Origin: Candidatus Magasanikbacteria bacterium GW2011_GWA2_56_11
Lineage (GTDB): Bacteria; Patescibacteriota; Patescibacteriia; Magasanikbacterales; UBA922
Assembly (NCBI GenBank): GCA_001004885.1
Contig: LCRX01000011.1
Location: 2,000 to 65,999, forward strand
Length of the DNA: 64,000 nt
Reading direction: 5' to 3'
Made by a program: the position numbers and the translations under genes. The notes below the pieces were generated by a model that was not told where the DNA came from, ran no database searches, and was given only the letters and a program-made list of their open reading frames with translations. This document shows positions 1-64,000 of this stretch, piece after piece; position 1 is the stretch's first letter; each line of letters begins with the position of its first letter.

Positions 1-79
1 AATGAGATGCGGCCGGTGCTGTTTGTGGAAGGGGACTTTTTCCATAGAATAAAAAACTTTCCCTAGTCAAGGAAAGCGA

Positions 80-265
80 ATGGAGAATAAGCCTAAGGCT
101 CCAGACCTGGTTCCTGCTCGGGAAAGAGTATATAACGAAGACCGGACTCGTCCCGTCTGGCACCCGATGGTGCTCTCTGGGCATTACCGTTGCGGCACAG
201 TAGAGGAATTGCCGCCCGACGCGGACCGCGCGCGAGCTACCTCATTTCCAGCGATATATACGTAA
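80..265 (+). CDS. hypothetical small protein (61 aa); coding status uncertain
   Basis: ORF with a weak AAGGA-like RBS upstream. No recognisable motif. Lies immediately 5' of MITE copy 1. Confidence 0.2.
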   Translation: MENKPKAPDLVPARERVYNEDRTRPVWHPMVLSGHYRCGTVEELPPDADRARATSFPAIYT

Positions 266-270
266 ATTGT

Positions 271-427
271 GAACTGACAGTGAGTTACTAACAATTCTGT
301 CCTAAGTTGAGCCGAAACATAGACTGATTTTTACGGCACCAATGTCTGAGCCTGTAAGAGCGAGTTTTGGTGCCGTAAAAATCAGTCTATGTTTGAGGCG
401 AAAAGGGGGAAACTCGCTATGAGTTCT
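271..427 (+). repeat. MITE-like repeat family 1, copy 1 (~157 bp; TIRs GAACTGAYAGTGAGTTA; internal ~30-bp-stem hairpin)
   Basis: Near-identical to 5964-6120, 25908-26064 and the reverse complement of 18971-19135. Perfect inverted repeat ccgaaacatagactgatttttacggcacc / ggtgccgtaaaaatcagtctatgttt. Confidence 0.8.
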
Positions 428-508
428 GTCTGCGCCCACTATACCAACGGTTGAGCCGTCTTGTCAAATCCTTGATTTTTTAGCTTAGTTAATGTATTTT
501 GCTGTTGT

Positions 509-1495
509 ATGTGGACAAGTATTTTGGGACAAAAAAACCGGCCGTTTCTGGCTCTCTCGCCGATGGCTGACATGACCGATTCGCCTTTTTGCCAGATAGT
601 GAGAAAAATTGGCGGCGCCGACGTGGTTTTTCGGGAAATGGTGTCGAGCGAGGCCATTGTGCGCGAAAATGTCAAAACTTTGGGAATGACAGATTTTGCC
701 GCTGCCGAGCGGCCTATAGTACAGCAGATATTCGGCTCCGACCCCGCCACCATGGCCCGGGCCGCGGCGCTTATCATGGAACACGCCGCTCCGGAAGGAA
801 TTGACATCAACATGGGGTGTCCGGTTTATAAGATTACCAGCCATTTCAACGGCTGCGCTCTTATGAAGGAGCCGGACCGGGCGGCGGCGATAATTCGCGC
901 GGTAAAGCACGCTGTCGGCCCCACGCCGTTGTCGGTAAAGATACGTCTGGGCTGGAGCGATCCGGACGAATTTAAAAAATTTATTCCCGTGATTGAAGCG
1001 GCCGGCGCGGATTTAATTGCGGTCCACGGCCGGACTAAGGCACAAGGGTACGGCGGGGCCAGCGACTGGCGGCGCATCGGCGAGGCCAAGGCTGTGGCGC
1101 GCGTGCCGGTGCTCGCGAACGGCGATATTCACCGGCCCGAACAAGTGGCGGCCGCTTTGGAGGCGACTGGCGCCGACGGCGTTTTGATCGCGCGCGGCGC
1201 TCTCGGCAACCCGTGGTTTTTTTGGGCAGTGGCGCATCCGGGAGCCAGGATTTCGCTGGGGGAGCGCGCGTCTGTAGTGCTCGAACACTCCCGGCTGCAT
1301 ATGGCGCGCTATGGCGAGCGTGGCCTCGTAACCTTTCGCAAGCATCTGGCGTGGTACTTCAAGGCCAGCCGCGTCGGAGAGGATGTGCCCGGCTTAAAGC
1401 AAATCCGCGCCGAGCTGGTGCGGGTGAGCACTTACGACGGTCTGGCGGAAATTTTGCGTCCGTTTAGCGCCAGACCCCCTCAGCCGGATAGTTAG
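509..1495 (+). CDS. dus: tRNA-dihydrouridine synthase (Dus family)
   Basis: TIM-barrel Dus hallmarks (…NMGCPV…, FMN-binding pattern); 328 aa. Confidence 0.85.
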   Translation: MWTSILGQKNRPFLALSPMADMTDSPFCQIVRKIGGADVVFREMVSSEAIVRENVKTLGMTDFAAAERPIVQQIFGSDPATMARAAALIMEHAAPEGIDINMGCPVYKITSHFNGCALMKEPDRAAAIIRAVKHAVGPTPLSVKIRLGWSDPDEFKKFIPVIEAAGADLIAVHGRTKAQGYGGASDWRRIGEAKAVARVPVLANGDIHRPEQVAAALEATGADGVLIARGALGNPWFFWAVAHPGARISLGERASVVLEHSRLHMARYGERGLVTFRKHLAWYFKASRVGEDVPGLKQIRAELVRVSTYDGLAEILRPFSARPPQPDS

Positions 1496-1639
1496 TGCGC
1501 TCTCCAAGGCCGTCTTCAGGTTCCTGGATATCGAGCTCGATCGGCTTGTTTTTCTCCGCCGGCGTGTCTGCCGACTGCCGTTTTTGGTACTCGCCGAGCG
1601 GTGTTTTTTCCCAAGCATCCGGTTTTTTGGTTTCCATAG

Positions 1640-2356
1640 TTAGGAGGTGGCTGGCGGTCGCCGTGAAAATTTAAGTTTGTACATAACAGTAAAGAATTCC
1701 CAAATGTCTTTTTTGCTCAGCTTGGACCGCCCGCGGCGCCGGTCATTGAACACCACCGGCACTTCGATGATGCTGAAGCCGGCCTGCTCGGCCCGGTAGA
1801 GCAGCTCTTCCTGGAAAGCGTAGCCGTTGCTTTTGACGGTATCCAGGGCGATAGACTTGAGAGCCTGGCTCCGGAAACAGCGGAAACCGGCGGTAACGTC
1901 GCGCACCCGGAGTCCTAAGAGCAGACGGGAAAAGAACATGGCGCCGGCGCTGGAGAGCCGTCGCCACAGGCTCCAGCCGACGATTTTACCGCCCAGAATT
2001 TTGCGCGAGCCAATGGCTAAATCGTGGTCGGCCGCGGCCGAGAGGAGACGGGGCAAATCGGCCGGATCATGGGAAAAATCCGCGTCCATTTCAAAAATAT
2101 AATCGGCGCCGAGGGCCAGGGCTTTCTTAAAGCCCGCAATATAGGCCGAGCCGAGGCCGAGTTTGCGCAGCCGCTTGACCAGGTGCACCGGATAGTCGGC
2201 GCGCATGCCCTCTACCACTTCGGCCGTTTTGTCCGGCGAGTTGTCGTCGACCACGACTATCTCGAGCTCGGGGATGCGGAGCGCGAAGATTTGGGACACC
2301 AGGGTGGCGATGTTGTCGCGTTCGTTATAGGTAGGGATGACGATAATCGGCTTCAT
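1640..2356 (-). CDS. GT2 glycosyltransferase, polyprenol/dolichol-phosphate mannosyltransferase-like
   Basis: N-terminal IVIPTYNE…VVDDNSPD and DAD motifs typical of Dpm1-like GT2 enzymes. Confidence 0.8.
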   Translation of the reverse strand: MKPIIVIPTYNERDNIATLVSQIFALRIPELEIVVVDDNSPDKTAEVVEGMRADYPVHLVKRLRKLGLGSAYIAGFKKALALGADYIFEMDADFSHDPADLPRLLSAAADHDLAIGSRKILGGKIVGWSLWRRLSSAGAMFFSRLLLGLRVRDVTAGFRCFRSQALKSIALDTVKSNGYAFQEELLYRAEQAGFSIIEVPVVFNDRRRGRSKLSKKDIWEFFTVMYKLKFSRRPPATS

Positions 2357-3207
2357 AGCGCCAGGCTTGACCGCCTTTCGGCCAGGATAACGGTATTGGC
2401 CAAAAGCCGGGCGACTGTAATCGGGCCGATGCCGCCCGGGGTCGGCGTTACATAGGCAGCTTTGAGGCGCACCTCGTTTACGTTGACGTCGCCAAACATT
2501 TTTTTCCCCACATAGTCAACCCCGGCGTCAATAACCACGGCGGACGGACTCACCATGTCGCCGCGGATCAGGTCTTTTTGGCCCACGCCGCTCACGATGA
2601 CGTCGGCGTGGAGGCATTTTTGCCGGATGTCCCGGCTGGCGCTGTTGACGGTGGTAACGCTGGCGCGCGCGTTCATCATCATGATCGCGAGCGGCCTGCC
2701 GACCAAGGCGCCGGTGCCGACGATGGTAACATTTTTCCCTGCTAGGCTAAGGCCCAGGTTTTCGAGTATAGACATAACCGCTCCCGGCGTGGGGGGAACA
2801 ATAATTTGGTCGTTCATGACCAGCTTGCCCAGATTGGCATGGGTGAGACAGTCCACGTCTACCTCCGGCAGAACCGCGTTCAATACTTCGGCCGTATAGA
2901 GCGGTTCTGGCAAGGGTAGCTGGACGACAAGGCCAGAGAGGGCCGGATCGGACTGAATTTCGTTTATGCGCTCGATGATCGCGGCGCGCCGGGTGTCTGC
3001 CGGCAGAGGGTGCAAAGCAAAATCTATCCCGATTTTTTTGGCCGCCAGGCCTTTGTGTTTGACATAAGCGGCCGATGGGGCTGATTCACCGACCAAAATA
3101 ACCGCCAGCTTGGGCACCAGGCCGCGGACTTTGAGAGCGGCTACTTTCTGCGCCGTCTCGGCGTGGATTTTTTCGGCGATTGCCCGGCCATTGATGAGGT
3201 TTGACAT
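2353..3207 (-). CDS. folD: bifunctional methylenetetrahydrofolate dehydrogenase/cyclohydrolase
   Basis: 284 aa; FolD-like N-terminus (LINGRAIAEKI…) and Rossmann GxGxxVG region. 4-nt overlap with the upstream glycosyltransferase gene. Confidence 0.9.
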   Translation of the reverse strand: MSNLINGRAIAEKIHAETAQKVAALKVRGLVPKLAVILVGESAPSAAYVKHKGLAAKKIGIDFALHPLPADTRRAAIIERINEIQSDPALSGLVVQLPLPEPLYTAEVLNAVLPEVDVDCLTHANLGKLVMNDQIIVPPTPGAVMSILENLGLSLAGKNVTIVGTGALVGRPLAIMMMNARASVTTVNSASRDIRQKCLHADVIVSGVGQKDLIRGDMVSPSAVVIDAGVDYVGKKMFGDVNVNEVRLKAAYVTPTPGGIGPITVARLLANTVILAERRSSLAL

Positions 3208-3246
3208 GCCGCTATAATAGCAAGCCAGGGTCCAAAATTCAAGTAC

Positions 3247-3274
3247 TTGCGGAGAGCGAAAAAAGTGTTAATAT
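3247..3274 (+). promoter_or_regulatory. candidate sigma70-like promoter for greA (TTGCGG-16-TAATAT), near-leaderless
   Basis: Hexamer spacing read directly; the -10 ends 6 nt before the greA ATG. Divergent region between folD and greA. Confidence 0.3.
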
Positions 3275-3280
3275 ACCTGC

Positions 3281-3784
3281 ATGCGGACGCTTAACCGAAA
3301 AGCGGAGAAAAACCGCCCAGTCAAGCCTGACGCTATCCTGACCGAGAGCAAGTTTTTGGAACTTAAGCGCCAGCTCGAGAAACTCAAAAACGCGAGCCGG
3401 CCGCAGGCAGCGTCCGAAGTCCGGCGGCTGGCTGAAATGGGGGATTTTTCGGAAAATTATGCCTACCAGATCGCCAAGGGACGGCTGCGGGGCATAAACA
3501 ACACCATTCTCAGGCTGGAACACGAGCTCCAACAGGCGACTATTATCGCGCCGCCGGCACAGACTGATACGGTGCAAGTGGGCCACGCCGTTACTGTCGA
3601 ATGCGGCGGACAAATGAAAATTTATCGAATACTGGGGTCAGCGGAGATTGACCTCGAAAAGGGGATTATTTCGCGCCACTCTCCGCTTGGGTCCGCCCTT
3701 TTGGGGCATAGAGTCGGAGAAACAATCAAGCTTAAGCTCGGGGAGAGGGAAGTTGAATACCGGGTAAAGAAAATTGAATCCTAG
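3281..3784 (+). CDS. greA: transcription elongation factor GreA
   Basis: 167 aa; N-terminal coiled-coil plus C-terminal FKBP-like domain with conserved acidic tip residues. Confidence 0.9.
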   Translation: MRTLNRKAEKNRPVKPDAILTESKFLELKRQLEKLKNASRPQAASEVRRLAEMGDFSENYAYQIAKGRLRGINNTILRLEHELQQATIIAPPAQTDTVQVGHAVTVECGGQMKIYRILGSAEIDLEKGIISRHSPLGSALLGHRVGETIKLKLGEREVEYRVKKIES

Positions 3785-3829
3785 CCAGGTCTTATCGCAG
3801 GCGGGCAGAAATTTTCGAGCGGGTCGTTG

Positions 3830-4561
3830 TTAGTTGGAACTTGGCGTATAACTGTCCGAAACGACCGCCCCGTCTTTCATGGCTATTATCCGGCTGGTTT
3901 GTTCCGCGTATTCCTGTTCGTGGGTAACCATAATAATCGTTTGGCCGGAACGGTGCAGTTCGGCGAATGTCTCGATCACGTGCCGTGCGTTTTGGGAGTC
4001 CAGGTTGGCCGTCGGCTCGTCGGCAAACAAGATGCGCGGATTGTGGGCGATAGCCCGCGCGATGGAAACGCGCTGTTGCTGGCCGCCCGACAGCTGGCTT
4101 GGCCGGTTATTTTTTTTGCCCTCGAGTCCCACTCTGGCCAGCGATTGCAGCGCCTGCCGCCGGGCGCTGCCGAGCCCCATGCCCTGCATAAGCATAGGCA
4201 GGGCGACATTGTCTATGGTGGAGAGCTCGGGCAAAAGGGCGTAGTCCTGAAACACGTACCCGAAATCTCGCAGGCGGATTTGGGTTTTTTCCGCCTCGTT
4301 GAGCTCGGAAGTATTGTGGCCGTTTACGATCACTTCTCCGGCTGTCGGCCGATCCAAAAGAGAGAGCTGGTAAAGCAGCGTGGATTTGCCGGCCCCCGAC
4401 GGGCCGACTACGGCCACGAATTCTCTGTCTTTGATTTCTATATTCAGGCTTTTGAGGGCCACGACCTGGAGTTCGCCTTGGCCGTATTTTTTTTCCAGTC
4501 CTTTGGCCTGTATCATACTTTGATCAATTAACTCTCCACCGCCGGCCTTGATGTTTGGCAC
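3830..4561 (-). CDS. ABC transporter ATP-binding protein (MacB/LolD family)
   Basis: Walker A GPSGAGKST, ABC signature LSGGQQQRV, Walker B ILFADEP. The true start is probably the MIQAKG… methionine ~45 nt inside the ORF. Confidence 0.85.
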   Translation of the reverse strand: MPNIKAGGGELIDQSMIQAKGLEKKYGQGELQVVALKSLNIEIKDREFVAVVGPSGAGKSTLLYQLSLLDRPTAGEVIVNGHNTSELNEAEKTQIRLRDFGYVFQDYALLPELSTIDNVALPMLMQGMGLGSARRQALQSLARVGLEGKKNNRPSQLSGGQQQRVSIARAIAHNPRILFADEPTANLDSQNARHVIETFAELHRSGQTIIMVTHEQEYAEQTSRIIAMKDGAVVSDSYTPSSN

Positions 4562-4607
4562 GCCGCTATGTCCGCCTCGGCGTAATTAAAAGGTGTCTGC
4601 CCGGCAG

Positions 4608-5903
4608 CTAGCGCCCGAGGATCGCGTCCAAGGTATTGCGGCGGACAATCAGCTTGGCCGGAATGTAGCCGGCAAACAATGTAACCACCACCAGGATAAT
4701 CACACGGACCGCGGCCCCGTCGGGCGTGGCTACCAAAATGCCGTCGGAAAAGGGGAAATTTATCGGATGGGCGTTGAAATAAGGTTTTAAGACGCCAAAT
4801 GTCAGGATTAGTCCCAGAAATGATCCGGACAAACCGTAAAACAGCGCCTGCAGCACATAAGAAAACTGGATGGCTTGCGGGCTGATGCCGATACCTTTCA
4901 TGATGCCGATAAATTTCCGTTTGGTAACGGCGTTGATGAAGATGACTATGAAAATGGTAATAGAGGCCACGACAAGCGCGATGGAGGAGAGGGCGTTGCC
5001 CAGAATGCCCATGGTAGTTTCAATATCGCGCAAAAAGGACGGTATGGCCTGGTCGGTGGTCTGGATCAGCGCGGCGTGCGAGCCCATAAATTCTTTGAGC
5101 TCGGAAACTAGGGCCGGCGCCCGGGCGTAGTCGCTTCTCACGGCTATCTCCTGGAATTGCTCCTGGTTGATCGGAAGCATCCGTTTGAGCTCCTTGTCGG
5201 TGATAAAAATCCGGGCCGACACCTCGTCTATTTTGCTTTTCAGAACGCCCTTGACCGTAAAATCTTTTCGGACCACGGCCCCGTCCGTGAGCGTGATCGT
5301 CAGCCGCACCCGGCTGCCGACGTCGACGTCTTTCAACAAATCCAGTCCTGGTATGTTGGCGTCGGCGAAAGACGAGTACTTCTTGAGCAGGTTGGCGCCG
5401 ATGAGAATGTAGCCTTCCTGGTCGGGGCGCAGGTTTTCGCCGTAGGCCACGAAACGGGAGAAGCGGGTCAGCGCTTCTTCGCGTCCCGGGTCTATGCCTA
5501 CCAGCCGGGCGCCGATGCGGTTGGGGCGCTCGTTTTTTTCCGGCAGGTCGCTGAGAGTCCCCAAAATTTGCGCGCTGGTGGAGTGCCGGGGAGAGACGGT
5601 AGATACCCCGGGATGGTTTTCCAGGTATGAGATCAGGGGCGCCGAGTTTTCGACGTAGCTGCGTCCGGGGGCCGGGGTGATGATGACTTCTCCGGAATAG
5701 CCTTCGCGGAATTGCTGGAAAGACCCGGCGATGAGGCCCACCAGAAGCCCGGAAACCACGACCAGGTTGAGAAAGGTGAGGACCATGATGAAAATAATGA
5801 GGCTGGTGGTGCCTTTGCCGGCGTGCCTGATTTGCCGATAGGCCAAAAACCAGCCGACCCGCAGGGCATTTTTGTACTCTTTGATTTTTTCACTGGCGGA
5901 CAT
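4608..5903 (-). CDS. ABC transporter permease, FtsX/MacB-like with large extracytoplasmic domain
   Basis: N-terminal TM helix, large loop and C-terminal FtsX 3-TM bundle. Start set at MSASEK (5903) because upstream ORF codons run into MITE copy 2. Confidence 0.8.
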   Translation of the reverse strand: MSASEKIKEYKNALRVGWFLAYRQIRHAGKGTTSLIIFIMVLTFLNLVVVSGLLVGLIAGSFQQFREGYSGEVIITPAPGRSYVENSAPLISYLENHPGVSTVSPRHSTSAQILGTLSDLPEKNERPNRIGARLVGIDPGREEALTRFSRFVAYGENLRPDQEGYILIGANLLKKYSSFADANIPGLDLLKDVDVGSRVRLTITLTDGAVVRKDFTVKGVLKSKIDEVSARIFITDKELKRMLPINQEQFQEIAVRSDYARAPALVSELKEFMGSHAALIQTTDQAIPSFLRDIETTMGILGNALSSIALVVASITIFIVIFINAVTKRKFIGIMKGIGISPQAIQFSYVLQALFYGLSGSFLGLILTFGVLKPYFNAHPINFPFSDGILVATPDGAAVRVIILVVVTLFAGYIPAKLIVRRNTLDAILGR

Positions 5904-5963
5904 GGTATGTTTTGTCAGGATAAGCTTAGCGCGCCGTGCCAATCGTATTCGGTCATTAACTAT

Positions 5964-6120
5964 GAACTGATAGTGAGTTATTAGCAATTCTCTTCTCTAA
6001 GTTGAGCCGAAACATAGACTGATTTTCGCGGCACCAATGTCTGAGCCTGTAAGAGCGAGTTTTGGGGCCGCGAAAATCAGTCTATGTTGAGGCGAAAGGG
6101 GGGAGACTCGCTGTGGGTTC
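5964..6120 (+). repeat. MITE-like repeat family 1, copy 2
   Basis: Same element as 271-427. Stem variant ttttcgcggc / gccgcgaaaa instead of tttttacggc / gccgtaaaaa. Confidence 0.8.
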
Positions 6121-6141
6121 TTTGGCTTACATGTTACTGGT

Positions 6142-6789
6142 TTAGACGCGACTGGTCAACCAGTCTTTGCCGCCTGCCACGTAGCCGGCGATGCCCGCAA
6201 TTGTACACGCCGGGATTTGGTGCCGGCGGGCGAAGTCCTTGAGTGCCGCCCCCCGTAACATGACTCCGTCAGAGCCCATTATTTCGCAAATTACTGCCGC
6301 TTCGGGCAGTCCGGCGAGTCTGGTTAGGGCAACTCCGGCCTCGGTATGGCCGAGCCGGTCGGCGAGTCCGCCCGGACGGGTGCGCAAAGGAAAGACGTGC
6401 CCGGGCCGGGTAAAATCTTCTGGCCGGGAGACGGGATCGATGAGCGCCTGGATCGTTCGCGTCCGGTCAAAGGCGGAGATACCGGTGGTCGTGGCGCGAT
6501 GGTCCACCGACAGCATCCAGGCGGTGCCGAACGGATCGTCCGGCGCTGCGGTCATCGGAGGAATTTCCAGGGCGTCGAGATAACGGCCTTCCAGGGCGAC
6601 GCAAACCAGGCCGCCGCCGGAATGCGCCAGGAAACTTACCGCCGCCGGCGTAACGCGGGATGCGGCGACCACCAGATCGGCTTCGGATTCGCGTTTGGGA
6701 TCATCGTCAAAAACTATTACCATCCGGCCGGAGGCTATCGCCGAGATGATGTCGGGAATGGGAGTATAGCTCATTTGTTTGAAATACAA
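6142..6789 (-). CDS. ribB: 3,4-dihydroxy-2-butanone 4-phosphate synthase
   Basis: 215 aa; RibB core motifs (…RESEADLV…, …HTEA…). Confidence 0.85.
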   Translation of the reverse strand: MYFKQMSYTPIPDIISAIASGRMVIVFDDDPKRESEADLVVAASRVTPAAVSFLAHSGGGLVCVALEGRYLDALEIPPMTAAPDDPFGTAWMLSVDHRATTTGISAFDRTRTIQALIDPVSRPEDFTRPGHVFPLRTRPGGLADRLGHTEAGVALTRLAGLPEAAVICEIMGSDGVMLRGAALKDFARRHQIPACTIAGIAGYVAGGKDWLTSRV

Positions 6790-6998
6790 CTGGGTGCGGC
6801 CGGAGGCGGCGCGCTTGTGTATTTTGGCTTAGTTGGCATAATTTAGGTTATCGCTAATCTTGATTTAAATCAAGTTGAAACTTGGATTCGATAAACTAAG
6901 CGTTTGGCTTGCTTCGTCCTTGTTGGTTCGGGACTAATGAGGTATCTTGGATCATCCGCCGCCTGCTTTTTTGAGTTGAATCTTACCGTCTTGGATAT

Positions 6999-7030
6999 AA
7001 AAATAATGGCTAATTTTAGCCATTATTTTC
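6999..7030. terminator. perfect 14-bp-stem hairpin (aaaataatggctaa / ttagccattatttt), likely terminator of the AT-rich islet operon
   Basis: Inverted repeat read directly; sits 3' of the 7086-7871 minus-strand gene. Confidence 0.4.
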
Positions 7031-7085
7031 GAGCTCGCATACAGGGACAGCTTCCGAATGTTTATTCAATATAATCTACTGTAAT

Positions 7086-7871
7086 CTATATAGGTTTTTT
7101 AACAATTTTTTCTGCTTGTTGGATAGCGCTCACAACCAATTCAGATGTTGTCCCTCCAAGATGGTAATCGGCATTCTTTAACACATCGTTAGTCATAACT
7201 AATAAATACATCAATGATAATCGATAAGTCTGCGCTTCGTTTTGTTTAGTCATACTTATAGCCAATAATTTACCATGTGACTCTTCCGCTAATCCTTTAT
7301 AATGAAAATACCATTGTTCTCCTCCGTTAATCTTAGAATTTTTACAAAGAGACCACATCGTTGGAAAAGGGTCTAATTCTTTTTCTTTAATAGTATTTAT
7401 GTCTGGAAATTTACCTTGAGAAAATTTATCATAATATTTTTTAAATTCCAAAGTAGCTAATTTTTCATTATTAGCTTTTTCATTATCGTAGTGTCGTTTA
7501 CATATTCTTAAGCATTCTTTTGTGGCTATTTCTTCCTGCACATCATTTTTTTGCCGAGTAAAGTACTCTAATCTGAACGTATTCTCCATGACTGTTCTTG
7601 CTGGGTAAAATGCAAATCTACGATTTTTTCCTTTTCCCAAAGAAACCGCAAAATCAACATTTTCCCAAATACTCTTTATCGTTTCATATAGATACATGTG
7701 TTTTAAAGTATCAGGGTTCTCTTTTTTGATATATTGATCAATTAGTTTAAGTTGTTCATATGCAACAGCTCTTGTAATTTTGAACGCTTTTTCAACCCGT
7801 GTCTTCCGTTGCTGTTCTGTAAGTTTACTTATCCAAAAATCTGAAAATTCATTTTGAGATAGTTGTATCAT
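7086..7871 (-). CDS. hypothetical protein (261 aa), AT-rich islet gene 2
   Basis: Strong coding asymmetry in AT-rich DNA; no recognisable family. Confidence 0.6.
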   Translation of the reverse strand: MIQLSQNEFSDFWISKLTEQQRKTRVEKAFKITRAVAYEQLKLIDQYIKKENPDTLKHMYLYETIKSIWENVDFAVSLGKGKNRRFAFYPARTVMENTFRLEYFTRQKNDVQEEIATKECLRICKRHYDNEKANNEKLATLEFKKYYDKFSQGKFPDINTIKEKELDPFPTMWSLCKNSKINGGEQWYFHYKGLAEESHGKLLAISMTKQNEAQTYRLSLMYLLVMTNDVLKNADYHLGGTTSELVVSAIQQAEKIVKKPI

Positions 7872-7882
7872 ATTTTAATGAT

Positions 7883-9058
7883 CTATATTGTTAACTTTGC
7901 TACCAAAAGTGTTACTATGTTATTCATCGATTCTATAACTAACCCTATTGTCTTTTCGTCTCTTAACACAAAACCTTTGTGTGCGTAGTTACACCGTTTT
8001 TCATACAAACGATTGAACCAAGGAAGTAAATCTGGTTTAATAGCATTAATACCTCCTATTATATATTTTTTATTATCCGATCTGATATCCTTATCTGGAA
8101 CGAATAAATGTTCTAAACAACAATATAATAATAAAATTTTAGCACCTAAATCTGGTATTTGTGAGGCCGAACTTAAAATATCTATAGTAGGTGCAACATC
8201 GTTCATGTTGTTATGTTTCCAAGGGTTTTTTAAACTTTCAAATATTTTTTTATTATCAAGCATAAATTTTTCTATTCCGCCAAACGTCCTATTATCAAGC
8301 CACATTTTAGAAAGTCCTCGATACCCAAAAGAAAGAAAAAGACATCCATCAGGTATTTTAACCCACGATTCTTTCGAGTCTTCTTCCCAACAGTAGCAAC
8401 CCTGTGAATTTTCACCCAAAAACACAGAGCTTGTTGGTGCCGTAAGCGGTACTTCATTTTGTCCAAAATCCATTTGACAATGATATACAAAGCTGGCAAT
8501 TCTCAGCATGTTCAAGAATATTCTCATGTGTGATGCAGAATACCAATAGCAATATGTTTCTGATCCAAAACTACTAAAACCAAAGGATGGGGAACAAAAA
8601 AATCTTTTTGCATCACTTTGTTCATATTTTTTAAGCCCAGGTTGCAGTTGTTTGTATTTTTTCAATAGTTCGTCGTTATCAAAAAACGGTACAAGTGGTA
8701 TATCCATTTTTTTAAATAATCCATCAAAAAATTCCTGTGGACCAACATCAGTAGAAGGATTAATAACAGGAGTGCTAAAATGACTAATTTCTGTTATTAA
8801 TACTCTCTGCTTAATAGTTTGTTCTGCTAAATCAAAATATTTATTTATCACAGATTCAATCACATCTGTTTTTGACGCCCATCTAAAAATAAAAGAAATC
8901 TCGTGAGCACTAGAATGTCCTCCGACACGCTGATAATATTCATCTTCTGAATTGACAGCAAAAAACAACTTACATTTAAATAAGCCCCGTACGACATCCA
9001 TTGGTAATATTTTTAACTTCTTTTCTTCAAAAAAGTTCACATTCTTTAAAAAGCACAC
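7883..9058 (-). CDS. hypothetical protein (391 aa) with C-terminal Rx4H (RCNYAH) HEPN-like motif, AT-rich islet gene 1
   Basis: Long ORF in low-GC DNA. C-terminal …LYEKRCNYAHKG… fits the HEPN Rx4-6H signature. The true start may be the internal M at ~9001. Confidence 0.55.
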   Translation of the reverse strand: MCFLKNVNFFEEKKLKILPMDVVRGLFKCKLFFAVNSEDEYYQRVGGHSSAHEISFIFRWASKTDVIESVINKYFDLAEQTIKQRVLITEISHFSTPVINPSTDVGPQEFFDGLFKKMDIPLVPFFDNDELLKKYKQLQPGLKKYEQSDAKRFFCSPSFGFSSFGSETYCYWYSASHMRIFLNMLRIASFVYHCQMDFGQNEVPLTAPTSSVFLGENSQGCYCWEEDSKESWVKIPDGCLFLSFGYRGLSKMWLDNRTFGGIEKFMLDNKKIFESLKNPWKHNNMNDVAPTIDILSSASQIPDLGAKILLLYCCLEHLFVPDKDIRSDNKKYIIGGINAIKPDLLPWFNRLYEKRCNYAHKGFVLRDEKTIGLVIESMNNIVTLLVAKLTI

Positions 9059-9212
9059 TTATAAGATGTCTTGGCTGATAGTATTTTTCTTGTCTATACT
9101 GATCTTTTAAGGGCATCTGCATAGCCAAAGCCACCTCTTTGTCAGCTTCACTTTCTAATTTGGAATATACTTGATCACCAATTATTTCTTTTATTTTATT
9201 TAAAAAATTCAT
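9027..9212 (-). CDS. small hypothetical protein (61 aa)
   Basis: ORF overlapping the annotated start of the 391-aa gene; coding status uncertain. Confidence 0.25.
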   Translation of the reverse strand: MNFLNKIKEIIGDQVYSKLESEADKEVALAMQMPLKDQYRQEKYYQPRHLISVLFKECELF

Positions 9213-9217
9213 AGTTT

Positions 9218-9379
9218 TTATTTATCCATTTTCTCCCTATAATCAATTTTAGATAAAACATCAAAAGCCTCAACCAAATCATCAGCACACTTCTGCGCAT
9301 CCTCAAAACTTAATTTAACGCCGGTTTTCTTTTCATATATATCCTGAAATTCTAGGACGAGTTCGTCGGAAGGAGGCAT
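9218..9379 (-). CDS. small acidic hypothetical protein (53 aa; MPPSDELVLEFQDIYEKK…), below the ORF-track size cutoff
   Basis: Hand-translated; in-frame stop 6 codons upstream of the ATG. Lies between tRNA-Gln and the islet genes. Confidence 0.3.
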   Translation of the reverse strand: MPPSDELVLEFQDIYEKKTGVKLSFEDAQKCADDLVEAFDVLSKIDYREKMDK

Positions 9380-9579
9380 ATTATTGAAGTTAATGACTAA
9401 TCCCAGTTTACTCTAAAGCCAGATCTAGTTCAATAAGTTCGAATCCTACTGAGAGTGGTGGTTAGTGCATTGCATTTTTAGCCAAAAATTTATAGTGTAA
9501 AAACCACTTCCGAACCGATTGTTTCTTCTCTCAACTAAAAAGAAAAACAGACTATTTTTAGTCTGTTTTCTAAATCGAG

Positions 9580-9650
9580 CTCGGGGCCAGGGATTCGAAC
9601 CCCGATAGGCAGAGCCAGAATCTGCAGTCCTACCATTAGACGAGCCCCGA
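9580..9650 (-). tRNA. tRNA-Gln (anticodon CTG)
   Basis: Cloverleaf folded by hand: acceptor TCGGGGC/GCCCCGA, D-stem GTCT/GGAC, anticodon stem GCAGA/TCTGC with loop TTCTGGC, T-arm CGGGG-TTCGAAT-CCCTG; 71 nt. G37 is atypical. Confidence 0.75.
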
Positions 9651-9802
9651 TTGTATCCGCCGCAGTCCGCCCGTTTGTACAGCGCTTAACATTATTTTTA
9701 TTTTGGTGATAAGCGCTTTGCCTGCCTGCGTCCATACGGACTTAGGCGGCAGGCGGGGGTGGATTGCTTTGTCTTTGTGACCTCACCGTAAATTTTACGC
9801 CG

Positions 9803-10795
9803 CTACTGGTTGATAATATAGCTTTCCTCGAAATCCTTTAGAAATCTTTCGCTCACGACTTTTACGTCCTGCCAGCGCCAGCGGTGGCTCAGAAAAACTT
9901 CCTCATTGAGAATAGCGTGGCGGCCGCCGTTCTCGATCAGATAAACCGTAGGCGCGGTTTTCGTTTTTATTAGCGAATCGTTACCCAGCCGTTTTTCGTT
10001 GAGAACGGGCGAGTAGCCTTCCTTAACCTCGGTTCCGTCCGTGAAGCCGTCGCGATCCGTGTCTTTGTCCCAGAGCTTGGTGCCATAGGAGAGCTCCTCG
10101 GATTTGCTAAGACCGTCATTGTCGCCATCCGTAAACCGGGAGTCGCTGACAGCGGGCGAGGTGAAGACCGCTACCGGCTGCCCGGTGCTGGTCTTGCCCT
10201 CGGGCACAAAATCATGCAGGGCGCTGAGCATTGTAGCATAAGGGTAGCGATAGTCAAGTCCGCGGTTAATTCCCGGTTCGTTGGTGACAAATTCCTGGCG
10301 GTCGTCGTCGTAGCCTTTGATAACCACGGTGTGATAGTCCGGGCCGCCGTTTTTGAAGTAGGGGTTTTTGAGCGCTTTGCCGTGGACCAAGGCAATCACC
10401 GGGCGGCCTTTGTCCATTTCCGCCTTAATCTGGTCCAGGGTCGGCCGGCTCACTGAGTAGGCCTCCCAGGAGTAGAAATTATTGATGATTTCGGCGATCT
10501 GGGCCGCATTGGTGTCTTTGCTAAAGCCGAGTTTGGTGTCCTCAAGATAGATAACATGCTTGATGCGGTTGACGGCTTCGTTTTTTCCGATTGTTTTTTG
10601 CCGCCCGCCGCGGTAATAAGAATCCACCATGACGGTCGCCGCCTCTTCGCAGGCGTCTTCCCAGGGTTGTTTCCAGACTCCTTGCGGGGCCTGCGACGTG
10701 TAGGGTACGTCCAGGGTGTTCGCGGCCGCGGCCGCCGGCAAGGGAACTACGCCGGAGAGAAAGGCCGTGATCAGGGCCAGGGCTTGGTAAAACAT
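9803..10795 (-). CDS. secreted protein with C39-like peptidase domain and Asp-rich TSP3-like Ca-binding repeats
   Basis: N-terminal signal peptide; …HTVVIKGYDDD… papain/C39-like region; DGDNDGLSKSEE…DKDTDRDGFTDGTE repeats. Confidence 0.55.
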   Translation of the reverse strand: MFYQALALITAFLSGVVPLPAAAAANTLDVPYTSQAPQGVWKQPWEDACEEAATVMVDSYYRGGRQKTIGKNEAVNRIKHVIYLEDTKLGFSKDTNAAQIAEIINNFYSWEAYSVSRPTLDQIKAEMDKGRPVIALVHGKALKNPYFKNGGPDYHTVVIKGYDDDRQEFVTNEPGINRGLDYRYPYATMLSALHDFVPEGKTSTGQPVAVFTSPAVSDSRFTDGDNDGLSKSEELSYGTKLWDKDTDRDGFTDGTEVKEGYSPVLNEKRLGNDSLIKTKTAPTVYLIENGGRHAILNEEVFLSHRWRWQDVKVVSERFLKDFEESYIINQ

Positions 10796-10807
10796 AGGTT
10801 TTGCGAG

Positions 10808-12385
10808 TTAATGGATGACTTCGCCGCCCAGAGCCGCCGCCAGATTTTGCAGGTCGCCACCGGCCGCGGGCTCCGCGGGCAAAGCCGACAGCGTAACCTC
10901 GAGACTAAGTCGGCTGCCCAGTATATTTTGGAGGATCGATTCCAGCGTTTGGCGGTTGGCCGGCTGCGTCAATTTTTCGTGGTGAAACGAGTGGGCTACG
11001 CGGACAGTAACCGCTCCGTGTTTGGCCTCGCAGAGCTCGGCCGATTTGAGCAAAAAAAGCAGGGACGGCGATGATGTCTCCAGTTCAGCCAAGAATTTCG
11101 GCCAGGCGGCCTGGACTTCTTCTAATGTAACTTGACGGTGGTGGACCAGATCCTTTACACGCGTCGCGAGCGTTCGTTTGGCCGGCGTTTCCGGTTCGGC
11201 GGTTGCCGCCTGTGCCTCGGCTGTCTTGGCCGGAACCGGGTGCTCCGGGGCGGGAGAGGCTTTCGTCTCCCGACTCGCGCCGGGAGACGGCTCGTCCGCG
11301 CGCGCGGCCCATTCGATAAGCAACAGTTCAAGCGGCAGCTCCGGTACGGGCGAGGAGGGTACCTCCAGGGCTCGCGCCAGGGCGCGGTCAATCAGACGCA
11401 CCGTTTCGGCCGGCCGGAGGCGGCGGGCAATCTGGCTGAGTTCATCCGCCAGCTCGCCGCTCACGTCCATTTCTTCTTCGGCCAGCTTCGGGTCGGCCTG
11501 GTAGACCAGCACCAGGCGCAGTAGCTCGACGACATCCTTTCCGAATTGCGTAAAAAAAATGCCGGTCGAAGCCAATTCGTGCAATACCCTAAGGCCGTCA
11601 GGCACGTCCGACCCAGTGAGCGCGCGCACGTAGCGCATTTGGTCTTCGAGGTTGGTGGCCGGAATAACCAGGGCCGCGTCATCCAGGGTCAGGTGTTCGC
11701 GACCGAGAGCATTGAGCTGGTCAAACAGGCTGACCGCGTCGCGGACGCAGCCTTCGCTTTTTTTGACAATGCGCGCGAGCACCGCTTCGTCCGCCCGTAC
11801 GCCCTCTGCTTCCGCCAGGGTTTTTATATATTTAATCAGAATCTTGGCCGGGACCTTCTTGAAGGTAAAGCGCTGGCAGCGCGAAACAATAGTCGCGGGC
11901 ACCTTGTAAAGCTCCGTGGTCGCCAGGACGAACACCACGTGCGGCGGCGGCTCTTCGAGCGTTTTTAGAAGCGCGTTGAAAGCCGCGGTCGAGAGCATGT
12001 GCGCCTCGTCGATGATGAATACTTTATAGCGGGCTTTCGTGGGCTTGAACTGGACGTTTTCGATGATGTTTTGCCGGACATTCTCTACGCCGGTGTGGCT
12101 GGCGGCGTCAATTTCTATCACGTCGATGGCGCGCGAGGCGCTGATTTCGGCGCAGGCGGGACATTCGTTGCAGGGTTCGGCGCTGTCCGCGGCGCGGCGT
12201 TCGCAATTGAGCGCTTTGGCCAGTACCCGCGCGGTCGTGGTTTTGCCGACCCCTCTCGGACCGGAGAATAGATAAGCGTGAGCCGCGCGGTCCAGCTTTA
12301 GCTGGTTGGTAAGCGTAGTTACCACGTGCTCCTGGGCAATGATCGTGGCGAAAAGCTGCGGCCGGTGTTTGTGGTAGAGTGCCAT
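10808..12385 (-). CDS. dnaX: DNA polymerase III subunit gamma/tau
   Basis: AAA+ Walker A GPRGVGKTT, zinc module CxxC…CxxC, sensor motifs; 525 aa. Confidence 0.9.
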   Translation of the reverse strand: MALYHKHRPQLFATIIAQEHVVTTLTNQLKLDRAAHAYLFSGPRGVGKTTTARVLAKALNCERRAADSAEPCNECPACAEISASRAIDVIEIDAASHTGVENVRQNIIENVQFKPTKARYKVFIIDEAHMLSTAAFNALLKTLEEPPPHVVFVLATTELYKVPATIVSRCQRFTFKKVPAKILIKYIKTLAEAEGVRADEAVLARIVKKSEGCVRDAVSLFDQLNALGREHLTLDDAALVIPATNLEDQMRYVRALTGSDVPDGLRVLHELASTGIFFTQFGKDVVELLRLVLVYQADPKLAEEEMDVSGELADELSQIARRLRPAETVRLIDRALARALEVPSSPVPELPLELLLIEWAARADEPSPGASRETKASPAPEHPVPAKTAEAQAATAEPETPAKRTLATRVKDLVHHRQVTLEEVQAAWPKFLAELETSSPSLLFLLKSAELCEAKHGAVTVRVAHSFHHEKLTQPANRQTLESILQNILGSRLSLEVTLSALPAEPAAGGDLQNLAAALGGEVIH

Positions 12386-12394
12386 AAAGCGTAG

Positions 12395-12423
12395 TTGACA
12401 GTGATTAGTATACCGTATATTCT
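12395..12423 (+). promoter_or_regulatory. consensus sigma70-type promoter (TTGACA-17-TATTCT) driving the SWIB gene
   Basis: Hexamers and 17-nt spacer read directly; 118 nt upstream of the 12541 start. Confidence 0.4.
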
Positions 12424-12540
12424 ACGGGCGGTAAACACAGGGCTTTTGGGCGGCGCGAGTGCCGACTATTGCCTTGAGGGCGTGGCTGTGCTATACTGTG
12501 GATAACCGTTAAGTTAATTTACTTACTCTAATCTAGTGCT

Positions 12541-12801
12541 ATGCCTAGAAAAGCCAATCCGGCGCTTTTGAAGCCGCTCAAGGTTTCGGGGGAGCTCGCG
12601 GCAGTTATCGGTCCCGGGCCGATGGCGCGCGGACAAGTGATGAAAAAAATTTGGGAATACATCAAGGCGCGTAATTTGCAGAATCCCAGCAACAAGCGCA
12701 ACATCCTGGCGGATGAAAAGCTTAAGCCGCTTTTCGCAGGCAAAGCAGAGGTCTCGATGTTCGAGATGACCAAGCTCATCTCCAAACACTTGTCCGATTA
12801 A
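12541..12801 (+). CDS. SWIB/MDM2 domain protein
   Basis: 86 aa; …LKPLFAGKAEVSMFEMTKLISKHL… matches the SWIB fold consensus. Confidence 0.8.
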   Translation: MPRKANPALLKPLKVSGELAAVIGPGPMARGQVMKKIWEYIKARNLQNPSNKRNILADEKLKPLFAGKAEVSMFEMTKLISKHLSD

Positions 12802-12880
12802 GCGGCCGCAAATAGACCAAGCAATCAAACATCCCGACTCAGTCGGGATGTTTTTAATCCGGGTTTTGGTTGCCAGCGCC

Positions 12881-13561
12881 TTAATTGCCGATAATATTTT
12901 CTACCGCGCCCCAATCGCTCGCTCCGTTTTCCGGTACGAGTAGTACGATCTGGTCGCCGGATTTGCCCTGGTAGAAGCTCACCGAGGCGGTAAGCACTTT
13001 ATAGCGGCGGCTGCCGACGGCGGCGAACCAGCGGCGGGTGTCCGGATTTTGTTCCAGGATCCCGATAACGCGGGCGCGGGCGGCCGGGCCGATTTGTTTA
13101 TAAATAAACGAACCGGAGCTGGTAATCGTGAGCTTCATAATGTCGCCCTCTACCAGCTTGGATTTGCTGGCGTAATTGGGCGGGACATGGTACTCCTGCC
13201 CGTCCGGACCGACCATTTTTTCGCCGTTGAATACTCCCTCGATGACACGCTCGCCGCCGGCCGCGGCCGTTTCGTGATAATCCGGCGCGCGGCTCGGGGC
13301 GGGGCTGCCGCCGTCTAAGAGTCGCAGCAGGGCGTCTATTTGGTCTTTTAGCGCGTACAGGCCGCGGCGAATAGCCTCTTGTTGGGGCGGAGCAGCCGGC
13401 ATATCGTCGGCGAATAGATCGCTCAGACCGGCAACCGGCAGGGACGGTAAGTCCGAGTCGGGGGGCGCCGCGGCAACCGCGCGGTCGGTTCGCTTGGAGT
13501 CCGGTTGATGGCCTTTGAATTGTTCCTCTTTATCCTGGAGGAGCGTGGCGAGGGCATCCAT
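12881..13561 (-). CDS. hypothetical protein (226 aa), last gene of the VirB4-like cluster
   Basis: Pro/Ala-rich linker followed by a beta-rich C-terminal domain; no family assigned. Confidence 0.55.
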   Translation of the reverse strand: MDALATLLQDKEEQFKGHQPDSKRTDRAVAAAPPDSDLPSLPVAGLSDLFADDMPAAPPQQEAIRRGLYALKDQIDALLRLLDGGSPAPSRAPDYHETAAAGGERVIEGVFNGEKMVGPDGQEYHVPPNYASKSKLVEGDIMKLTITSSGSFIYKQIGPAARARVIGILEQNPDTRRWFAAVGSRRYKVLTASVSFYQGKSGDQIVLLVPENGASDWGAVENIIGN

Positions 13562-13595
13562 ATGTATGGCGGGAAATTATTTTTGGGAGTAGGTT

Positions 13596-14327
13596 CTAGG
13601 CTGGTACGTCGGATATGGCTTCATCGGTCCGGGCATGCTCCTCGATATGGAATTTTTTATCAACCATAATTTTTATGGCGATGAATATGGCCATGAATAC
13701 CGAGTGTAAAATTGATTTCAAAAAAGGCGGTTGGCCGCTCAGGAGCAGAGTGAGGCTGAATCCCGCCAGTCCGACGGTGGTAACGCCGATCAAAATCGTA
13801 AAGTGCAGAATAATAATCCGTTTGTAGGGCGCGAACATCAGGGAGATAAAATCCCGGCGCTTGTACTCGCCGCCCTCGATAAAATTTTGCTGGTATGACA
13901 GGCCGTGGCTCACGAGAAAACCTACCGCCACTGCCAGCAATCCCAGCCGGTCGGCCCAGGAATTACTCTCCATGGCCAGCGCGCCAATTAGCGCGGGCAG
14001 AGCTTGAAAGAGGAAAAACCAGTAGACAAACAGGAATCCGCTGAAATGCAGGATAAAGAAAGCGGTGGCGAACACTCGCGTCTGGGTAGCGCGCGCCGGC
14101 ACCGAGTCCGGCCGGCCAGCGCCGTTTTCCGACGGCAAGTCGGGAACAGCCTCGGCGCGCAGCATCTTCAAGACCGTGTAAAATCCGATTACCGCGGTCT
14201 CCCACCAGTAGGCGTAGAGGAGTGCCAGTACGTTCCAGCGCAGGAGAACCACTCCCAAGAGGGGTATAAGATTGGCGTATACCAGTGTCCGCGCACTTTT
14301 TAAACGGCGAGTTCCGGCTGGAGTCAC
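13596..14327 (-). CDS. polytopic membrane protein (243 aa, ~6-7 TM)
   Basis: Multiple hydrophobic helices; lies immediately downstream of the VirB4-like ATPase. Confidence 0.6.
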   Translation of the reverse strand: MTPAGTRRLKSARTLVYANLIPLLGVVLLRWNVLALLYAYWWETAVIGFYTVLKMLRAEAVPDLPSENGAGRPDSVPARATQTRVFATAFFILHFSGFLFVYWFFLFQALPALIGALAMESNSWADRLGLLAVAVGFLVSHGLSYQQNFIEGGEYKRRDFISLMFAPYKRIIILHFTILIGVTTVGLAGFSLTLLLSGQPPFLKSILHSVFMAIFIAIKIMVDKKFHIEEHARTDEAISDVPA

Positions 14328-14348
14328 ACGGCGGCAGTGATAAGTAAA

Positions 14349-16814
14349 TTACAGTGTTGCCTCGATCATGTCTGTTTTGCTGTTCTGTTCGCCGCCTCCC
14401 AGCCGGGTTCGTTCCATGATCTCGGCTTCCACGATCCGGCGGTCGCGTCCGTACTTGAGGCGCGAGAGCTGCTTGATAGCGCTTCCCAGGGGTTTGTTAC
14501 CCTTTTCCGGGGGGTAGGTAAGCATGCTGAACGGTTTGGACGCTTCGTTGTCTATCAGCAGCTTGACGTAATAGGAATATTGCGGCGGGTTAAGGAGGTC
14601 GTAGGCGCCGAAAGTGGGGGCGAACTCCTTGGAGAGAATGTCGGCGTCATCCGGGCCGATGCGTCCGGTGCAGAAGGTGCCGACGTTGCCGAGGACCGCG
14701 TCGCGGATTGCGGAGCGGCCTTTGTCGTCCGTGAGCTGCCCCATGTATTGGTCCTTGCGCGTCGCCTCGTCCGAGTCGGCCCGTCCCATGGCGGCCATTT
14801 GAAGTTTGGCCACAATAATCAGTCCCAGAAGTTTGGCATTCACTTCGCCGGTCGTGCCCTTGGCCAGATTGACCAGGAGGATTTTTTCCTGGTCCATCAC
14901 CTCGCGGAAGTCAAAGCCGGATTTTTGCTGGCCCATGATGTTTCGCATCATTTCGTTTTCCACGAAACGGCCGACCTTGGAGATAAGATAGCCGAGCATC
15001 TCCGATTTGTGAAAGTCGCTCGTTTTGGCCATTTCTTTTTCCCAAAAGGCGCGCACGATCGGGTCTTTCAATTTTTTAAGGTAAATTTTTACGTAGTTGT
15101 CGTCCGTGAACATGCGCGGAATATCAATGACCGTGCCGGCGTCATTGATATCCGCCATGAGGGTGAGCATGACATTGCGCATGTTGTGCTCGAACATTGG
15201 GCCGATCATTTCCGGCGGAAAGAGCTTGTAAAAAATAGCGATCATTTCTTGCACCGCGAAATCTTTCTGGTCGTCCGTTTTGGTTTCGAGCATATTAAGC
15301 CCTATCGGCCGCTCGAGGTCCGACGGATTGAAGATGATTACGTCGTCGGCGCGATTTTTGGGCACGTGCTGCAGCACATCTTCGACCAGGTCGCCGTGCG
15401 GGTCCACAATGCAGACACCCTTGCCGTTTTTGATATCCTGCCGCGCCAGATTGGAGATGAGAACCGATTTTCCGGTACCGGATTTGCCGATAATATAAAG
15501 GTGCCGCCGGCGGTCGGCGTCTTTCATGTAAACCGGCGTGTCCGCGCCGCGGTAGGGCACATGGCCGAGCAGCAACCCGACTTTGGGCAGATTGGGCGGC
15601 GGCGGCGCGCGGCGGCCCGTGAGCCACCGGATGTTGGGCGCTTCGGTGGAGTGCAGCGGCAGATGCCAGAGGCTGGCCATTTCTTCGGTATTAACTACGA
15701 AGCCGCGGCTTTCGTGGAACGAACGGTAGATAAAATCCCGGATGACCGATTGCTGGGTGCGCGGCACGAGCGCGGAAAATTCATTGCCGTAGCGGTAGAG
15801 ATTGTACTGGCTGAAAGAATGGATGATATTGTCCAAGTTTTGCCGCGCCAGCTCCGCGTCCGCGGACACGCTGATCAGGCGCAGGGTTACTTGCAGCCCG
15901 CCTTTGGAGAGCTTTTCTTCGATGCCTTTCAACATTTCGTCTTCCATGGCCGAGAGCTGGTAGGCCGGTTTTTCGTTTTGCTTGGTCGGACTCAATTGTT
16001 CGCCTACGCCGCGCGCGACGAGGCCAAAGGCGTGCCAGAAGCGGTTTTTGTGGATGACGTTCTCGAATTTTTTCCCCTGGCGCACCTCGCGCACTATCCG
16101 CACGCCTTTGCGCCGCCACCGTTTAGGCGCTGGACGGGTGACGATTTGCACCGCGGCCGAACTGTCGGCTTCGTGAATTTTGGACAAGACGTTGAGGATG
16201 GACGACAGCGGGTCGGAGTCCATTTTTTTGTAAGTGCGAAAGGGGAGAACCGTAGTTTGCTTATTGGTCAGATAGGCGCCGACAATCTTGCTTTCGGGCG
16301 TAAAAATATTGTAATCGGTCATTTCCTCGATATGGGCATACGGGTATTGGGCGTTGATTTGCTGTTCGATAAACGCGCGGAGCTTGTGCGGCACCGCCAC
16401 GTAAAAATAGATCAAGTTTTTTTCCACGACGATTTCAAAAGCCAAATGATCGTTGCGCCCGCGCAGCCAGCTGAGAAAGCCCTGGTGCTGCTTGAGTCCG
16501 GCCACTGTCGAGAAGAGGGTTTCGGTGATGCCAATTTCTTCCTTGATTTGTTCCAGCCTGTCCTCGGCCGCCCCCTGGTTGGTGCCTTCGGAACGTTTTT
16601 CTTTCGGGACCTGGATTTGCAGTACCATCCGGTCGAACGCGTGCCGGGCTTTGTAGAGCGTGCGGGTGATGCTGCGGATCAGAAAGAGCGCGCCGGCGAC
16701 CAGGAGTATGCCCGACAGGAGGAGGATAACAGTCAAAAAATATTCTTCATTTGATAAATTGGTTGCCGGAGGCAGAGAGGCGGCGGCGAACTGGAGCATA
16801 GAGCGTGATTTCAA
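14349..16814 (-). CDS. membrane-anchored VirB4/TraC/TrbE-family (DUF87/HerA-FtsK-like) secretion ATPase
   Basis: 821 aa; N-terminal TM helix; Walker A GKSGTGKS; hydrophobic Walker-B-like stretch. This architecture is frequent in CPR T4SS/pilus-like loci. The antisense 805-aa ORF is a shadow. Confidence 0.7.
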   Translation of the reverse strand: MKSRSMLQFAAASLPPATNLSNEEYFLTVILLLSGILLVAGALFLIRSITRTLYKARHAFDRMVLQIQVPKEKRSEGTNQGAAEDRLEQIKEEIGITETLFSTVAGLKQHQGFLSWLRGRNDHLAFEIVVEKNLIYFYVAVPHKLRAFIEQQINAQYPYAHIEEMTDYNIFTPESKIVGAYLTNKQTTVLPFRTYKKMDSDPLSSILNVLSKIHEADSSAAVQIVTRPAPKRWRRKGVRIVREVRQGKKFENVIHKNRFWHAFGLVARGVGEQLSPTKQNEKPAYQLSAMEDEMLKGIEEKLSKGGLQVTLRLISVSADAELARQNLDNIIHSFSQYNLYRYGNEFSALVPRTQQSVIRDFIYRSFHESRGFVVNTEEMASLWHLPLHSTEAPNIRWLTGRRAPPPPNLPKVGLLLGHVPYRGADTPVYMKDADRRRHLYIIGKSGTGKSVLISNLARQDIKNGKGVCIVDPHGDLVEDVLQHVPKNRADDVIIFNPSDLERPIGLNMLETKTDDQKDFAVQEMIAIFYKLFPPEMIGPMFEHNMRNVMLTLMADINDAGTVIDIPRMFTDDNYVKIYLKKLKDPIVRAFWEKEMAKTSDFHKSEMLGYLISKVGRFVENEMMRNIMGQQKSGFDFREVMDQEKILLVNLAKGTTGEVNAKLLGLIIVAKLQMAAMGRADSDEATRKDQYMGQLTDDKGRSAIRDAVLGNVGTFCTGRIGPDDADILSKEFAPTFGAYDLLNPPQYSYYVKLLIDNEASKPFSMLTYPPEKGNKPLGSAIKQLSRLKYGRDRRIVEAEIMERTRLGGGEQNSKTDMIEATL

Positions 16815-17416
16815 TTTTTTGACTTTCGCTTGAGCGCCATTATTTGGTCGGCCTTTATCTTCGCCTCCTGCTCCAGAAAAAGCCGGTTGACCCCGGGCAG
16901 TATCCGCAGCCAGCTGACGAGCAGTTTAAAAATTTTTTTGATTTTAACGTGGGCCTGTTTGAGCAGAGCCCGGATCTCCCAGGCTGTCTGTTCTCCCTTT
17001 ATCTTGAATTCCTGCTGTTGAACAGGCGTGAGTACCCGGTAGGCGTCGGCCAGGCCGGCCTCCATGATATTTTCAATTTGCACTGTCAGCTCGTCGCGCA
17101 CAGCCGGGATGGCGGTCGGCTTGTTTTTCCGGCCGCGCAAACTTTGGCGCAGCCGGTTAATAGCCTCGTCCAAAAAATTATCCTTGCCGTCGGGCGGCTG
17201 GTCTGCCTGGCGTTTTTCCGATTGTTCGCCGTCGATCTGAGCCGCGGTTTCCGGCTGTGCCTCGGAGACCGGAGTTTTTTCCGGTCGGCGGTCGGCCGCG
17301 GCCGGTTCTGGGGCCGGATCGGGCGGCGTTTCGCGTGCGGCGTTCCCCAAGACCACGGGCGCTTCGGGCGGGGGCAGCGACCGTTCGGTGGACGGTAAAA
17401 AGGATGGCAAAGCCAT
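16811..17416 (-). CDS. hypothetical protein with Pro/Glu-rich N-terminus (201 aa)
   Basis: 4-nt overlap with the ATPase gene (operon); low-complexity N-terminal half; conserved-looking C-terminal helical domain. Confidence 0.5.
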   Translation of the reverse strand: MALPSFLPSTERSLPPPEAPVVLGNAARETPPDPAPEPAAADRRPEKTPVSEAQPETAAQIDGEQSEKRQADQPPDGKDNFLDEAINRLRQSLRGRKNKPTAIPAVRDELTVQIENIMEAGLADAYRVLTPVQQQEFKIKGEQTAWEIRALLKQAHVKIKKIFKLLVSWLRILPGVNRLFLEQEAKIKADQIMALKRKSKN

Positions 17417-17551
17417 ATAAAGCGTGTGTCGGGGGACCGCTAGAGGGCGGACGCAGGATTACGCAGAGTAGTATAGCAAAAAAAACTAAAATCCGGAATT
17501 GTTTCTGCTTGGCCGAAACCTATGACTTTGAATTCAGCCGCCGCGGTCGGG

Positions 17552-18940
17552 CTATTTAGCCTTTCGGACGGCTTGTCCTTCGCTGCCGTCCTCGACCAGA
17601 TAGCCGCTCGCGGCTATTTCGGCGCGCAGGCGGTCGCTTTCGTCCCAGTTTTTCCGGGCGCGGGCCGCGGCGCGCTGGTCGAGCAGCTTTTGCACCTCGG
17701 AGGGAATTATGGCCGGAGCTTCTTCTGGCTGGTGCAGGTCAAGGCCGAGCACCTTGTCGAAAGTAATGACAGTATTGAGAGTAATTTGTTTTTCTTTGAG
17801 CGCGCTCCAAAGGAGCGCCAGGGCCGCCGGCGTATTTAGATCGTCGTTCAGGGCGTCGAGCCAGTCGCGTTTTAGACTGGGGGGAGTCAGACTGTCGCGA
17901 GGGATGCGGCGCACTTCTCGGCGCAGGTTTTCGAGCCCGGTTTGCGCCGCCCTGAGCGCCTCCCAGCTAAAGCCGAGCTGTTTGCGGTAATGGGCTTGCA
18001 GCAGGAAATAGCGGTAACTGAGCGGGGAGAAGCCTTTTTCCTCGAGCGTGGCGAGCGTAATGAAGTTTTCTCCGGACTTGGCCATTTTGGTTTCGGCAAT
18101 ATTCAGAAATTCTCCGTGCAGCCAATAGCGCACCCATGGCTTGAGTCCGGTCGCCGCCTCGCTCTGGGCAATCTCGTTGGTGTGGTGCACCGCTATGTGG
18201 TCAACGCCGCCGCAGTGGATATCGAACTGCTCGCCTAGGTATTTCATGCTCATGGCCGAACATTCTATGTGCCAGCCAGGGAAGCCGGGGCGGCCGAAGG
18301 CCAGCCACTCCATCTGTCGTTTTTCTCCGGCCGGAGTGAATTTCCAGAGGGCAAAATCATGCAGGCGGCGTTTTTGCCCCATTTCCACGCGCGCGCCGGC
18401 TTTCAGGGATTGTTTTTGAAGCTGGGCCAGTTGGCCGTAACCGGGATCTTTGGCGGTATCGAAATAAATTCCGTCTTCGGTGGTATAGGTGTACCCTTTG
18501 TCAATAAGCGTCTGTACCAGGGCGATCTGCTCGGGTATGTGCTCGGTGGCGCGGCACCAGATATTGGGTTCTATGATATTGAGTTTTGCGATATCGCGCT
18601 GAAAAGCGAGGGTATAATACTCGGCGATATCCCAAGCCGATTTGCCTTCGCGCCGGGCGCCGGTTTCAATTTTGTCTTCGCCCGAGTCAGCGTCGTCGGT
18701 GAGATGCCCGACATCGGTAATATTCATGACATGCAGCACGTCGAGACCGTTGTGGCGCAGGGTTCTCTTTAGGACGTCTTCGAACACGTACGTGCGCAAA
18801 TTGCCGATATGCGCGTAATTGTACACGGTCGGCCCGCAGGTGTAGAGGCCGACATGGGAACCAGCCAGCGGCCGCAGGTCTTCAAGCGCGCGGGTGAGAG
18901 TATTGAAGAGTTTGAGCATAAGCAATAGTAAAAGCGCCAA
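17552..18940 (-). CDS. cysS: cysteine--tRNA ligase
   Basis: HIGN (HIGH-type) motif, KMAKS, and the zinc-site WHIECSAM…HHTNEIAQSEA region characteristic of CysRS. Confidence 0.9.
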   Translation of the reverse strand: MALLLLLMLKLFNTLTRALEDLRPLAGSHVGLYTCGPTVYNYAHIGNLRTYVFEDVLKRTLRHNGLDVLHVMNITDVGHLTDDADSGEDKIETGARREGKSAWDIAEYYTLAFQRDIAKLNIIEPNIWCRATEHIPEQIALVQTLIDKGYTYTTEDGIYFDTAKDPGYGQLAQLQKQSLKAGARVEMGQKRRLHDFALWKFTPAGEKRQMEWLAFGRPGFPGWHIECSAMSMKYLGEQFDIHCGGVDHIAVHHTNEIAQSEAATGLKPWVRYWLHGEFLNIAETKMAKSGENFITLATLEEKGFSPLSYRYFLLQAHYRKQLGFSWEALRAAQTGLENLRREVRRIPRDSLTPPSLKRDWLDALNDDLNTPAALALLWSALKEKQITLNTVITFDKVLGLDLHQPEEAPAIIPSEVQKLLDQRAAARARKNWDESDRLRAEIAASGYLVEDGSEGQAVRKAK

Positions 18941-18970
18941 TTGGGCGTCCCCTCCGCCAAACTATAATGG

Positions 18971-19135
18971 ACTCACAGCGAGCCCCCCCCCTTTTTCGCC
19001 GAAACATAGACTGATTTTCGCGGCCCCAAAACTCGCTCTTACAGGCTCAGACATTGGTGCCGTAAAAATCAGTCTCTGTTTCGGCTCAAGTTAGAGAATA
19101 GAATTGCTAATAACTCACTACCAGTCCAATTCAAT
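18971..19135 (-). repeat. MITE-like repeat family 1, copy 3 (inverted orientation)
   Basis: The reverse complement aligns end-to-end with copies 1, 2 and 4. Confidence 0.8.
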
Positions 19136-19299
19136 GAGAGAGCCGGGAACTGCTCACTGGCGTTAGGGGAGTATAGAAGAGTTATCCGCGGAGCGCAAGA
19201 CTTGCGTGTAGTCCCGCATTTCCGTATACTGTTTAGAACCCACCCCAGAATAACTCCTGGTTCTAAACTGGCTCATAATTATTTTTTGCGATCGCCTCT

Positions 19300-20043
19300 A
19301 TGGAATCAATCCCGGTTAAGCATCATCCCGACATCCGCTGGGTGGCGGCGGCGAGCGCCGTTATTACCGCCTTAGTGGCCGGCGGGATCATTTATTGGAA
19401 CAGCGCCATCGAAGTCCGCAACGAATTGGCGGCGGCGCGGGCCGAGAACGATGAGACGGTAGAAGGTCTGCGGGCGGAAATCGGCGGTTTGCGGCTGATT
19501 GTCGAGGGCATGAAACAAGAATTAACCGCCAAAAACGCCGGCCTCACCGCGCCCGCCGGACCAGTTACGTCTCAGGCGCTGTTTACGAGTAGACACGGTT
19601 TTTCGTTGCGCTATCCCCAGTCGTGGATCGTGGTCGACACGGCTAGCGAAGACTATGCCACCCTGGCCGAGGCGCAAAAGACTCTGGGTAATCACCTGGC
19701 ATTTTTGAGCTTTGTACCCCAATCGGCCCCGGTTGAGGGCGTGCCGGCTCACCAAGCCAAGCTCGAGCTGTGGGTGTACAGTACGCCGCCCCAAAAGGGC
19801 CTGGACGAGTGGATCGGCGCCAATCACGCGGCCAAGGATATACTGTCGGTGGCCGACCTCCAGGTCGGTCCGTTTGCGGGAAAGATGGTCGAGGCTGCGG
19901 CAGAACCAGAGGGCATCCGGGTGATTTATTTTCAGGCGCAAAGTCTTTGGGTGCAGGCAAACGTGTATCCGGAGAACACGGAGCGCCTGGAGGAAGTGAA
20001 GGCAATCCTGGCCGCCTTTGTCCCGGAAGCCGATAACCTTTGA
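19300..20043 (+). CDS. hypothetical membrane-anchored protein (247 aa)
   Basis: N-terminal TM helix, coiled-coil, then an extracytoplasmic domain. Confidence 0.6.
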   Translation: MESIPVKHHPDIRWVAAASAVITALVAGGIIYWNSAIEVRNELAAARAENDETVEGLRAEIGGLRLIVEGMKQELTAKNAGLTAPAGPVTSQALFTSRHGFSLRYPQSWIVVDTASEDYATLAEAQKTLGNHLAFLSFVPQSAPVEGVPAHQAKLELWVYSTPPQKGLDEWIGANHAAKDILSVADLQVGPFAGKMVEAAAEPEGIRVIYFQAQSLWVQANVYPENTERLEEVKAILAAFVPEADNL

Positions 20044-20048
20044 TTTTT

Positions 20049-20390
20049 ATGACTCTCCTTATCCGCTGGCTCATCAACGCGGTTACGCTTTTGGCTCTGG
20101 CCCGTTATCTGCCCGGCATTGAGGTGAACGGCTGGTACGCGGCTATCGTGGCCGCGCTGGTACTCGGGCTCGTGAACGCGCTTGTCCGCCCTGTCCTGGT
20201 TCTTCTCACGCTGCCGATTACCGTCATTACCCTGGGCCTTTTCACTCTCGTCATCAACGCCGTTTTGTTTTGGTTCGTCGCCAGCTTTGTGGACGGCTTT
20301 TCGGTGGCCGGTTTCTGGCCGGCTTTTTGGGGAGCGCTCGCCATGACTCTTGTCAGCTGGCTCGCGGGCTGGCTCCTTAAGGGCAAATAA
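20049..20390 (+). CDS. phage-holin-4_2/DUF360-family 4-TM membrane protein
   Basis: …LARYLPGIEVNGWYAAIVAALVLGLVNALVRPVLVLLTLPITVITLGLF… matches the DUF360 pattern. Start taken at the first ATG. Confidence 0.6.
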   Translation: MTLLIRWLINAVTLLALARYLPGIEVNGWYAAIVAALVLGLVNALVRPVLVLLTLPITVITLGLFTLVINAVLFWFVASFVDGFSVAGFWPAFWGALAMTLVSWLAGWLLKGK

Positions 20391-20391
20391 T

Positions 20392-20529
20392 ATGCGCAAT
20401 TATGCCTCCCGCGCCCACAAAGGGCGCACAGCCTATCGTACGCCGAGCAGCTTCAAAGCGCGGCGTCCGGAGGCAACGAAACGGCAGAAACAAAATCGCG
20501 TGGATTTAAAGCCGCCCTTGGCCAAATAG
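20392..20529 (+). CDS. small very basic protein (45 aa, MRNYASRAHKGRTAYR…), below the ORF-track cutoff
   Basis: Hand-translated; starts 1 nt after the upstream stop; ribosomal-protein-like composition. Confidence 0.25.
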   Translation: MRNYASRAHKGRTAYRTPSSFKARRPEATKRQKQNRVDLKPPLAK

Positions 20530-20578
20530 CTGGCGCCCTATGGGGCATTTTTATCAGTCCACGATTTAATTTTAAATT

Positions 20579-21268
20579 ATGCCCAGTATTCCGAAAATTC
20601 TCTCTGTCGGCGGTTCCATCATCATTCCGAAGACCGGCTTTGACATCGCGTTTTTAAAGCGCTTCCGCGCTCTTATCCTAAGCCGAGTAAAAAAAGGCGA
20701 GCGTTTCGTACTGGTAACGGGCGGCGGAGCGACTTGCCGGCAGTACCAGGAAGCGGCGGCGCAGGTGCGGAAACTCACGCCCGACGATCTGGACTGGATG
20801 GGGATTTACACCACTATTTATAACGCCCAGTTTGTCCGGCTTTTGTTTAAAGAATACGCCTATCCGGAAATAATCACGAACCCGCACCGGAAAGTAAACA
20901 CCGCCAAGCCGATTATCATGGCGGCCGGCGAAAAGCCCGGCGCTTCGAGCGACATTGACGCGGTGGAACTGGCCCATACGTATGGAGCCAAGGAAGTCTT
21001 CAACCTTTCTAACGTGGAGTATGTTTATGACCGCGATCCGAATAAGTACCACGATGCAGTCCGGATCGAGGCCATTGATTGGGCCAGTTTCCGCCGGGAT
21101 ATCGTCGGCACGAAATGGGTTCCGGGATTCAACGCGCCTTTTGACCCGACGGCGAGCGCCAAGGCGCAGAAATACGGTTTGAAAGTCTCGATTGTGCGCG
21201 GTACCGATTTGCCGGAAGTGGCCAAGGCTCTGCGGGGCAGGAAATTCCGGGGAACGGTAATCAGCTGA
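20579..21268 (+). CDS. pyrH: uridylate (UMP) kinase, archaeal-type amino-acid-kinase fold
   Basis: …SVGGSII…VTGGG… and overall similarity to archaeal PyrH (229 aa) rather than bacterial UMPK. Confidence 0.65.
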   Translation: MPSIPKILSVGGSIIIPKTGFDIAFLKRFRALILSRVKKGERFVLVTGGGATCRQYQEAAAQVRKLTPDDLDWMGIYTTIYNAQFVRLLFKEYAYPEIITNPHRKVNTAKPIIMAAGEKPGASSDIDAVELAHTYGAKEVFNLSNVEYVYDRDPNKYHDAVRIEAIDWASFRRDIVGTKWVPGFNAPFDPTASAKAQKYGLKVSIVRGTDLPEVAKALRGRKFRGTVIS

Positions 21269-21299
21269 TCGGAGCCTCGGCGCCAGGCTGCATTGATGA

Positions 21300-21327
21300 G
21301 CTAAGCCACCCGCCACGGGTGGCTTAG
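21300..21327 (+). terminator. hairpin aagccacccg/cgggtggctt downstream of pyrH
   Basis: 10-bp stem read directly; no strong U-tract. Confidence 0.3.
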
Positions 21328-21419
21328 GTTTGCCTTGCGGGTACCTTCACTGTTCCTGCGTTTGGCGGCTTTGGCGAGCCTTGAAAGCCGGTATGAAATA
21401 GAGTAGTGTAGAGCTACGT

Positions 21420-23264
21420 ATGTCTGATACCCAACTAATAAAAGACAAACTGGATATTGTAGACCTTATCGGCGAGTACGTGCAGCTCAAACCGGCGGGC
21501 GTAAACCACAAAGGGCTCTGTCCGTTTCACCACGAGAAGTCGCCGTCATTTATGGTCAACCGCGAGCGCCAGAGCTGGCACTGTTTCGGCTGCAGCAAAG
21601 GCGGAGATGCTTTTACTTTTGTCGAGGAAATGGAGGGCATGGAGTTTGTCGAGGCGCTTAAGTACCTCGCCAACCGTGCGGGCGTAGCCTTGTCCGCGGC
21701 GGAAAAAAATTCGGTCGAAACCAGTCAGCGCAACCGCCTCAAGGAAATCAACCGCGAGGCAGCCCGCTTTTTCCATAATTTTTTGCTTAAAATGGAGGCG
21801 GCCCGGCCGGCGCGCGAGTACCTGGCGGGGCGCGCTCTTGGGGAAGAGACTCTCGAGGAGTGGCAGATCGGATTTGTGCCGGACCAGTGGGATCTTTTGA
21901 CCAAGTATCTGCTCAAAAAGGGTTACAGCATAGACGACCTCGTGGCCTCCGGCCTTACCATCAAGCGCGATAGCGCCGACCAGGCGAGCGGACGCGGTTT
22001 TTATGACCGCTTCCGCGGCCGTATCATGTTTCCGATTTGGGACATCCACGACTCTGTTGTCGGATTCACCGGCCGCGTGCTGGTGGAAACCGAACATTCG
22101 GGCGGCAAATACGTGAACACGCCGCAGTCGCCGGTCTACGACAAGTCGCGCGTGGTTTTCGGTTTGAACCGCGCGAAGAAAGAAATCAAGGCGAAGAATT
22201 TAATCGTCGTGGTGGAAGGCCAAATGGATGTGATTGCCTGCCACCAGTCGGGAATGAAAAACGTGGTGGCATCGAGCGGAACCGCGCTGACCGCGGACCA
22301 GATAGCCCTGCTCAAGCGCTACGCATCTGCCCTGGCGATTGCTTTCGACGCGGATGCCGCCGGACAGAATGCGGCTAAACGCGGCATTGACCTGGCCCGC
22401 GAGGCTGGACTCTCGGTACGCGTGATCCGTATTCCGCCGGGAGCGGGCAAGGATCCGGACGAGTGCCTGCGCCAGAGTCCGGCAGTCTGGGAGCGCGCGG
22501 TGGCCGAGGCCGAGGATATTATGGCCTGGTATTTGCAGCGCGCTTTGGGCAACAATGTTTTCTCCGATGCGCGATCCAAGCAGCTGGCCGTGAACGAGGT
22601 GATGGCCGAGATCGTCCGCATTCCCTATGCCGTGGAGCGCGATCACTGGCTGAAAGTGCTTTCCGAGCGCACCGGTGAAGAAGTGCAGGTGCTGCGGGAA
22701 AACATGTCCGAGCTCAAAAAAAGTCTCCGCTCTGCGTCGGTCCCTGGCCGTTCCGGTGCGCCCGTCTTGGCGGCGCCCAAGGCTGACTTTCCTAATCGCG
22801 GCCGTTTAGCCTTTTCTTTCGAGCGGCTGCTCGCGTTGGTACTGAAGTTTCCGCCGCTCTTGCCCGGCGCTATCAGCCAACTGTCCGCCTTGCCCGCTCT
22901 CGAAGCGGCCGTGGCTTCTTTGCCCGGGGCTGGACCACTTTACGCCGCGCTCAAAAAAGACTATACTACAAACAATTCTTTTGACATTGATAAACTCCGT
23001 ACGATTCAGACCGAGACAAGCGCGGAGCCGGTGGCCGATGTTCTCCTCATGAAAGCCGATGTGGACTATTTTGGCGTTGGGCAGGCAGAGGCGGCCATAG
23101 AGGCGCGACGCTTGTTGGCGCTTATCCACGATGAATGGTTGCGGGAGCGCCGGCGCGTGCTGCAGGGCCGATTGCGGGAGGCAGAATCAGCCGGAGACAG
23201 CGAACGTGTGGCCGCGCTGTTGCTTGAGTCTCAGGATCTAATGCGTAGCGGCGGGGCCGAGTAG
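21420..23264 (+). CDS. dnaG: DNA primase
   Basis: Zinc ribbon CPFHHEKSPSF…CFGC and a TOPRIM region. Confidence 0.9.
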   Translation: MSDTQLIKDKLDIVDLIGEYVQLKPAGVNHKGLCPFHHEKSPSFMVNRERQSWHCFGCSKGGDAFTFVEEMEGMEFVEALKYLANRAGVALSAAEKNSVETSQRNRLKEINREAARFFHNFLLKMEAARPAREYLAGRALGEETLEEWQIGFVPDQWDLLTKYLLKKGYSIDDLVASGLTIKRDSADQASGRGFYDRFRGRIMFPIWDIHDSVVGFTGRVLVETEHSGGKYVNTPQSPVYDKSRVVFGLNRAKKEIKAKNLIVVVEGQMDVIACHQSGMKNVVASSGTALTADQIALLKRYASALAIAFDADAAGQNAAKRGIDLAREAGLSVRVIRIPPGAGKDPDECLRQSPAVWERAVAEAEDIMAWYLQRALGNNVFSDARSKQLAVNEVMAEIVRIPYAVERDHWLKVLSERTGEEVQVLRENMSELKKSLRSASVPGRSGAPVLAAPKADFPNRGRLAFSFERLLALVLKFPPLLPGAISQLSALPALEAAVASLPGAGPLYAALKKDYTTNNSFDIDKLRTIQTETSAEPVADVLLMKADVDYFGVGQAEAAIEARRLLALIHDEWLRERRRVLQGRLREAESAGDSERVAALLLESQDLMRSGGAE

Positions 23265-23354
23265 CCCGTGGGACCAAATTGACGGCAGGCAATTGCCCAG
23301 GCGGCAGGACTTTCTTTCCGGCGCCGGCAGTTGTTCGTTGTTAATTTTCAACCA

Positions 23355-24713
23355 ATGGCAAAAAAGACGCGTACAACCAAACACGCCGCGCCGCCCAAAC
23401 GGGCGCATGCGGCCAAAAGGGCAGTATCCAAAGCTGCTAAGCGCACCAAGGCAAAGGAGAAACAGACTCCAGCAAAACGCAACCATACGCGAACCCGGAC
23501 CGCCAAGCAGGGCGTTCGTCCGGTTCGTCTCCCGGAGCGCTGGCACGTCGTTAGGCGTCCGCCCCCGGGCAAGCCAGAGGCGGCCGAAATCAAGCCGCCG
23601 GAAGAGCCGATTATCGCTCCCATCGAGGAGGGGATTAACCGGTTGGTAGCCAAGGGCAGAAACCGCGGGTTTCTGACGGAAAAAGAAATTTTAGGGCTTT
23701 TCCCCCGGCTCGAGCACTACGTGCCTGTTTACGAGCATTTTGTCAACCTCCTCGACAAGAATAGCATCTCGATTGTGGCCGTAGCCGACGGCCTCTTGGG
23801 GATGGAATTGCGGCGGGACGAAATCATCACCGGATTGCAGGGCGAACAGCCGGACGTAGAAGAGGGCTATTTCGATCTAGGCAGCATTTCGCAGGATTCG
23901 ATTCAAATGTACCTGCGTGAAATCGGCAAGGTGCCGCTTTTGACGATGGAAGAAGAAATTGCCCTGGCCAAGCGCAAGGAGCGCGGCGACAAGGACGCGG
24001 AACGCCGCATGATAGAGGCCAATTTGCGTCTGGTAGTGTCTATCGCCAAAAAATTCGTGGGCAAAAGCCTGTCGCTTTTGGACCTGATTCAGGAAGGCAA
24101 CATCGGCCTTTTCCGCGCGGTGAAGAAATTCGATTACCGTAAGGGATATAAGTTTTCCACTTACGCGACTTGGTGGATCCGCCAGGCCATTACGCGCGCC
24201 CTGGCCGACCATTCCCGCACCATCCGCATCCCGGTACACATGGTCGAAACCATCAACCGGCTGCAGCAGGTGGAGAGGCGCTTGTTGCAGGATTTGGGTC
24301 GCGATCCGACGCCCGAAGAGATCGCCGCGGAAATGGGCGAAGAAGTGGACAAGGTCAAACATATAATCAAGATTTCACAGGACACGGTGTCTCTCGAAAC
24401 TTCTGTCGGCGATGACGAGGACGAGGACTCGTCGCTCTCGGATTTTATCGAAGACGTCAAAAACATCAGTCCTTCGCAGGCGGCGGGCGTGGAGCTGCTC
24501 AAGGGCTATATTCAGGACGCTATCGAGGGCCTGTCGCCGCGCGAGCGCAAGATTCTGGAAATGCGTTTTGGACTGGTGGACGGCGTTACCCACACGCTCG
24601 AGGAGGTGGGCAAGGAGTTTGGCGTTACGCGCGAGCGCATCCGCCAGATAGAAGCCAAGGCGCTCGACAAGATCAAGGAGTTCGGCGTGGTAGACAAGCT
24701 CCGCGACTACTAA
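23355..24713 (+). CDS. rpoD: RNA polymerase sigma factor RpoD (sigma-70) with basic N-terminal extension
   Basis: Regions 1.2-4 present (…[15 protein letters not shown]…, …[15 protein letters not shown]…, region 4 HTH). Confidence 0.9.
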
Positions 24714-24718
24714 GCCTT

Positions 24719-25267
24719 ATGTCCAATCCCTTTCAGAAAGACTTGGCGGAAAATGAAATCGGCCGGCTGGCCGAGGACCAAAAAGCGGCCGTTAAGCGCA
24801 TGTTTAAGGCGCGCCGCCTTACAGGGTGGGGCATCGCGCTCCTTGACGGCCTGTTCGCTCTTCCCGCGGTGGCTTTGGCCCTGCGGGCGGTGGATGCGAT
24901 CAATTTTGCGGTCTTGGGCAGCGCGGCTTTGGCGTTGGTCGCGCTGGCGGCCTACGGAGCGGCCATGGTCTACACTAGCCGGGCAGCCGAGCGCTCGGCG
25001 CTCGCGGCCGAAGTAAAAACAGTGAGCGGCATCCCTCTTAAGTACGATTACACCGTGCCGATCAAGGTGCCCGGACCGTCCAACCTGCCCATTACGCATT
25101 TTCTGCGCCTCAAAAACGGCTGGCTCAAGATAGACGGCGTCTCTTACGGCGTCTTGCCCAGTTCGCTCTACCAGGAGATTTCCGGGGAAAAATCGGCGAC
25201 CTTCTATTACATACCGGCCGGCGGCGTTGGCTTCAAAAAACGGCTCATTGTCAATTTTCTTCCTTGA
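24719..25267 (+). CDS. hypothetical membrane protein (182 aa)
   Basis: Two TM helices; starts 5 nt after rpoD. Confidence 0.5.
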   Translation: MSNPFQKDLAENEIGRLAEDQKAAVKRMFKARRLTGWGIALLDGLFALPAVALALRAVDAINFAVLGSAALALVALAAYGAAMVYTSRAAERSALAAEVKTVSGIPLKYDYTVPIKVPGPSNLPITHFLRLKNGWLKIDGVSYGVLPSSLYQEISGEKSATFYYIPAGGVGFKKRLIVNFLP

Positions 25268-25298
25268 GCCGTTCGGATTAGCTTGTGTTGTCCGGCCG

Positions 25299-25880
25299 CT
25301 ACAACAGCCGGCTCGCCACCTCGGGCCAGTTTATTGCCCGGAAAAAAGCGGAGATGTAGTCTGCCCGCCTGATGCCGTAGTCGAGCATGTAAGCGTGCTC
25401 GAAGACGTCCATCACCAAAAGAGGACTCGTGCCGGCCAAGTGCCCGGCGTCGTGTTCGTTTATCCAGATATTGAACAGCCGGCCGCTTCTGGCATCATGG
25501 GCGAGCACCGCCCAGCCGATGCCGCGCATGGCGCCGACGGCCCGGAAGTCTTTTTCCCAGTTTTCGTGCGAGCCAAACTCAGAGGCGATTTTTTGGGCGA
25601 GGGGAGATGACATGTCGAGCGCCGCCGGTTCTTTCGTCATGTTATCGAAGTAGTACTCGTGCAGCCGCATGCCGTTGAATTCCCAGCCAAAGCGGCGGGT
25701 TAATTCCGCGTACTCCGGCGTGTCAGTTTTTCCGGCCTGGAGCATTTCGTCGAGGAGGGAATTAATTTTATTGGCATTCATGACGTATCCTTGGTAGAGG
25801 GTAAAATGATTTTTCAGCATCGTGTCGCTGAAGCCGGGCAGAGGCAACAGCTGGTCGAAGTTTTTTGGTTGGTAGTTCAT
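25299..25880 (-). CDS. sodA: Fe/Mn superoxide dismutase
   Basis: SOD motifs (…HH..YF…, DVWEHAYY-like WEHAYMLDY). Start set at MNYQPK because upstream ORF codons run into MITE copy 4. Confidence 0.9.
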   Translation of the reverse strand: MNYQPKNFDQLLPLPGFSDTMLKNHFTLYQGYVMNANKINSLLDEMLQAGKTDTPEYAELTRRFGWEFNGMRLHEYYFDNMTKEPAALDMSSPLAQKIASEFGSHENWEKDFRAVGAMRGIGWAVLAHDARSGRLFNIWINEHDAGHLAGTSPLLVMDVFEHAYMLDYGIRRADYISAFFRAINWPEVASRLL

Positions 25881-25907
25881 ATTTTTTATTATTTTTTGCG
25901 ACGGATT

Positions 25908-26064
25908 GGACTGATAGTGAGTTATCAGCAATTCTCTCCTAAGTTGAGCCGAAACATAGACTGATTTTCGCGGCACCAATGTCTGAGCCTGTAAGAGCGA
26001 GTTTTGGTGCCGCGAAAATCAGTCTATGTTTCGGCGAAAAAGGGGGAAACTTGCTATGAGTTCA
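25908..26064 (+). repeat. MITE-like repeat family 1, copy 4
   Basis: Perfect 30-bp stem with the cg/cg variant. Confidence 0.8.
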
Positions 26065-26287
26065 TTCTAAAATTTAGTATATATTGACGAGGCGTAGCCA
26101 GTCAACGGCCGCCGTTGGTCATCGTGATCGCTGTATTGTCCACATTGTCGCTCGAATGTTATTGTGCTACACTAGGACTCATCTCAAAACCCATTCGGGA
26201 GTATGGCAGGCGAAAAATCCTGGGCTGTAGCCAAGCGTGACAGCAGAACCGGGATGACCATTTTTTGTTATTTACTCTAACTTATAG

Positions 26288-27181
26288 TTGACTATGTCGC
26301 AACCGCACTTGGAACATCGGCCGGAGATGGAGCATCGAGAGCCGTCAGCGCCGAGGCCGGAGAGTCCGGCGCGATCTGTTTTTAGCGTTTTGACGCCTGG
26401 CCAGACGTTTGCCGTCGGGCTTGTGGGCGGCGTTATGGTCCTGTGTACGATAGGTTTTTTTGTCCTGTTGTCCGTACTTTTGAGCGGTTCCGGCAGACTT
26501 AGTCTGGGAAATAGCGCCGACGGTGCTACCCCGGGCACTGTAACTCCGGGTACTGCGGCCCCGTCCGGCGGTTCCGGCCCCAAGCTGGTTGACATTGCCA
26601 AGGATGTCGGTTTGAATGTCGGCAAGTTTACCAAGTGCGTCCAGGACAAAAAGTTCGCCAGCGCCGTGCAGGCGGACGAGGCCGATGCCCAGAAAATCGG
26701 GGCTCAGGGGACTCCATTTTCCGTGGTCATGGGTCCCAAGGGCGACGCCATCGTTATCGAGGGGGCCTACCCCTACCAGACGGTTGAGGCCGCCATTAAA
26801 AAGCTTAAAGGCGAGAAATTCGAGCTTGAGCCGGGTATTCCGGCCCCGCCCGAGCCGACCACTGGCCTGGCTATCCGCGCTGTCGGCGCCGACGAACCGG
26901 TGAAGGGCAATCAGAACGCCAAGATTACTATCGTGGAATATTCCGACTTTGAGTGTCCTTTCTGCAAACGCTATCACGATACCATGGCTCAGATCATCGC
27001 CAAATACGGCAACGAGGTACGCTGGGTCTACCGGCATTTGCCTCTCGACAGCCTGCACCGCAAGGCGCGCACCGAGGCCTTGGCCGCCGAGTGCGCCGGG
27101 GAGCAGGGAAAATTCTGGGAATTTACCGACCAGGTTTTTGCGGTAACACCGTCCAATGACGGCATTGATATCACGATCTAG
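26288..27181 (+). CDS. DsbA-like thioredoxin-fold oxidoreductase, membrane-anchored
   Basis: TM anchor, Gly/Pro-rich linker, CPFC active site in a DsbA-like domain. Confidence 0.75.
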   Translation: MTMSQPHLEHRPEMEHREPSAPRPESPARSVFSVLTPGQTFAVGLVGGVMVLCTIGFFVLLSVLLSGSGRLSLGNSADGATPGTVTPGTAAPSGGSGPKLVDIAKDVGLNVGKFTKCVQDKKFASAVQADEADAQKIGAQGTPFSVVMGPKGDAIVIEGAYPYQTVEAAIKKLKGEKFELEPGIPAPPEPTTGLAIRAVGADEPVKGNQNAKITIVEYSDFECPFCKRYHDTMAQIIAKYGNEVRWVYRHLPLDSLHRKARTEALAAECAGEQGKFWEFTDQVFAVTPSNDGIDITI

Positions 27182-27191
27182 CCGGCGCCGT

Positions 27192-27773
27192 ATGCCCGAT
27201 AACGAACACCCAAAAGGTCGGGAGCAGGTAGCGCCGGTTCCGGAGCTAACAGCGGCCGAGTTGGACAGTCTGTGTTTTGCCGCCAACCCAGAGGACCTCA
27301 AGATCGCGCGAGATTTGTGCGCGGCAAAAGGAATCCCCGAGGGGAAGCTTAGCGCTCACATTAGGGTGGCAGGCAAGGATGTGTTTATCGACACGACCGC
27401 GGACGGTTTCGGTACTGTGCTTACCGCTGACGCTCTCGATGCCGGGGTAGCGGCGGACGAACCGTGGTTGAATCCTCATGTACGTCGAGCGGTGCGAGAA
27501 CAGGGTAAACAAGACAATTTACCGCCCGCGGACGATGAATTTACCCTGGAACAGGCAAAAACGCCTCAGGTGGGCGGCCGGGTTTTTTATGCGCCGGCCG
27601 GCAGTGAGACAATTTACCAGGGCCTAATCCGCGAGGTGAAGCCCGATTACGGCGATCCCGGAGTTCTGGGAATAAAATTGGAGTTGGTAGATTCGCAGCA
27701 AACCGTCTGGGTTTCCTGGGATAAATGCGTGCCGCTCCAAACAGAAATGCCCTATTTGGCTTCTAAGAAATGA
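27192..27773 (+). CDS. hypothetical protein
   Basis: ORF 27156-27773; likely start MPDNEH; no family assigned. Confidence 0.45.
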   Translation: MPDNEHPKGREQVAPVPELTAAELDSLCFAANPEDLKIARDLCAAKGIPEGKLSAHIRVAGKDVFIDTTADGFGTVLTADALDAGVAADEPWLNPHVRRAVREQGKQDNLPPADDEFTLEQAKTPQVGGRVFYAPAGSETIYQGLIREVKPDYGDPGVLGIKLELVDSQQTVWVSWDKCVPLQTEMPYLASKK

Positions 27774-27836
27774 TTTTATTACCCTGATACGTTTTAGTCC
27801 CAATACCGGCGCCTTTATTCTGAAGGGGGCCGGTTT

Positions 27837-28733
27837 TTATTTCATTAGCAGCGCCAGGCCTTCGAAGCCGCGGCCGAAGAAGTTAGTTTTAAATTCGGAC
27901 AGAAAGTTGTCCATGACGTGCTTGGTTGCCGGGTCTTTTATCTTGGCTGTAAGCACCAGAATGTGCTGGTCGACAAACGCGCTCCGGTAATCGGCTCCGG
28001 CAGACGGGCGGTAGCAGTAGTGTTCCAGGTAAAATTGATGGTCCATCTGGTCCATGATTTTTCCGATCACCGCCTCGTCGCTGTCGCCGTGTTCGAACTC
28101 CTCCCAGAGCGCTTTTAATTCTTCTCGGCCGGTTTCTTCCAGATAACCGCCCAAAAGGTCTATGGCCCGCTCGGCGATGCGGTCCTTGGCTTCGCGGAGG
28201 TCCGGGTACCGGCGGTTTAGCGGACCGGAAATGTCGCCGCCGAAGAGCTCGCCCAGATCGTGTATAAGCGCCATAATAACTAGCCTGGAGACATTTATCT
28301 GCCCTCCGGCGCGTTCGATCTCCCGGGCTATAAAATAGGCCGAGAGCGCGGTGGTGTAGTGGTGTTCGGCCAAAGTCGCCGTCTGGCTGAGCTTAAGGCC
28401 GGCAGTGAGATAACCGGTAAGCGGCTGCTCCTTGGTGAGCTGCAGAAGCGAAAACAGCCGGACGAGATTCGACACGTCGCACTTTATTTCCGGCATATTT
28501 TCCGGCGTTTGTTCCTTAATCTCAGCGAACCGCGGCACCTTTTGTCCGTCCGGCAGCTCGACCTCTTCACTAAACATTTTGAGCGGCCGCACGCACCAGC
28601 GCCACTTGGGGTCTGTGTCATAGAGTGCTTCGTAGAGCACCATGGGCTCTTCGCTCTCGGAGTGGGTGGCGACGCGGTGGAGGCGGTAAAGGCCGCCCCG
28701 GTAGTGGCGGTAAATACCGGGTGTAATATCCAT
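27837..28733 (-). CDS. DUF1653-HD domain fusion phosphohydrolase
   Basis: N-terminal YRHYRGGLYR…DPKWRWCVRP (DUF1653-like); C-terminal HD motif …IHDLGELFGGD…. Confidence 0.65.
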   Translation of the reverse strand: MDITPGIYRHYRGGLYRLHRVATHSESEEPMVLYEALYDTDPKWRWCVRPLKMFSEEVELPDGQKVPRFAEIKEQTPENMPEIKCDVSNLVRLFSLLQLTKEQPLTGYLTAGLKLSQTATLAEHHYTTALSAYFIAREIERAGGQINVSRLVIMALIHDLGELFGGDISGPLNRRYPDLREAKDRIAERAIDLLGGYLEETGREELKALWEEFEHGDSDEAVIGKIMDQMDHQFYLEHYCYRPSAGADYRSAFVDQHILVLTAKIKDPATKHVMDNFLSEFKTNFFGRGFEGLALLMK

Positions 28734-28893
28734 AGTTTTGGCAGATAATATTCACTATCCTACTCTAATTGCCGGCACGGCGCAACTGGCCGTTTTTTTT
28801 AAGTAATCGACTTACTGGCCGCAGCAGAAGTATTGACAAGATATTGTTTTGGGCGTACTTTCATCTTGTTTCGTACACACAGGGGGACATACC

Positions 28894-29223
28894 ATGGGGA
28901 CATCGTCTTGGCGGGGCATTGTTACGGCCTGCGTGCTGCTTGGCATGGCTCTGGTCATGGTCTTTACCAGGCTGGGCAGAGGCGGTTCGGCAGAGAGTGT
29001 AGATGCTTGTACGCTGGCCTGCGCCCATGTGGCCGCCTGCGGCGGCTGCATCAAAAACCATGACGGCGCGTGCGTGTCCGCCAGCCAGTGCCACCGGAAT
29101 TGCGCCAGCGAGGCAGAACGGCGAGTAGCGATGTGCGTCGCTGGTCTCTCGACTTGCGACCCTGGCGCCATCAGCCGCTGTTTCGAAAGCCTCGAAACAG
29201 AGCCTCTGTCCGGCTCTGACTGA
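28894..29223 (+). CDS. small secreted Cys-rich protein (~110 aa, 12 Cys)
   Basis: AGGGGGA RBS 7 nt upstream of the ATG; signal/TM segment; Cys spacing suggests disulfide- or metal-binding. Confidence 0.45.
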   Translation: MGTSSWRGIVTACVLLGMALVMVFTRLGRGGSAESVDACTLACAHVAACGGCIKNHDGACVSASQCHRNCASEAERRVAMCVAGLSTCDPGAISRCFESLETEPLSGSD

Positions 29224-29264
29224 CAACTTCCACCCGGCATCAACTGAGACTCTAACCATTTGGA

Positions 29265-29335
29265 GTCTAAGAGGAGGCGCGGGTGGTTTTTGTTTCGCAG
29301 GCATCGGTGCCATTCTTAACCAAAAACCACCCTGC
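29265..29335. terminator. long imperfect hairpin (ggaggcgcgggtggttttt … aaaaaccaccctgcctcc) between convergent genes
   Basis: ~18-bp stem with one bulge, read directly. Confidence 0.35.
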
Positions 29336-29405
29336 CTCCTGCCCGAATCAAGAAGTTTTCTTGGCTCGGGCAGATGGGGTGGTCGGTGGTACAGGCCGGG
29401 CCTGT

Positions 29406-29651
29406 CTAGCGGAACAAAGTTCCGCAGTGGGTGCAGATGTAGCCATCAGAGGTTTCACGGCCGCACTTCGAGCAGCTAAGCTGCCAACCCTGGCTGGCGG
29501 CCGGCGGCGAATCGCGCCCGGCGCCCGACGGGGAAGCGGCCGGGAGCGGGTACTTCTGGCGGTGTTCGCGCGGCCCAGAATCGCGCCGCTTACCCTTCCT
29601 TCCGCCGCCATCCGCGGACCTTTCCTGGTGGCCCTTGTTGTGTTTTGCCAT
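29406..29651 (-). CDS. small basic protein with C-terminal zinc ribbon (CSKCG…CTHCG)
   Basis: GGAG RBS; Lys/Arg-rich N-terminus plus CxxC-12-CxxC. Confidence 0.5.
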   Translation of the reverse strand: MAKHNKGHQERSADGGGRKGKRRDSGPREHRQKYPLPAASPSGAGRDSPPAASQGWQLSCSKCGRETSDGYICTHCGTLFR

Positions 29652-29764
29652 TGCCCACTCCTTGATGGTTTTACATATTCAACAACAATATTAGTTTGAA
29701 GTCAAGCGGCGGCGACGGCCATGGGTAAGGACAACTGGCCGCTAATGGGCTATAATAGCCTTGT

Positions 29765-30622
29765 ATGTCTTTCTCCCTCCCGGCTGAAATAAACTTTACC
29801 ACCTTGGCTATCTTTTCGGCGCTTTTTGGCGGACTGGCGAATATTTTCGTCAAGCGCGTGGTCGAGCGCGTCCGGCCGGAATACGCGCTGGCGCCGGGTT
29901 TTCTTTTTATAGCCGCCAGTCTGGCTTTATTTTCTCCCTGGTTTTATTCTTTTTCCGCGACGCGAGAAGCCATCGGGGCGATCTTTCTGGTGATACTCAT
30001 TGACGGCATTGCCAATTACTATTATTTCAAAACCTTTGTCCAGTCGGAGGTGTCAATCGCGACCCCGCTCCTTTCGGTGGCGCCGCTGTTTACTTTCGTT
30101 TTTGGCTGGTTTTTTTTGGCCGAAGCGGTGTCGGCGCCCAAACTGGCGGCGGCCGTCTGTATTGTCGTCCTGCTCGTGATTTTTTCTTGGGACCGCCGAG
30201 ATATTCGCCGCTTCGAGCGCGGCACTCTGGCTCCGGCAATTATCTCGGCCGTCCTGTTCGGGGCTTCGGCTATCCCGGCCAAGTACCTGTTGTCCACTCT
30301 CGGGGCCCTTAACGCGCCGACACTCTATATGTTTCGCGCTCTGGCTATTGGCGCGGTGCTCAGCCTCGTGTACCGGCGCGCTTACGCCACCATTAAACAA
30401 GGCGATTACCGGTTTATTTTTCTCCAGGCCGCCATGGCCATCGGGCAGTGGCTGTTATTGTACAGCGCCCTGTCGCGGGGAGAGTCGGGCATTACGGTAA
30501 CCCTGGCCAACACTGTCCCTATATTCACATTTATTTTCGGCGCGCTTTTTCTGCGTGAACGGATTACCGTAAAAAAGGTTGTGGCGACGGCGCTCGTGAT
30601 AGGATTGGTGCTCGTAGTTTGA
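29765..30622 (+). CDS. EamA/DMT-family transporter
   Basis: 10-TM topology with duplicated EamA halves. Confidence 0.8.
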   Translation: MSFSLPAEINFTTLAIFSALFGGLANIFVKRVVERVRPEYALAPGFLFIAASLALFSPWFYSFSATREAIGAIFLVILIDGIANYYYFKTFVQSEVSIATPLLSVAPLFTFVFGWFFLAEAVSAPKLAAAVCIVVLLVIFSWDRRDIRRFERGTLAPAIISAVLFGASAIPAKYLLSTLGALNAPTLYMFRALAIGAVLSLVYRRAYATIKQGDYRFIFLQAAMAIGQWLLLYSALSRGESGITVTLANTVPIFTFIFGALFLRERITVKKVVATALVIGLVLVV

Positions 30623-30849
30623 TTGAGAGTCAACGCCCGGCGGCCCCACCAGACGCTTGGCTACGTCCCGCCCATCAATTTTCATTTTAAATACCACAAA
30701 GTGTTACCGATGTACCCGTCTAGTACAATGGCTTGACACCTTACCTCAACAGTGCTAATTTTGTTGCGGAAACCGCGTGTTCTATTGCGCGCTGGTTGCA
30801 ACGATGACAAGGGGATTGCTGCCCTGTCCAGCTCGACGACTACCCGTAT

Positions 30850-31683
30850 GTGGAGTTCATGCGGGCGGTTGACGAGGTCGCGGACGGGCTCCTCCACTAC
30901 GGCTGTGTCTTCTTCGAGGCGCACGATCGTCCGTTCCTGGATCCGTACGAGTGGCTCGCACTCGTCGAGCTCCTGAACCAGGATTTCCTCGCCCGAGGGG
31001 GCGAGGAGTGGTCCGAGCCGCGGTCGGCGGCCATGGCCATGTTCCAGCGCATCGACGAGGCCGAACGCTGCGCCCAGGCGCGCCGGAAGCTCAGCCGTCT
31101 GCCCCGCGACGTGCTCGAGACCATGGCCGCGCATCTCGAGGACAGGGCCCGGAAGATGTTCGCCGTCCGGCGGCAGACCCTCCAGTCCTGGCACGATGGG
31201 CAGACGCTCATCATCGAGTTCTCCCGCGGATTCGGCCTCGGGATGCCGGACGACCCGCCCAGGGGGTACGAGGCTGCCCTGCGGCAGCTTCATCCATCCA
31301 TCCTGGCCGAGGCCTCGATCCTGTACGTGAGTGTAGACCCGGCGGAGTCGCGGCGCAAGAACGCGGAACGCGCGGTGCCGCCTCCCGGCTGCACCGACAC
31401 GGGCATCTACCACGGCGTCCCGACGAGCGTCATGCTCGGCGAGTACGCGCGCGACGACATGAGCCGCCTCATCGAAGAAGGCGGACACGGCGACCTGATC
31501 GTGATCCCGGCGCACGGCATGCACCATCATCTGCCGGTGGCCGTCCTCGACAACAGGCGCGACCTGACCACCTTCGTGCGCGGAGACCCCAAGGACTGGC
31601 CCGCGGACAAGGCCCTCGTCCTGCACACCGCCCTTCGGGAAGCCCTGCGCCCCCTGCCCCGCAGGCAAGGCTGTTCATTCTGA
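30850..31683 (+). CDS. hypothetical protein encoded in a ~68% GC islet (GTG start)
   Basis: Followed by terminator hairpin ccccgaggcg…cgcctcgggg at ~31715-31745; antisense ORFs are shadows. Confidence 0.4.
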   Translation: MEFMRAVDEVADGLLHYGCVFFEAHDRPFLDPYEWLALVELLNQDFLARGGEEWSEPRSAAMAMFQRIDEAERCAQARRKLSRLPRDVLETMAAHLEDRARKMFAVRRQTLQSWHDGQTLIIEFSRGFGLGMPDDPPRGYEAALRQLHPSILAEASILYVSVDPAESRRKNAERAVPPPGCTDTGIYHGVPTSVMLGEYARDDMSRLIEEGGHGDLIVIPAHGMHHHLPVAVLDNRRDLTTFVRGDPKDWPADKALVLHTALREALRPLPRRQGCSF

Positions 31684-31821
31684 TCTTTCTTCGGGATTGA
31701 CGACGCCAGACCATCCCACTCCCCGAGGCGATAAATATTGCCGCCTCGGGGAGATGGTTTTGCCAAATTAAAACCACCCATATAAGTATGGGTGGTTTTA
31801 ATTCCAATGAAGAATCCCAAT

Positions 31822-31897
31822 TGGTGACCCGGGTGGGGATCGAACCCACGACCGTTGGCTTAAAAGGCCACTGCTCTACCAGCTGAGCTACCGGGTC
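31822..31897 (-). tRNA. tRNA-Lys (anticodon TTT), CCA encoded
   Basis: Acceptor GACCCGG/CCGGGTC, anticodon loop CTTTTAA, T-arm GTGGG-TTCGATC-CCCAC; 76 nt. Confidence 0.9.
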
Positions 31898-31903
31898 TAA
31901 GAG

Positions 31904-31960
31904 AGAATTGATAGTGAGTTATCAGCAATTCCCTTTCCTAAGTCGAGCCGAAACATGGTT
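31904..31960 (+). repeat. truncated copy of MITE-like family 1 (left ~55 bp only)
   Basis: gaattgatagtgagttatcagcaattccctttcctaagtcgagccgaaacat matches the left end of the element, then diverges. Confidence 0.5.
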
Positions 31961-32008
31961 ATGGTATACTAAGGCTCATCAACTGTCAACTATCCCAAGC
32001 TGCGCAGT

Positions 32009-34684
32009 ATGAATTTTCACGCCCAAAGTATAGCACAGGTTTTGGCCGCGGTGCAAGGCGCCAGCCAGGGTTTGGCCGCCGGCGAAGCGCAGGAGCGCCT
32101 GCGGCGGTACGGAGCGAACATTCTGCCCCGTTCTCTCCGGCATGCCGGAGCCCTTAAAATTTTCTTTTCGCAATTCAAAAGTCCGCTTATCAGCCTGCTC
32201 ATCGCAGCCGGCTTCGTGAGCGCTATTTTGGGTGAGGTGCCGGACACAATCGTCATCGCCATTACGGCGGCCATGAATGTGGCGGTCGGATTTTTTCAGG
32301 AGTACAAAGCCAATAACGCGCTAAGCAAACTTCAAGAGCTGGTGCAGTATTCGGCGCTGGTCGTGCGCGGCGGCAGCCTGGAGCGCGTGAGGAGCGAACA
32401 GCTGGTAGTGGGCGACGTCATTCTGCTCGAAGCCGGGGACAAAGTCCCGGCCGATGCCAGGCTTATCGAGAGCCTGGATTTGGAGGTTAACGAAGCTCCG
32501 CTGACCGGCGAGTCTGAACCGGTCAAAAAACAGACGCGCAAGGTGGCCCTGGAGGCGGTTCTGGCCGAGCGCACGAACATGGTTTATCACGGCACTCTAG
32601 TGGCCAACGGCCGCGGCCGGGCAGTGGTGGCGGCGACCGGCCGCGCGACCGAAATTGGCCGCATAGCGGAACTGGTGCGAAAAACCGAGGAGCAAGTTAC
32701 GCCTCTGCAGCGCGCTCTATCGAATTTGAGCCGCCGGATCGGGTACGCGGTCCTCGCCCTGTCGGCGGCAATCTTTGTTTTGGGCCTTATCCGCGCGCCA
32801 GGGGCATACTCGTACCTGGAGCTTTTTAAGGTCGCGGTCGCGATCGCGGTGGCGGCAATTCCCGAGGGGCTGCCGATTTCGTTAACCGTTATTTTAGCCG
32901 TCGGCATGCAATACCTGGTCAAGCGCCAGGCGCTCGTGCGCCGCTTGCTGGCCGCGGAAACGCTCGGCTCGGTAAGCGTGATTTGTACCGACAAGACCGG
33001 CACCCTCACGGAGGGGATTATGCGTGTTACCAGGGTTATCACGGCGCGCGAACAGTTTGACCGCGATGAACTGGCGACCTTGCGCCAGCGTCCCGAGGAC
33101 CGGCACCGCGACGCTTTATTGGCGTTGCGCATCGCCGTCTTGGCCAACAACGCCGTGGTTCAACCGGGCCGGGACGGCGCGTCCGTTTATCTGGGGGATA
33201 CGACCGAGACAGCGCTGGCCGAACAGGGGCAGAGCGCCGGACTGGATAAAGACATATTGGATAAAGCGTTTATGCGCCTGGCCGAAGTACCGTTCGACAG
33301 CCGCCGCAAGTTTATGGCCACCTTGCACCGTGTAGACCACGAAACTGCGCTTTATGCCAAGGGCGCTTTCGAGGCCCTGCTGCCGCGTTTGGGATTTTAC
33401 GAAGAAAACGGTCGGCCCAAGAAATTGAGTCCCCGGCAGCTGGAGTGGTTTTTGGGCCAGGAAGCGGAATTTTCCGGGCAGGGTCTGCGCGTGTTAGCCG
33501 TGGCCTACAAGCTCTGTCCGCTCGACAAAAAGACGCTCGCCGACAGCGATGTTGATGATTTGACGTTAGTGGGCTTTATCGCCCTTTCCGACCCGCTGCG
33601 CGTCGACGTCAAAAACACGATCGAACGGGCCAAGAGCGCCGGCATCCGCGTGGTGATGATAACCGGCGACCACGAACGCACGGCCGAGGCGATTGGACGC
33701 GAACTCGGCCTAGTCGCTGATACCAAAAGCGTCCTTAACGGCAAGTACCTGAAAGAAACGTCCGACGCCGAGCTGTCTTCTTTGATCGAGCGGATAAACG
33801 TGTTTGCCCGTATCGACCCGGCCGACAAAATCCGTATCGTGCAGGCTTGGCAAAAACAGGGCCAAATCGTCGCCATGACCGGCGACGGCGTAAACGACAG
33901 TCCGGCGCTCAAGGCGGCGGACATTGGCGTGGCCGTCGGTTCGGGCACGGATATCGCCAAGCAGATAGCCGACTTGGTACTCCTGGACGACCGCTTTAGC
34001 ACCATTATCGCGGCGGTCGAAGAGGGAAGGCGCATTTACCAGAATATTCAGAAAGTGCTCCTGTACCTTTTGTCATTCAGCCTGGCAGAGGTAGCCCTGA
34101 TCGCCGTGAGCCTCGCGGCCGGGTGGCCGCTGGCGCTTTTGCCCGCGCAGATACTCTGGCTAAATTTGGTGCAAGACACGTTCCCGGCGGTTTCCCTGGC
34201 CTTTGACGCCGGCGATCCGGAGAATATGAAAGATTTGCCGCGCCCCAAAGGAACAAGGGTCCTAACGCCGGCACTCGCGAAGTTCGTGGCTCTCGTGATT
34301 GGCGCCTCGAGCATCCTGCTTATCGTCACCTATGGCCTGGCTTACCGGATTACCCAAGACGAGGTGTTTACGCGCACGATAGTTTTTGCCGCCTTGGGAG
34401 TGGTTTCGCTCTTTGTGGTTTACCCGGTCAGGAGTCTGCGCCGGGGCGTGTGGCAAATAGCAGTATTCTCGAACCGTTACTTGACCGCGGCCGTGCTTTT
34501 TGGGATAGTGATGCTGGTCGCCGCTATCTACCTGCCGCCGCTGCAGACGCTTTTGGGCACGGTACCCTTGCCGCTTACGGCCTGGGGTATAATTGCCGCC
34601 CTCGCGTTGGCGGCCATTGGTCTTATCGAGGCCGGCAAGCGGCTGCTCTCCGGGCGCCTGGCAGCCGAAGCCAAGCGGCGCTAA
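32009..34684 (+). CDS. P-type cation-transporting ATPase (type IIA/Ca2+-like)
   Basis: Cation_ATPase_N, DKTGTLT phosphorylation site, TGES, GDGVNDSPALKAADIG. Confidence 0.9.
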   Translation: MNFHAQSIAQVLAAVQGASQGLAAGEAQERLRRYGANILPRSLRHAGALKIFFSQFKSPLISLLIAAGFVSAILGEVPDTIVIAITAAMNVAVGFFQEYKANNALSKLQELVQYSALVVRGGSLERVRSEQLVVGDVILLEAGDKVPADARLIESLDLEVNEAPLTGESEPVKKQTRKVALEAVLAERTNMVYHGTLVANGRGRAVVAATGRATEIGRIAELVRKTEEQVTPLQRALSNLSRRIGYAVLALSAAIFVLGLIRAPGAYSYLELFKVAVAIAVAAIPEGLPISLTVILAVGMQYLVKRQALVRRLLAAETLGSVSVICTDKTGTLTEGIMRVTRVITAREQFDRDELATLRQRPEDRHRDALLALRIAVLANNAVVQPGRDGASVYLGDTTETALAEQGQSAGLDKDILDKAFMRLAEVPFDSRRKFMATLHRVDHETALYAKGAFEALLPRLGFYEENGRPKKLSPRQLEWFLGQEAEFSGQGLRVLAVAYKLCPLDKKTLADSDVDDLTLVGFIALSDPLRVDVKNTIERAKSAGIRVVMITGDHERTAEAIGRELGLVADTKSVLNGKYLKETSDAELSSLIERINVFARIDPADKIRIVQAWQKQGQIVAMTGDGVNDSPALKAADIGVAVGSGTDIAKQIADLVLLDDRFSTIIAAVEEGRRIYQNIQKVLLYLLSFSLAEVALIAVSLAAGWPLALLPAQILWLNLVQDTFPAVSLAFDAGDPENMKDLPRPKGTRVLTPALAKFVALVIGASSILLIVTYGLAYRITQDEVFTRTIVFAALGVVSLFVVYPVRSLRRGVWQIAVFSNRYLTAAVLFGIVMLVAAIYLPPLQTLLGTVPLPLTAWGIIAALALAAIGLIEAGKRLLSGRLAAEAKRR

Positions 34685-34736
34685 ACAACCGGCGTTTTGC
34701 CTTTTTAGGTTTGTTAATCTATTTACTAACCTGTCT

Positions 34737-35312
34737 ATGATGCTCCAAAAGACCTATATCGAGACCGTGCGCCAACATTTGCTGGATTACGCGGCCAAGC
34801 GCCGCGAAGTAATCAAAACCACGGGCGACGCTCTGCACCACGCCAAGCGCGCTATTTTCGCTCTGCAGCGTGATGACCGGGACGAAGCGCAGGCTAAACT
34901 AAAGGACGTGGAGGCGATTTTCAAAACCTTGAACCAGACCTACAAAAAGAATCCGCTGGTTCTGGCCGAAGGGTCATACGCGGCCGCGCTCGAGGAGTAC
35001 GTCGAGGCCAAGCTTCTCTACGGTTTCCTGACGACGGGCAAGATCGGGCCGATCAGGGAATTGCCGGTACCCGACGAATCCTATGTGGCCGGGCTCTGCG
35101 ACGTGCCGGGAGAACTGTACCGGTACGCCATCAAATCCGCGACCGAACGCGACTACGCGATGGCCAAAAAATGCGCTGAAATGGCGAGTGAGATTATTGG
35201 CGAGCTCATAGAATTCAACCTGACCAGTTATTTGCGCACCAAGTTTGACCAGGCCAAACAGGCGCTGCACAAGCTCGAACAAGTCGTCTACGAGGTATCG
35301 TTGCGCGATTAG
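34737..35312 (+). CDS. all-helical hypothetical protein, possibly translin-family
   Basis: Start moved to MMLQKT (34737), as the ORF-track start overlaps the ATPase gene. Helical heptads only; family call is tentative. Confidence 0.4.
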   Translation: MMLQKTYIETVRQHLLDYAAKRREVIKTTGDALHHAKRAIFALQRDDRDEAQAKLKDVEAIFKTLNQTYKKNPLVLAEGSYAAALEEYVEAKLLYGFLTTGKIGPIRELPVPDESYVAGLCDVPGELYRYAIKSATERDYAMAKKCAEMASEIIGELIEFNLTSYLRTKFDQAKQALHKLEQVVYEVSLRD

Positions 35313-35336
35313 CCGGCGGGAGCCCGGACAAAAAAT

Positions 35337-36743
35337 ATGCTCAGGCAACTTATAAAACGTTTTTTGCCGCGGAGAGTCGCCAATTTTAGGCATTTTTTTT
35401 ACGCCTGGTGGGGGGCCGTTAAATACCGCCATCCCTCGCGCGAGATGCTTGTTATTGGCGTAACCGGCACCAGCGGCAAGTCATCTACCATCTTTTTTTT
35501 GCGCCAGCTTTTGGAGCAGGCCGGTTATATCGTCGGGTCGCTCTCGACCATTGATTTTTACATCGCCGGCGACAACCGGCTCAATGATCAGAAAATGACC
35601 ATGCTCGGCAAGACGCAGATTCAGAAGTACTTGCGCGAAATGGCGGACAAGGGCTGCCAAGTCGCCATTGTCGAGACCACTTCGGAGGGCCGCGTCCAGC
35701 ACCGGCACCGGTTTATCGCTTACGATATCATGGTTTTGACCAATCTGTATCCGGAACATATCGAGTCCCACGGCAGCTTTGCCAAGTACAAACAGGCCAA
35801 ATTGGACATATTTCGGCATGCCTCCACCTATTACCTTTCGCGCAAAGTGGCGGAGCGGGTCGGCTTTCCCGCGCTCGCGAAAGACTGCTGCAGCGAGCTG
35901 AAAAAAATCGCGCTCGTAAACGGCGATAGCGAGTATGCCGGCGAGTTTTTGCAAACGCCAATGTTTGACGAACGCTATACGTTCGGCCAGTCTGAAACGC
36001 CGCCCGCCGCCGCGGTCGCCGGTTCGTTCGTGGCCCGCTCCGTGAGCTCAGACCGGGATGGGCTCCATTTTGTGGTAGAGCAGTACCGTCTTGAGCCCGA
36101 ACTGTACGGCGAACATAACGTTATGAACATCCTGGCGGCTATCGGCGTCGCCCGCCTTTTGGGCGCGGATTGGCCGGCCATCCAAAAGGGCGTGCACGCG
36201 CTCAAGAATGCTCCGGGCAGAAATGAGCTGATCACCGAGGCTGAGGAGCTTGGTTTCAAAGTAATCGTTGACTACGCGTTTGAACCCCAAGCCATGGCAG
36301 CGCTTTATCGCGTGGCGGAGCTATTGCAGCCGGCGCGCGTGATCCACGTTTTTGGCTCTACCGGGGGCGGACGCGACGTGGCCAGGCGGTTTACCGTCGG
36401 CGCCCTGGCCGGGCAAAAAGCCGATATTTGCATTGTTACCGACGAGGATCCGTATGACGACGATCCGCAAAAGATTATCGCCGATGTCGCGAGCGCCGTC
36501 GCGAGCGCCGGCAAACGCGACGGCGTTGACCTTTTCCGGATTCTCGACCGCCGGCTCGCCATTCAAAAAGCCATTGCGCTGGCGGACCGGGGCGATTTGG
36601 TGTTGGTTACCGGCAAGGGCAGCGAGCAGGCCATGTGTGTCGGCGCCGGGAAAAAAATTCCCTGGGACGACCGGCAGGCGGTAAGGGAGGCGATCCGGGA
36701 GAGGGCGGCGGCCGCGAACGGCGGTCAGCCGGCGCAAAAATAA
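35337..36743 (+). CDS. Mur ligase family protein (MurE/MurF-like)
   Basis: P-loop VIGVTGTSGKSST plus central and C-terminal Mur ligase domains. Confidence 0.8.
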   Translation: MLRQLIKRFLPRRVANFRHFFYAWWGAVKYRHPSREMLVIGVTGTSGKSSTIFFLRQLLEQAGYIVGSLSTIDFYIAGDNRLNDQKMTMLGKTQIQKYLREMADKGCQVAIVETTSEGRVQHRHRFIAYDIMVLTNLYPEHIESHGSFAKYKQAKLDIFRHASTYYLSRKVAERVGFPALAKDCCSELKKIALVNGDSEYAGEFLQTPMFDERYTFGQSETPPAAAVAGSFVARSVSSDRDGLHFVVEQYRLEPELYGEHNVMNILAAIGVARLLGADWPAIQKGVHALKNAPGRNELITEAEELGFKVIVDYAFEPQAMAALYRVAELLQPARVIHVFGSTGGGRDVARRFTVGALAGQKADICIVTDEDPYDDDPQKIIADVASAVASAGKRDGVDLFRILDRRLAIQKAIALADRGDLVLVTGKGSEQAMCVGAGKKIPWDDRQAVREAIRERAAAANGGQPAQK

Positions 36744-36809
36744 TTCCCGGCCAGTATTGGTTTCTTTTGGCTCCGAATCGTCCGGTTTTTGGCATTTTAG
36801 AAGTGTTCT

Positions 36810-37520
36810 ATGCCCTCCATGATCAGCGTCGTTATCCCAGTTTTTAACCGGATAGACATCCTTAAAGATACTCTGGATTCGATCGCGCGTCAGACATATC
36901 CGGAAATCGAAGTCATTGTGGTCGACGACGGCAGCCGGCCGCCGGTAGAGCTTCAGGAATTTGAAGCGAGCGGCAGTCCGTTTAAAAAATTGATTCGTCA
37001 GGAAAACCAAGGCGCGCCCGCGGCGCGCAACCGGGGGTTCGACGAGTCGCGCGGCGAGTACGTCATTTTTTGGGATGCGGATATTATTGCCGAGCCGGAT
37101 ATGCTGAAAAAAATGTCCGCGGCTCTTGCCGTTCACCCCGAGGCCGCCTACGCCTATTGCGACTATTACTTCGGCCGGCACCGTATGCCGGCCGGTCCGT
37201 TTGCGGCCGACCGGCTGCGGCGGCAGAACTACATCGCGGTAACAGCCCTTATCCGCCGGGAAGCGTTCCCGCGCTATGACCAGGCCATCCGCCGGTTTCA
37301 GGATTGGGATTTGTGGTTGACGATGCTAGAGGCCGGCAATACCGGCGTCTATGTGCCGGGATATTTGTACCGCGCCGTTCCGCACCGTTCGGGCATCAGT
37401 ACCTGGTTGCCGGCCATGGCTTATCGGGCGCCCTGGAGATGGCTGCCGGGGTGGCGCGGCCGGGTGCGCGAGTACGAACGGGCGCGGGAGATAATTATCC
37501 GCAAGCATGGCCTGGCCTAA
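36810..37520 (+). CDS. GT2 glycosyltransferase
   Basis: ISVVIPVFNR…VVDDGS and DxD motifs. Confidence 0.8.
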   Translation: MPSMISVVIPVFNRIDILKDTLDSIARQTYPEIEVIVVDDGSRPPVELQEFEASGSPFKKLIRQENQGAPAARNRGFDESRGEYVIFWDADIIAEPDMLKKMSAALAVHPEAAYAYCDYYFGRHRMPAGPFAADRLRRQNYIAVTALIRREAFPRYDQAIRRFQDWDLWLTMLEAGNTGVYVPGYLYRAVPHRSGISTWLPAMAYRAPWRWLPGWRGRVREYERAREIIIRKHGLA

Positions 37521-38879
37521 ACTGGCCGCCGGGCGCCCAATACTCTCTCAGAGAGGGCGTGCGCGTCGCCGACCAGGTTCTCCGGCTTGGTTACGGCGGC
37601 TATAGTGAGAGCCAGAAAGACAATCCCGAAAACATGCGTCAAGGCTGGCGCGGTAACGGTAATCACGAGGAGAGAGGCGAGAGCAGACAGCAGGCCAATG
37701 TGCCAGTCCGGCGCGGGGACAGAGCGCCGGATTTTTTTTGTTATTTCGTAGACAATCAGCGCTATGAGCGCCAAATACCACCCGGTGCCGATTAACCCCA
37801 ATTCGGCTGCCAGCTCGAGATAGCCCCAGTCGAACTGGCGCGTAGTTACAGATTCGTAAGTAACCGGATCGGTATAGGTAAGACTGGCCCCGAAGCCGTG
37901 GCCGGTGAGCGGTCTTTCAGCGATAAGCTGCCGGATCGGACGGAGCAGTCGCAGGCGCGTAGCCGCGCTGGTTTCGATATTGGGTTCAACAATGCTCGCG
38001 AAACGGAAGCCGAGTATTTCGAGGCCGAAACTCTGTCCGCGGCTGGCCACGCCGTTGAGTGCCGCCAATATGCCGACGAGTACCAATGCCGCCAAAGCGG
38101 TTTCCTTGAGCCAGGGGAGCAGGCGATGGCGATATTTTAGAATCAGCGCGCCGGCAATAAGTCCCAGGAAATAGCCCCGGGAAAAATTCAGGACGAGAAC
38201 CAATGAGCCAAGCGCGTAAAGAACGCGCCACAGGGTCTGGAGGCGTCCGGGCCGCATTGAGAGCGACAACATAACCAGCGCGAGCGGCGGGATGATGTAC
38301 GAAAGCGGCGTAGGTAAATAGAGAGAGCAGCGAGGAACTGACAAGAAAAGCCAAAACCAGGCGGATAAGGGTTTCGCGTTCCCGGGCCCGCTCCAACAGG
38401 TGGTGCGCCGGCAGCATGAGCGCCAAAAAAACAAAAGGAAGAGCGTCGGCTATGACTGTCCCGGCGCCATGCTGCCGGGATATGCCCATTCCGGAGGAAA
38501 AGACGGCGATAGAGAATAGCGGCAACGCCAGGTAATAGAGCGCGTGGGGAATGCGGAGTCGGTGGCGGGCTCGCTCATAGACGGCGAAAAAACTCCAGAG
38601 CAAAAGAAATGTTAGCACTGTTAAGGTGCGTAGCGACAATCCGAAAAATTCCAGCATATGTCCCGATCCGCCGAGGAAAATTTCTCCGAGAAGCATGAGC
38701 CAGGCGTATTCTCTTTGTCTGAAGAACACCACGCCGAATACGCACAGCCAGATAAAGACCAGCACCGCCTGCGCGTAAGGGCGGTCCGATAGACCGTACG
38801 AGAGCAGCCGGACGGCCGCGAAAATAGCCAGAAAGCTTGTTGTCTGTAGCGAAAAAAAAATGGAGCGCGCAGAGGGCAT
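37517..38879 (-). pseudogene. O-antigen ligase/polymerase (Wzy_C)-family membrane protein split by a frameshift near 38300-38325
   Basis: ORFs 37986-38879 and 37517-38434 overlap by ~450 nt; each is TM-like only on one side of ~38300. Joined length (~450 aa) fits the WaaL/Wzy family, and the …RLLRPIRQLIAERPLTGHGFG… motif is present. Confidence 0.5.
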
Positions 38880-38917
38880 GGCAATAAAAGTTTTACCCCG
38901 GGAGGGCGGAGTGGGTT

Positions 38918-39838
38918 CTAAATAAGCGTGGCTCCTTGGAACTGGGCGCCGTAACCGGACAGGAATTCCTGGGCCGTGAGCGGACGTTTGCCTTCGAGTT
39001 GGAGGGAGCTAATTTCCAAGGCGTGTCCGCCGCAGCCGACATGCAACGTACCGGCCTCAGTGCTGGCGGCACCAGCCGGCAGCCGGCGGGAACTGGGCTT
39101 GAGGTCCAGGATTTTTAGCCGCTGGCCGTTCCAGGTGGTCCAAACACCAGGCCAGGGATGGTAGGCCCGGTATTGGTTATAAATTTCAGCGGTTCCAGAC
39201 TGCCAATTAATCCGGCCGCTGTCGCGGTCTAATTTGGGCGCGTACGAGGCCTGCGTTTCGTCCTGCGGCCGCGGTTTGATCTCGCCGGAGAGGTACCGGG
39301 GCAATGTCTCGAGGAGCAGGTCGCGGCCTGTGAGCGCCAATTTTTTGTCCATAATTTGGTAGGTGTCATCGGGTTCGATACCCACTTGGCGTTGGGCCAG
39401 GATAGGCCCGGTATCGAGGCCGGCGTCCATAAGCATGACAGTAACTCCGGTAACTGTTTCGCCGCGCAGTATGGCCGCCTGTATGGGGGCGGCGCCGCGG
39501 TATTTGGGCAACAGAGAAGTGTGCACGTTCAGCGTTCCAAAACGCGGGCAATCGAGCACCGGCTGGGGGATGATAAGCCCGTACTGGGCCACGATATGCA
39601 CATCGGCGGCGGGCAAGGAGACGCCGGCGGACTTAAGCGAAGCGGTTTGGATGACGTCGAGGCCGCGGGCGCGCGCGAAGTTTTTGACGGGCGGAGCCTG
39701 AAGTTGGCCCGAGCGCCCGGCCGGGCGGTCGGGCTGGGTAACAACCGCGATGACCGCCAACCGCGGGTCGGCCGCCAGCCCATCGAGAATGGTAACGGCA
39801 AATTCGTGCGTGCCAAAAAAAATGCTTTTTACTTTCAT
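38918..39838 (-). CDS. fmt: methionyl-tRNA formyltransferase
   Basis: Formyl-transferase N- and C-domains; ATGA overlap with def. Confidence 0.9.
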   Translation of the reverse strand: MKVKSIFFGTHEFAVTILDGLAADPRLAVIAVVTQPDRPAGRSGQLQAPPVKNFARARGLDVIQTASLKSAGVSLPAADVHIVAQYGLIIPQPVLDCPRFGTLNVHTSLLPKYRGAAPIQAAILRGETVTGVTVMLMDAGLDTGPILAQRQVGIEPDDTYQIMDKKLALTGRDLLLETLPRYLSGEIKPRPQDETQASYAPKLDRDSGRINWQSGTAEIYNQYRAYHPWPGVWTTWNGQRLKILDLKPSSRRLPAGAASTEAGTLHVGCGGHALEISSLQLEGKRPLTAQEFLSGYGAQFQGATLI

Positions 39839-40410
39839 ACCGGCTGGCGATTTTTCTTCATGACTTCCCAGGTAAGGCCGCGCTCGGCCTTTGTCGGGTG
39901 TTCGACTTCGTAGATATCCTTGGCCCGGTCAATAAATAATATGCCGTCGAGGTGGTCTACTTCGTGCTGGATGACCCGGGCAAAGAAATTGTGCGCCTCG
40001 AACTCTATCGTCTCCCCCTGTTGGGTGAGAGCGGTTACCAGGATGTCTTTATGGCGTTTGACCGTGCCATAATAGCCGGGCACGGACAGGCAGCCTTCGG
40101 TATCGGCAGTGGTTTTTTTGGACAGGCGGCGGTAGCTGGGATTCACCAGCACTAAATCCGTTTCGTCGGTGGTCTCTTGGTTGTCGTCTCCCGGGCGCTC
40201 GTCCCGGTGCAGGGCGTACTTGCCGATAACGCAGACCCGGATATTGTTGCCGGCCTGCGGCGCTGCCAGACCGATGCCGTCGTAATGGTACATGGCCGGT
40301 ATGAGAGCGGCGATGAAACGCTGCGTTTCGGGCAGGAGGACAAACCGGCGGTCGATTTCGCGGGAACGTTCGCGCAGGCTGGGCGCGGGGATAGTAACAA
40401 TAGGCAGCAT
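39835..40410 (-). CDS. def: peptide deformylase
   Basis: GIGLAAPQ, EGCLSVPG and HEVDHLDG motifs. Confidence 0.9.
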   Translation of the reverse strand: MLPIVTIPAPSLRERSREIDRRFVLLPETQRFIAALIPAMYHYDGIGLAAPQAGNNIRVCVIGKYALHRDERPGDDNQETTDETDLVLVNPSYRRLSKKTTADTEGCLSVPGYYGTVKRHKDILVTALTQQGETIEFEAHNFFARVIQHEVDHLDGILFIDRAKDIYEVEHPTKAERGLTWEVMKKNRQPV

Positions 40411-40411
40411 A

Positions 40412-42310
40412 CTAGGACGACAAAATGCTCAGAGGGTCGGGGTCAACTTTCCAGTCCGGAGGAATTAGGTTATTGATCATCATAACATCATCATACCACG
40501 ACTCTCGGTTTAGTTTAATCACAAATCCATACCAGTAGGCGCGGCGTAAATACGCCGGCTGCAGGGCAAAAGGACCATTTAGTGTAGCGGTTTTACCCTG
40601 GTCTGTCAACGTTCGTTCAATCGTCCGCGCCAATTCGGTCGCCGCCGTCTCGGCCCGGCGTTTGTCCGGATCCCCGTGCAGGTAGCGGACCAGAAAATTG
40701 TAGGGAGGATAGCGCATGCTCCGGCGGTAATTGAGTTCGGTGCGGTACAGGCGTTCCGGATCGAGCAGCGATTTGAAAACCAGGTGGTCGGGCCGCCGCG
40801 TGGGTATGATAAGCCTGGCCGCGGGATGTTTCCGGTACTGGATTTCCTGGATCCGGTGCCAGGCCGACTCGCTGGCGGTATAATCCGGCCAGGCCAGTTC
40901 CATGTCCGCATCCAATAGGGCGATAAGGCGGGTATTTTCGGGATGGATATGCGCGAGCACGGCGTCAGTGCCGACCAAAACACGGGGGCCCGGAGCAACT
41001 GCGGCCGGCGGCCGGCGGCCGGCTTCCACCCGGATAACTTGTATTCCGCGCGGTTCCACCAGCGTTTTCACCGCCGCTTCGACGCGCTCGAGGCCGGCGC
41101 CGCAATGAATGATAAGCGGGGAACGACAGCGCGCGCAAACAAGCGGCACCGGGAGGCGCAGCGCGTTGTAGTAACATACAAGCTCCTTTCGCGCGGCCTC
41201 GTAGACGAGCGGCAACCCGCACTCCGGGCAGCGTTCCGTGTGCCCGCAGTCGCGGCACAGAAAAAGGCGGTCAAAACCGCGGCGGTTGAGCACCACAATC
41301 GCGTCTTCGGCGCCGGAGTCTGCGCCTAGCTCGGACAGCGCCAACTCGATAGCCGGATGGTATGGCGCTTCGGGACGCGGCCGCCCCGACTCATGAACAA
41401 TTTCCGGCGGCCGTTTTCCGTACCAGTCTGTCGTCGCCCTGGCGGTATCCGGGTTTTTGCGGTCAAAGGCGATAGTGGATCCGGCGTACAAGCCTTTGTG
41501 AACGGAAAAGTAGCTGCTAAAACTGGGCGAGTAGCTCATCTCGACGTAGCTTATGCCAGCCTGCCGGGCGATGAACTGAGCGCAGTGTTTGGCGTGCCAG
41601 CGGGGCGTCTGATCCCAGTTTTTGTGGTGCGGGCTGTGTTCGTGGTCGATGACAATGGTTGCCAGATACGGGAGAACAGGTAAAAACAGCGCGTCGCGCG
41701 TGCCTATGATCAGGTCGAACTCCCCCCGCGCGATGGCGTACCAGCGTTCGAATTGCTCTTTGGGCGTCAGGTCCGCCGACCAGGTTAAGATTTTCAGTCC
41801 GGGAGAGGTTAATTCGCGGCGCAATTCCTGTATCTGGCGCGCTTCGGGTACGAGGACAAGAGCCGGCGCCGCGGAAAATCCGGCAATGGCCTCAAGACGC
41901 TCGGCCGGCGCGCGATACCACACATAGGCGGGTGGCGGGGCGGTGGCGCCGGCTCGCTCCAGTCTTGGCGTCAATTTGGCGCGCCGCAATTTGGCTTTTT
42001 GCAAGGGCGGCAGATACATTTTGGCGAACACGCTTGGGCTTACGCCGTATATCCGGGAGAAGACGTCTATATTTTCGAGTTCGGAAGCCAGGAGCAGCGG
42101 CCCGGGGCACGCCAAACCCAGAAGCGGGCGGCTGTCCGGAACCGCGGAGTGCGCTTTCAGGCGCCGGACCAGTCCTAGGATTTCCTGCCGCCGGAAGGGA
42201 ATGCGTACCAGCTGCCCGGCGGCCGGTTCGGCCATATCCAAAGGCAGCGCGTAATCCAGAGAGGAGATCGTCTTGGGCAGGCGGGCAAGGGGAATGATTT
42301 CGGCGAACAC
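40412..42310 (-). CDS. priA: primosomal protein N' (PriA helicase)
   Basis: DEHH helicase motifs and a Cys-rich zinc module (CRDCGH…CPECG…). Confidence 0.9.
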   Translation of the reverse strand: MFAEIIPLARLPKTISSLDYALPLDMAEPAAGQLVRIPFRRQEILGLVRRLKAHSAVPDSRPLLGLACPGPLLLASELENIDVFSRIYGVSPSVFAKMYLPPLQKAKLRRAKLTPRLERAGATAPPPAYVWYRAPAERLEAIAGFSAAPALVLVPEARQIQELRRELTSPGLKILTWSADLTPKEQFERWYAIARGEFDLIIGTRDALFLPVLPYLATIVIDHEHSPHHKNWDQTPRWHAKHCAQFIARQAGISYVEMSYSPSFSSYFSVHKGLYAGSTIAFDRKNPDTARATTDWYGKRPPEIVHESGRPRPEAPYHPAIELALSELGADSGAEDAIVVLNRRGFDRLFLCRDCGHTERCPECGLPLVYEAARKELVCYYNALRLPVPLVCARCRSPLIIHCGAGLERVEAAVKTLVEPRGIQVIRVEAGRRPPAAVAPGPRVLVGTDAVLAHIHPENTRLIALLDADMELAWPDYTASESAWHRIQEIQYRKHPAARLIIPTRRPDHLVFKSLLDPERLYRTELNYRRSMRYPPYNFLVRYLHGDPDKRRAETAATELARTIERTLTDQGKTATLNGPFALQPAYLRRAYWYGFVIKLNRESWYDDVMMINNLIPPDWKVDPDPLSILSS

Positions 42311-42404
42311 AAGCGCTAACGATAAGATAAATACAGCCGCCGTCGCCGGCGGCCATTATTGTCCGTAATCAATCTAGGGAGAGGATTTTGGGGATAGACC
42401 GGAA

Positions 42405-43196
42405 TTAAAAAACAAAATTTCCGGCTAAATAGCCGACTCCGAACGGTGCTTCGTAGCTGTAGGTCTTAAAGGAGAAGTCCATGTTTTTCAGCACCCCCAA
42501 AAGGATCAGGATGGAGCGGTAGCCGCATTGCTCGGCCTGCGCGACCAGTGTTTCGTCCAAGGAGGCCACCCCGACCGTATTGCGCGCCTGCAAAAGTTCT
42601 ATCATGGCGGCATCGAATTTTTCTCCGGACGGGTGGTATCCGGCGGGTGAATCCTTGGTGAGCGTGTGCGACAGGTCGCCCGAGGCAATAAGGGCTATGC
42701 GCTTGTCAGTGTCCATGATGCATTCTTTGAGCAGTTCACCGAAAGCCAGGTGCTCCTTGGGATCCAAGTGGCTGTAGCCGATCGGCAGTACTTTTATATC
42801 CGGTAGGTGGTTGGCGAGAAAGAAAAGGGGGACGCTCACTCCGTAATCAACCCGCTCTTCGCTTACGAGGCGCAGGGCGATTGCTTTGGTATTGCCGCCG
42901 TGCCCCAGACGGGCGGCCAGATCCGGGTAGCCCTTCCAGGTTTTTTGGGTCGTAATATCGCCAAATTCCGCGAAATTGGACACAAACTGCGTGTGGGCAT
43001 TGACCGAGAAAGCATCCGGAAAAAGGCTGGAATGCGGCGAGATGATGATGATGGCGTGCGGACGCGACAAGTACAGTTCTTCTTCGAGTTTGAGCAGAGA
43101 GTTTTTGGTCTGCTCGAGTTTGGCCGCGGCTTCCTTGCCGATATTCGGAATAAGAACCGGCGGGTGCGGGGTAACCGCCGCAAAGGCTAGGGACAT
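42405..43196 (-). CDS. class III extradiol dioxygenase subunit B-like (LigB/MEMO1 family)
   Basis: …ISPHSS…, …GDLSHTL… metal-binding His pattern typical of PF02900. Confidence 0.65.
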   Translation of the reverse strand: MSLAFAAVTPHPPVLIPNIGKEAAAKLEQTKNSLLKLEEELYLSRPHAIIIISPHSSLFPDAFSVNAHTQFVSNFAEFGDITTQKTWKGYPDLAARLGHGGNTKAIALRLVSEERVDYGVSVPLFFLANHLPDIKVLPIGYSHLDPKEHLAFGELLKECIMDTDKRIALIASGDLSHTLTKDSPAGYHPSGEKFDAAMIELLQARNTVGVASLDETLVAQAEQCGYRSILILLGVLKNMDFSFKTYSYEAPFGVGYLAGNFVF

Positions 43197-43201
43197 AGAA
43201 A

Positions 43202-45535
43202 TTAGAAGGTAGCGGCTGCCCAGTTGGCCAGTTTTTCTGGTTCGCTGTAGCGGCTCGCGTAGTCGGGATTGCCCAGCGTGATTATTATAAATTGCCGGCC
43301 GTCAGTCCGGCGTTCGATAACCATCGCGAGCCCGTATCCGGACTCATAGAGATACCCGGTTTTGCTGGCCAGGATAGTATACGGCAAATTATTCTGGAGC
43401 ACCAGCCGGTTGCTGTTATCGTCGCTGTGCCGGGGTTTGCCGTCGAGGTCGGTTACTTCCTCGTATTCGTACTGCTTGGTTGCCAGAAAGCGCCGGATTT
43501 CCGGGTTGGCGAAGGCTTTGACAAACACAGTCAGATATTCGCGCGCCGTGCTCTGGTTGCCCAAATCGTAGCCAGAGGTGTCGGTAAAATAGGTTTTGCT
43601 GAGCCCCCAGCCTCTGGCTGTTTCGTTCATGCGTTTCACAAACGCGCTCTCGTCGGGAGATACTGCCTGGGCCAGCATGCGCGCCGGGGTATTGAGCGAG
43701 GATACCAAAAGCGAATACAAAAGATCGCTGTTCTTGACTTGTTCGCCGGCGGTAATCCGGAATAGATGCTGATAGGGGGCGGTGTGTTTTTCCGGGACAA
43801 AGGTGGAAGCCTCGTGGAGGTTGATCCCTTCGGCAAACAGCCTTTCCGCCGTCATGACCTTGGTGAACGAAGCCAACGGACGGGGCACGTCAATATTTTT
43901 ACCGGCCAGTATGGCGGTCGCTCCGTTTTGGTAAGAGGCGACGAGAAAGGCGTCGATTGGCGTCTGGAATCCCGGTCCCTCAGAGGTAGCGGCCGAGGGC
44001 GCGGTAGCGATCATTTTGCCGGTCTCGGGGAAGACCGCCGGTCCGGAGGCCGGAGCCGTATAGTAAAGGAGATTCGAGCCGGCCGGAGTCTCGGTCGCTG
44101 CTGCCGGTTTGGCAATATCGGGTACCGGCAGCTGGCTTTGGGGCGCGGCGGGAGGCGTAGCCGACGCTTCCGGATTTTTATTCAGGTAAACAGGCTCTCC
44201 CGGCAGGTGGATATCGGCCGTTAACTCCGATACCCAGACAACGTTATTCCATTTATAGCCGAGAGCGGTGAACACCTCTTCGGAGGTGATGTGCCGGCGC
44301 TTGCCGGCCTCGATAGCGAAAATTTTTCCGGTTAGTTTAACGCCCATGAGCGTACCGTCGGGGAATGTCATGAGTCCGCCGTGGGTTAGCCCCGATAGAT
44401 CTTGGGCTGTGCCCGGTTCCGGCTTTTGTTTGGGAAATCTCACCTCGGCGATGGCCGGATCTGTCAGCGGGTAGTAGATCCCGTCCTTGATAAAATACAT
44501 GGCCCCGGTCTGGGCGAGCTTGATGAGCCGTCCGGCCGGGTACTGGCTGTCCGTGGTTACTGGTTTGCCAAGCGGGTAGGCCGCTACTTCTTCGGTGCCG
44601 ATAATGACAATTTCGTCCGGATGGTAGCCAAAATCTTTGACCAGGCCGGCCGCGGCAAACGGCCGCAACGTATCGTCGTCCAAAAGGTAGTAGGTGTCGC
44701 CGGCCCGTAAAACGGAATAGTTCGGGAAGTTGATCGCCCGTCCTTCCGGATAACGTGCCAGGTGATCGGCCGGCACGGCTACTATAAGGTTGGGGTTGTA
44801 GCGGGAGGCCAGTACGGACATACTTGCGATCGGCCGTTTTTTACCGTCTTCCACCAGGTAAACCATGGGCGTCTCCAGGCCTTTTATGAGCGTGCCGTTG
44901 GGGTACGACTGGTTGAACCAGCTGCTCCACAGTTTCCAAAAATTTTGGTTGCCGTGCAGATGCGGGGTATAGGTGTAAAGAAAGGCCGTGGCGAAATTGG
45001 CCGGGACGACAGGCGTATTGTCTATTTTGTATTCCGTATTCGGGCGCTTGATCCAGTTTTCTTTTTTGACGTTGTCATAGTACCAGCGCATGATGCCCGC
45101 GGCCGAATCTACCTGGTGGGCAAAGCCTTTGTATTTCTGCAAAGCCGGGTCGTTCGTGTCGCAGCTGTCGCACACTCCGTAGCCGGTGGCCCAGTCTATC
45201 TGGCGCTGGGTTGGATCTGGGTCGGAGACCAGGCTTTGTTCTTTCTGCAGTTTAACCAGCAAATACTTGGGGCTGATAGCATACTGCCGCGCCGCGCGAT
45301 AAATTATTTCTCCGGCCCGCCGGCGGTTGCCTTCTGTATCTTCGGTAATGTAGTCGGAAAGGAAACTGCCCTTGGCGCGCAGAAACTGATTGATCTCGGC
45401 CCGGCCCAGGCTTTGCCAGTCCTGGAGTTCTTCGTCGGAGATGATAAAGTTTGGGTTGAAGCTGGCGGCGAGAAGCGCGCTTGGGGTTAGCGACAAAAAT
45501 ACTAAAAATACCGATAGGAGAGTTTTGGTAGGCAT
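43202..45535 (-). CDS. D-alanyl-D-alanine carboxypeptidase (peptidase S11) with long N-terminal extracytoplasmic region
   Basis: Signal peptide; C-terminal SxxK (ASFTKVMT), SxN and KTG-like motifs. Confidence 0.75.
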   Translation of the reverse strand: MPTKTLLSVFLVFLSLTPSALLAASFNPNFIISDEELQDWQSLGRAEINQFLRAKGSFLSDYITEDTEGNRRRAGEIIYRAARQYAISPKYLLVKLQKEQSLVSDPDPTQRQIDWATGYGVCDSCDTNDPALQKYKGFAHQVDSAAGIMRWYYDNVKKENWIKRPNTEYKIDNTPVVPANFATAFLYTYTPHLHGNQNFWKLWSSWFNQSYPNGTLIKGLETPMVYLVEDGKKRPIASMSVLASRYNPNLIVAVPADHLARYPEGRAINFPNYSVLRAGDTYYLLDDDTLRPFAAAGLVKDFGYHPDEIVIIGTEEVAAYPLGKPVTTDSQYPAGRLIKLAQTGAMYFIKDGIYYPLTDPAIAEVRFPKQKPEPGTAQDLSGLTHGGLMTFPDGTLMGVKLTGKIFAIEAGKRRHITSEEVFTALGYKWNNVVWVSELTADIHLPGEPVYLNKNPEASATPPAAPQSQLPVPDIAKPAAATETPAGSNLLYYTAPASGPAVFPETGKMIATAPSAATSEGPGFQTPIDAFLVASYQNGATAILAGKNIDVPRPLASFTKVMTAERLFAEGINLHEASTFVPEKHTAPYQHLFRITAGEQVKNSDLLYSLLVSSLNTPARMLAQAVSPDESAFVKRMNETARGWGLSKTYFTDTSGYDLGNQSTAREYLTVFVKAFANPEIRRFLATKQYEYEEVTDLDGKPRHSDDNSNRLVLQNNLPYTILASKTGYLYESGYGLAMVIERRTDGRQFIIITLGNPDYASRYSEPEKLANWAAATF

Positions 45536-45655
45536 AGACTAGCAGTATACCACACAAGGCGGTTTAGTGCCGAAGGCTGACGCGCGGTATTACACAGGCT
45601 GCTGTGTGGCGTCCAATTCAGGGATTCCTGTATGCGGGGGTTGTATTAATGCGCC

Positions 45656-45767
45656 GGGACTAAAAGCGAGCAGCCAACTTGTTTTTAACGGCTGCGGAGG
45701 GATACCCGCTGCGCTCTCGCACTCGTCCTCGCCGTTAAAAACAAGTTGGCTGCTCGCTTTTAGTCCC
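45656..45767. repeat. giant hairpin repeat family 2, copy 1 (perfect 37-bp stem, 38-nt conserved loop)
   Basis: gggactaaaagcgagcagccaacttgtttttaacggc-[loop]-gccgttaaaaacaagttggctgctcgcttttagtccc, in the divergent dac/rsmI intergenic region. Confidence 0.75.
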
Positions 45768-45848
45768 TGGTTGTTTCTTTTTGCCCTTTACATTCCGTTG
45801 TTACTTTTTTGTATTGCCTTTTTTGCCTTAATTTGCTAACATTTTACT

Positions 45849-46571
45849 ATGCCGTACGGAACCCTGTACATCGTCGCCACCCCGATTGGCAATCTCGGGG
45901 ATATTACGGCGCGCGCGCTCGAAACGCTGCGTTCTGCCGATATTATTTTGTGCGAAGACACCAGGGTTACCCGCAAGCTCCTCACGCATTTTAGCATCGA
46001 GAGGCCGACCAAGAGCTATCACCAGCATAGCAGCGAGCGGGTGGTCGGCGAGATTCGCGCTTTATTGGCCGGCGGCAGTAATTTGGCCCTGGTAACCGAT
46101 GCCGGCACGCCCGGTATCAGCGACCCGGGCAGTTGGCTGGTCTCGCGGCTAACGGAGGGCGATAATGTGCCGGTCGTGCCCATCCCTGGCCCGTCAGCCG
46201 TGGCCGCGGCGTTGTCCGTGTCCGGGTTTCCGGCCGATAAATTTTTATTTTTGGGTTTTCCGCCGCACAAAAAAGGGCGGACGGCTTTTTTTCGCGAGGT
46301 GGCAGAGGCCAGGCACACGACCGTGTTTTACGAATCGGGCCACCGAATAAAAAAAGCTCTGGGGGAGCTGTCAGTGGCGCTTAACGCCAGGCGCAGACTG
46401 TGCGTCTGCCGGGAGTTGACCAAGAAATTCGAGAGTATTTATCGCGGCGCGGCCGGAGACATTGCCCGGAGGGATATTTCGGAAAAAGGCGAATTTGTGG
46501 TCGTGGTGGCGGGGAATGGGGGAACCTCGGACGGGATGGTGGCTGACCAAACTGCGGTTGAAAACCTCTAG
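45849..46571 (+). CDS. rsmI: 16S rRNA (cytidine1402-2'-O)-methyltransferase
   Basis: TLYIVATPIGNLGDIT N-terminus; tetrapyrrole-methylase fold. Confidence 0.85.
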   Translation: MPYGTLYIVATPIGNLGDITARALETLRSADIILCEDTRVTRKLLTHFSIERPTKSYHQHSSERVVGEIRALLAGGSNLALVTDAGTPGISDPGSWLVSRLTEGDNVPVVPIPGPSAVAAALSVSGFPADKFLFLGFPPHKKGRTAFFREVAEARHTTVFYESGHRIKKALGELSVALNARRRLCVCRELTKKFESIYRGAAGDIARRDISEKGEFVVVVAGNGGTSDGMVADQTAVENL

Positions 46572-46823
46572 ACCTGGAGACGCGAGACCCTCCGTCTGGT
46601 CAGTTTTCCTACCCGCCCGAGGTTAAGGATGCCGGCTGTCCGGCTCCTGGTCTGGATCCGCGCGAACGTTTATGAGAAGCGACGCGCTGCCCCTAGCCGC
46701 AAGCGAAGCCTGCGATTGCAGGGCACGCCCTTTGAGGGCGAGGATCGAGAAACAGCCGGCTGTTCCAGGCACTAATATAACTCTGGTTTGATTATTTGTC
46801 CACAAGCCAGGTGTAAACCTAAT

Positions 46824-48344
46824 ATGCCCAAGCCGTACTACATTACTACCACCCTGCCCTACGTGAACGCCGAACCGCATATCGGTTTCGCGCTGGAGAT
46901 TGTCCAGGCAGACGCTCTGGCGCGCTATCGCCGTCTTTTTGGAGACCAGGTCGTATTCAACACCGGCACCGATGAGCACGGTTTGAAGATTTACCGCCAA
47001 GCGCTGGCGCGGGGCCAGGATCCACAGGCCTACTGCGACGGGTACGCGGCCAAGTTTAACGCGCTCCAGGAGGCGCTCAACCTAAGTTACACCAATTTTA
47101 TCCGGACGACGGATCCGTATCACGTCGCGGCCGCGCAGGAGTTTTGGCGCCGGTGCCTGGCGCAGGGCGACATTTATAAAAAGAATTACCAGGTAAAATA
47201 TTGCGTCGGTTGCGAGCTCGAAAAGACCGAGTCCGAATTGGTTGACAATCGGTGCCCGATCCATCCTAAACTCGAAATCGAACTTATAGACGAGGAGAAT
47301 TATTTTTTCCGCTGGTCCAAATACCGGGGAGCTCTTTTGGCGCTTTACGCCGAGCGGCCGGATTTTGTCGTGCCGGCCAACCGTCTCGAAGAAATCCGAA
47401 AGTTCGTTGAGCGCGGTCTCGAGGACTTTAGCATCTCGCGGCTCAAGGCCAAAATGCCGTGGGGCGTGCCAGTGCCCGATGATGCCGATCACGTGATGTA
47501 CGTCTGGTTCGACGCGCTCGTGAACTATATCTCGACCCTGGGGTGGCCCGCCGACGCGGAAACTGAGGCGGGCGACGCCAGTGTTTTTGAGCGGTTTTGG
47601 CCGGGTGTGCAGGTGGCCGGCAAGGACAATTTGCGCCAGCAGTCGGCCATGTGGCCGGCGATGCTTATGTCTGCCCGGCTCCCGGCTTCAAAACAGATAT
47701 TTATCCATGGCTTTATCACGAGCGAGGGCCAAAAGATGAGCAAAAGCCTAGGTAATGTGGTTGACCCCTACGCTGTGGTCGCCAAATACGGCACTGACGC
47801 GGTGCGCTATTATCTGTTGGGTGGGCTGCCGTCGTACGACGACGGCGACTGGTCCGAGGCGCGCTTGGCCGAGTTTTACACCGCTCATCTGGCCAACGGC
47901 GTCGGCAATCTCACCGCCCGGGTTTTGACCATGGCAGAGAAGTACGGCCAGGGAAAAATTCCCGCCAGGGCGCCGGATGCCTTGGCCACGGCCGGTTTTT
48001 GGTCAGAGTACGATGCCGCCCTCGCGGCTTACAAATTTGAAGAGGCGGTGGCGGCTGTAAACAAATTCGTCGCGCGCCTTGACACCCTGATTTCCAGCGA
48101 GAAACCGTGGGAAAAAGCCAAAGCCCTAGAAGACATTTCCGGATTGATTTACCAGCTGAGCGAAGGTTTGCGGCAGGTCGGTTTGGCTATACTGCCGCTC
48201 ATGCCGGTAGCCGGAGAGAAGATTCTCTACCAGCTGGGAATCGCGGTCCGGGCACTGGGAAATTTGGCCGTAGAAAGGGAATGGGGAGGGCTAGCGCCGG
48301 GTAGCGCTGTCAAACGGGGCGACATCCTATTCCCCAGGTTGTGA
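46824..48344 (+). CDS. metG: methionine--tRNA ligase
   Basis: HIGF (HIGH-type), KMSKS and a zinc knuckle. Start moved to MPKPYY. Confidence 0.9.
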
Positions 48345-48456
48345 TTCTTTATTGGGTAGCGCATCCCCGCCGGGGCTATACTCTATTGGCTGTCTTTAAA
48401 CGTTTTATATAAACTGTCCCGGATGAAAAAAATTCATTCCGGTAAAGTTATTTAAT

Positions 48457-48993
48457 ATGTCTCTCTTCGATGTCGTTCTCCTCATCGTCATCGGCGGGTT
48501 CGCTCTTTTTGGACTTTGGTTTGGCCTCATCCATACGCTGGGTTCGCTCTTCGGAACCATTGTCGGCGCGTATATAGCCAGCCGCTATTATCAGCCTCTG
48601 GCCGACTGGCTTATCAAGGTAACTGGCTGGCCGGAAAACACCGCCCGGGTGGTGATGTTTATTCTGGCCTTCATTATTATCGCCCGCCTGGTAGGTTTTG
48701 CCTTTTGGATCGTGGACAAACTTTTGAGTATCATCACGCGCCTGCCTTTTATATCTTCGATCAACCGTATTTTGGGCCTGTTCCTGGGTCTGCTCGAAGG
48801 AGTCCTCACGATCGGTCTTCTGTTTTATTTTGTCGAACGTTTTCCGGTTTCGGAAAAACTTATGACCCTCTTAGCCGCCTCGCAGGTGGCGCCGTACGCG
48901 AGCAAAATGGCGAACTTGCTTGTCCCGCTTTTGCCGGACGCCTTACAGCTCTTGAAGTCCACCGTGGATTACGTGCAGAACAAGGTGCTATGA
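48457..48993 (+). CDS. cvpA: CvpA-family membrane protein
   Basis: 4-TM small protein with the CvpA pattern; TGA overlaps the tatD ATG. Confidence 0.65.
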   Translation: MSLFDVVLLIVIGGFALFGLWFGLIHTLGSLFGTIVGAYIASRYYQPLADWLIKVTGWPENTARVVMFILAFIIIARLVGFAFWIVDKLLSIITRLPFISSINRILGLFLGLLEGVLTIGLLFYFVERFPVSEKLMTLLAASQVAPYASKMANLLVPLLPDALQLLKSTVDYVQNKVL

Positions 48994-49844
48994 TCATTGA
49001 CACTCACTGCCACATTCAGTTTAGGGGACTCGACACCGACCGGGAGGCGGTAATCGCCCGCGGGCGGCAAAAGGGTTTGATCTTGAATCTCGTCGGCACG
49101 CAAAAAGATACCAGTCGGCGCGCGGTGGAGCTCTCCAGGCAGCATCCGGACATGTACGCTACTATCGGGACGCACCCCAACCATTTGTTTCCCACGCACA
49201 TAGACGAGGAAGAGAGCCATTTTATGTCGCGCGAGGAAGATTTCGACGAGGAATACTACGGTAATTTGTACCAGACCGCTCCCAACAAGATTATCGGGGT
49301 GGGGGAAACCGGGCTCGACCTTTATCACCTGCCGGCGGATATTCCGCTCGAAACAATTTTGTCCAAGCAGAAAGAAGTGTTTGTCAAACACGTGAATTTC
49401 GCGCTCAAATACGGCTTGGCGCTAGTCATTCATGTCCGTGAGGCGCACGAACAAATGATCGAGTTGCTCGCGTCGCTTCCGGCTCTTCCCCGGGCCACGG
49501 TTCATTGCTACACCGGCAACTGGGCGCTGGCGCAAAAATACCTGGACTTTGGCTTTTATATCGGTTTTACCGGCGTCATCACTTTTCCGCCGAAAAAATT
49601 GGATCCGGCGCCGCAACTCGCCTTGCTCGAAGCGGTAGAAAAAATACCTCTGGAGCGCGTAGTAGTGGAAACGGACGCGCCTTACCTGGCGCCGCAGGCC
49701 TACCGGGGGCAGCGCTCAGAGCCCTGGATGACGGCAGAGGTAATTAAAAAAATCGCCGCGGTGCGCGGTTTGGATTACGCGGCGGTTGAACAAGCCGTGT
49801 TTGAGAACTCGCTGCGTTTGTTTGCCAAAATCAAAGTGGCGTAG
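48990..49844 (+). CDS. tatD: TatD-family metal-dependent DNase
   Basis: IDTHCH…, …GETGLD…, VIHVREAH motifs. The 442-aa ORF-track extension is spurious. Confidence 0.85.
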   Translation: MIIDTHCHIQFRGLDTDREAVIARGRQKGLILNLVGTQKDTSRRAVELSRQHPDMYATIGTHPNHLFPTHIDEEESHFMSREEDFDEEYYGNLYQTAPNKIIGVGETGLDLYHLPADIPLETILSKQKEVFVKHVNFALKYGLALVIHVREAHEQMIELLASLPALPRATVHCYTGNWALAQKYLDFGFYIGFTGVITFPPKKLDPAPQLALLEAVEKIPLERVVVETDAPYLAPQAYRGQRSEPWMTAEVIKKIAAVRGLDYAAVEQAVFENSLRLFAKIKVA

Positions 49845-49849
49845 AATAA

Positions 49850-51929
<2,080 letters not shown>

Positions 51930-52194
51930 GCGTCGTTATAGTAATGAATATTTTCCGGCTTTTTAATAAGCCAAATATTCTCTATAACAGGGTCGTGAAT
52001 GGGAATACCCGATGAAGAAAGTCGCCTTTACGTGTTTAGTAGAGCCAAGTTTCTTCATCGGGGCTACAAAATCTTTTCATCCCTATCTCGCGACCCCTAA
52101 CCTCTCTTGGTGGACCGGCGGTTTACCTTCACAGCCCCGCCGTCGGTCCACCTTGCCCACCTTCAGGCCGTTTGTAAAAATGGATTGAAGATGA

Positions 52195-52227
52195 AAAACG
52201 ACCCTGTCCGGGTCGTTTTGATTTTGA
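52195..52227 (+). terminator. intrinsic terminator (aaaacgaccc-tgtcc-gggtcgtttt + T-rich tail)
   Basis: 10-bp GC-containing stem followed by ttttgattttg. Would end a ~295-nt transcript from the 51901 promoter. Confidence 0.45.
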
Positions 52228-52472
52228 TTGGGGAGGCGGATGTTCCACCTCCGTTTTGGCCCGAATTTCCGGGCCTTGGGGCCGCCGCCGTCGGCATCTG
52301 TCTGCGTATCCCCATTGAACACAGACAGACGTCCCCCGCGCCCTTCACGGCGGGTTGATTCCCCATTTTTCCGACGGCGGCGGCCCGAGCCTCGGCGCTC
52401 AGCGGCACTGGGTCGTAGTGCCGGAGCACACGAAGTCAACAGTATACTGCTCAGCAAGCGTGCGGTCAATAG

Positions 52473-52498
52473 AAAAACAGCCCTGCGGGGCTGTTTTT
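52473..52498. terminator. bidirectional hairpin aaaaacagccc-tgcg-gggctgttttt
   Basis: 11-bp stem with A/T-rich flanks, inside the gene-free region. Confidence 0.4.
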
Positions 52499-52809
52499 GT
52501 GGATGTGGGGGCGGTACCGATATGGGGGTACCGCGTCTCCTTGTGTTCCAGGCGTTGCCGCCGGCGTCGAGCCACCCCGAGGGGTGAAGTCAGCAGTCGA
52601 GCGGTGAGCGCTCGCGGCGGGACTGCTGAAAACAGTAGTTGCTGTGGCTCAAGACGCCGGCGGCGGCCTATGACCTCGGACAAAAAGGGGGGAGGGTAAC
52701 TTTTCTTTTTGGCCTTATTGGAACATCCGTAGTATAGCTCATCCGCCAGAGTTTGTAAAGCGCCCCGGCAGTTGAGTTTTCCGTCGCAGTTTAGTACAAT
52801 AACGGCACT

Positions 52810-53106
52810 ATGAAACTTACCCCAGAGGAAATCGAGTCGGTGGCGGTTCTGGCCCGGCTGTCTTTGACTGAGACGGAAAAAACTATGTATGCCGAGCAGC
52901 TGTCGGCGGTTTTGGAGTATGTGGAGCGTCTGGGCGAAGTTGATACCGACCAGGTGCCGGAGACCTGCCAGGTAACTGGGTTAGAAGACGTTACCCGCGA
53001 AGATAAGGTTCGCGACTGTGAGCCAGGCATCCGGCAGAAATTGATCGCCGCCTTTCCGGAAAATGACGACAATTACCTTAGGGTGAAGGCGGTTTTTGAA
53101 GGTTAG
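52810..53106 (+). CDS. gatC: Asp/Glu-tRNA amidotransferase subunit C
   Basis: 98 aa; LTPEEIESVAVLARLSLTE… GatC signature. Confidence 0.85.
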   Translation: MKLTPEEIESVAVLARLSLTETEKTMYAEQLSAVLEYVERLGEVDTDQVPETCQVTGLEDVTREDKVRDCEPGIRQKLIAAFPENDDNYLRVKAVFEG

Positions 53107-53128
53107 AAACTGCACGTATGTTTTCCCC

Positions 53129-53237
53129 GAGCGAGCGGCGGCTGGCAAATATGTTTTTAGCGGCTGCGGAGGAATACCCGTTGCGCTCTCGCACTCGTCC
53201 TCGCCGCTAAAAACAGATTACCCGGCACCGCTCGCTC
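53129..53237. repeat. giant hairpin repeat family 2, copy 2 (stem degenerate in middle; loop 36/38 identical to copy 1)
   Basis: gagcgagcggcggctggcaaatatgtttttagcggc-[loop]-gccgctaaaaacagattacccggcaccgctcgctc, in the gatC-gatA spacer. Confidence 0.7.
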
Positions 53238-53258
53238 GGAAAATTAGTCATAGCAGCT

Positions 53259-54689
53259 ATGAATCTTAACGAACTTACCATTGTCCAAGCCCGCTCCGGA
53301 CTGGACAAAAAAGAGTTCTCGGCGGTGGAATTAGCCGCGGCGTGTTTAGCGCGCATTGACGAGCGCAACCCGGCTCTGAATGCCTTTATTACCGTTTCCC
53401 ATGAAACGGCGCTCGAAGAAGCCAAAAAAGCCGATGAACAGATAGCCCGCGGACAAGCTGGCGCGCTGACAGGCATACCGTTCGCGGTCAAGGACGCTAT
53501 TTGTACCCAAGATACGCGCTCCACCGGAGCGGCCACGATTCTTTCGCAGTACGTGCCGCCGTTTGATGCTACAGTGATTGCGAAACTGCGCGCCGAGGGG
53601 GCGGTCTTGCTCGGCAAAAATAATTGCGACGCGTTCGGCCACGGCGCGAGCAACGAAAACTCGATGTACGGGCCGGTGAAAAATCCTCACGACGAAACCC
53701 GGGTCGCGGGCGGATCGAGCGGCGGCTCGGCCGCTGCCGTGGCCGACCAGATGTGCGTGTTTGCTATCGGCGAAGACACGGGCGGTTCTATCCGCCAGCC
53801 GGCCAGTTTTTGCGGCCTCGTCGGCCTGCGTCCCACTTATGGCCGCAATTCGCGTTACGGCATTATGCCGATGGCGAGTTCCCTCGACACTGTCGGCCCG
53901 CTGGCCAAAACGGTCGCGGACGCGGCTATCCTGATGGAGATTATGGCCGGCCGCGACGAGCGTGACGCCACGACCGTGCCCGACGCGGTGCCACCTTACG
54001 GCGAAGAGATAAAAAAATCGGTCAAGGGGCTGCGCGTGGGCATCCCCAGGGAATACTTCGAAATGGAGGGCATAGAGGAAGAGACCAAACGCATCGTACT
54101 GCAGAAAATCGAGTCGCTCAAAGAGCTGGGTTGCACGCTCCGCGAGGTGAGCCTGCCCCACACCAAGTATGCGATCGCGGTTTATTATATTATCGTGCCG
54201 AGCGAAGACAGCTCGAACCTGGCGCGGCTAGACGGCATACGCTACGGCACGCGCACTCCGGCCGGTTCGCTCTACGACACCTATGCCCGGTCGCGCGCCG
54301 AAGGCTTCCCCGAAGAAGTCAAACGCCGTCTGATGATCGGAACCTACGCCCTGTCGGCCGGCTATTACGACGCCTACTACCGCCAGGCGCAAAAAGTGCG
54401 CACGCTCATCGCCCGGGAATTTGACGCTGTCTTTGCCCAGGTTGACGTCCTGGCCACGCCGACGTCGCCGTTTCCGGCTTTTAAGCTGGGCGCCAAAAAA
54501 GACGACGTGCTGGCGATGTATTTGGCCGACATTTTCGCCGTTCCGGCCTCTGTCGCCGGTATTCCGGGCCTGTCGGTTCCGGCCGGCAAAACGGCCGCTG
54601 GTCTGCCGGTCGGATTGCAGCTTATCGGGCCGCGGCTGGGTGAAAGCGCGGTTTTGCGGGCGGGACATCACCTGGAGACCACCATCTAA
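53259..54689 (+). CDS. gatA: Glu-tRNA(Gln) amidotransferase subunit A
   Basis: Amidase signature GGSSGGSAAAVA, catalytic Ser-cisSer-Lys pattern. Confidence 0.9.
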   Translation: MNLNELTIVQARSGLDKKEFSAVELAAACLARIDERNPALNAFITVSHETALEEAKKADEQIARGQAGALTGIPFAVKDAICTQDTRSTGAATILSQYVPPFDATVIAKLRAEGAVLLGKNNCDAFGHGASNENSMYGPVKNPHDETRVAGGSSGGSAAAVADQMCVFAIGEDTGGSIRQPASFCGLVGLRPTYGRNSRYGIMPMASSLDTVGPLAKTVADAAILMEIMAGRDERDATTVPDAVPPYGEEIKKSVKGLRVGIPREYFEMEGIEEETKRIVLQKIESLKELGCTLREVSLPHTKYAIAVYYIIVPSEDSSNLARLDGIRYGTRTPAGSLYDTYARSRAEGFPEEVKRRLMIGTYALSAGYYDAYYRQAQKVRTLIAREFDAVFAQVDVLATPTSPFPAFKLGAKKDDVLAMYLADIFAVPASVAGIPGLSVPAGKTAAGLPVGLQLIGPRLGESAVLRAGHHLETTI

Positions 54690-54712
54690 CAGTCAATTTA
54701 CTTAAACCAGCT

Positions 54713-56122
54713 ATGAAAAAAGACACTATCCGCAAAATGCAGGAGCAGGCCAGCCATGTTTTTGGCTACGCCCTGCGCGAGGGCGATTACCGCGAGCCGT
54801 GGCAGATATTCCGGATCATGGCTGAGTTTGTCGAAGGCTATCAGTTTCTGTCGCAATTAAAAAACGAAGTTACGATTCTCGGCTCGGCGCGGATTCCCGA
54901 CGGGCACGAATTTTGCCGGGCGGCGCGCGAGCTCGCGCGGCTTTTGGGCCAGGCCGGTTTTACTGTCATTACCGGCGGCGGCCCGGGCATTATGGAGGCG
55001 GCTAATCGGGGAGCCAAGGAGGGCGGGGGAGAGTCTATCGGGCTCAACATCCAGCTGCCGTTCGAGCAGGTGATCAATCCGTACGTTACCAAATCCACTT
55101 CGTTTCACTATTTTTTTACCCGCAAGGTAATGCTCACCTCGCCGGCAAACGCGTTCGTGTATTTTCCGGGCGGCTTTGGCACGATGGACGAATTTTTCGA
55201 GGTGGCCGACCTGATGGAGCTGGGGCTTATGAGCCGCACGCCGATGGTACTGGTCGGGCGCAAGTTCTGGACGCCGCTGATGGAGTTTTTGCGCGCCAAA
55301 GCCTGTCCTTTCGGCTCGGTGCCCGAGGCGGACGTGGCGTCGTGGAAGATCGAGGACGATCCGGCGCAGGCGTTCGCGCACTTGAAAGAGGTCAAAGACG
55401 TCGTCCGGCCTTGCGAACTGGATTCGAATAACTTTCAGTGCCAGGGCAACATAGACTGGCGCATTTTCCGTATCATGGCCGAGCTGGTGGAAGGCTTCGA
55501 GTTTGTTACGAACCTGCAACACCGGGCAGTAACCGTTTTGGGAACCAAAGGGGTTAACCCCGGCACTTCGTATTATGACTCGGCGTACAATCTCGGTTCG
55601 ATTCTCGCCGGAGAGGGTTACGCGGTTATTACCGGCGGCCAGAAAGGCATTGCCGAGGCGGTAAACCAGGGGGCTTTCGAAAACGGCGGGGAGTCTATCG
55701 GCATTACCATGCGGATGAAAGGGGCGGTCAAGAGCAATCCGTACCTGACCAAGACCATCGGCTTCGATTTTCCGTTCACCCGCAAGCTGGCCGTGACCAC
55801 GCCGACCAAGGCTTTCGTGTTCTATCCGGGCGGCTTTGGCACGCTGCACCAGCTGTTTGAAGTGCTGACCTTGATCCAGACCAAAAAAATGCGTAAAGTG
55901 CCGGTGATTCTGATGGATCACGATTTCTGGCAGCCGCTGCACGAATTTATCAAAGAGGCGATGGTAACGGAGCTCGAGACCATTGCCGACGAGGATGACG
56001 AACTGTACCAGATAGTGGACAGCGAAGAGAGCGTGCTGCGCGTGATCGCGGATTTTGAATCGCGCCAGGCGCCGGTCTTGCTCGACCTGCCGGGCAGCGG
56101 ACTCTCGCCGGTGAAAGCGTAA
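54713..56122 (+). CDS. tandem-duplicated LOG/TIGR00730-family (Rossmann lysine-decarboxylase-like) protein
   Basis: Two complete repeats, each with GGGxGxMEA and PGGFGT(M/L) motifs (residues ~60-230 and ~270-450). Confidence 0.75.
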   Translation: MKKDTIRKMQEQASHVFGYALREGDYREPWQIFRIMAEFVEGYQFLSQLKNEVTILGSARIPDGHEFCRAARELARLLGQAGFTVITGGGPGIMEAANRGAKEGGGESIGLNIQLPFEQVINPYVTKSTSFHYFFTRKVMLTSPANAFVYFPGGFGTMDEFFEVADLMELGLMSRTPMVLVGRKFWTPLMEFLRAKACPFGSVPEADVASWKIEDDPAQAFAHLKEVKDVVRPCELDSNNFQCQGNIDWRIFRIMAELVEGFEFVTNLQHRAVTVLGTKGVNPGTSYYDSAYNLGSILAGEGYAVITGGQKGIAEAVNQGAFENGGESIGITMRMKGAVKSNPYLTKTIGFDFPFTRKLAVTTPTKAFVFYPGGFGTLHQLFEVLTLIQTKKMRKVPVILMDHDFWQPLHEFIKEAMVTELETIADEDDELYQIVDSEESVLRVIADFESRQAPVLLDLPGSGLSPVKA

Positions 56123-56129
56123 ACGATCT

Positions 56130-56894
56130 ATGTTTCCGTGGTTTCAATACACTGTCATTTATCTCGGCCCCATTCCGATCCGCGTCTGGGGCCTTTTCGT
56201 CGCGGCCGGGATGCTAGTCGCGCTGACTATTATTTATCGTCGGGGACGCCGGCTGGGAATGAACGGCGAACATTTACTCGATCACGCGCTCTGGATGATA
56301 GTATTAGGAATTATTTTCGCCCGGTTGTTCCATGTATTTTTCTACGAACCGGCCTACTTCCTGGCGCAGCCGGCAGAGATGGTGAAAATTTGGCACGGCG
56401 GCCTGTCGTCGTACGGCGGTTTTTTGGGGGCGGTGCTGGGTTTCCTCTGGTATGCCAAACGCCGCGGCGTGGGCAAAACTTCGTGGATCAAAATCGCGGA
56501 CCTCATGAGTTTTGCCGCGCTTTTTGGCTGGATCGTCGGGCGGCTGGGCTGCGTGATGATCCACGACCACCTGGGCCGGCCGTGCAACTGCTGGCTGGCT
56601 ATCCAGACGCCCGACGGGCCGCGGCTGGAGATGTCTATACTCGAGATACTGGGCCTGCTGCCGCTGGCGGCCGTGTTCGTGATCGCGCGCCAACAAAAGA
56701 AACCCGACGGCTGGTTTTTGGGCGTGATGCTGGTTTACTACGGCCTTCTGCGCTTTACGCTCGATTTTTACCGCGCCGTAGACTTGCCGAACTCCGATGC
56801 CCGTTACCTAGGGTTGACTCCGGCGCAGTATTTTAGTATTATTATGGCGGGTTTTGGGATCTCGCTGCTCCTCAAAATCAGGCAGAAAACCTAG
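56130..56894 (+). CDS. lgt: prolipoprotein diacylglyceryl transferase
   Basis: 7-TM Lgt topology with conserved Y/H/R and …GRLGC… signature region. Confidence 0.85.
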   Translation: MFPWFQYTVIYLGPIPIRVWGLFVAAGMLVALTIIYRRGRRLGMNGEHLLDHALWMIVLGIIFARLFHVFFYEPAYFLAQPAEMVKIWHGGLSSYGGFLGAVLGFLWYAKRRGVGKTSWIKIADLMSFAALFGWIVGRLGCVMIHDHLGRPCNCWLAIQTPDGPRLEMSILEILGLLPLAAVFVIARQQKKPDGWFLGVMLVYYGLLRFTLDFYRAVDLPNSDARYLGLTPAQYFSIIMAGFGISLLLKIRQKT

Positions 56895-56897
56895 CTT

Positions 56898-57368
56898 ATG
56901 GAGTTTAAAATTTACGCCAGCGCCGTTATTGAGCAGAACGGCCGAATATTGTTGGTGCAGGAGGGGAAGGCAGATAACTTTGAGAAGTGGAACCTGCCCT
57001 GCGGCCACCTGGAATTGGCCGAAATGCCGCTAGACGGCGCCAAGCGTGAGACATTTGAGGAAACGGCGCTCACGATTGAGGTTACCGGATTTCTCGGAGT
57101 CTATAGCTCTGTCGGCGCGAATCATTCGATCCGGTTCGTCTATTGTTCAAACGAATTCGCCGGCGAGGCAAAGCCGGGCGACGAGATATTGGCCGTAAAG
57201 TGGTTTGAGCCGGTCGAACTCCGGAACTTGGATGAACAGCGGTTCGTCAGCCCGCTTGTACTTGAGGCCGCCGTCGCTGATTACGTTAACGGTCGCCAGT
57301 TTCCGGCCACGGTTGTGCGCAAGATAACAATGGACAACAAAATTAAGTACCATGGAGAGGTCGCATAG
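56898..57368 (+). CDS. NUDIX hydrolase
   Basis: Nudix box G(x5)E(x7)REVFEETAL-like (…GGHLELAEMPLDGAKRETFEETAL…). Confidence 0.8.
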   Translation: MEFKIYASAVIEQNGRILLVQEGKADNFEKWNLPCGHLELAEMPLDGAKRETFEETALTIEVTGFLGVYSSVGANHSIRFVYCSNEFAGEAKPGDEILAVKWFEPVELRNLDEQRFVSPLVLEAAVADYVNGRQFPATVVRKITMDNKIKYHGEVA

Positions 57369-57442
57369 TTGGCCTAGTGCGCACGCTTGGAAAGCGTGTA
57401 TACCGAAAGGTATCGAGGGTTCGAATCCCTCCCTCTCCGCCC
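57354..57442 (+). tRNA. tRNA-Ser (anticodon GGA), long variable arm
   Basis: Acceptor GGAGAGG/CCTCTCC, 3-bp D-stem, anticodon loop TTGGAAA, variable hairpin TATACCGAAAGGTATC, T-arm GAGGG-TTCGAAT-CCCTC. The 3' terminus reads GCCCA. Confidence 0.85.
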
Positions 57443-57461
57443 ATTTCGGTCGCGAACGAAA

Positions 57462-58490
57462 CTAGGAATCTTGGCTCTGCTTAGCCAAGGCTGAGGGCGC
57501 CGTGCACCTGTCGTCCGGCTCGGGTAGCCCGGGTGTTGCCCACCCGTTGCCCAAGAATGGTACATCCGGTGCCACAAGCACACGGACCGCTTCGTACAGC
57601 GAAGACGGCGCGAGGTGAGCATAGCGTTCGGTGACTTGGACCGTGCTGTGTCCTAGGAGAATCTGCACGGAGCGAATCGGTACTCCGCGCGAGACGAGCT
57701 GCGACGCGAATGTGTGCCTCAGTACGTGCCAGCCTATCGGGCGGACACCTGCCCGGGCACACGCCCGGTACAGGAGTTTCGATGTGGTCGCCTCAGGAAT
57801 CGGCGTTCCGTCCCGACGAGGGAAGACGAGTCCGGATGTGCCCCGCCGGCTATCGAGAGCGCTCGCGAGGTCCGGGGCCATCGGGATGTGGCGAATGCGG
57901 TTGTTCTTCGGCGTTCCAAGAATCCCGCGCACGATGGACCGCTGCACTGTTATCAGGTGCGTCGTGAAAGTAATGTCGCGCCATTCGAGCGCGGTCAGCT
58001 CGCCTCGGCGCATTCCCGTGCGCAGTGCGCAGAGGATCATCGCGTGGGTCTGCGCATCTGGTGCTGCCGCGAGCAGCCGAGTGCAGTCCTCCGGGCTTAG
58101 ATAGTTGTCTTTGGGAGGAGCGGTCTTGAGCCAGTGCATGCGAGGGCTCCGCTCGAGTTCCTCCCACTCCTCTGCAGCGGATAGGGCGGCATGGAGTACC
58201 GTTAGATGGTTGTTGATCGTCTTCGCGCACAGGCCGTCAGCCAGGCGGTCTGCCTTGTAGCGCTCGATCCGCGCGAGAGTGATCTCGGCCAAGACTAGCG
58301 ACCCGAAAGCAGGAACGAGGTACCGGGCGAGGATGCCCTCCTTGGCGCGCACCGTTGACGGGCGGTTGTTCGTGCGAGCGTAGATGGTCATCCAGCGTGC
58401 CGAAAAGGGCCCGAACTGGATCAGGTCTTGTGCGCGCCGTTCAAGTGGCTCTCCGCGCGCCAGGCGTCCTCGTCTTGGGGGGCGAGCCAT
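57462..58490 (-). CDS. int: tyrosine-type site-specific recombinase/integrase
   Basis: R…HxxR…Y catalytic pattern (WHVLRHTFAS, LLGHSTVQVTERYAHL); adjacent to tRNA-Ser. Confidence 0.85.
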   Translation of the reverse strand: MARPPRRGRLARGEPLERRAQDLIQFGPFSARWMTIYARTNNRPSTVRAKEGILARYLVPAFGSLVLAEITLARIERYKADRLADGLCAKTINNHLTVLHAALSAAEEWEELERSPRMHWLKTAPPKDNYLSPEDCTRLLAAAPDAQTHAMILCALRTGMRRGELTALEWRDITFTTHLITVQRSIVRGILGTPKNNRIRHIPMAPDLASALDSRRGTSGLVFPRRDGTPIPEATTSKLLYRACARAGVRPIGWHVLRHTFASQLVSRGVPIRSVQILLGHSTVQVTERYAHLAPSSLYEAVRVLVAPDVPFLGNGWATPGLPEPDDRCTAPSALAKQSQDS

Positions 58491-58851
58491 CGGTTGCGGG
58501 AGCTCCCGTCGACGACGGCGGCGCGCAGTCGCCCGCGGCGCCCGGGCCCTCGTCGCCCGACAGTGCCGACGCCTCCGGCTCGGGCTCGTCGTCGAAGAGC
58601 CCTCGCAGCTTCTCGGAGCTCGAGCCGAACAGCATCTTCCTCAGCCGCCGGATCGAGGCCCCCTTGGTCTCCAACTCCCGGGTCAACGTGGTCAGGGTCC
58701 CTACAGCGCCTGCAAGCGTCTGATGGTCCTCGTCGCTCAGCACTGGGCGGACACGCTCGACGATGGCATCCAGATCCTCGGCGGAGACCTCCTTGCGCAC
58801 GGCCGGCCGCGGCGGCGGGCGCTTCTGGTCCGGCTTCTTCGTTCGCTTCAT
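58444..58851 (-). pseudogene. IS66-family transposase (TnpC) N-terminal fragment
   Basis: Tail of ORF 58441-59730 reads MKRTKKPDQ…LRKMLFGSSSEKL…, the leucine-zipper / FGxxSEK motif of IS66 TnpC N-termini. No zinc-finger or DDE region follows. It runs into the integrase gene. Confidence 0.45.
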
Positions 58852-59726
58852 CCCACCCCCGACAGCCGCTCCCGGAAGTCTCCGGTCAGCGGGTAGCCCA
58901 TCACCTCTTTGAGCGGACGGTTCGCTTGATGCGTCTGGTCGTCCTTGCCGCGGCCCGTGGTCAGGCCGAGGCGGACCCAGTTCGCCGCTCGATAGCACGT
59001 GCCCTTGAAGCGGCCCGGATCCACGAAGGTCTCCAGCCAGTAGACGGGATGTCCATACAGCCGCTCCCACTCCCGGGGCACCCGCTGGGCCATCTGACCG
59101 AGCAGGTGCGAGGCCAGGTGCTTGACCTCGACCCACGGAAGGATCAGGAATCGGCTGTTGTAGGCCAACAAGCGGATGTTGGCGCGGCGTGCCGCCCCGG
59201 ACCACCCGATGTACTGGTCGCGCGGACCCAGGTGACGCGGCGCCGAGCTCCACGTCAGGCACGCCAGGGGCCGGCCTCCGGCGCTCACCAGGAACTTCAG
59301 GTGCTCCCCGACGGGTTGCACGTAGCCCAGGTAGTGGTGGCCCTCCAGCAGGCCGTCGAACATGGGCTCGCTCTCGCTGCGCCGCACCTGCTCGAAGCTC
59401 AGCTCGCCCAGCTCCGAGAGCCGGCAGCGGACAGGCGTCTGGTCGACCGTCACCGGCCGACGACGCACGCGCCGGGCCAAGGGATTGGGTGGCACCTGCC
59501 GCACCGCCGGAAGCTCGATGTGGCCGCCACGGTGCAGCTCCAGCATCAGCCCGCGGCAGACCATGTCGCGAAGGCAGCCGTTGGTCTGCCTCCAGTCCCA
59601 GGCTTCGCAGAGCTTCGTCGACAGCACGCGCCGACTGGCGGAGGGGTGGGCCGCGATCAGCTCCTGGATGAAGCCGACCTCCTGCCGTGTGACCGTCCGC
59701 CCTCGATACTCGATGACCGCATCCAT
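58848..59726 (-). CDS. DUF4338-like protein (tentative; same Pfam family as Druantia DruA)
   Basis: ~293 aa from MDAVIEY; motif …VYWLETFVDPGRFKGTCYRAANW… recalled as DUF4338-like. Its TGA overlaps the ATG of the TnpC fragment (ATGA). Confidence 0.4.
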   Translation of the reverse strand: MDAVIEYRGRTVTRQEVGFIQELIAAHPSASRRVLSTKLCEAWDWRQTNGCLRDMVCRGLMLELHRGGHIELPAVRQVPPNPLARRVRRRPVTVDQTPVRCRLSELGELSFEQVRRSESEPMFDGLLEGHHYLGYVQPVGEHLKFLVSAGGRPLACLTWSSAPRHLGPRDQYIGWSGAARRANIRLLAYNSRFLILPWVEVKHLASHLLGQMAQRVPREWERLYGHPVYWLETFVDPGRFKGTCYRAANWVRLGLTTGRGKDDQTHQANRPLKEVMGYPLTGDFRERLSGVG

Positions 59727-60007
59727 GCACCGCGAGTACCGTTGGTGCGACTGGAACGCAAGAAGAAAAGCGACGTCATGTTCACGCGGCCGGAGCCACC
59801 CGTCGCCACACCGCCGCCGCATTCGTTTGGCTCGGATCGCCGCCACACAGCAGCACCTGGAGCTCGTGCGCCTGCAGCGCGGTGACCGGCTCCGGCCCGC
59901 AGCACCGAGCGGCAGACCTGGGCCATCCCGTCGATGCCGCGCCGAAAGTCCACCGGCTGGATGGCCACCAGCACCCGCATCTGCGGCGTGATCTGGATCA
60001 CCGGCCG
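59727..60007 (-). pseudogene. IS66 Orf2 (TnpB)-like fragment, degenerate
   Basis: …PVIQITPQMRVLVAIQPVDFRRGIDGMAQVCRSVL… matches the IS66 TnpB N-terminal consensus. Downstream sequence is out of frame or degenerate. Confidence 0.4.
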
Positions 60008-60441
60008 CGGCTCCAGAACGCCCGCGCTAGCCCGACCACGTCCACCGCGGTCCCCGCGCCCAGTCGCACCATCATATGCGCCCCGTCGCCGCTCGACAGC
60101 TCGACGACGATCCCGGCGTCGCTCCGCGGGGTCCACGGCGAAGTCCCGACCTCGCCGAGGAGCTGCGCCCCCTCCAACTCCACGAACGTGCCAGGCAGGG
60201 CCACGCCCGTGCTCTTCGAACCCTGGCCCTCGCCGAGCCGACTCTTGAGGGAGCCGTAGCCCACATCCACGAACTGCGAGACCCGGTACACACCGAGCCT
60301 GCGCGCAAGCGCGACCGCCTCCTCCCAGAGCGGCTCCGGCATCCGCACGCCCCTCCGCCGATGCCGCCGCCAGTCGGCGACTGCACGACGAGCTGCCTCG
60401 AGCCGCTGCTCGAGCACGCCGGCGTCCTTCGTCCCTCGCAT
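59998..60441 (-). CDS. IS66 Orf1 (TnpA)-like HTH protein (tentative)
   Basis: 147 aa; helix-turn-helix-like …PEPLWEEAVALARRLGVYRVSQFVDVGYGSL…; sits immediately 5' of the TnpB-like fragment, as in IS66 elements. Confidence 0.3.
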   Translation of the reverse strand: MRGTKDAGVLEQRLEAARRAVADWRRHRRRGVRMPEPLWEEAVALARRLGVYRVSQFVDVGYGSLKSRLGEGQGSKSTGVALPGTFVELEGAQLLGEVGTSPWTPRSDAGIVVELSSGDGAHMMVRLGAGTAVDVVGLARAFWSRGR

Positions 60442-62084
60442 GGCAGGTGATCCCTCCGAAACGTCCTGGCGGAGAGACTACCCGGCTCTCAACGGCAGTT
60501 CATGCAGGCCTGCCGAACGGACACCCCTGGCCGCGATCGCGGTCGCTGTTCGGGTGCACATGAAGGCGAAGCCGAGTCCAGACGCGGGCGGCCAGCCGAA
60601 GCCGCCCGGCGACCCGACCCCGGGCGACGAACGCCCACCCGAGCCGCCGAAGCCCTGGCAGCACCCGTACGCGTAATCCGAATGGGCGAAGGCTGGCGGG
60701 AGCCATGCGCTGGCTATCGCGCCGCCGAGTTCGCGCAGATGACCGCGACGCTGCTGGCACCGGCGGGACCCTCGACGCAACGAACCGAGGGCCCGGACGA
60801 TCCGTGACGGCGAGTCGGAGCGCGGGATTTCGCTTGCGGCTGGTGAGGCAGCGGCGGAAGATCGGTCCGTGGTCTCCGCCCGAGGAAAGGAGGTGGTGCA
60901 GTAACCCGAAGGTGCTGAATCGGGTGCATGCCAACGAGGGTGGATAGCTTGCACCGGCACGACCGCATGTCGTGCGGACTCGGTCGTGTGTCGCCCATCC
61001 GCGTCGGAGGGCGACGGCGGCTGTGCTTGTTCTGCGCCGCTTTCACGACGAGCCGGTGCTCCCTAAGACGTGCAACGCGTCCGAGGTCGCCCTATTGAGC
61101 TGCCGGGGGCGACGATCTCGCTCGTATCCCGTGACCGGACACACTCGGCACGGCCACGAGTTCGGCACTCCACCTTCCTGGCCGCTACACCAGCCCGAAA
61201 GCGCTACGGCGTCTCTATGCGCTGGCGGGTGTTGAGCCGCTGGGTTTGCCTCCAGGCAACTGCCGTGGGTGAGCCCGCGCGGGAGACGCTGCGCGCGCCG
61301 ACGATGGCGCGGACCGAGTGCGCTCGATCGGACGGGGAGCCGGCGGCCCCAGGAAGAGCGCCGGCAAGTTCTTGACCTGGCCCAGCCAGGGAATCGGTGC
61401 TCGCGATGGGCAGGCAGGAGGTGACTTCCACGCTGACCACGTGACACGAGCCAACACGGCGCCGCCGAGCGCTGATGCACTCCCGGCAGCGGGCTTCCTG
61501 CTTGCTCACGAGCACCGAGCACAAGATCTCGCGGCCTTCCTGCCGGAGGGCGTCACGGCCGACGCGCACGAAAACCAGCACCTGGGTAGGTGCTGGTGAG
61601 TAGTTTGGGGGCTGGTCCACGCGGTCGTCTGACCAGAATCAGAGGGATCTCGCCGCAGGCGGCGAACCCGTGCGCCCGGGCCTCCGGTACCGCCTGGCTT
61701 CGCTGGGTGGGACGGCGCGCCTGATGTGAGTAGAAGTCACACCAGGCGCGGCCGGCTGGACAAGCGTGTGCGCACGAGCGCCCTGGTAACCATCCCCGGG
61801 GGCATGCGGTTGAGCCTGAACGAACCAGGCCCGTCCTGGGTGTGCACGTGGAATCGCCTGGCGCAGCTTCGTAACGATAGCACATTGCGCCAAAAATGTC
61901 AATGATTCCATCAGTCTCGCTCGCGGCTGGCTGGAGGGACCGGAGTTGCGCGGCGTCGCGGGCAAGCCGGTTCAGTGCATCGTGTACGGCGAGAGGCCGG
62001 AGCAGCACCGATAGATGCCACGGTGACTGGAAGGGCGGGCAGCTCGTGGTAGGCCGCGATGAGGGTTCGAAGCCAGTCCCTGAG

Positions 62085-62123
62085 AGCCCGCACTGAATAC
62101 TTAGTATCGGAAGACCCGAGTGC
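62085..62123 (+). repeat. 38-bp direct repeat A flanking the Fic cassette
   Basis: cccgcactgaatacttagtatcggaagacccgagtgc; 37/38 identical to 63326-63363. Confidence 0.7.
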
Positions 62124-62131
62124 AGTCCGTT

Positions 62132-63184
62132 TTATATTTTTTTATATCTGGTCGTTCGTCCCTGTCCGATCCGTTCGATCCTTTTCAAGCGCAATAAAAC
62201 ATCGAGCGCCTGTGAAACCGTCGGTCTGGCAACCTTTGTTGCATGTACAATTTCAAGCGGCGTTGTCTCTACCACAGTTTCAAGATAGCGCCACACCAGA
62301 AGCTGCTTCGGAGACAATAATTTTTCGATATTCTCTCGGGAGAGCAAATCGATAGCTTGCTCTGCTTGGGCAAGTGAAATTTTTAGAAAAAAATCAAGCC
62401 ATGCGGTGACATTTTCCGCGTCAGTATTCAGCGTTTTTTGGCTTTTCCGTAAGGCGATGTAATACTCCGTTTTCGCTTCCTCAATCAATTTTTCGTGGGA
62501 GACATACGGCACGTATGCATACCCGACGCGGAGCATGAGCAGATTCGCGAGGATGCGCGACAGTCGGCCGTTGCCATCCTGGAATGGGTGGATTGCCAGA
62601 AATTCTACAAGAAAATTTCCGATAATAACGAGCGGGTGCACTTCTTTCATCGTGAGAGCTTTGATTGTCGAATCCACCAATTCCTGCATGCGCTTTGGCG
62701 TGAGATACGCCGGGGTTGTTTCAAAAATCACCGCAATCGGCTTGCCGTCCTCGTCATACATCTCCACGGTATTTTCTCCTTTTTTATACTCGCCACGATG
62801 TCTCTCGTCTTTGGACGAATACTTGAGCAGCTCCTTATGCAAATGTTTAATCGTGCTTTCGGTAAAGGGAATGTGCTTCCAAGAATTAAAGATATTTTCC
62901 AATAATTCATAGTATCCCTTCACCTCTTGCTGATCGCGGTCGGCAAATTTTTTTATCGAGAGACCCCGCATTAATTTTTCCACGTCCTCATCGGACATCC
63001 TTGCTCCTTCAATACGCGTTGATGCTCCGGTAGAGGTAATCAAAACCGAGCGCTTCAATCTGCCAAGGGCTTGCGGGTTTAATTTCGCGCCGCCGATCCA
63101 TTGACCTTTGAGATGGTCAATTTGACTGATGAGCGCCCATATGGACTCTGGTGTGTGAGAAATTCTTTTATTGAAGTTAAGCAT
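62132..63184 (-). CDS. fic: Fic/DOC-family protein, class II (N-terminal inhibitory SxxxEG motif) with C-terminal winged helix
   Basis: Fic motif HPFQDGNGRLSR; inhibitory motif STRIEG near the N-terminus; ~42% GC. Confidence 0.85.
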   Translation of the reverse strand: MLNFNKRISHTPESIWALISQIDHLKGQWIGGAKLNPQALGRLKRSVLITSTGASTRIEGARMSDEDVEKLMRGLSIKKFADRDQQEVKGYYELLENIFNSWKHIPFTESTIKHLHKELLKYSSKDERHRGEYKKGENTVEMYDEDGKPIAVIFETTPAYLTPKRMQELVDSTIKALTMKEVHPLVIIGNFLVEFLAIHPFQDGNGRLSRILANLLMLRVGYAYVPYVSHEKLIEEAKTEYYIALRKSQKTLNTDAENVTAWLDFFLKISLAQAEQAIDLLSRENIEKLLSPKQLLVWRYLETVVETTPLEIVHATKVARPTVSQALDVLLRLKRIERIGQGRTTRYKKI

Positions 63185-63325
63185 AGTTAATCTTATGTAT
63201 TAACTATATGAGATTATATATGATTGACAGACGCACGTCAAGGCGATTAAATTTGATTAATGATTTTCTCTCAAACATTAGCCAAAATGAGGGCGGGGCG
63301 ACCCGAGTAGTTCGAGCCCACTAGT

Positions 63326-63363
63326 CTCCGCACTGAATACTTAATATCGGAAGACCCGAGTGC
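63326..63363 (+). repeat. 38-bp direct repeat B flanking the Fic cassette
   Basis: ccgcactgaatacttaatatcggaagacccgagtgc. Confidence 0.7.
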
Positions 63364-63780
63364 CGCTCGGGTTTCCTCCCCTCGTCCGTCCACCCGTCGG
63401 TGGCGTACCAGTTTCGCGGTTGGTATTCCGTTGAGAAATAATTTATATCCACAGGGATATTAAGAGGCAAGGTCTTGATAGTCTTTGTGGCTCTCCCTTC
63501 TGTGGTTCTAATAATTTGCCTAGTTTTAGCCTTTACACTGGGTACTACTAACTAATATATTTTCTCCGATTATCCATTTCAGAAAAAATCAGCCACCCGT
63601 CTGTCTTGACAAAAGATGGTTTTTAGTGTAGAATATTTTATTCGGTATTATGCCGATGTTGTTCCTTCCAACCGCTTAGCCGCTCGGATTAGGCGTTCTC
63701 TGTATCAGATAATCTGGTGCCAAGAGCGCCTGACCCGCGCCCTAGGCAAGCGCGACCCAAACCGTAGAAGGACCAGAACC

Positions 63781-63980
63781 GTGAAGACCTCCATCGTGAT
63801 CGCCCTGGCCACCTCCCTGCTCGTCGCCGCTCCGGCCCTCGCCGGAGGGAACGGCACCGTCCACAAGCGGACCGTGCTCGAGGGCACGACGTGCACGGCG
63901 GACGCGGGCTGCAAGGAGCTCACGAAGCTCCCGCAAGTGACGAGCGCCAAGTGCATCAAGACGGGCAAGTACAAGGGCAA
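63781..63980 (+). CDS. 5' part of a secreted Cys-containing protein gene (GTG start, truncated by window end)
   Basis: AAGGA RBS-like; signal peptide VKTSIVIALATSLLVAAPALA; four Cys in the mature part. Confidence 0.35.
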
Positions 63981-64000
63981 GTGCTACATCCAGTGGGACG

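Follow-up and report, generated by a model that had tools for sequence, protein, structure and literature searches.

Reduced genomes of the Candidate Phyla Radiation (CPR) are usually held to be poor in mobile DNA. Candidatus Magasanikbacteria GW2011_GWA2_56_11, an uncultured CPR bacterium from groundwater, carries a family of short repeats with inverted ends and a long internal hairpin, which raises the question of what these elements are and why their copies lie where they do. We identified about 15 loci, 13 with full and two with partial copies. Four full copies and one truncated copy lie in the window (the 64,000-nt stretch of DNA analyzed here) and at least ten further loci occur elsewhere in the same organism, so the family is not limited to the four copies reported in an earlier note. 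The best overall explanation, to which we assign a probability of roughly 0.7, is a lineage-specific MITE family whose copies are co-transcribed at the 5' end of promoter-proximal leaders.

Full copies are 154-162 nt long family-wide (typically ~156 bp) and are recovered by nhmmer with E-values of 1e-48 to 1e-54. Unlinked loci are 85-95% identical over the whole element length, and mean column identity is 88% across 12 aligned copies. A 23-mer from the core is seen six times versus 0.00 expected from shuffles, and a 16-mer from the terminal inverted repeats (TIRs) five times versus 0.16. The element has no ORF; every reading frame is closed or lacks a start codon. In the window, c1 (271..426, 156 nt), c2 (5964..6120, 157 nt), and c4 (25908..26063, 156 nt) are on the minus strand and c3 (18969..19127, 159 nt) is on the plus strand, the strand given being the one transcribed from the adjoining promoter. 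These are the places described previously, with slightly adjusted boundaries for c1 and c4; c3 had been correctly recognized as inverted, but its bounds (18971-19135) required correction. Overlooked was a truncated fifth copy, c5 (31905..31956, minus strand), comprising 52 nt of the gene-proximal end. At the same locus, a related strain (L037) has at least model positions 26-156 of the element, on a contig that starts within it. Because the rest of the element is present there, c5 is, judging by this comparison, a deletion derivative. The other remnant is the partial copy L022. The density first thought to be high is modest, at five loci in 32 kb of the window.

Bearing on the nature of the element, all full copies end in imperfect 16-nt TIRs (GAACTSATAGYGAGTT), with GAACTGATAGTGAGTT on the left and, reverse-complemented, GAACTCATAGCGAGTT on the right, as had been proposed. 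A 3-bp target site duplication (TSD) abuts these ends, with all three positions matching in 9 of 13 full copies (binomial P = 5e-13; shifted registers gave 0-1 matches). Three of the remaining copies match at 2/3 positions and one, L019b, has a 4-bp duplication (ATAA). Within the window the duplications are TGT at c1 (268-270, 427-429), AAT at c3 (18966-18968, 19128-19130), and ATT at c4 (25905-25907, 26064-26066); c2 is flanked by TAT and TTT (2/3). The pattern A-N-T fits 7/13 duplicated sites. At L012, the gene is apparently leaderless and its start codon forms the TSD. These footprints, together with the decayed copies and the lack of an ORF, bear out the earlier MITE-like reading, and the family is very probably a genuine, lineage-specific MITE (a non-autonomous DNA transposon). 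Copies may have been mobilized in trans by a DDE-type transposase. Neither a transposase nor solo TIRs were found in ~170 kb of the organism's DNA. Empty orthologous sites were not recovered, and all related strains share the same insertions; the argument for mobility thus draws on TSDs, TIRs, and copy number only. The nearest other species (77% amino acid identity in the FtsX permease) has no element in the 16-18 kb sampled.

The short TIRs and 3-bp TSD resemble those of IS5-superfamily/PIF-Harbinger MITEs (e.g., Tourist), but the TSD is not of the TNA/TWA type. Some IS5-family subgroups duplicate 3 bp, which is a lead only. The closest analogues are the Correia elements (CREE/NEMIS) of Neisseria, which are likewise MITEs of ~100-155 bp with TIRs, most of them located directly 5' of genes. 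The Correia TIR measures 26 bp and the duplication is TA. Membership in that family was rejected given the unrelated TIR sequence and the 3-bp TSD.

The placement of the copies is far from random. The earlier note described them as lying in both orientations, in an insertion-like manner. Copies do occur on both chromosome strands, but relative to the adjoining promoter and downstream unit there is one orientation: polarity is the same in 13/13 full copies assessed by promoter, in 12/12 assessed by downstream gene, and in the two remnants. The general order is -35, -10, 10-13 nt, element, 0-205 nt, and then a start codon, riboswitch, or tRNA, the promoter-distal end of the element facing the 5' end of the downstream gene in all assessable cases. 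In 11 of 13 copies, the gap between a sigma70-like -10 hexamer and the element is 10-13 nt (these are consensus matches, i.e., predicted promoters). Two copies depart from this: c3, at 0 nt, and L019b, where the hexamer is TATAAC at 13 nt. At the other end of the element, -10-like hexamers are scattered. At c1, c2, c4, and L028 the -35 box matches TTGACA at 5-6 of 6 positions, and three of the top hits of a promoter scan of the window are exactly such element-adjoining sites.

The predicted c1 promoter (438..467, minus strand; TTGACA-18-TATAGT) scores highest of all matches in positions 1-20000, and its -10 ends 11 nt before the element. That of c2 (6131..6159, minus strand; TTGACC-17-TAACAT) ends 10 nt before it and overlaps the 3' end of ribB (6142-6774), and that of c4 (26076..26105, minus strand; TTGACT-18-TATACT) ends 12 nt before it. 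A TATAAT box (18963-18968, plus strand) abuts c3, its last 3 nt overlapping the TSD. For c5 the predicted promoter is TTGACA-17-TACCAT (31989..31961, minus strand); in L037, the full allele of this copy is 22 nt from the -10. At L028, TTGACA-17-TACACT is followed by 10 nt, the element between AAT duplications, TTTTAAAGGAGGGAAAT, and ATG. Here the insertion site falls between the predicted start site and the Shine-Dalgarno sequence.

The downstream genes are heterogeneous and include sodA, an FtsX permease, B12 uptake, a tRNA, PPDK, epimerases, glycosyltransferases, and FemAB. The previously suggested associations of c2 with the FtsX-like permease (4608-5903, minus strand) and of c4 with sodA (25299-25880, minus strand, 27 nt apart) stand, but those of c1 with dus and c3 with cysS do not. 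The c1 unit runs leftward: directly downstream is a probable divergent AdoCbl (B12) riboswitch (86..275), then a terminator-like hairpin (77..56) and DUF4430 (transcobalamin-like) genes starting at ~45, all on the minus strand. Because c1 lies between a promoter and this probable riboswitch with its transcobalamin-domain genes, its direction of transcription is fixed independently. The unit served by c3 is a hypothetical gene (19300-20043, plus strand), and that of c5 is a tRNA (31897..31825, minus strand).

Given the -10 box just upstream and the uniform direction, the element should form the 5'-most part of the leader. In our model it is probably a transcribed leader module, and copies would be co-transcribed as the first ~156 nt of the leader. 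The element RNA is predicted to fold alone into a rod in which the TIRs pair, a C-tract pairs with a purine tract, and a 28- to 32-bp central hairpin presents a conserved 24-nt loop. Folding gives z-scores of -8 to -14, and in predicted folds of the leaders the element stays self-contained. The central hairpin itself was correctly described, with arms of 28-32 nt that are 88-100% complementary and spaced by 24 nt. Its arms are 28 nt and 100% complementary in c1 (315-342 and 367-394; span 315..394), and 32 nt in c2 (6006..6093, 91%), c3 (18998..19085, 88%), and c4 (25948..26035, 100%), with a 24-nt loop in each.

A hairpin at the start of the RNA could alter expression of the downstream gene. 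By analogy with the Neisseria Correia elements, the main consequence is most likely post-transcriptional. Correia elements can invert and recombine, and can be co-transcribed from a promoter directly upstream; they adjoin the mtrCDE promoter on its downstream side, and in mRNA their TIR hairpin is cut by RNase III (PMC10969869; PMC2649163). A very stable 5'-proximal duplex might protect the 5' end or be an RNase III substrate, although a specific effect of this kind on stability or processing, argued from the Correia case, is doubtful. There are differences. The main duplex here goes beyond the TIRs, being a separate internal hairpin of 28-32 bp capped by a conserved loop; no outward promoters are evident, and all copies lie in one orientation, 10-13 nt after the -10, in a CPR host. 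Such a pattern is unmentioned in a review of prokaryotic MITEs (PMC10969869), in which "orientation" and "transcription start" have no occurrences. Like ERIC/IRU of enterobacteria and RUP/BOX-type repeats, the element is a transcribed intergenic palindromic repeat, but a sequence relationship is undetectable. ERIC in Yersinia, a case cited in the same review, affects mRNA level via RNase E in an orientation-dependent way (PMC10969869). The ERIC effects concern insertions at the 3' side, whereas all copies here sit at the very 5' end of the predicted transcript.

For a transposon with nearly symmetric TIRs, one orientation is unexpected, and thus the polarity requires selection or some further mechanism. 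Purifying selection could suffice if a compact genome tolerates insertions almost only in the first nucleotides of leaders. Alternatively, the transposition machinery could choose the target, recognizing promoter-proximal DNA (e.g., the open complex or RNA polymerase/sigma) and inserting strand-specifically at about +1 to +5, so that the pattern would be mechanistic and not selective. The yeast Ty3 retrotransposon, which targets Pol III start sites, is a parallel for such behavior. In 11-12 of 13 copies, 7-10 nt separate the -10 from the TSD, a spacing that is kept even where a leader of 60-205 nt remains (c2, L017, L019a, and L019b). Orientation also tracks the gene and not the chromosome strand, c3 being inverted together with its gene. 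However, in c3, which also has a long leader, the TSD overlaps the last 3 nt of the -10; this copy (0 nt) and the full c5 allele of L037 (22 nt) deviate. Only old, fixed insertions common to all related strains are available, which selection could have filtered. The genome is compact, with promoters overlapping upstream genes (c2, L007, and L028) and few neutral sites, and the ~170 kb examined yielded no transposase. We consider start site targeting unlikely. All of these observations derive from ~15 loci in one species-level population. A broader proposal, that the element or its transposase targets start sites strand-specifically, and/or that the element was domesticated as a portable 5'-leader module with its invertible loop as a binding site or switch, is similarly tentative. 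If domestication occurred, an ultra-small CPR genome could rewire expression of many unrelated genes at once.

Whether the element is instead a dedicated, non-mobile cis-regulatory leader RNA (riboswitch-like or protein-binding), with copies arising by descent or convergence, depends partly on its stem and loop. Its fixed place and orientation in 5' leaders and the conserved loop on a stem are traits of such RNAs, and the loop is the best-conserved part of the element. A diverged hairpin, L021, has no TIRs but lies 11 nt after a -10 with a 21-nt loop core identical to that of the family, and is the sole homologue with true compensatory stem changes. With L021 added, both sides change in 5/34 pairs and 94% of cells are paired, exceeding shuffles, a result that comes from one diverged sequence. 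DNA-level maintenance of the palindrome would yield the same covariation. Within the family, the earlier inference that compensatory stem variants show the structure to be maintained fails: the TA/CG dinucleotide is complementary in 6 of 12 copies and mismatched in the other six, and RNAalifold gives a covariation term of 0.01 kcal/mol (12 copies). The variants themselves were read correctly in c1 (TA/TA) and c4 (CG/CG), both complementary, and in c3 (mixed), but c2 is CG/CG, with its mismatch elsewhere (GGCACC/GGGGCC). Copies exchange sequence with one another and the central loop can invert, and the stem variation looks like mosaicism arising from both processes. L019b carries an inverted loop, as do the c3 alleles of two other strains (L031 and L033). 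A gathering-threshold search of Rfam matched only three tRNAs and not the element, and an E-value search gave only sub-threshold miRNA precursor (generic hairpin) models. TSDs adjoining the TIRs, end-to-end identity at unlinked loci, and functionally mixed genes also count against a dedicated regulator, and c1 sits upstream of a probable riboswitch without being one itself. The TSDs in particular weaken the idea, which survives only in the form of a domesticated MITE and is otherwise improbable. Nonetheless, the conserved loop hints at a sequence-specific function beyond what a passive MITE would explain.

That function could in principle be exerted in DNA, as a MITE-spread operator or nucleoid protein site that would bring several promoters under a single regulator, or as a small phase variation switch with an invertible loop. 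Repressors act just downstream of promoters, which is where the element is located, and the conserved loop is inverted among copies and between strains at one locus; IHF sites occur in Correia elements, which are also able to invert (PMC10969869). But dyad symmetry and promoter-like hexamers are absent from the loop, its orientation is unbalanced (13:2), no recombinase or regulator gene is nearby, and the associated genes are heterogeneous. We consider a DNA-level role improbable as well. An inverton was rejected on the lack of promoter hexamers in the 24-nt loop segment and of a nearby recombinase gene.

Like REPINs (REP doublets mobilized with RAYT), the elements are abundant, intergenic, and form long hairpins from two inverted arms. 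Movement as single-stranded DNA by a Y1 (HUH) transposase, as in REPIN/RAYT or IS200/IS605-type hairpins, would fit arms that can each fold alone (GCCGAAA...TTTCGCGGC) and a loop present in both orientations (flip and flop). Those families, however, have neither TSDs nor such TIRs, both of which occur here, and no Y1 transposase was seen in the part of the genome examined; this origin is highly improbable. REPIN/RAYT membership was rejected on the presence of the TSD.

With the transcribed MITE as the preferred reading, a MITE burst can persist in a reduced CPR genome, in an unusually clean pattern of one orientation a few nucleotides from the predicted transcription start. A full-text literature search joining MITEs and Candidate Phyla Radiation returned one paper, which was unrelated. 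If selection explains the pattern, the extreme 5' end of the leader is a safe insertion site in a compact genome, and the copies are natural 5' hairpin leaders useful for studies of RNA stability and processing in CPR bacteria. If target choice explains it, the family would exemplify a new mode of site selection among bacterial transposons.

An assembly or binning artefact of duplicated or chimeric sequence, suggested by contigs of related samples that often end within the element and by scaffold L026, which fuses halves of two distinct copies, can be dismissed, as every copy has unique flanks and private substitutions and the same copies and copy-flank junctions recur in independent assemblies (two from JGI and several from ENA/Logan). 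The element does fragment metagenome assemblies and may yield chimeric scaffolds. It also gives false N-terminal extensions in gene calls, as the earlier note had anticipated, seen in public variants of FtsX (459 aa) and SodA (210 aa). The FtsX extension is an artefact, because homologues measure 430-433 aa.

We confirmed a repeat of about 156 nt in the window by reading the four regions concerned, by repeat finding and by alignment. The four full copies proposed in an earlier note are real, and their coordinates are now corrected to 271-426 (c1), 5964-6120 (c2), 18969-19127 (c3, inverted) and 25908-26063 (c4). A truncated fifth copy (c5, 31905-31956) lies beside a tRNA gene. The shuffled-sequence expectation for the core and terminal inverted repeat (TIR) patterns is essentially zero. 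Beyond the window, scanning metagenomes with an 18-mer from the hairpin loop brought up eight further loci of this organism and one diverged relative (L021), and a copy whose loop has diverged (L019b) was picked up by nhmmer. Another copy (L028) came from a single match in a 5.8-billion-protein database, which was searched with a peptide from the element's open frame in order to catch spurious ORFs. These loci bring the family to 13 full copies and two remnants (c5 and L022), a small sample drawn entirely from one uncultured population. The sodA-linked copy is identical or one SNP apart in two JGI metagenomes and one ENA assembly, and other element loci were found again in further ENA and Logan assemblies, so the repeats are not assembly duplications.

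In the sequences covered, the family is restricted to this lineage. Among 185,579 species-representative genomes, a loop 20-mer matched once, by chance, in coding sequence of an Acidipila MAG. Viral contigs yielded nothing relevant when scanned with the loop 18-mer and a gapped hairpin pattern, and a covariance model of the hairpin core detected no additional or TIR-less members in 214 kb comprising the window and related CPR loci. No copy occurs in 16-18 kb of the nearest other species sampled, whose FtsX permease has 77% amino-acid identity.

The identification of the repeat as a transposon footprint, of the MITE family type, is supported. Imperfect TIRs, GAACTGATAGTGAGTT and, reverse-complemented, GAACTCATAGCGAGTT, close every full copy. 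The three bases abutting both ends are identical in 9 of the 13 (TGT, ATT in four copies, AAT, GTG, CAT and AGT), consistent with a target-site duplication (TSD); a shifted-register control gave 0-1 matches in 15 registers (binomial P = 5e-13). Flanking trinucleotides agree at two of three positions in three more copies, and the duplication at L019b is 4 bp (ATAA). We take a 3-bp duplication, often A-N-T, as a loose indication of an IS5-superfamily parent, and the element may have been mobilised in trans by a DDE transposase. In roughly 170 kb of this organism we identified no solo TIR that would point to a partner IS, and no transposase domains among the ORFs checked. Deletion derivatives are represented by c5 and L022; strain L037 keeps at least model positions 26-156 of the c5 copy, a lower bound on its extent because the L037 contig starts inside the element. 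A search for empty sites via 90%-identity cluster members of five flanking proteins found none in related strains, each of which carries the insertion or has contig breaks inside the element.

The best-supported reading of the family is that every surviving copy occupies the far 5' end of a transcription unit, that all share one orientation, and that each is co-transcribed to form a structured leader. With all copies aligned one way, the same end always faces the 5' end of an outward-reading gene, 0-205 nt away. The flank upstream of the opposite end carries, on the gene's strand, a canonical sigma70-type promoter directed into the element. Such promoters are predicted at c1 (TTGACA-18-TATAGT), c2 (TTGACC-17-TAACAT) and c4 (TTGACT-18-TATACT), at three loci outside the window, L010 (TTGCGA-17-TATTAT), L023 (TTGGCT-17-TATACT) and L028 (TTGACA-17-TACACT), and at c5 (TTGACA-17-TACCAT), where the remnant lies between promoter and tRNA gene. 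Those at c1, c4 and c5 rank best or second-best over their window stretches in a generic promoter scan. A qualifying -10 hexamer ends 10-13 nt ahead of the element in 11 of the 13 copies, the exceptions being c3, where a TATAAT box directly abuts the element, and L019b, with TATAAC at 13 nt; at the element's other end, -10-like hexamers are scattered. This spacing puts the duplicated trinucleotide at about +1 to +5 of the predicted transcript, and the element should form the first ~156 nt of the leader. GC skew keeps the same sign across the window, whereas c3 is inverted along with its gene: orientation follows the gene, not the chromosome strand. The insertion-like occurrence in both orientations that the earlier note described is wrong, as all copies lie one way relative to gene and predicted promoter. 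We also considered the TATA-like flanking box as a rightward -10 with the TIR as its -35, and rejected this arrangement; the reverse strand has TTGACA-N17/18-TATAAT promoters into the element.

The genes served include sodA, an FtsX permease, B12 binding, a tRNA, PPDK, two epimerases, glycosyl and sugar transferases, FemAB and hypothetical proteins, a heterogeneity that makes a single classical regulon unlikely. The originally suggested associations of c2 with FtsX and c4 with sodA are kept, and two others are reassigned, c3 to its own co-inverted gene and c1 to a riboswitch/DUF4430 unit. Independent support for the direction of transcription comes from c1, from c5 with its place between promoter and tRNA gene, and from L028 and L012. 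Directly after c1 there is a full-length match to the AdoCbl riboswitch (86-275, minus strand), sub-threshold at 24.5 bits against a gathering score of 50, then a terminator-like hairpin (77..56), then DUF4430 genes. Past the window's left edge, contig L039 (1655-5537) encodes two DUF4430 (transcobalamin C-terminal-like) proteins and a DUF6580 membrane protein. DUF4430 is the transcobalamin C-terminal domain (PMC4350170), and the match probably represents a divergent B12 riboswitch through which this CPR bacterium controls B12 binding or uptake. At L028 the element separates the predicted start site from a canonical AAGGAGG Shine-Dalgarno sequence, and at another locus (L012) the duplicated triplet serves as start codon for a gene that apparently has no leader.

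ORF callers do extend N-termini through the element, as first proposed: the public calls for a 459-aa FtsX permease (4608-5987) and, in a related strain, a 210-aa SodA (25299-25979) both begin at a TTG within it ('LLITHYQ'). Judged by comparison with homologues, the FtsX extension is spurious. The element as a source of new start codons and N-termini (SD-like AGGAG plus TTG) was rejected, with the frame both in register and open in only five of nine cases and FtsX homologues lacking the extension.

Each copy contains the central hairpin that was originally described, with arms of 28-32 nt that are 88-100% complementary, a loop of 24 nt and folding z-scores of -8 to -14 whichever strand is folded. 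In the transcribed orientation the predicted RNA is a self-contained rod. Its pairings are TIR with TIR and a C-tract UUUCCCCCUUUU with a purine tract UUAGGAGAGAA; the conserved loop is closed by the central hairpin. At L028 the C-tract is alternatively predicted to pair with the gene's Shine-Dalgarno, an arrangement that is not general because several served genes have none. Rfam identified three tRNAs only over the window and did not recognise the element, which at relaxed thresholds gets sub-threshold generic miRNA-hairpin models only.

The accompanying claim, that covariation maintains this structure, is weak within the family. The TA/CG dinucleotide pairs fully in 6 of 12 copies and has a mismatch in the other 6, a second stem position (GGCACC/GGGGCC) is mismatched in about half of the copies, and RNAalifold gives a covariation term of 0.01 kcal/mol. 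Such variation resembles mosaicism, with allelic inversion and conversion. At the c3 locus, the allele of related strains L031 and L033 has identical flanks but differs internally at more than 15 positions, and its loop is inverted; the L019b loop is likewise inverted. Scaffold L026 (ENA ANAN16-1 scaffold_44847, 2420-2700) fuses two copies within the element, the sodA-proximal half coming from c4 and the remaining half, with its flank, from the L010 copy, which gives sodA a different neighbour; either MITE copies have undergone homologous recombination here or the scaffold is an assembly chimera. From the c3 alleles, the inverted loops and L026, it follows that copies exchange sequence and that the loop flips by recombination between the arms.

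Real compensatory change emerges from one comparison alone, that with L021. This TIR-less hairpin precedes a VIT-family gene of another organism, and the closest homologue of that VIT gene comes from a Magasanikbacteria MAG. Several paired positions in the outer stem of L021 differ from the family, and 21 nt of the loop, the best-conserved part of the element, are identical. With this one sequence added, both bases are changed in 5 of the 34 pairs and 94% of cells are paired, above shuffles; maintenance of the palindrome at the DNA level would yield the same signal. Homologues of the neighbouring VIT gene in other Magasanikbacteria have an unrelated hairpin or none at this position. The ychF-VIT intergenic region has a long hairpin in two other contigs, L021 (880-1010), where the relative of the MITE core begins 11 nt past a TATACT box, and L029 (a Magasanikbacteria MAG, 9870-9973), where an unrelated hairpin occupies the same place.

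If the predicted promoters are in use and the element RNA folds in vivo, the element may affect expression, most likely, by analogy with Correia elements, through mRNA processing or stability. Its polarity could have arisen through selection. Compactness in this genome goes as far as promoters that overlap the gene before them (at c2, L007 and L028), leaving few neutral sites for insertion. Genes with short leaders or none are common in this genome, and the FtsX gene of a relative (L040) is leaderless too. Alternatively, polarity could stem from target choice at start sites, which we consider improbable; it stays alive because the spacing is constant even where 60-205 nt of leader remains. In several genes of this lineage the -10 box lies 6-9 nt from the start codon (window 29728-29765, with TATAAT at 29751-29756 and ATG at 29765; window 3207-3242; L040, 9960-10003), and leaderless transcripts therefore appear common.

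What distinguishes the element is its strictly polar, start-site-proximal distribution in a CPR genome. It is not a member of the Correia, ERIC or REPIN families, from which it differs in TIR and TSD or in defining features. Correia/NEMIS elements are closest in behaviour: according to two papers (PMC2649163, PMC10969869), Correia elements may lie immediately after a promoter, undergo RNase III cleavage in the mRNA and may invert. The second, a recent review of prokaryotic MITEs (PMC10969869), does not mention orientation or start-site-specific distribution, and a full-text literature search for MITEs and Candidate Phyla Radiation together returned a single paper, which is unrelated.

The window holds a second family of long hairpins, at 45656-45767 and 53141-53226, one between gatC and gatA and the other between divergent genes. 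The two copies share, at 90% conservation, a 38-nt loop and an inner stem GTTTTTARCGGC, which resembles the MITE stem GATTTTYRCGGC. Their outer stems have different sequences but are self-complementary in each copy, and the stem at 45656-45767 is perfect over 37 bp. Neither copy has an evident TIR or TSD. Base composition also varies: a block of 36-44% GC at ~6800-9800, in a 56% GC genome, has two ORFs without a Pfam match and adjoins a tRNA (9580-9650), and a 68-69% GC block at 58000-62000 has five such ORFs, followed by a Fic-domain gene (62132-63184). Finally, the ORF at 54713-56122 contains an internal 90-nt duplication (55115-55204 and 55775-55864, 73% identity) and its translation has the PGGFGT motif twice, suggesting a tandem-domain protein.

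Follow-up and report, generated by a model that had tools for sequence, protein, structure and literature searches.

A probable integrase-less, att-flanked cassette at a tRNA-Gln gene of a CPR bacterium carries two independent candidate abortive-infection RNase genes

Introduction

ApeA, reportedly introduced by Gao et al. in 2020, is a single-gene HEPN anti-phage system. It consists of a single HEPN protein with an N terminus without known homology, which forms doughnut-shaped oligomers with a ligand pocket and cleaves tRNA anticodon loops (bioRxiv 10.64898/2026.01.26.701840). By definition, the motif of a HEPN domain closes its third core helix and an acidic residue lies in helix 2; numerous HEPN proteins are toxins that take part in toxin-antitoxin systems and in conflicts between elements (PMC3710099). 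Among small integrated elements, CIMEs are flanked by attL and attR, lack integration and transfer genes, and are deletion derivatives of ICEs and IMEs (PMC6323972), while Tycheposons integrate at tRNA genes, are bordered by partial tRNA copies, accrete in tandem, and carry defence cargo (bioRxiv 10.1101/2020.12.28.424599).

Here, we analyzed a 64-kb window (the whole stretch of DNA under study, 64,000 nucleotides) from a groundwater CPR bacterium (Candidatus Magasanikbacteria, 57% GC), a group with tiny genomes and few recognized defence systems. The window contains an islet that, on balance, is probably an att-flanked cassette without an integrase of its own, whose cargo consists of two independent modules, both candidate abortive-infection RNases. 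The cassette resembles CIMEs in having attL/attR-like repeats and no integration or transfer genes, but it differs from them in that neither a parent element nor a recombinase linked to its ends was found, in the 1.8- to 4-kb size range of its family, and in carrying a dedicated small gene together with exchangeable cargo. With the Tycheposons of Prochlorococcus it shares tRNA-gene integration, partial tRNA copies, tandem accretion, and defence cargo; however, Tycheposons encode replication functions and their own tyrosine recombinase, whereas the cassettes lack both and reside in a CPR host. Like integron cassettes, they are short recombinase-less cargo units with conserved recombination ends that stack in tandem, although they have no attC-type imperfect palindrome and target the 3′ end of a tRNA gene; no IntI/attI/Pc platform was seen, and the islet has no integron integrase in its vicinity.

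The larger cargo gene belongs to a family of ~437-aa proteins (here, the large family) for which ApeA is the nearest known system; both combine an N terminus of no known homology with a C-terminal HEPN domain, predicted in the present case, and have no obligatory partner. ApeA is longer (~580 aa) and is described as predominantly helical, whereas the N-terminal part of the large family has alpha/beta elements; a Cys follows the motif Arg in the large family, unlike in the usual HEPN domain. HEPN Abi proteins of the AbiV/AF0298 (2hsb) type and Pfam DUF5677 are also close. HepT-MntA (HEPN-MNT) toxin-antitoxin pairs share Rx4H and the HEPN fold, which is predicted in the present case, but the large protein is three times larger, has its own N-terminal region, and lacks an MNT nucleotidyltransferase: no nucleotidyltransferase domain was found in the islet, and no conserved partner was found in 32 loci.

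Results and Discussion

An AT-rich islet begins at the 3′ end of tRNA-Gln

The islet is the single strongly AT-rich block of the 64-kb window. Its GC content was 28 to 38% in 300-nt windows across positions ~6900 to 9600 (31.6 to 32.8% in 1-kb windows), compared with 48 to 71%, and typically 52 to 63%, outside it, which bears out the drop in composition described in an earlier reading of this DNA (the first-pass annotation). The islet starts at the 3′ end of tRNA-Gln (anticodon CTG; 9579 to 9650, minus strand), the putative integration target, which was called by ARAGORN and by Rfam (52.4 bits; the tRNA and nothing else was matched by Rfam on the islet), and all of its ORFs lie on the minus strand; both the tRNA-adjacent position and the co-directional arrangement were as originally reported. 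The limits given at that time, 6850 to 9580, were less exact: the islet is real, but the element extends from ~7029 to 9593 (2.55 kb), bounded by two imperfect, directly repeated copies of the tRNA 3′ end. In a repeat search, the left copy of this att-like repeat, TCGAGCTCGGGGCCAGGGA on the plus strand, was located at 9575 to 9593, where it overlaps the final 15 nt of tRNA-Gln and where homology to sister elements begins, and the right copy was located at 7029 to 7047, inside a conserved right end. The two copies match at 15 of 19 positions, 9 nt of them in an exact run.

Just outside the right end lies the perfect 14-bp hairpin that had been noted previously, with its T-run (7000 to 7029; inverted repeat 7000 to 7013/7016 to 7029). 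It folds at −16.7 kcal/mol (z = −5.3) and probably served the host as terminator of tRNA-Gln until the insertion moved it away.

As the first reading had also stated, no integrase or transposase was found in the islet when its proteins were compared with Pfam, PADLOC, PHROGs, and NCBIfam, and tblastn with five recombinases produced a sole match in the window, a recombinase at 57462 to 58490. We found no circular form of the element and no empty site; when metagenomes were scanned with the C39-like protein from the flank, one irrelevant locus was all that came up. Taken together, the composition, the tRNA site, and the frequent occurrence of homologues near recombinases, tRNAs, and defence genes support the earlier view of foreign, horizontally acquired cargo in a tRNA-adjacent, integrase-less block.

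Sister elements share both ends of the islet and carry other cargo

At least three other elements (L048, L049/50, and L051/52) have the same ends as the islet and different cargo. A conserved left-end block of ~390 nt (9205 to 9602, minus strand), delimited by blastn, junction comparison, and alignment, is 82% identical to all three by blastn and contains the core CGAGC, a terminator hairpin, non-coding boxes that include CGGTTCGGAAGTG, and a 53-aa gene. The hairpin and its T-run (9543 to 9570, minus strand; −13.3 kcal/mol, z = −4.3), detected by a terminator scan directly after the tRNA, are borne by the element and conserved in the sisters, and they may now act as a terminator-like structure of tRNA-Gln. 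The conserved right end (7029 to 7068, minus strand) is a ~30-nt block, CATTCGGAAGCTGTCCCTGTATGCGAGC[TCGA], that was recognized through the repeat, sister identity (91 to 96%), and nhmmer (E = 1.3e-11). It resembles a tRNA 3′ end in degenerate form, and its exact pattern was found in these elements only; each sister locus has its own distinct hairpin just past the right end, at the same position. The end motifs were absent from viral contigs.

These ends could instead be the conserved host flanks of a hotspot at which cargo is swapped by homologous recombination. The length of the left block, its conserved gene, and the absence of a detected recombinase would fit such an arrangement, but the block is AT-rich and foreign in a 57% GC host, and sister identity begins exactly at the last tRNA bases. 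The right block, for its part, spans only ~30 nt and looks like the 3′ end of a tRNA. The flanking sequences beyond both ends, moreover, differ at every locus, and L048 is a tandem pair with right-end-to-left-end junctions, which are typical of repeated site-specific integration. We consequently regard conserved host flanks as quite unlikely. If the islet is an att-flanked cassette, as we prefer to read it, site-specific recombination would have taken place at the last tRNA bases, with (C)GAGC as the crossover core and a recombinase acting in trans; tRNA-Gln would thereby have received a new terminator from the element, and the host terminator would have been pushed 2.55 kb away.

The cassette model calls for some caution in that no recombinase is tied to the cassette ends and the repeat stands at 15/19. 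Neither the conserved ends nor the sister cassettes appear in the first-pass annotation.

One of the two tiny ORFs that had been pointed out, that of 53 aa in the left end (9218 to 9379, minus strand), is a real conserved gene, whereas the other, of 61 aa, turned out to be the N terminus of the large gene. The 53-aa gene has 8 homologues at 76 to 96% identity, and its codon differences from the L051 copy, 13 synonymous to 1 non-synonymous, indicate that it is under purifying selection across elements. Other cargo lies downstream of it in each element, and its product is a candidate regulator or recombination accessory factor. The 53-aa ORF was also considered as the antitoxin of the HEPN gene, a role that was ruled out by its being missing at all other loci of the HEPN family.

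The sister cargo includes DUF4238 (Pfam, 5e-38; PADLOC DUF4238-Pers, 1.3e-9), NUDIX proteins that match the PADLOC candidate PDC-S07, and further Rx4H proteins. The cassette family has a searchable signature, TTCGGAAGCTRTCCSTGTAYGCG, which offers a route to more defence cargo and to the recombinase that moves such islets in these organisms. A more far-reaching proposal, which we advance tentatively and think rather unlikely to hold in full, is that of an undescribed integron-like CPR system in which recombinase-less 2- to 4-kb cassettes, bounded as described above, stack in tandem at the ends of tRNA or tmRNA genes and pass single-gene immune effectors among hosts that differ widely; the large family would be one such effector, ApeA-like and with a sensor fold of a new type, and the 53-aa protein would be the accessory factor for a trans-acting recombinase.

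The large gene is split by a single extra T

The 61-aa ORF (9027 to 9212, minus strand) aligns with the N termini of homologues of the large protein (MSFL..KIG..EAEKEVALAMQMPL...), and the 391-aa ORF (7883 to 9058, minus strand; annotated as 372 aa, starting at ATG 9001) constitutes the C-terminal part, as judged by alignment and a homologue model. The two ORFs are therefore one gene of ~442 aa with one extra T in a T6 run (9029 to 9034, minus strand), which reads CUU UUU UGA. When one T is removed, or when tRNA-Phe slips by +1, the product reads ...KECELF-EEKKLKILPMDVV, which matches the family consensus. The frameshift was evident from the sequence and the alignment and was identical in six independent assemblies, whose agreement led us to reject assembly error as its cause; UGA recoding was likewise rejected, since the frame must still shift. 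The copy of the large gene found here is probably inactive or, at best, weakly expressed when ribosomes slip by +1 on UUU-UGA.

Such slippage might be exploited, either as a programmed +1 frameshift or as a phase-variable switch on CUU-UUU-UGA, to limit a toxic HEPN protein. On moving from UUU to the UUU that overlaps it, beside the in-frame UGA, tRNA-Phe can pair without a mismatch again, the CUU-UGA site of RF2 is a precedent for +1 frameshifting, and the shifted frame gives family sequence with no residue lost; the site is also fixed in the population, with the rest of the gene intact. Because all six assemblies are clonal, however, this fixation carries little weight. The upstream sequence has no stimulator resembling a Shine-Dalgarno site, a shift at the T6 site is absent from all other family members, and a six-T run is short for phase variation, all of which makes a programmed switch very doubtful.

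The same fixed frameshift would also be expected of a decaying remnant, in which the large gene is a pseudogene and the cassette is immobile and has no function in its host. The 15/19 repeat, the missing integrase, and split copies of the large gene at four other loci, in other genomes, are consistent with decay, yet 1.3 kb at 31% GC stays open bar one T, and the 391-aa ORF keeps all family-invariant residues. The 261-aa and 53-aa genes are likewise intact, the latter under purifying selection. Decay is therefore somewhat improbable, and it would concern activity in this genome only, with the identity of the parts unaffected. If neither cargo family were defensive, the locus would be an ordinary decayed tRNA islet.

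The large family has a predicted C-terminal HEPN domain

Both sizeable genes had been taken for orphans, but we found >234 homologues of ~437 aa for the large gene, at 48 to 59% identity, and 91 representative relatives for the 261-aa gene. The Rx4H motif singled out in the first reading, RCNYAH (codons at 7979 to 7996, minus strand), proved to be real and family-wide in the alignment, with R in 118 of 118 members and H in 117. The residue after the motif R is Cys in 108 of the 118 and Asn in 8, where a typical HEPN domain has N, D, or H, although this is not obligatory. All 118 members have E369 and H370 (CCLEH, in helix 357-372), and the usual E-x3-[KR] spacing is absent. The AF2 model of homologue P0003 (pLDDT 95, pTM 0.93) has helices at 335-351 and 357-372, an insert at 381-392, a helix at 394-413, a loop, and a helix at 420-443. 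R407..H412 ends the third core helix of this model (394-413), such that in the predicted structure the motif maps to a HEPN-like arrangement of helices, as the first reading would require. Since the motif and the helix-2 acidic residue are placed as the domain's definition specifies (PMC3710099), the C-terminal domain of the large protein (7886 to 8212, minus strand; P0003 residues ~335 to 443) is predicted to be HEPN.

The N-terminal ~330 aa, alpha/beta elements included, was confidently modelled and had no match among solved structures. Foldseek of the large protein against the PDB gave no significant match; the top structural neighbours were HEPN proteins of the HepT-MntA type. PDB profile searches with the large and 261-aa families returned nothing, nor did the four islet ORFs have a significant match in Pfam, PADLOC, PHROGs, or NCBIfam, and Pfam matched none of 31 large-family members plus two Bacteroidota homologues. 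The PADLOC library, which we take to include ApeA models, had no match on the large protein of the window. Pfam HEPN_Apea matched none of 33 large-family members (E ≤ 0.1-1), and a UniRef name is the sole pointer from the family to ApeA/HEPN_Apea.

The ~442-aa protein is predicted to be a metal-independent RNase that would act as a dimer and whose N-terminal part would keep it inactive until infection. Once activated, it might cleave tRNA or another RNA and thereby abort the infection in the manner of ApeA; both this RNase activity and a part of the cargo in phage defence are inferred. With its unmatched N-terminal region and its spread over distant phyla, the large family offers itself as a candidate for an immune protein of a new kind that joins a sensor to an RNase.

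The large family appears accessory and mobile

Members of the large family were present in 32 of 185,579 species genomes from four phyla, at 37 to 59% identity. The carriers are CPR bacteria, Acidobacteriota, Verrucomicrobiota, and cultured Bacteroidota, and intact genes occur in Draconibacterium sediminis (WP_045030812.1) and Labilibacter sediminis. The GC content of the gene is usually lower than that of its host, serine recombinases or tyrosine integrases are nearby at at least 7 loci, and a tRNA or tmRNA gene lies ≤1.6 kb away in 7 of 32 loci and also at L044, there with a partial tRNA duplicate. These patterns suggest that the family is accessory and mobile in character. Neighbour clustering at 33 loci revealed no conserved partner of the large gene, the genes downstream of it were unrelated to each other by BLAST, and tblastn of the large and 261-aa families against phage and plasmid collections gave no match.

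Defence-type neighbours were present at at least 8 of 29 loci, a raw count without a matched background that was based on PADLOC models (Pfam domains for L026 and L040). They comprise HamB, SngC, DpdF, DrmD-like, ZorD-like, NERD+UvrD, IetA-like, and SIR2 + BamHI + HamA, although several of these matches are helicase domains that also match unrelated helicase models. One more neighbour, outside this count, matches a type IIG restriction-methylase model.

The cargo might, on the other hand, be selfish, with addiction or exclusion toxins that stabilize the cassette or fight other elements and give no protection from phages. HEPN toxins of this sort have precedent (PMC3710099), the genes ride several kinds of mobile element, and the frequent split copies fit a costly gene. 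Neither family has a conserved antitoxin partner, however, and the large gene is found among genes that match phage-defence models at the loci counted above, while sister cassettes carry DUF4238-Pers and PDC-S07-like genes. Purely selfish toxins are in our judgment unlikely, and we retain abortive-infection RNases as the preferred interpretation of the cargo.

The 261-aa gene is independent cargo

The 261-aa gene (7086 to 7871, minus strand) encodes a predicted all-alpha, HEPN-like protein with a distant relation to Pfam DUF5677 (PF18928), which is matched by 15 of 76 profile-linked relatives (best E = 2.2e-5) and not by the window protein itself. The protein has an invariant R92 and H199, 107 residues apart, and E96-x3-R100; a contiguous Rx4-6H motif is absent. 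We infer from these features that it is a distant DUF5677/HEPN-like helical bundle, so that what had been called an uncharacterized partner appears to be HEPN-like itself. When a DUF5677 ORF was assayed in Enterococcus faecalis, it did not score as a defence hit.

In the first-pass annotation, the 391-aa protein, as the putative HEPN nuclease, and the 261-aa protein would cooperate in a single defence or toxin-antitoxin module to which the tiny ORFs are accessory. The two genes are indeed adjacent, co-directional, and 11 nt apart, and both proteins are helical and HEPN-like. A neighbourhood census nevertheless found the 261-aa family at none of the large-family loci examined elsewhere (32 genome loci and 6 further ones), the islet contains no MNT-type antitoxin, and profile-profile comparison with hhalign showed the two families to be unrelated. 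A joint module is thereby largely refuted and, to our minds, highly improbable. The genomic contexts instead indicate that the 261-aa gene is independent cargo and no partner of the large gene: its relatives stand alone elsewhere, where they adjoin recombinases or integrases, type I RM genes, and a MORC-like ATPase, and in one case the protein is fused to NUDIX.

Composition and limits of the AT-rich islet

The AT-rich block flagged by the first-pass annotation is real, with GC content falling to 28-38% at roughly 6900-9600 versus about 60% around it (300-nt windows). On a 1-kb grid, its GC content is 31.6-32.8% versus 48-71% elsewhere in the 64-kb window, and it is the sole strongly AT-rich stretch there. 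Since tRNA-Gln(CTG) lies on the minus strand at 9579-9650 (ARAGORN and Rfam), the block starts at the 3' end of the tRNA, as originally described. The four ORFs of the islet, which encode 53 aa (9218-9379), 61 aa (9027-9212), 391 aa (7883-9058), and 261 aa (7086-7871), are also co-directional as reported, all on the minus strand. A direct repeat marks the two ends (7029-7047 and 9575-9593; 15/19 positions, 9 nt exact). The islet is a foreign, att-flanked cassette that carries no recombinase. Of its two cargo genes, one is split yet retains its HEPN signature intact, and the other is an unrelated HEPN-like gene.

The large gene is interrupted by a frameshift

The 391-aa ORF had been called an orphan, but it has >234 homologues (48-59% identity), nearly all of them 430-445 aa long, and their N termini (MSFL..KIG..Y..LE.EAEKEVALAMQMPL...) correspond to the 61-aa ORF. 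A T6 run (9029-9034; GAA CUU UUU UGA AGA AAA) marks the overlap between the 61-aa and 391-aa ORFs, and deleting one T from it yields ...KECELF-EEKKLKILPMDVV..., exactly the family consensus. Given the N-terminal match and this repair to the consensus, the two ORFs are one ~442-aa gene with a +1-nt frameshift. Neither of the "two tiny ORFs" stands as such: the 61-aa ORF is the N terminus of the large gene, and the 53-aa ORF is a conserved gene of the left end of the element.

Since six independent assemblies, drawn from several samples and 100% identical over 2.9 kb, all have this T6, the frameshift is real in a clonal population; their agreement rules out a one-off assembly error. A slip of tRNA-Phe by +1, from UUU to the overlapping UUU beside the UGA, would restore the frame, and the slippery codon adjoining a stop at 9029-9034 is comparable to the RF2 site. 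Nevertheless, programmed +1 frameshifting at CUU UUU UGA is unlikely to restore the full protein, because a stimulatory element upstream is lacking and the other family members all read through this site without a shift. The copy of the large gene in this genome is probably inactive.

The large gene is also broken into two to four ORFs in L012, L031, L032, and L033 (match regions near 8001-9320). These splits could reflect pseudogenization of a costly gene or long-read homopolymer errors, and some of them may be long-read sequencing artifacts.

The large family carries a predicted C-terminal HEPN domain

Searches of large-family members against Pfam, PADLOC, NCBIfam, PHROGs, and PDB sequence profiles gave no match. 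An AlphaFold2 model of the homologue P0003 (118 aligned sequences as input) has very high confidence (pLDDT 95, pTM 0.93), and in it the last ~110 residues form a helix series. Helix 1 (335-351) is followed by helix 2 (357-372), which contains the invariant CCLEH; a helical insert (381-392) precedes helix 3 (394-413), which terminates in R407-x4-H412, and a loop (414-419) leads into helix 4 (420-443). In the model, this series reproduces the HEPN layout of Anantharaman et al. 2013 (PMC3710099), in which helix 2 bears an acidic residue and is frequently separated from helix 3 by an insert. The motif Arg is conserved in 118/118 members, the His in 117/118, and E369/H370 in 118/118, while the residue after the Arg is Cys in 108 and Asn in 8 of the 118. 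The Rx4H motif noted at the outset, RCNYAH, is indeed encoded within the 391-aa ORF (7979-7996).

The structural neighbors listed for the large-protein model are the HepT toxins 8xdj, 7ae2, and 5yep, the entries 1wwp, 1jog, 2hsb, 1ylm, 4nqf, and 1ufb, and sacsin, Csx1, Csm6, HepS, Las1, and AbiA; a Foldseek search of the PDB gave no significant match. Based on the motif and the helix order, we infer that the HEPN match falls in the C-terminal domain.

The best precedent for how the large protein might work is ApeA, a single HEPN protein whose N terminus has no known homology and whose ligand-activated oligomers cut tRNA anticodon loops (bioRxiv 10.64898/2026.01.26.701840). One large-family homologue is named "Apea-like HEPN" in UniRef. 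By analogy, the large protein would work like ApeA, but we do not file it as an ApeA member, because the window protein has no PADLOC match and Pfam HEPN_Apea matched 0/33 large-family members. The family is a candidate for a previously undescribed, ApeA-like HEPN architecture. The protein would act as a HEPN dimer, a putative RNase gated by its N-terminal region, whose activity would bring about abortive infection.

Distribution and genomic neighbors of the large family

When one genome per species was scanned, the large family was found in 32 of 185,579 genomes, from Patescibacteria/CPR, Acidobacteriota, Verrucomicrobiota, and three Bacteroidota, among them the isolates Draconibacterium sediminis (intact homologue WP_045030812.1) and Labilibacter sediminis (intact homologue TLX72838.1). 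The GC content of the gene is usually lower than that of its host. Clustering of all neighboring ORFs revealed no conserved partner, the sole recurrent neighbor being a large serine recombinase (5 loci, and again in L045). A tRNA or tmRNA lies ≤1.6 kb away in 7/32 loci (84 nt in L023, 132 nt in L025). L039 has tRNA-Lys followed by a tyrosine integrase and then the large-family gene; L044 has a partial copy of tRNA-Arg between tRNA-Arg itself and the gene; and the gene of L040 is part of an island that also contains tRNA-Gln, SIR2, a serine recombinase, a BamHI restriction-modification pair, methylases, a terminase, and HamA.

A census of 150 ORFs within 2.6 kb at 29 loci, scored as raw matches to PADLOC defense models, returned HamB (L024, 4e-75), SngC (L028, 1.9e-208), DpdF (L033, 2.7e-163), DrmD/HKD-Snf2-like (L037), ZorD-like (L009), a NERD+UvrD candidate (L027), IetA-like (L025), and, for one further neighbor, a type IIG restriction-methylase. 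Several matches are helicase domains that also match unrelated helicase models. Since the census had no matched background control, it provides no more than moderate evidence.

Rx4H-type motifs also occur in other unannotated proteins that adjoin the large family or sit in sister cassettes, namely RSALFH (L039 9404-10144), RNMLVH (L046 6618-7664), RNAFYH (L048 1675-3153), and RGKIVH (L051 794-1897). These proteins gave no Pfam or PADLOC match and may represent further undescribed HEPN families.

The 261-aa protein belongs to an unrelated family

The 261-aa protein is likewise not an orphan: a word-index search found only 10 homologues, and 91 were recovered when 1.84 billion representative proteins were searched with a profile. 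In this family, R92 and H199 are invariant, E96, Y191, Q40, and F169 are nearly so, and E96-x3-R100 forms a motif. The Pfam and PADLOC searches proposed for both islet proteins matched neither of them, DUF5677 being recognized in 15/76 relatives of the 261-aa protein (best E = 2.2e-5) and not in the window protein itself. According to a preprint (PMC12632615), a DUF5677 ORF is enriched beside serine recombinases and was not among the ORFs protecting E. faecalis. One relative (L041) is a NUDIX fusion whose neighbors are a serine recombinase, genes for type I restriction-modification, and an AAA_13 ATPase; another (L042) immediately follows a tyrosine integrase, and a third (L043) adjoins a MORC-like ATPase.

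Among the large-family loci examined outside the window, the 261-aa family was never found beside the large family, and profile comparison indicated that the two are unrelated. The first-pass proposal of a two-gene defense or abortive-infection module is retained only in part: the block is foreign, the predicted domain is HEPN, and a defense role is plausible, but the pairing of the two genes does not hold.

NUDIX domains are a recurring feature near these genes: the 261-aa-family member P0127 has one fused to its N terminus (L041 7001-8275), and others occur as separate cargo matching the PADLOC candidate PDC-S07 (L048 180-656 and 4169-4615).

Sister cassettes share their ends and differ in cargo

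The 53-aa ORF has eight homologues (76-96% identity), and most codon differences in it are synonymous (synonymous to non-synonymous, 13 to 1 versus L051 and 12 to 5 versus L048). Two DNA blocks of the window recur in the contigs bearing these homologues (L048, L049/L050, and L051/L052; GC 34-41%). The left block (about 390 nt, 82% identity; window 9205-9602) begins inside the last bases of tRNA-Gln with the core CGAGC(TCGA) and continues through a hairpin with a T-run and conserved non-coding boxes to the 53-aa gene. The right block (28-33 nt, 91-96% identity; window 7033-7065, CATTCGGAAGCTGTCCCTGTATGCGAGC) imitates, in degenerate form, the T-arm and acceptor end of a tRNA. A circular form of the element would join the right end, ...GTATGCGAGC, to TCGATTTAGAAAACAG..., and in an empty site tRNA-Gln would be followed immediately by AAAATAATGGCTAA...; a searchable signature of the family is TTCGGAAGCTRTCCSTGTAYGCG. 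Among 52 fetched loci, the exact end patterns were found only in these cassette loci, and a viral contig collection contained none.

The cargo between the conserved ends differs by element. The window carries two HEPN-type genes; L048 encodes proteins of 207 aa, 492 aa (with RNAFYH), and 225 aa and a NUDIX protein (PADLOC candidate PDC-S07); L049/L050 encodes a 207-aa protein and a DUF4238 protein (Pfam, 5e-38; PADLOC DUF4238-Pers, 1.3e-9); and L051/L052 encodes proteins of 124 aa and 367 aa (with RGKIVH). The sister cassettes carry known or candidate defense genes, and, like the window cassette, none has a recombinase. In L048, an internal right end (3173-3207) directly precedes a second, ORF-less left end (3231-3281), so two cassettes stand in tandem. 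Upstream of the first left end, L048 640-700 resembles a degenerate right end, and the array may be longer than two cassettes.

The perfect 14-bp hairpin was confirmed at 7000-7013/7016-7029 (-16.7 kcal/mol, z = -5.3 versus shuffles), but its assignment as the terminator of the islet was not. A different hairpin terminator lies outside the right end at every locus, consistent with an element that equips the tRNA with a new terminator and pushes that of the host outward; most simply, the hairpin at 7000-7029 would be the terminator that tRNA-Gln had in the host before the insertion. The cassette would be mobilized at the CGAGC core by a recombinase provided in trans. The nearest concepts are CIMEs, which keep attL and attR and have lost their integration genes (PMC6323972), and the tRNA-flanked arrays of Prochlorococcus tycheposons; the likeness to integron cassettes is loose. 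In CPR bacteria, the cassettes add a new form of integrase-less element at tRNA ends.

Several smaller features accompany the ends. A conserved left-end box, GTAGGATTCGAAC (window 9437-9450; aligned in L048, L049, and L051), reads on the opposite strand as a tRNA T-arm-like sequence, and ARAGORN and Rfam made no call there. The left-end box CGGTTCGGAAGTG and the right-end box CATTCGGAAGCTG both contain TTCGGAAG and may be recombinase-binding sites. In L049 (300-445) and L050 (325-470), the 53-aa gene is frameshifted in a G-run, such that its N-terminal part is read in a different frame and the ORF called covers just the C-terminal 41 aa. The left flank of this cassette (L050 1-105) abuts a different tRNA- or tmRNA-like 3' end (GTGGGTTCGAATCCCACCCGCCGAGCA), on which ARAGORN made no call, perhaps because the contig is cut. 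Since this flank differs from tRNA-Gln, the cassette family is not restricted to that tRNA.

A second candidate element in the window

A 342-aa tyrosine-recombinase-like ORF (57462-58490, minus strand), the sole recombinase seen across the window, directly follows tRNA-Ser(GGA) (57353-57443, plus strand). It is followed by a block of 67-71% GC at 58-62 kb, in a genome of roughly 57% GC, and the region 57353-62000 resembles another integrated element, this one GC-rich.

Follow-up and report, generated by a model that had tools for sequence, protein, structure and literature searches.

Genomic context of the two hairpins

The window, a 64,000-nt stretch of DNA from an uncultured Magasanikbacteria-like (CPR/Patescibacteria) groundwater bacterium, contains two long hairpins that lie 7.4 kb apart in the same orientation, and both were confirmed at the sites given in the original prediction. 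Copy 1 is located between a dac-like peptidase S11 gene (43202-45535, minus strand) and rsmI (45849-46571, plus strand), its divergent neighbors. Copy 2 is located in the spacer between gatC (52810..53106, plus strand) and gatA (53259..54689, plus strand).

Promoter-like sites that point away from copy 1 were identified for both of its neighbors. The dac site, TCGGCA-18-TG-TATACT (45544..45573, minus strand), has a -10 box that ends 9 nt before the ATG, and the rsmI site, TTGCCT-17-TAACAT (45814..45842, plus strand; 8/12, by eye), is kept in both haplotypes. As copy 1 is upstream of the two divergent promoters, it is probably untranscribed, judging from the sequence. Copy 1 is part of a strain-variable segment (45488..45808) that also includes the dac signal-peptide codons and the dac promoter. 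A co-occurring haplotype (L010/L050/L056) has in place of this segment 1013 nt that encode a 164-aa lipoprotein-like ORF together with its terminator hairpin, and it lacks copy 1. The loss is a segment replacement and not a clean excision. Copy 1 is dispensable.

The gatC-gatA spacer measures 152 nt, and copy 2 is centered in it and fixed in all haplotypes; the gatC stop codon ends 14 nt before the hairpin and gatA starts 15 nt after it. A long hairpin must form from copy 2 inside the gatC-gatA mRNA. Gene starts are without Shine-Dalgarno (SD) sequences and are preceded by -10-like boxes at a distance of 6-12 nt. For gatA, no SD sequence, promoter-like site or -10-like box was found upstream. 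In Magasanikbacteria-like relatives (L030/L031 and L043-45), the gatC-gatA gap is 1-2 nt and is without the element, so we regard the 152-nt spacer as derived. The spacer of L041/42 is 68 nt and unstructured, and that of L039/40 is 77 nt and carries an unrelated, AT-rich hairpin with 38-nt arms (z -6.5 and -8.6), which is an insertion relative to L043. The gatC stop lies inside the base of that hairpin and the gatA ATG 3 nt past it; in L039, the left arm takes in the last gatC codons, which the right arm repeats in inverted form. A second, independent hairpin at this junction in another lineage could mean that the junction benefits from a hairpin.

Structure of the two copies

Copy 1 consists of two 37-nt arms (45656-45692 and 45731-45767, read on the plus strand) that are 100% complementary and stand 38 nt apart; the right arm is the left one's exact reverse complement. 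The left arm carries the AGCGAGCAGC motif common to both copies and the inner-helix half TGTTTTTAACGGC, and the 38-nt apical module (45693..45730) reads TGCGGAGGGATACCCGCTGCGCTCTCGCACTCGTCCTC. This module had been described as a conserved loop. It is conserved; however, it can itself pair further, through GAGGR/TCCTC (GAGGG/TCCTC in copy 1), CG/CG and TGCG-CTCT-CGCA, and in copy 1 it contains three phased CTCGNN hexamers. Copy 1 was the strongest hairpin in a scan over the whole window, with a predicted RNA fold of -83.3 kcal/mol (z -11.8) and a single-stranded DNA (ssDNA) fold of -55.1 kcal/mol (z -12.7). Its ends can be read as TA...TA within GGGAC-TA/TA-GTCCC, for which copy 2 has no equivalent. 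The 90-aa ORF across copy 1 (45567-45839) exists; it had no Pfam match, is not a called gene on identical public contigs and is not conserved in copy 2.

Copy 2 keeps the 38-nt centre (53165-53202, plus strand), with transitions relative to copy 1 at 53173 (A) and 53181 (T), and a 13-bp inner helix (53152-53164/53203-53215) formed by TGTTTTTAGCGGC and GCCGCTAAAAACA. As predicted, its outer helix, GAGCGAGCGG/CCGCTCGCTC (53129-53138/53228-53237), still pairs while the middle of the stem has decayed, but the extent was 6 bp short, as TTTTCC/GGAAAA lengthens the hairpin to 53121-53243. The left arm (53121..53164) thus comprises the closing helix TTTTCC(CC)GAGCGAGCGG (53121-53138), a decayed stretch (53139-53151) and the inner half; the right arm (53203..53243) comprises the inner half, a decayed middle and the closing helix CCGCTCGCTCGGAAAA (53228-53243). 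Closing and inner helices are both perfect. The predicted folds are -67.3 kcal/mol (z -7.4) for RNA and about -45 kcal/mol for ssDNA. Identical sequences of copy 1 and copy 2 are carried by at least six and at least 11 independent assemblies, respectively, so neither copy is an assembly artefact.

Homology and stem changes

The two copies share a common core (45680-45743 versus 53152-53215) of 64 nt at 93.75% identity (E 5e-22); the extent of the shared core can be given as ~64-78 nt at 94% identity. A 25-nt run in the centre, TGCGCTCTCGCACTCGTCCTCGCCG, reaches into the stem and is identical in both. The four differences in the core are all transitions. Two are the centre substitutions, G>A (45701/53173) and C>T (45709/53181), and the compensatory pair proposed for the inner stem is real (A-T>G-C, 45688/45735 versus 53160/53207). 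We found one double-sided change more than had been claimed, C-G>T-A at 45678/45745 versus 53150/53217. As covariation between two sequences these changes are not statistically strong, with 94 of 500 shuffles equally good; four random transitions would yield one or more double-sided pairs with a probability of ~0.04. When the arms of copy 2 were compared with each other, the two transition mismatches read C.A on the mRNA strand; as antisense they would be G.U. The apical helix has a single one-sided change, a G.U/A-U pair on the mRNA strand, which balances these mismatches and leaves no net signal of selection on the sense RNA.

Beyond the core, the arms can scarcely be aligned between copies. 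The outer 20-30 nt are ~30-45% identical, and only AGCGAGC(A/G)GC is common to the outer arms, at an equal offset (p ~0.03). GCGAG-type motifs recur in the centre and the arms, and the rest of the window is free of simpler GCGAGC hairpins. The copies are a true duplication from one ancestral sequence and not a chance resemblance. Some process clearly maintains the complementarity of the arms.

Searches for further copies and known families

A covariance-model search with filters off, covering ~83 kb (the window, ~19 kb of flanks and variant contigs), recovered the two copies and no third. No further homologue turned up in any of the searches, an outcome that the original prediction had itself named as counting against a functional element, although the two large DNA collections were covered by one exact 20-mer only: that query of the GTDB genomes and JGI metagenomes, which would miss diverged relatives, returned nothing beyond chance 20-mers. 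These two collections evidently do not include this organism. Collections of viral, plasmid and phage sequences and of E. coli genomes contained no relative, nor did six-frame peptides match any of 5.8 and 1.84 billion predicted proteins.

A gathering-threshold Rfam scan of the window gave three tRNAs only, and permissive scans over both copies gave nothing on the elements, so that membership in any Rfam family (riboswitch, ribozyme, sRNA or leader) was rejected. The structural part of the original prediction holds (homologous hairpins, a conserved centre and stem changes that preserve pairing), but the suggestion of a functional structured element gained no backing: there is no Rfam match and no further homologue, relatives lack the element at the junction, and copy 1 is missing from a co-occurring haplotype and is probably untranscribed. 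An attenuator in gatCA was likewise discarded, since copy 2 is followed by GGAAAAUUAGUC, which has no U-run, and was not reported by a terminator scan. A T-rich stretch does follow copy 1, but no plus-strand gene reads into it and its centre is 38 nt, and it too was rejected as an intrinsic terminator. Other candidates set aside were REP/BIME elements with a RAYT (20-40-nt palindromes in high copy, compared with 110-123 nt, two copies and no Y1 transposase domain here) and integron attC sites (no R''(RYYYAAC)/R'(GTTRRRY) core sites at either hairpin base, and housekeeping flanking genes).

With respect to MITEs (transposable elements of the miniature inverted-repeat type), the hairpins are small (109-123 nt) and non-coding, the arms of copy 1 are complementary at 37 of 37 positions, and empty sites exist as the 1-2-nt gatC-gatA junctions and the haplotype without copy 1. 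On the other side, the conserved part is the centre and the outer arms have diverged, and neither copy has a direct target-site duplication at its boundaries, where the flanks are inverted and not direct. These points, together with the lack of a transposase among the ORFs of the window and on neighboring contigs, leave the hairpins as no more than candidate MITEs. The window has no HUH gene either, and its sole integrase is a tRNA-Ser-associated tyrosine recombinase (57462-58490) 4 kb away.

A possible low-copy palindromic repeat

We give about even odds to the reading that both hairpins are copies of a palindromic repeat of non-coding DNA that is low in copy number and specific to its lineage. 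On this reading the element, MITE/ERIC-like in anatomy, would be "junk" such as many bacteria have and not a conserved regulatory RNA, and of the same kind as the small palindromic intergenic repeats ERIC/IRU, Correia, RPE and other MITE-like elements. Like ERIC/IRU (the 127-bp RU-1 and the 168-bp RU-2/YPAL), it is an imperfect, whole-length palindrome of ~110-130 bp that is non-coding and intergenic and also occurs in an intra-operon spacer, where it is co-transcribed into a long RNA hairpin. The presence of ERIC/IRU copies differs among related genomes, as here (PMC10969869, PMC2759123, PMC3184786). Unlike ERIC, to which it has no sequence similarity (no matches in 5,426 E. coli genomes), it has a CPR host, two known copies in place of tens to hundreds, and a conserved centre with variable ends. 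It resembles Correia, a MITE of Neisseria, in size (~100-155 bp), long inverted repeats and intergenic position beside promoters, but it shares none of the following with Correia: conserved terminal repeats (26 bp), duplication of a TA target, an IHF site and a copy number in the hundreds. Within transcripts, Correia and ERIC elements are cut by RNase III or alter mRNA decay (PMC10969869).

The window also contains a second repeat, Family 1 (~165 nt; 270-431, 5965-6126, 18988-19128, 25907-26068 and a partial copy at 31905-31956), which is clearly MITE-like, with 15-bp terminal inverted repeats GAACTGATAGTGAGT/ACTCGCTATGAGTTC and four full copies and one partial copy in 64 kb. Family 1 is likewise intergenic and non-coding and has hairpin arms of 28-32 bp; however, it is conserved end to end and has no sequence in common with the hairpins beyond the GCGAG motif. 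Its presence shows that this genome tolerates small palindromic repeats. Among the observations that run counter to a repeat, the "family" consists of one pair of copies, neither target-site duplications nor a transposase were found in the window, and a 94%-identical centre with nearly unrelated termini is opposite to what a classical MITE shows.

The element may have been inserted or duplicated into the two sites by a putative transposase acting in trans, or through an error of replication or recombination. Copy 2, fixed in all haplotypes and decayed in mid-stem, would be the older copy, and copy 1, a perfect palindrome and polymorphic, the younger. Hairpin-mediated template switching during replication, at the DNA level, would mainly keep the arms complementary and produce the double-sided substitutions. 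The same process would mainly account for the spread of pairing into unrelated flanks, and selection on RNA would not be the main cause. Perfect stems and compensatory changes of several bases are documented products of template switching, so such changes can appear in a DNA palindrome without selection (PMC8794818). Our hairpins resemble those formed by template switching and quasipalindrome correction in their perfect 37-bp inverted repeat, double-sided changes and pairing into unrelated flanks (PMC8794818), and the junction hairpin of a relative, with an arm that is an inverted copy of the adjoining coding end, bears the same resemblance. Template switching accounts for how one hairpin arises and is kept up. 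Two homologous copies at a distance of 7.4 kb are beyond it and still call for a step of duplication or transposition.

Copy 1, upstream of both promoters, would do nothing as RNA. Copy 2 would be co-transcribed with gatCA and fold into a rod of ~55 bp. With the closing helix intact, the gatC stop would lie only 14 nt ahead of the rod and the gatA start 15 nt beyond it. Such compaction would allow the insertion to be tolerated in an organism without SD sequences, as re-initiation at gatA after termination of gatC would be kept; it would also account for the perfect closing and inner helices of copy 2 on either side of a decayed middle. The long duplex would be a natural substrate of RNase III.

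Alternative explanations

It is possible, if unlikely, that copy 2 acts in cis as a functional RNA hairpin in the gatCA operon, selected to tune GatC:GatA output, with copy 1 as a by-product duplicate. Such a hairpin could juxtapose stop and start for re-initiation, allow RNase III to uncouple the cistrons, or stabilize the mRNA. The fixation of copy 2 in every haplotype, its centered position in the spacer, with 14 nt to the stop and 15 nt to the start, and its perfect closing and inner helices around a decaying middle would all suit this role, as would the gatA start with neither SD nor promoter, the two double-sided stem changes and the G.U/A-U change on the sense strand. In another lineage, the same junction gained an unrelated hairpin with arms of equal length. 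However, the ancestral and commonest state among the relatives is a 1-2-nt junction without a hairpin, one relative has an unstructured 68-nt spacer, the arm mismatches of copy 2 are C.A on the sense strand, no Rfam family matches, and the better-preserved copy is the one that is probably untranscribed. The two double-sided changes and the perfectly conserved 25-nt run could reflect selection.

We consider it rather improbable that no mobile element was involved and that the hairpin was born locally by template switching and then copied across 7.4 kb by ectopic recombination or gene conversion, with only the core homogenized. Homogenization of the core would explain its 94% identity next to unrelated ends. 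The copies are close together, in the same orientation and without others in ~83 kb, and pairing runs into copy-specific flanks (GGGACTAAA/TTTAGTCCC versus TTTTCC..G/CGGAAAA). The L039 hairpin, composed of the last gatC codons and their inverted copy, points the same way, and a single template-switching event can make perfect stems (PMC8794818). Against this, AGCGAGC(A/G)GC at an equal offset in the outer arms suggests descent over the whole length and not transfer of the core only, the window contains no donor sequence for the centre, and nothing points directly to conversion tracts.

Least probable, and to us doubtful, is a DNA-level recognition site, in which an extruded or ssDNA hairpin presents the apical module to a Y1/HUH transposase, a recombinase, a nucleoid protein or a primase-type single-strand initiation factor; the very stable ssDNA folds (-55 and -45 kcal/mol), the location of copy 1 in probably untranscribed DNA between divergent promoters, the recurrent GCGAG-type motifs and a sequence-conserved centre on structure-only stems, which is the anatomy of hairpin-recognition sites, would fit, but cruciforms are unlikely to extrude from duplex DNA across a 38-nt spacer, there are just two sites, of which copy 1 is dispensable, attC-type R''/R' core sites are absent at the hairpin base, and no candidate protein is encoded nearby, the window having no transposase or HUH gene and an integrase that is tRNA-Ser-associated. 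Any sequence-specific apical module on a structure-only basal stem would show the pattern of conservation seen in these copies.

Results and discussion

The hairpins at 45656-45767 (copy 1) and 53121-53243 (copy 2) are most likely two copies of a small palindromic intergenic repeat that is young, low-copy and lineage-specific in a CPR bacterium. We favor this reading because they are homologous at two unrelated intergenic sites, are absent from the orthologous sites of relatives and include one copy that is dispensable, and because the host genome also carries a clearly MITE-like repeat (family 1).

Structure and homology of the hairpins

Both hairpins were present at the positions and with the structure originally predicted. 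Copy 1 lies, as proposed, between a dac-like peptidase S11 gene (minus strand) and rsmI (plus strand), and its 37-nt arms (45656-45692 and 45731-45767) are 100% complementary, forming a perfect 37-bp palindrome (37 of 37 positions) around a 38-nt center. Its predicted folding energy is -83.3 kcal/mol as RNA (z -11.8) and -55.1 as single-stranded DNA (z -12.7). When every 130-nt window of the 64 kb was scored for hairpin strength with GC correction, copy 1 ranked first and copy 2 seventh. Copy 2 occupies most of the 152-nt spacer between gatC (52810-53106) and gatA (53259-54689), again as proposed, and consists of a perfect 13-bp inner helix, a 38-nt center that is the center of copy 1 with two substitutions (both transitions) and, beyond a middle part that has decayed, an outer helix that is again perfect. 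The pairing of this outer stem was borne out, but the limits first set for it were too narrow, as the helix is 6 bp longer and reaches 53121-53243.

The common core is 93.75% identical over 64 nt (E 5e-22), with transitions accounting for all four differences. Beyond it the arms share only AGCGAGC(A/G)GC, located at an equal offset from the end in both copies (p about 0.03), and the flanks of each copy pair with one another although they are barely alignable between copies. Identical sequence was found in at least six independent assemblies for copy 1 and at least eleven for copy 2; thus both hairpins are genuine and not assembly artefacts.

Searches for additional copies

The check proposed in the original prediction, a covariance model built on the 78-nt core, was run with filters off and recovered no sequence other than the two copies, whether in the window, in the 9-10 kb beyond each of its ends or in any of the variant and relative contigs. 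Weak matches (E about 0.04-0.1) were hairpins of family 1, which matched by structure alone. Neither the gathering threshold nor permissive settings gave an Rfam match for either copy. A 20-mer taken from the conserved center, GCGCTCTCGCACTCGTCCTC, was scanned for exact occurrences in 185,579 GTDB species genomes and in contigs of JGI metagenomes. It occurred 8 and 10 times, respectively, each time as a single chance match in an unrelated high-GC genome whose flanks showed no similarity; this negative is weak, since the collections evidently lack this organism and an exact word misses diverged relatives. Nothing was found in viral contigs with a 19-mer, or in plasmid, phage and E. coli collections with distant blastn. 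Peptides from the two stop-free frames of both copies had no match among 5.8 billion protein clusters. An exhaustive HMMER pass with these peptides against 1.84 billion representatives returned three weak matches, which were unrelated tandem-repeat ORFs and not ORFs over sister copies; the best-looking peptide match, P0122, proved to be a translated 62-nt satellite from a 13-Mb contig that is not similar at the DNA level. Within the reach of these searches there are no additional homologues, an outcome that was to count against a functional structured element; with neither homologues in the searched collections nor an Rfam family, that proposal has only partial support.

Several known classes were also considered. 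Identity as a tRNA-like element, a tmRNA or a coding small protein was set aside from the sequence, and tests against the defining features of attC sites, REP/RAYT elements and known RNA families were all negative. Insertion of the core into pre-existing REP-like GCGAGC hairpins was rejected, as the window has no such hairpins elsewhere, and attL/attR-type boundaries of a mobile segment were set aside, as the stretch between the copies carries housekeeping genes.

Covariation and alternative explanations

The consensus structure of the 78-column core alignment contains 31 base pairs, some of which lie within the "loop" (GAGGR/UCCUC, CG/CG and UGCG-CUCU-CGCA). The compensatory stem change that had been noted (A-U to G-C) is present and is joined by a second (C-G to U-A), giving double-sided changes in 2 of 31 pairs; one further pair changes on one side (G.U to A-U) and three are broken in copy 2. 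With two sequences this covariation is non-significant, being equaled by 94 of 500 shuffles, and the probability of a matched pair among four random transitions is about 0.04. The one-sided change in the apical helix fits a plus-strand RNA; two transition mismatches in the arms of copy 2 are C.A on the plus strand and form G.U only on the antisense strand. Some process keeps the arms complementary, but as the strand evidence is balanced, nothing points specifically to selection on a sense RNA.

Three alternatives are retained because a conserved center with variable but paired ends would also fit a sequence-specific apical module. A functional RNA hairpin is rather unlikely. Birth of the hairpin by template switching, followed by local copying, is unlikely. 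A recognition site acting at the DNA level is very unlikely.

Strain variation at copy 1

In a co-occurring haplotype (contigs L010, L050 and L056), 45488-45808 of the window is replaced by 1013 nt (L010:1987-2999) and copy 1 is absent. The replaced segment takes in the intergenic region together with the promoter and signal peptide of dac, and its replacement encodes a 164-aa lipoprotein-like ORF with its own terminator (19-bp arms); both the rsmI promoter and a promoter for dac remain. Because the haplotype flanks are 99.5-99.7% identical, the swap is a recombination import and not gradual divergence. Copy 1 is dispensable. Among 14 contigs with identical RsmI there was no clean empty-site allele, only these two haplotypes, neither of which is a precise excision. 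Contig L029, considered as a close relative, is a scaffold joining both haplotypes across an N-gap inside copy 1 and hence is uninformative.

Transcription and translation around the copies

Promoter-like sites flank copy 1 on the dac side (45573-45544, minus strand, with an extended -10) and on the rsmI side (45814-45842, plus strand, TTGCCT-17-TAACAT, found by eye). Both read away from copy 1, so that it is probably untranscribed. Copy 2 must be transcribed together with gatCA, and by analogy with Correia elements, which are RNase III substrates in Neisseria transcripts (PMC10969869), its duplex would be a likely RNase III substrate. Copy 2 lacks the defining features of a terminator or of the attenuator suggested for gatCA, as no U-run follows it.

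No Shine-Dalgarno (SD) sequence was seen upstream of 25 inspected gene starts in the window (e.g. 3281, 29765, 45535, 45849, 49856 and 52810), and many genes have, in leaderless style, a -10-like (TATAAT-like) box that ends 6-12 nt upstream of the ATG, suggesting that leaderless or near-leaderless mRNAs are widespread. Both features are missing from the internal operon genes gatA, LOG, lgt and nudix and from the genes after gatA, and no promoter-like site was found upstream of gatA. The motif CAGCT immediately before the ATG is common to gatA and LOG. The closing helix of copy 2 leaves 14 nt after the gatC stop and 15 nt before the gatA start, a compaction that may have allowed the insertion to be tolerated in an SD-less gatCA operon.

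The gatC-gatA junction in relatives

Among about 200 GatC relatives, the named ones belong to Candidatus Magasanikbacteria or Patescibacteria (about 60-68% identity), and the exact GatC protein is confined to Rifle-type groundwater assemblies (ANAN16, PRJNA268031, JGI 3300025308/9). Sequence data for this population, as reads and assemblies, are available under ENA ERZ28564302, ERZ27254745/50, ERZ28563792 and PRJNA268031 SRR1658466 and under JGI 3300025308/9. Comparison of the junction in related contigs is the most informative result. The junction is 1 nt in L030/L031, 2 nt in L043-45 and a 68-nt unstructured spacer (z -1.5) in L041/42. In L039/40 it is a 77-nt spacer forming an unrelated AT-rich hairpin (L039:6292-6378, and in L040) with 38-nt arms that are 84% complementary (z -6.5/-8.6), each composed of two ~20-nt tandem units. 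The left arm of the L039 hairpin takes in the last three codons and stop of gatC, the gatA ATG follows 3 nt after the right arm, and the hairpin is an insertion relative to the close relative L043 with its 2-nt junction. From these junction states, we infer that the long spacer seen in the window (152 nt) is a derived state and that long hairpins were gained independently at this junction at least twice.

Only one observation could make the pair more significant, namely the recurrence of a junction hairpin in genomes that lack SD sequences. Hairpins may have been repeatedly recruited at gatC-gatA of SD-less, mostly leaderless-type Magasanikbacteria-like CPR bacteria as a stop-start hand-over device for re-initiation across more than 100 nt, in which the closing helix would set the upstream stop beside the downstream start so that the terminating ribosome re-initiates, and the 38-nt apical module would be a sequence-specific platform (for protein or ribosome) shared with the dac/rsmI copy; we regard this combined proposal as highly doubtful. 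Were the hairpin necessary for gatA expression, it would reveal the means by which translational coupling survives insertions into essential operons in SD-less, leaderless-style bacteria.

Under the preferred reading of a palindromic intergenic repeat, copy 2 looks the older of the pair, since it is fixed and decayed in mid-stem, and copy 1 the younger, since it is perfect and polymorphic. Template switching during replication yields perfect arms, matched double substitutions and pairing into unrelated flanks without selection (PMC8794818), and would account for these traits in the two copies. We withhold the label MITE because no target-site duplication accompanies the copies, conservation is lowest at their termini, just two copies are known and there is no transposase in the window or neighboring contigs. 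If correct, this reading makes the pair an ordinary small palindromic repeat, chiefly useful as a marker of strain variation and as a warning about inferring RNA motifs from "covarying" palindromes, as template switching in DNA mimics compensatory evolution; it would also be a data point for MITE-like repeats in CPR genomes, which are usually described as streamlined.

Other repeats and variable regions

Family 1 comprises four full copies of ~165 nt (270-431, 5965-6126, 18988-19128 on the minus strand and 25907-26068), 89-95% conserved end to end, and a partial copy (5' fragment, 31905-31956) adjoining tRNA-Lys. Its terminal inverted repeats are 15 bp long (GAACTGATAGTGAGT / ACTCGCTATGAGTTC), and its interior hairpin has 28-32-bp arms and a conserved 24-nt loop. 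The family resembles either a classical MITE or a small-RNA gene present in several copies. The copy at 5965-6126 flanks a low-GC stretch (6000-10000; 36-44% vs 56%), possibly foreign DNA, that holds tRNA-Gln and two ORFs (261 and 372-391 aa) with no Pfam matches.

The ligA-gatC gap (51905-52809) is gene-free for 900 nt, and in the relative L039 the two genes are 30 nt apart. It has no Rfam match and probably holds two or three unannotated small RNAs, as judged from strong promoter-like sites on both strands (+51901, TTGACA-17-TATACT, 11/12; -52469; -52759), bidirectional terminator hairpins (52195-52219 and about 52474-52500) and a highly structured stretch (52546-52675).

The region 57353-62000 is an integrated defence island that varies between strains: after tRNA-Ser (57353-57443) come a tyrosine integrase (57462-58490, minus strand) and a 68-69% GC island (vs 56% for the genome) that includes a DruA-family (Druantia) gene on the identical public contig, and the L010 haplotype has different cargo at this position, a 1083-aa N6-methylase/Eco57I-type enzyme. 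Two 36-nt direct repeats, CCGCACTGAATACTTAGTATCGGAAGACCCGAGTGC (62088-62123 and 63328-63363, 97% identical), flank a gene for a 350-aa Fic-domain protein (62132-63184, minus strand), and another Fic gene, which has an HTH partner, is located immediately past the window end (contig L033). A 90-nt internal repeat (55115-55204 vs 55775-55864, 73% identity) in a 469-aa protein (54713-56122) reflects tandem duplication of a LOG/lysine-decarboxylase-like domain, a two-domain architecture also seen in relatives.
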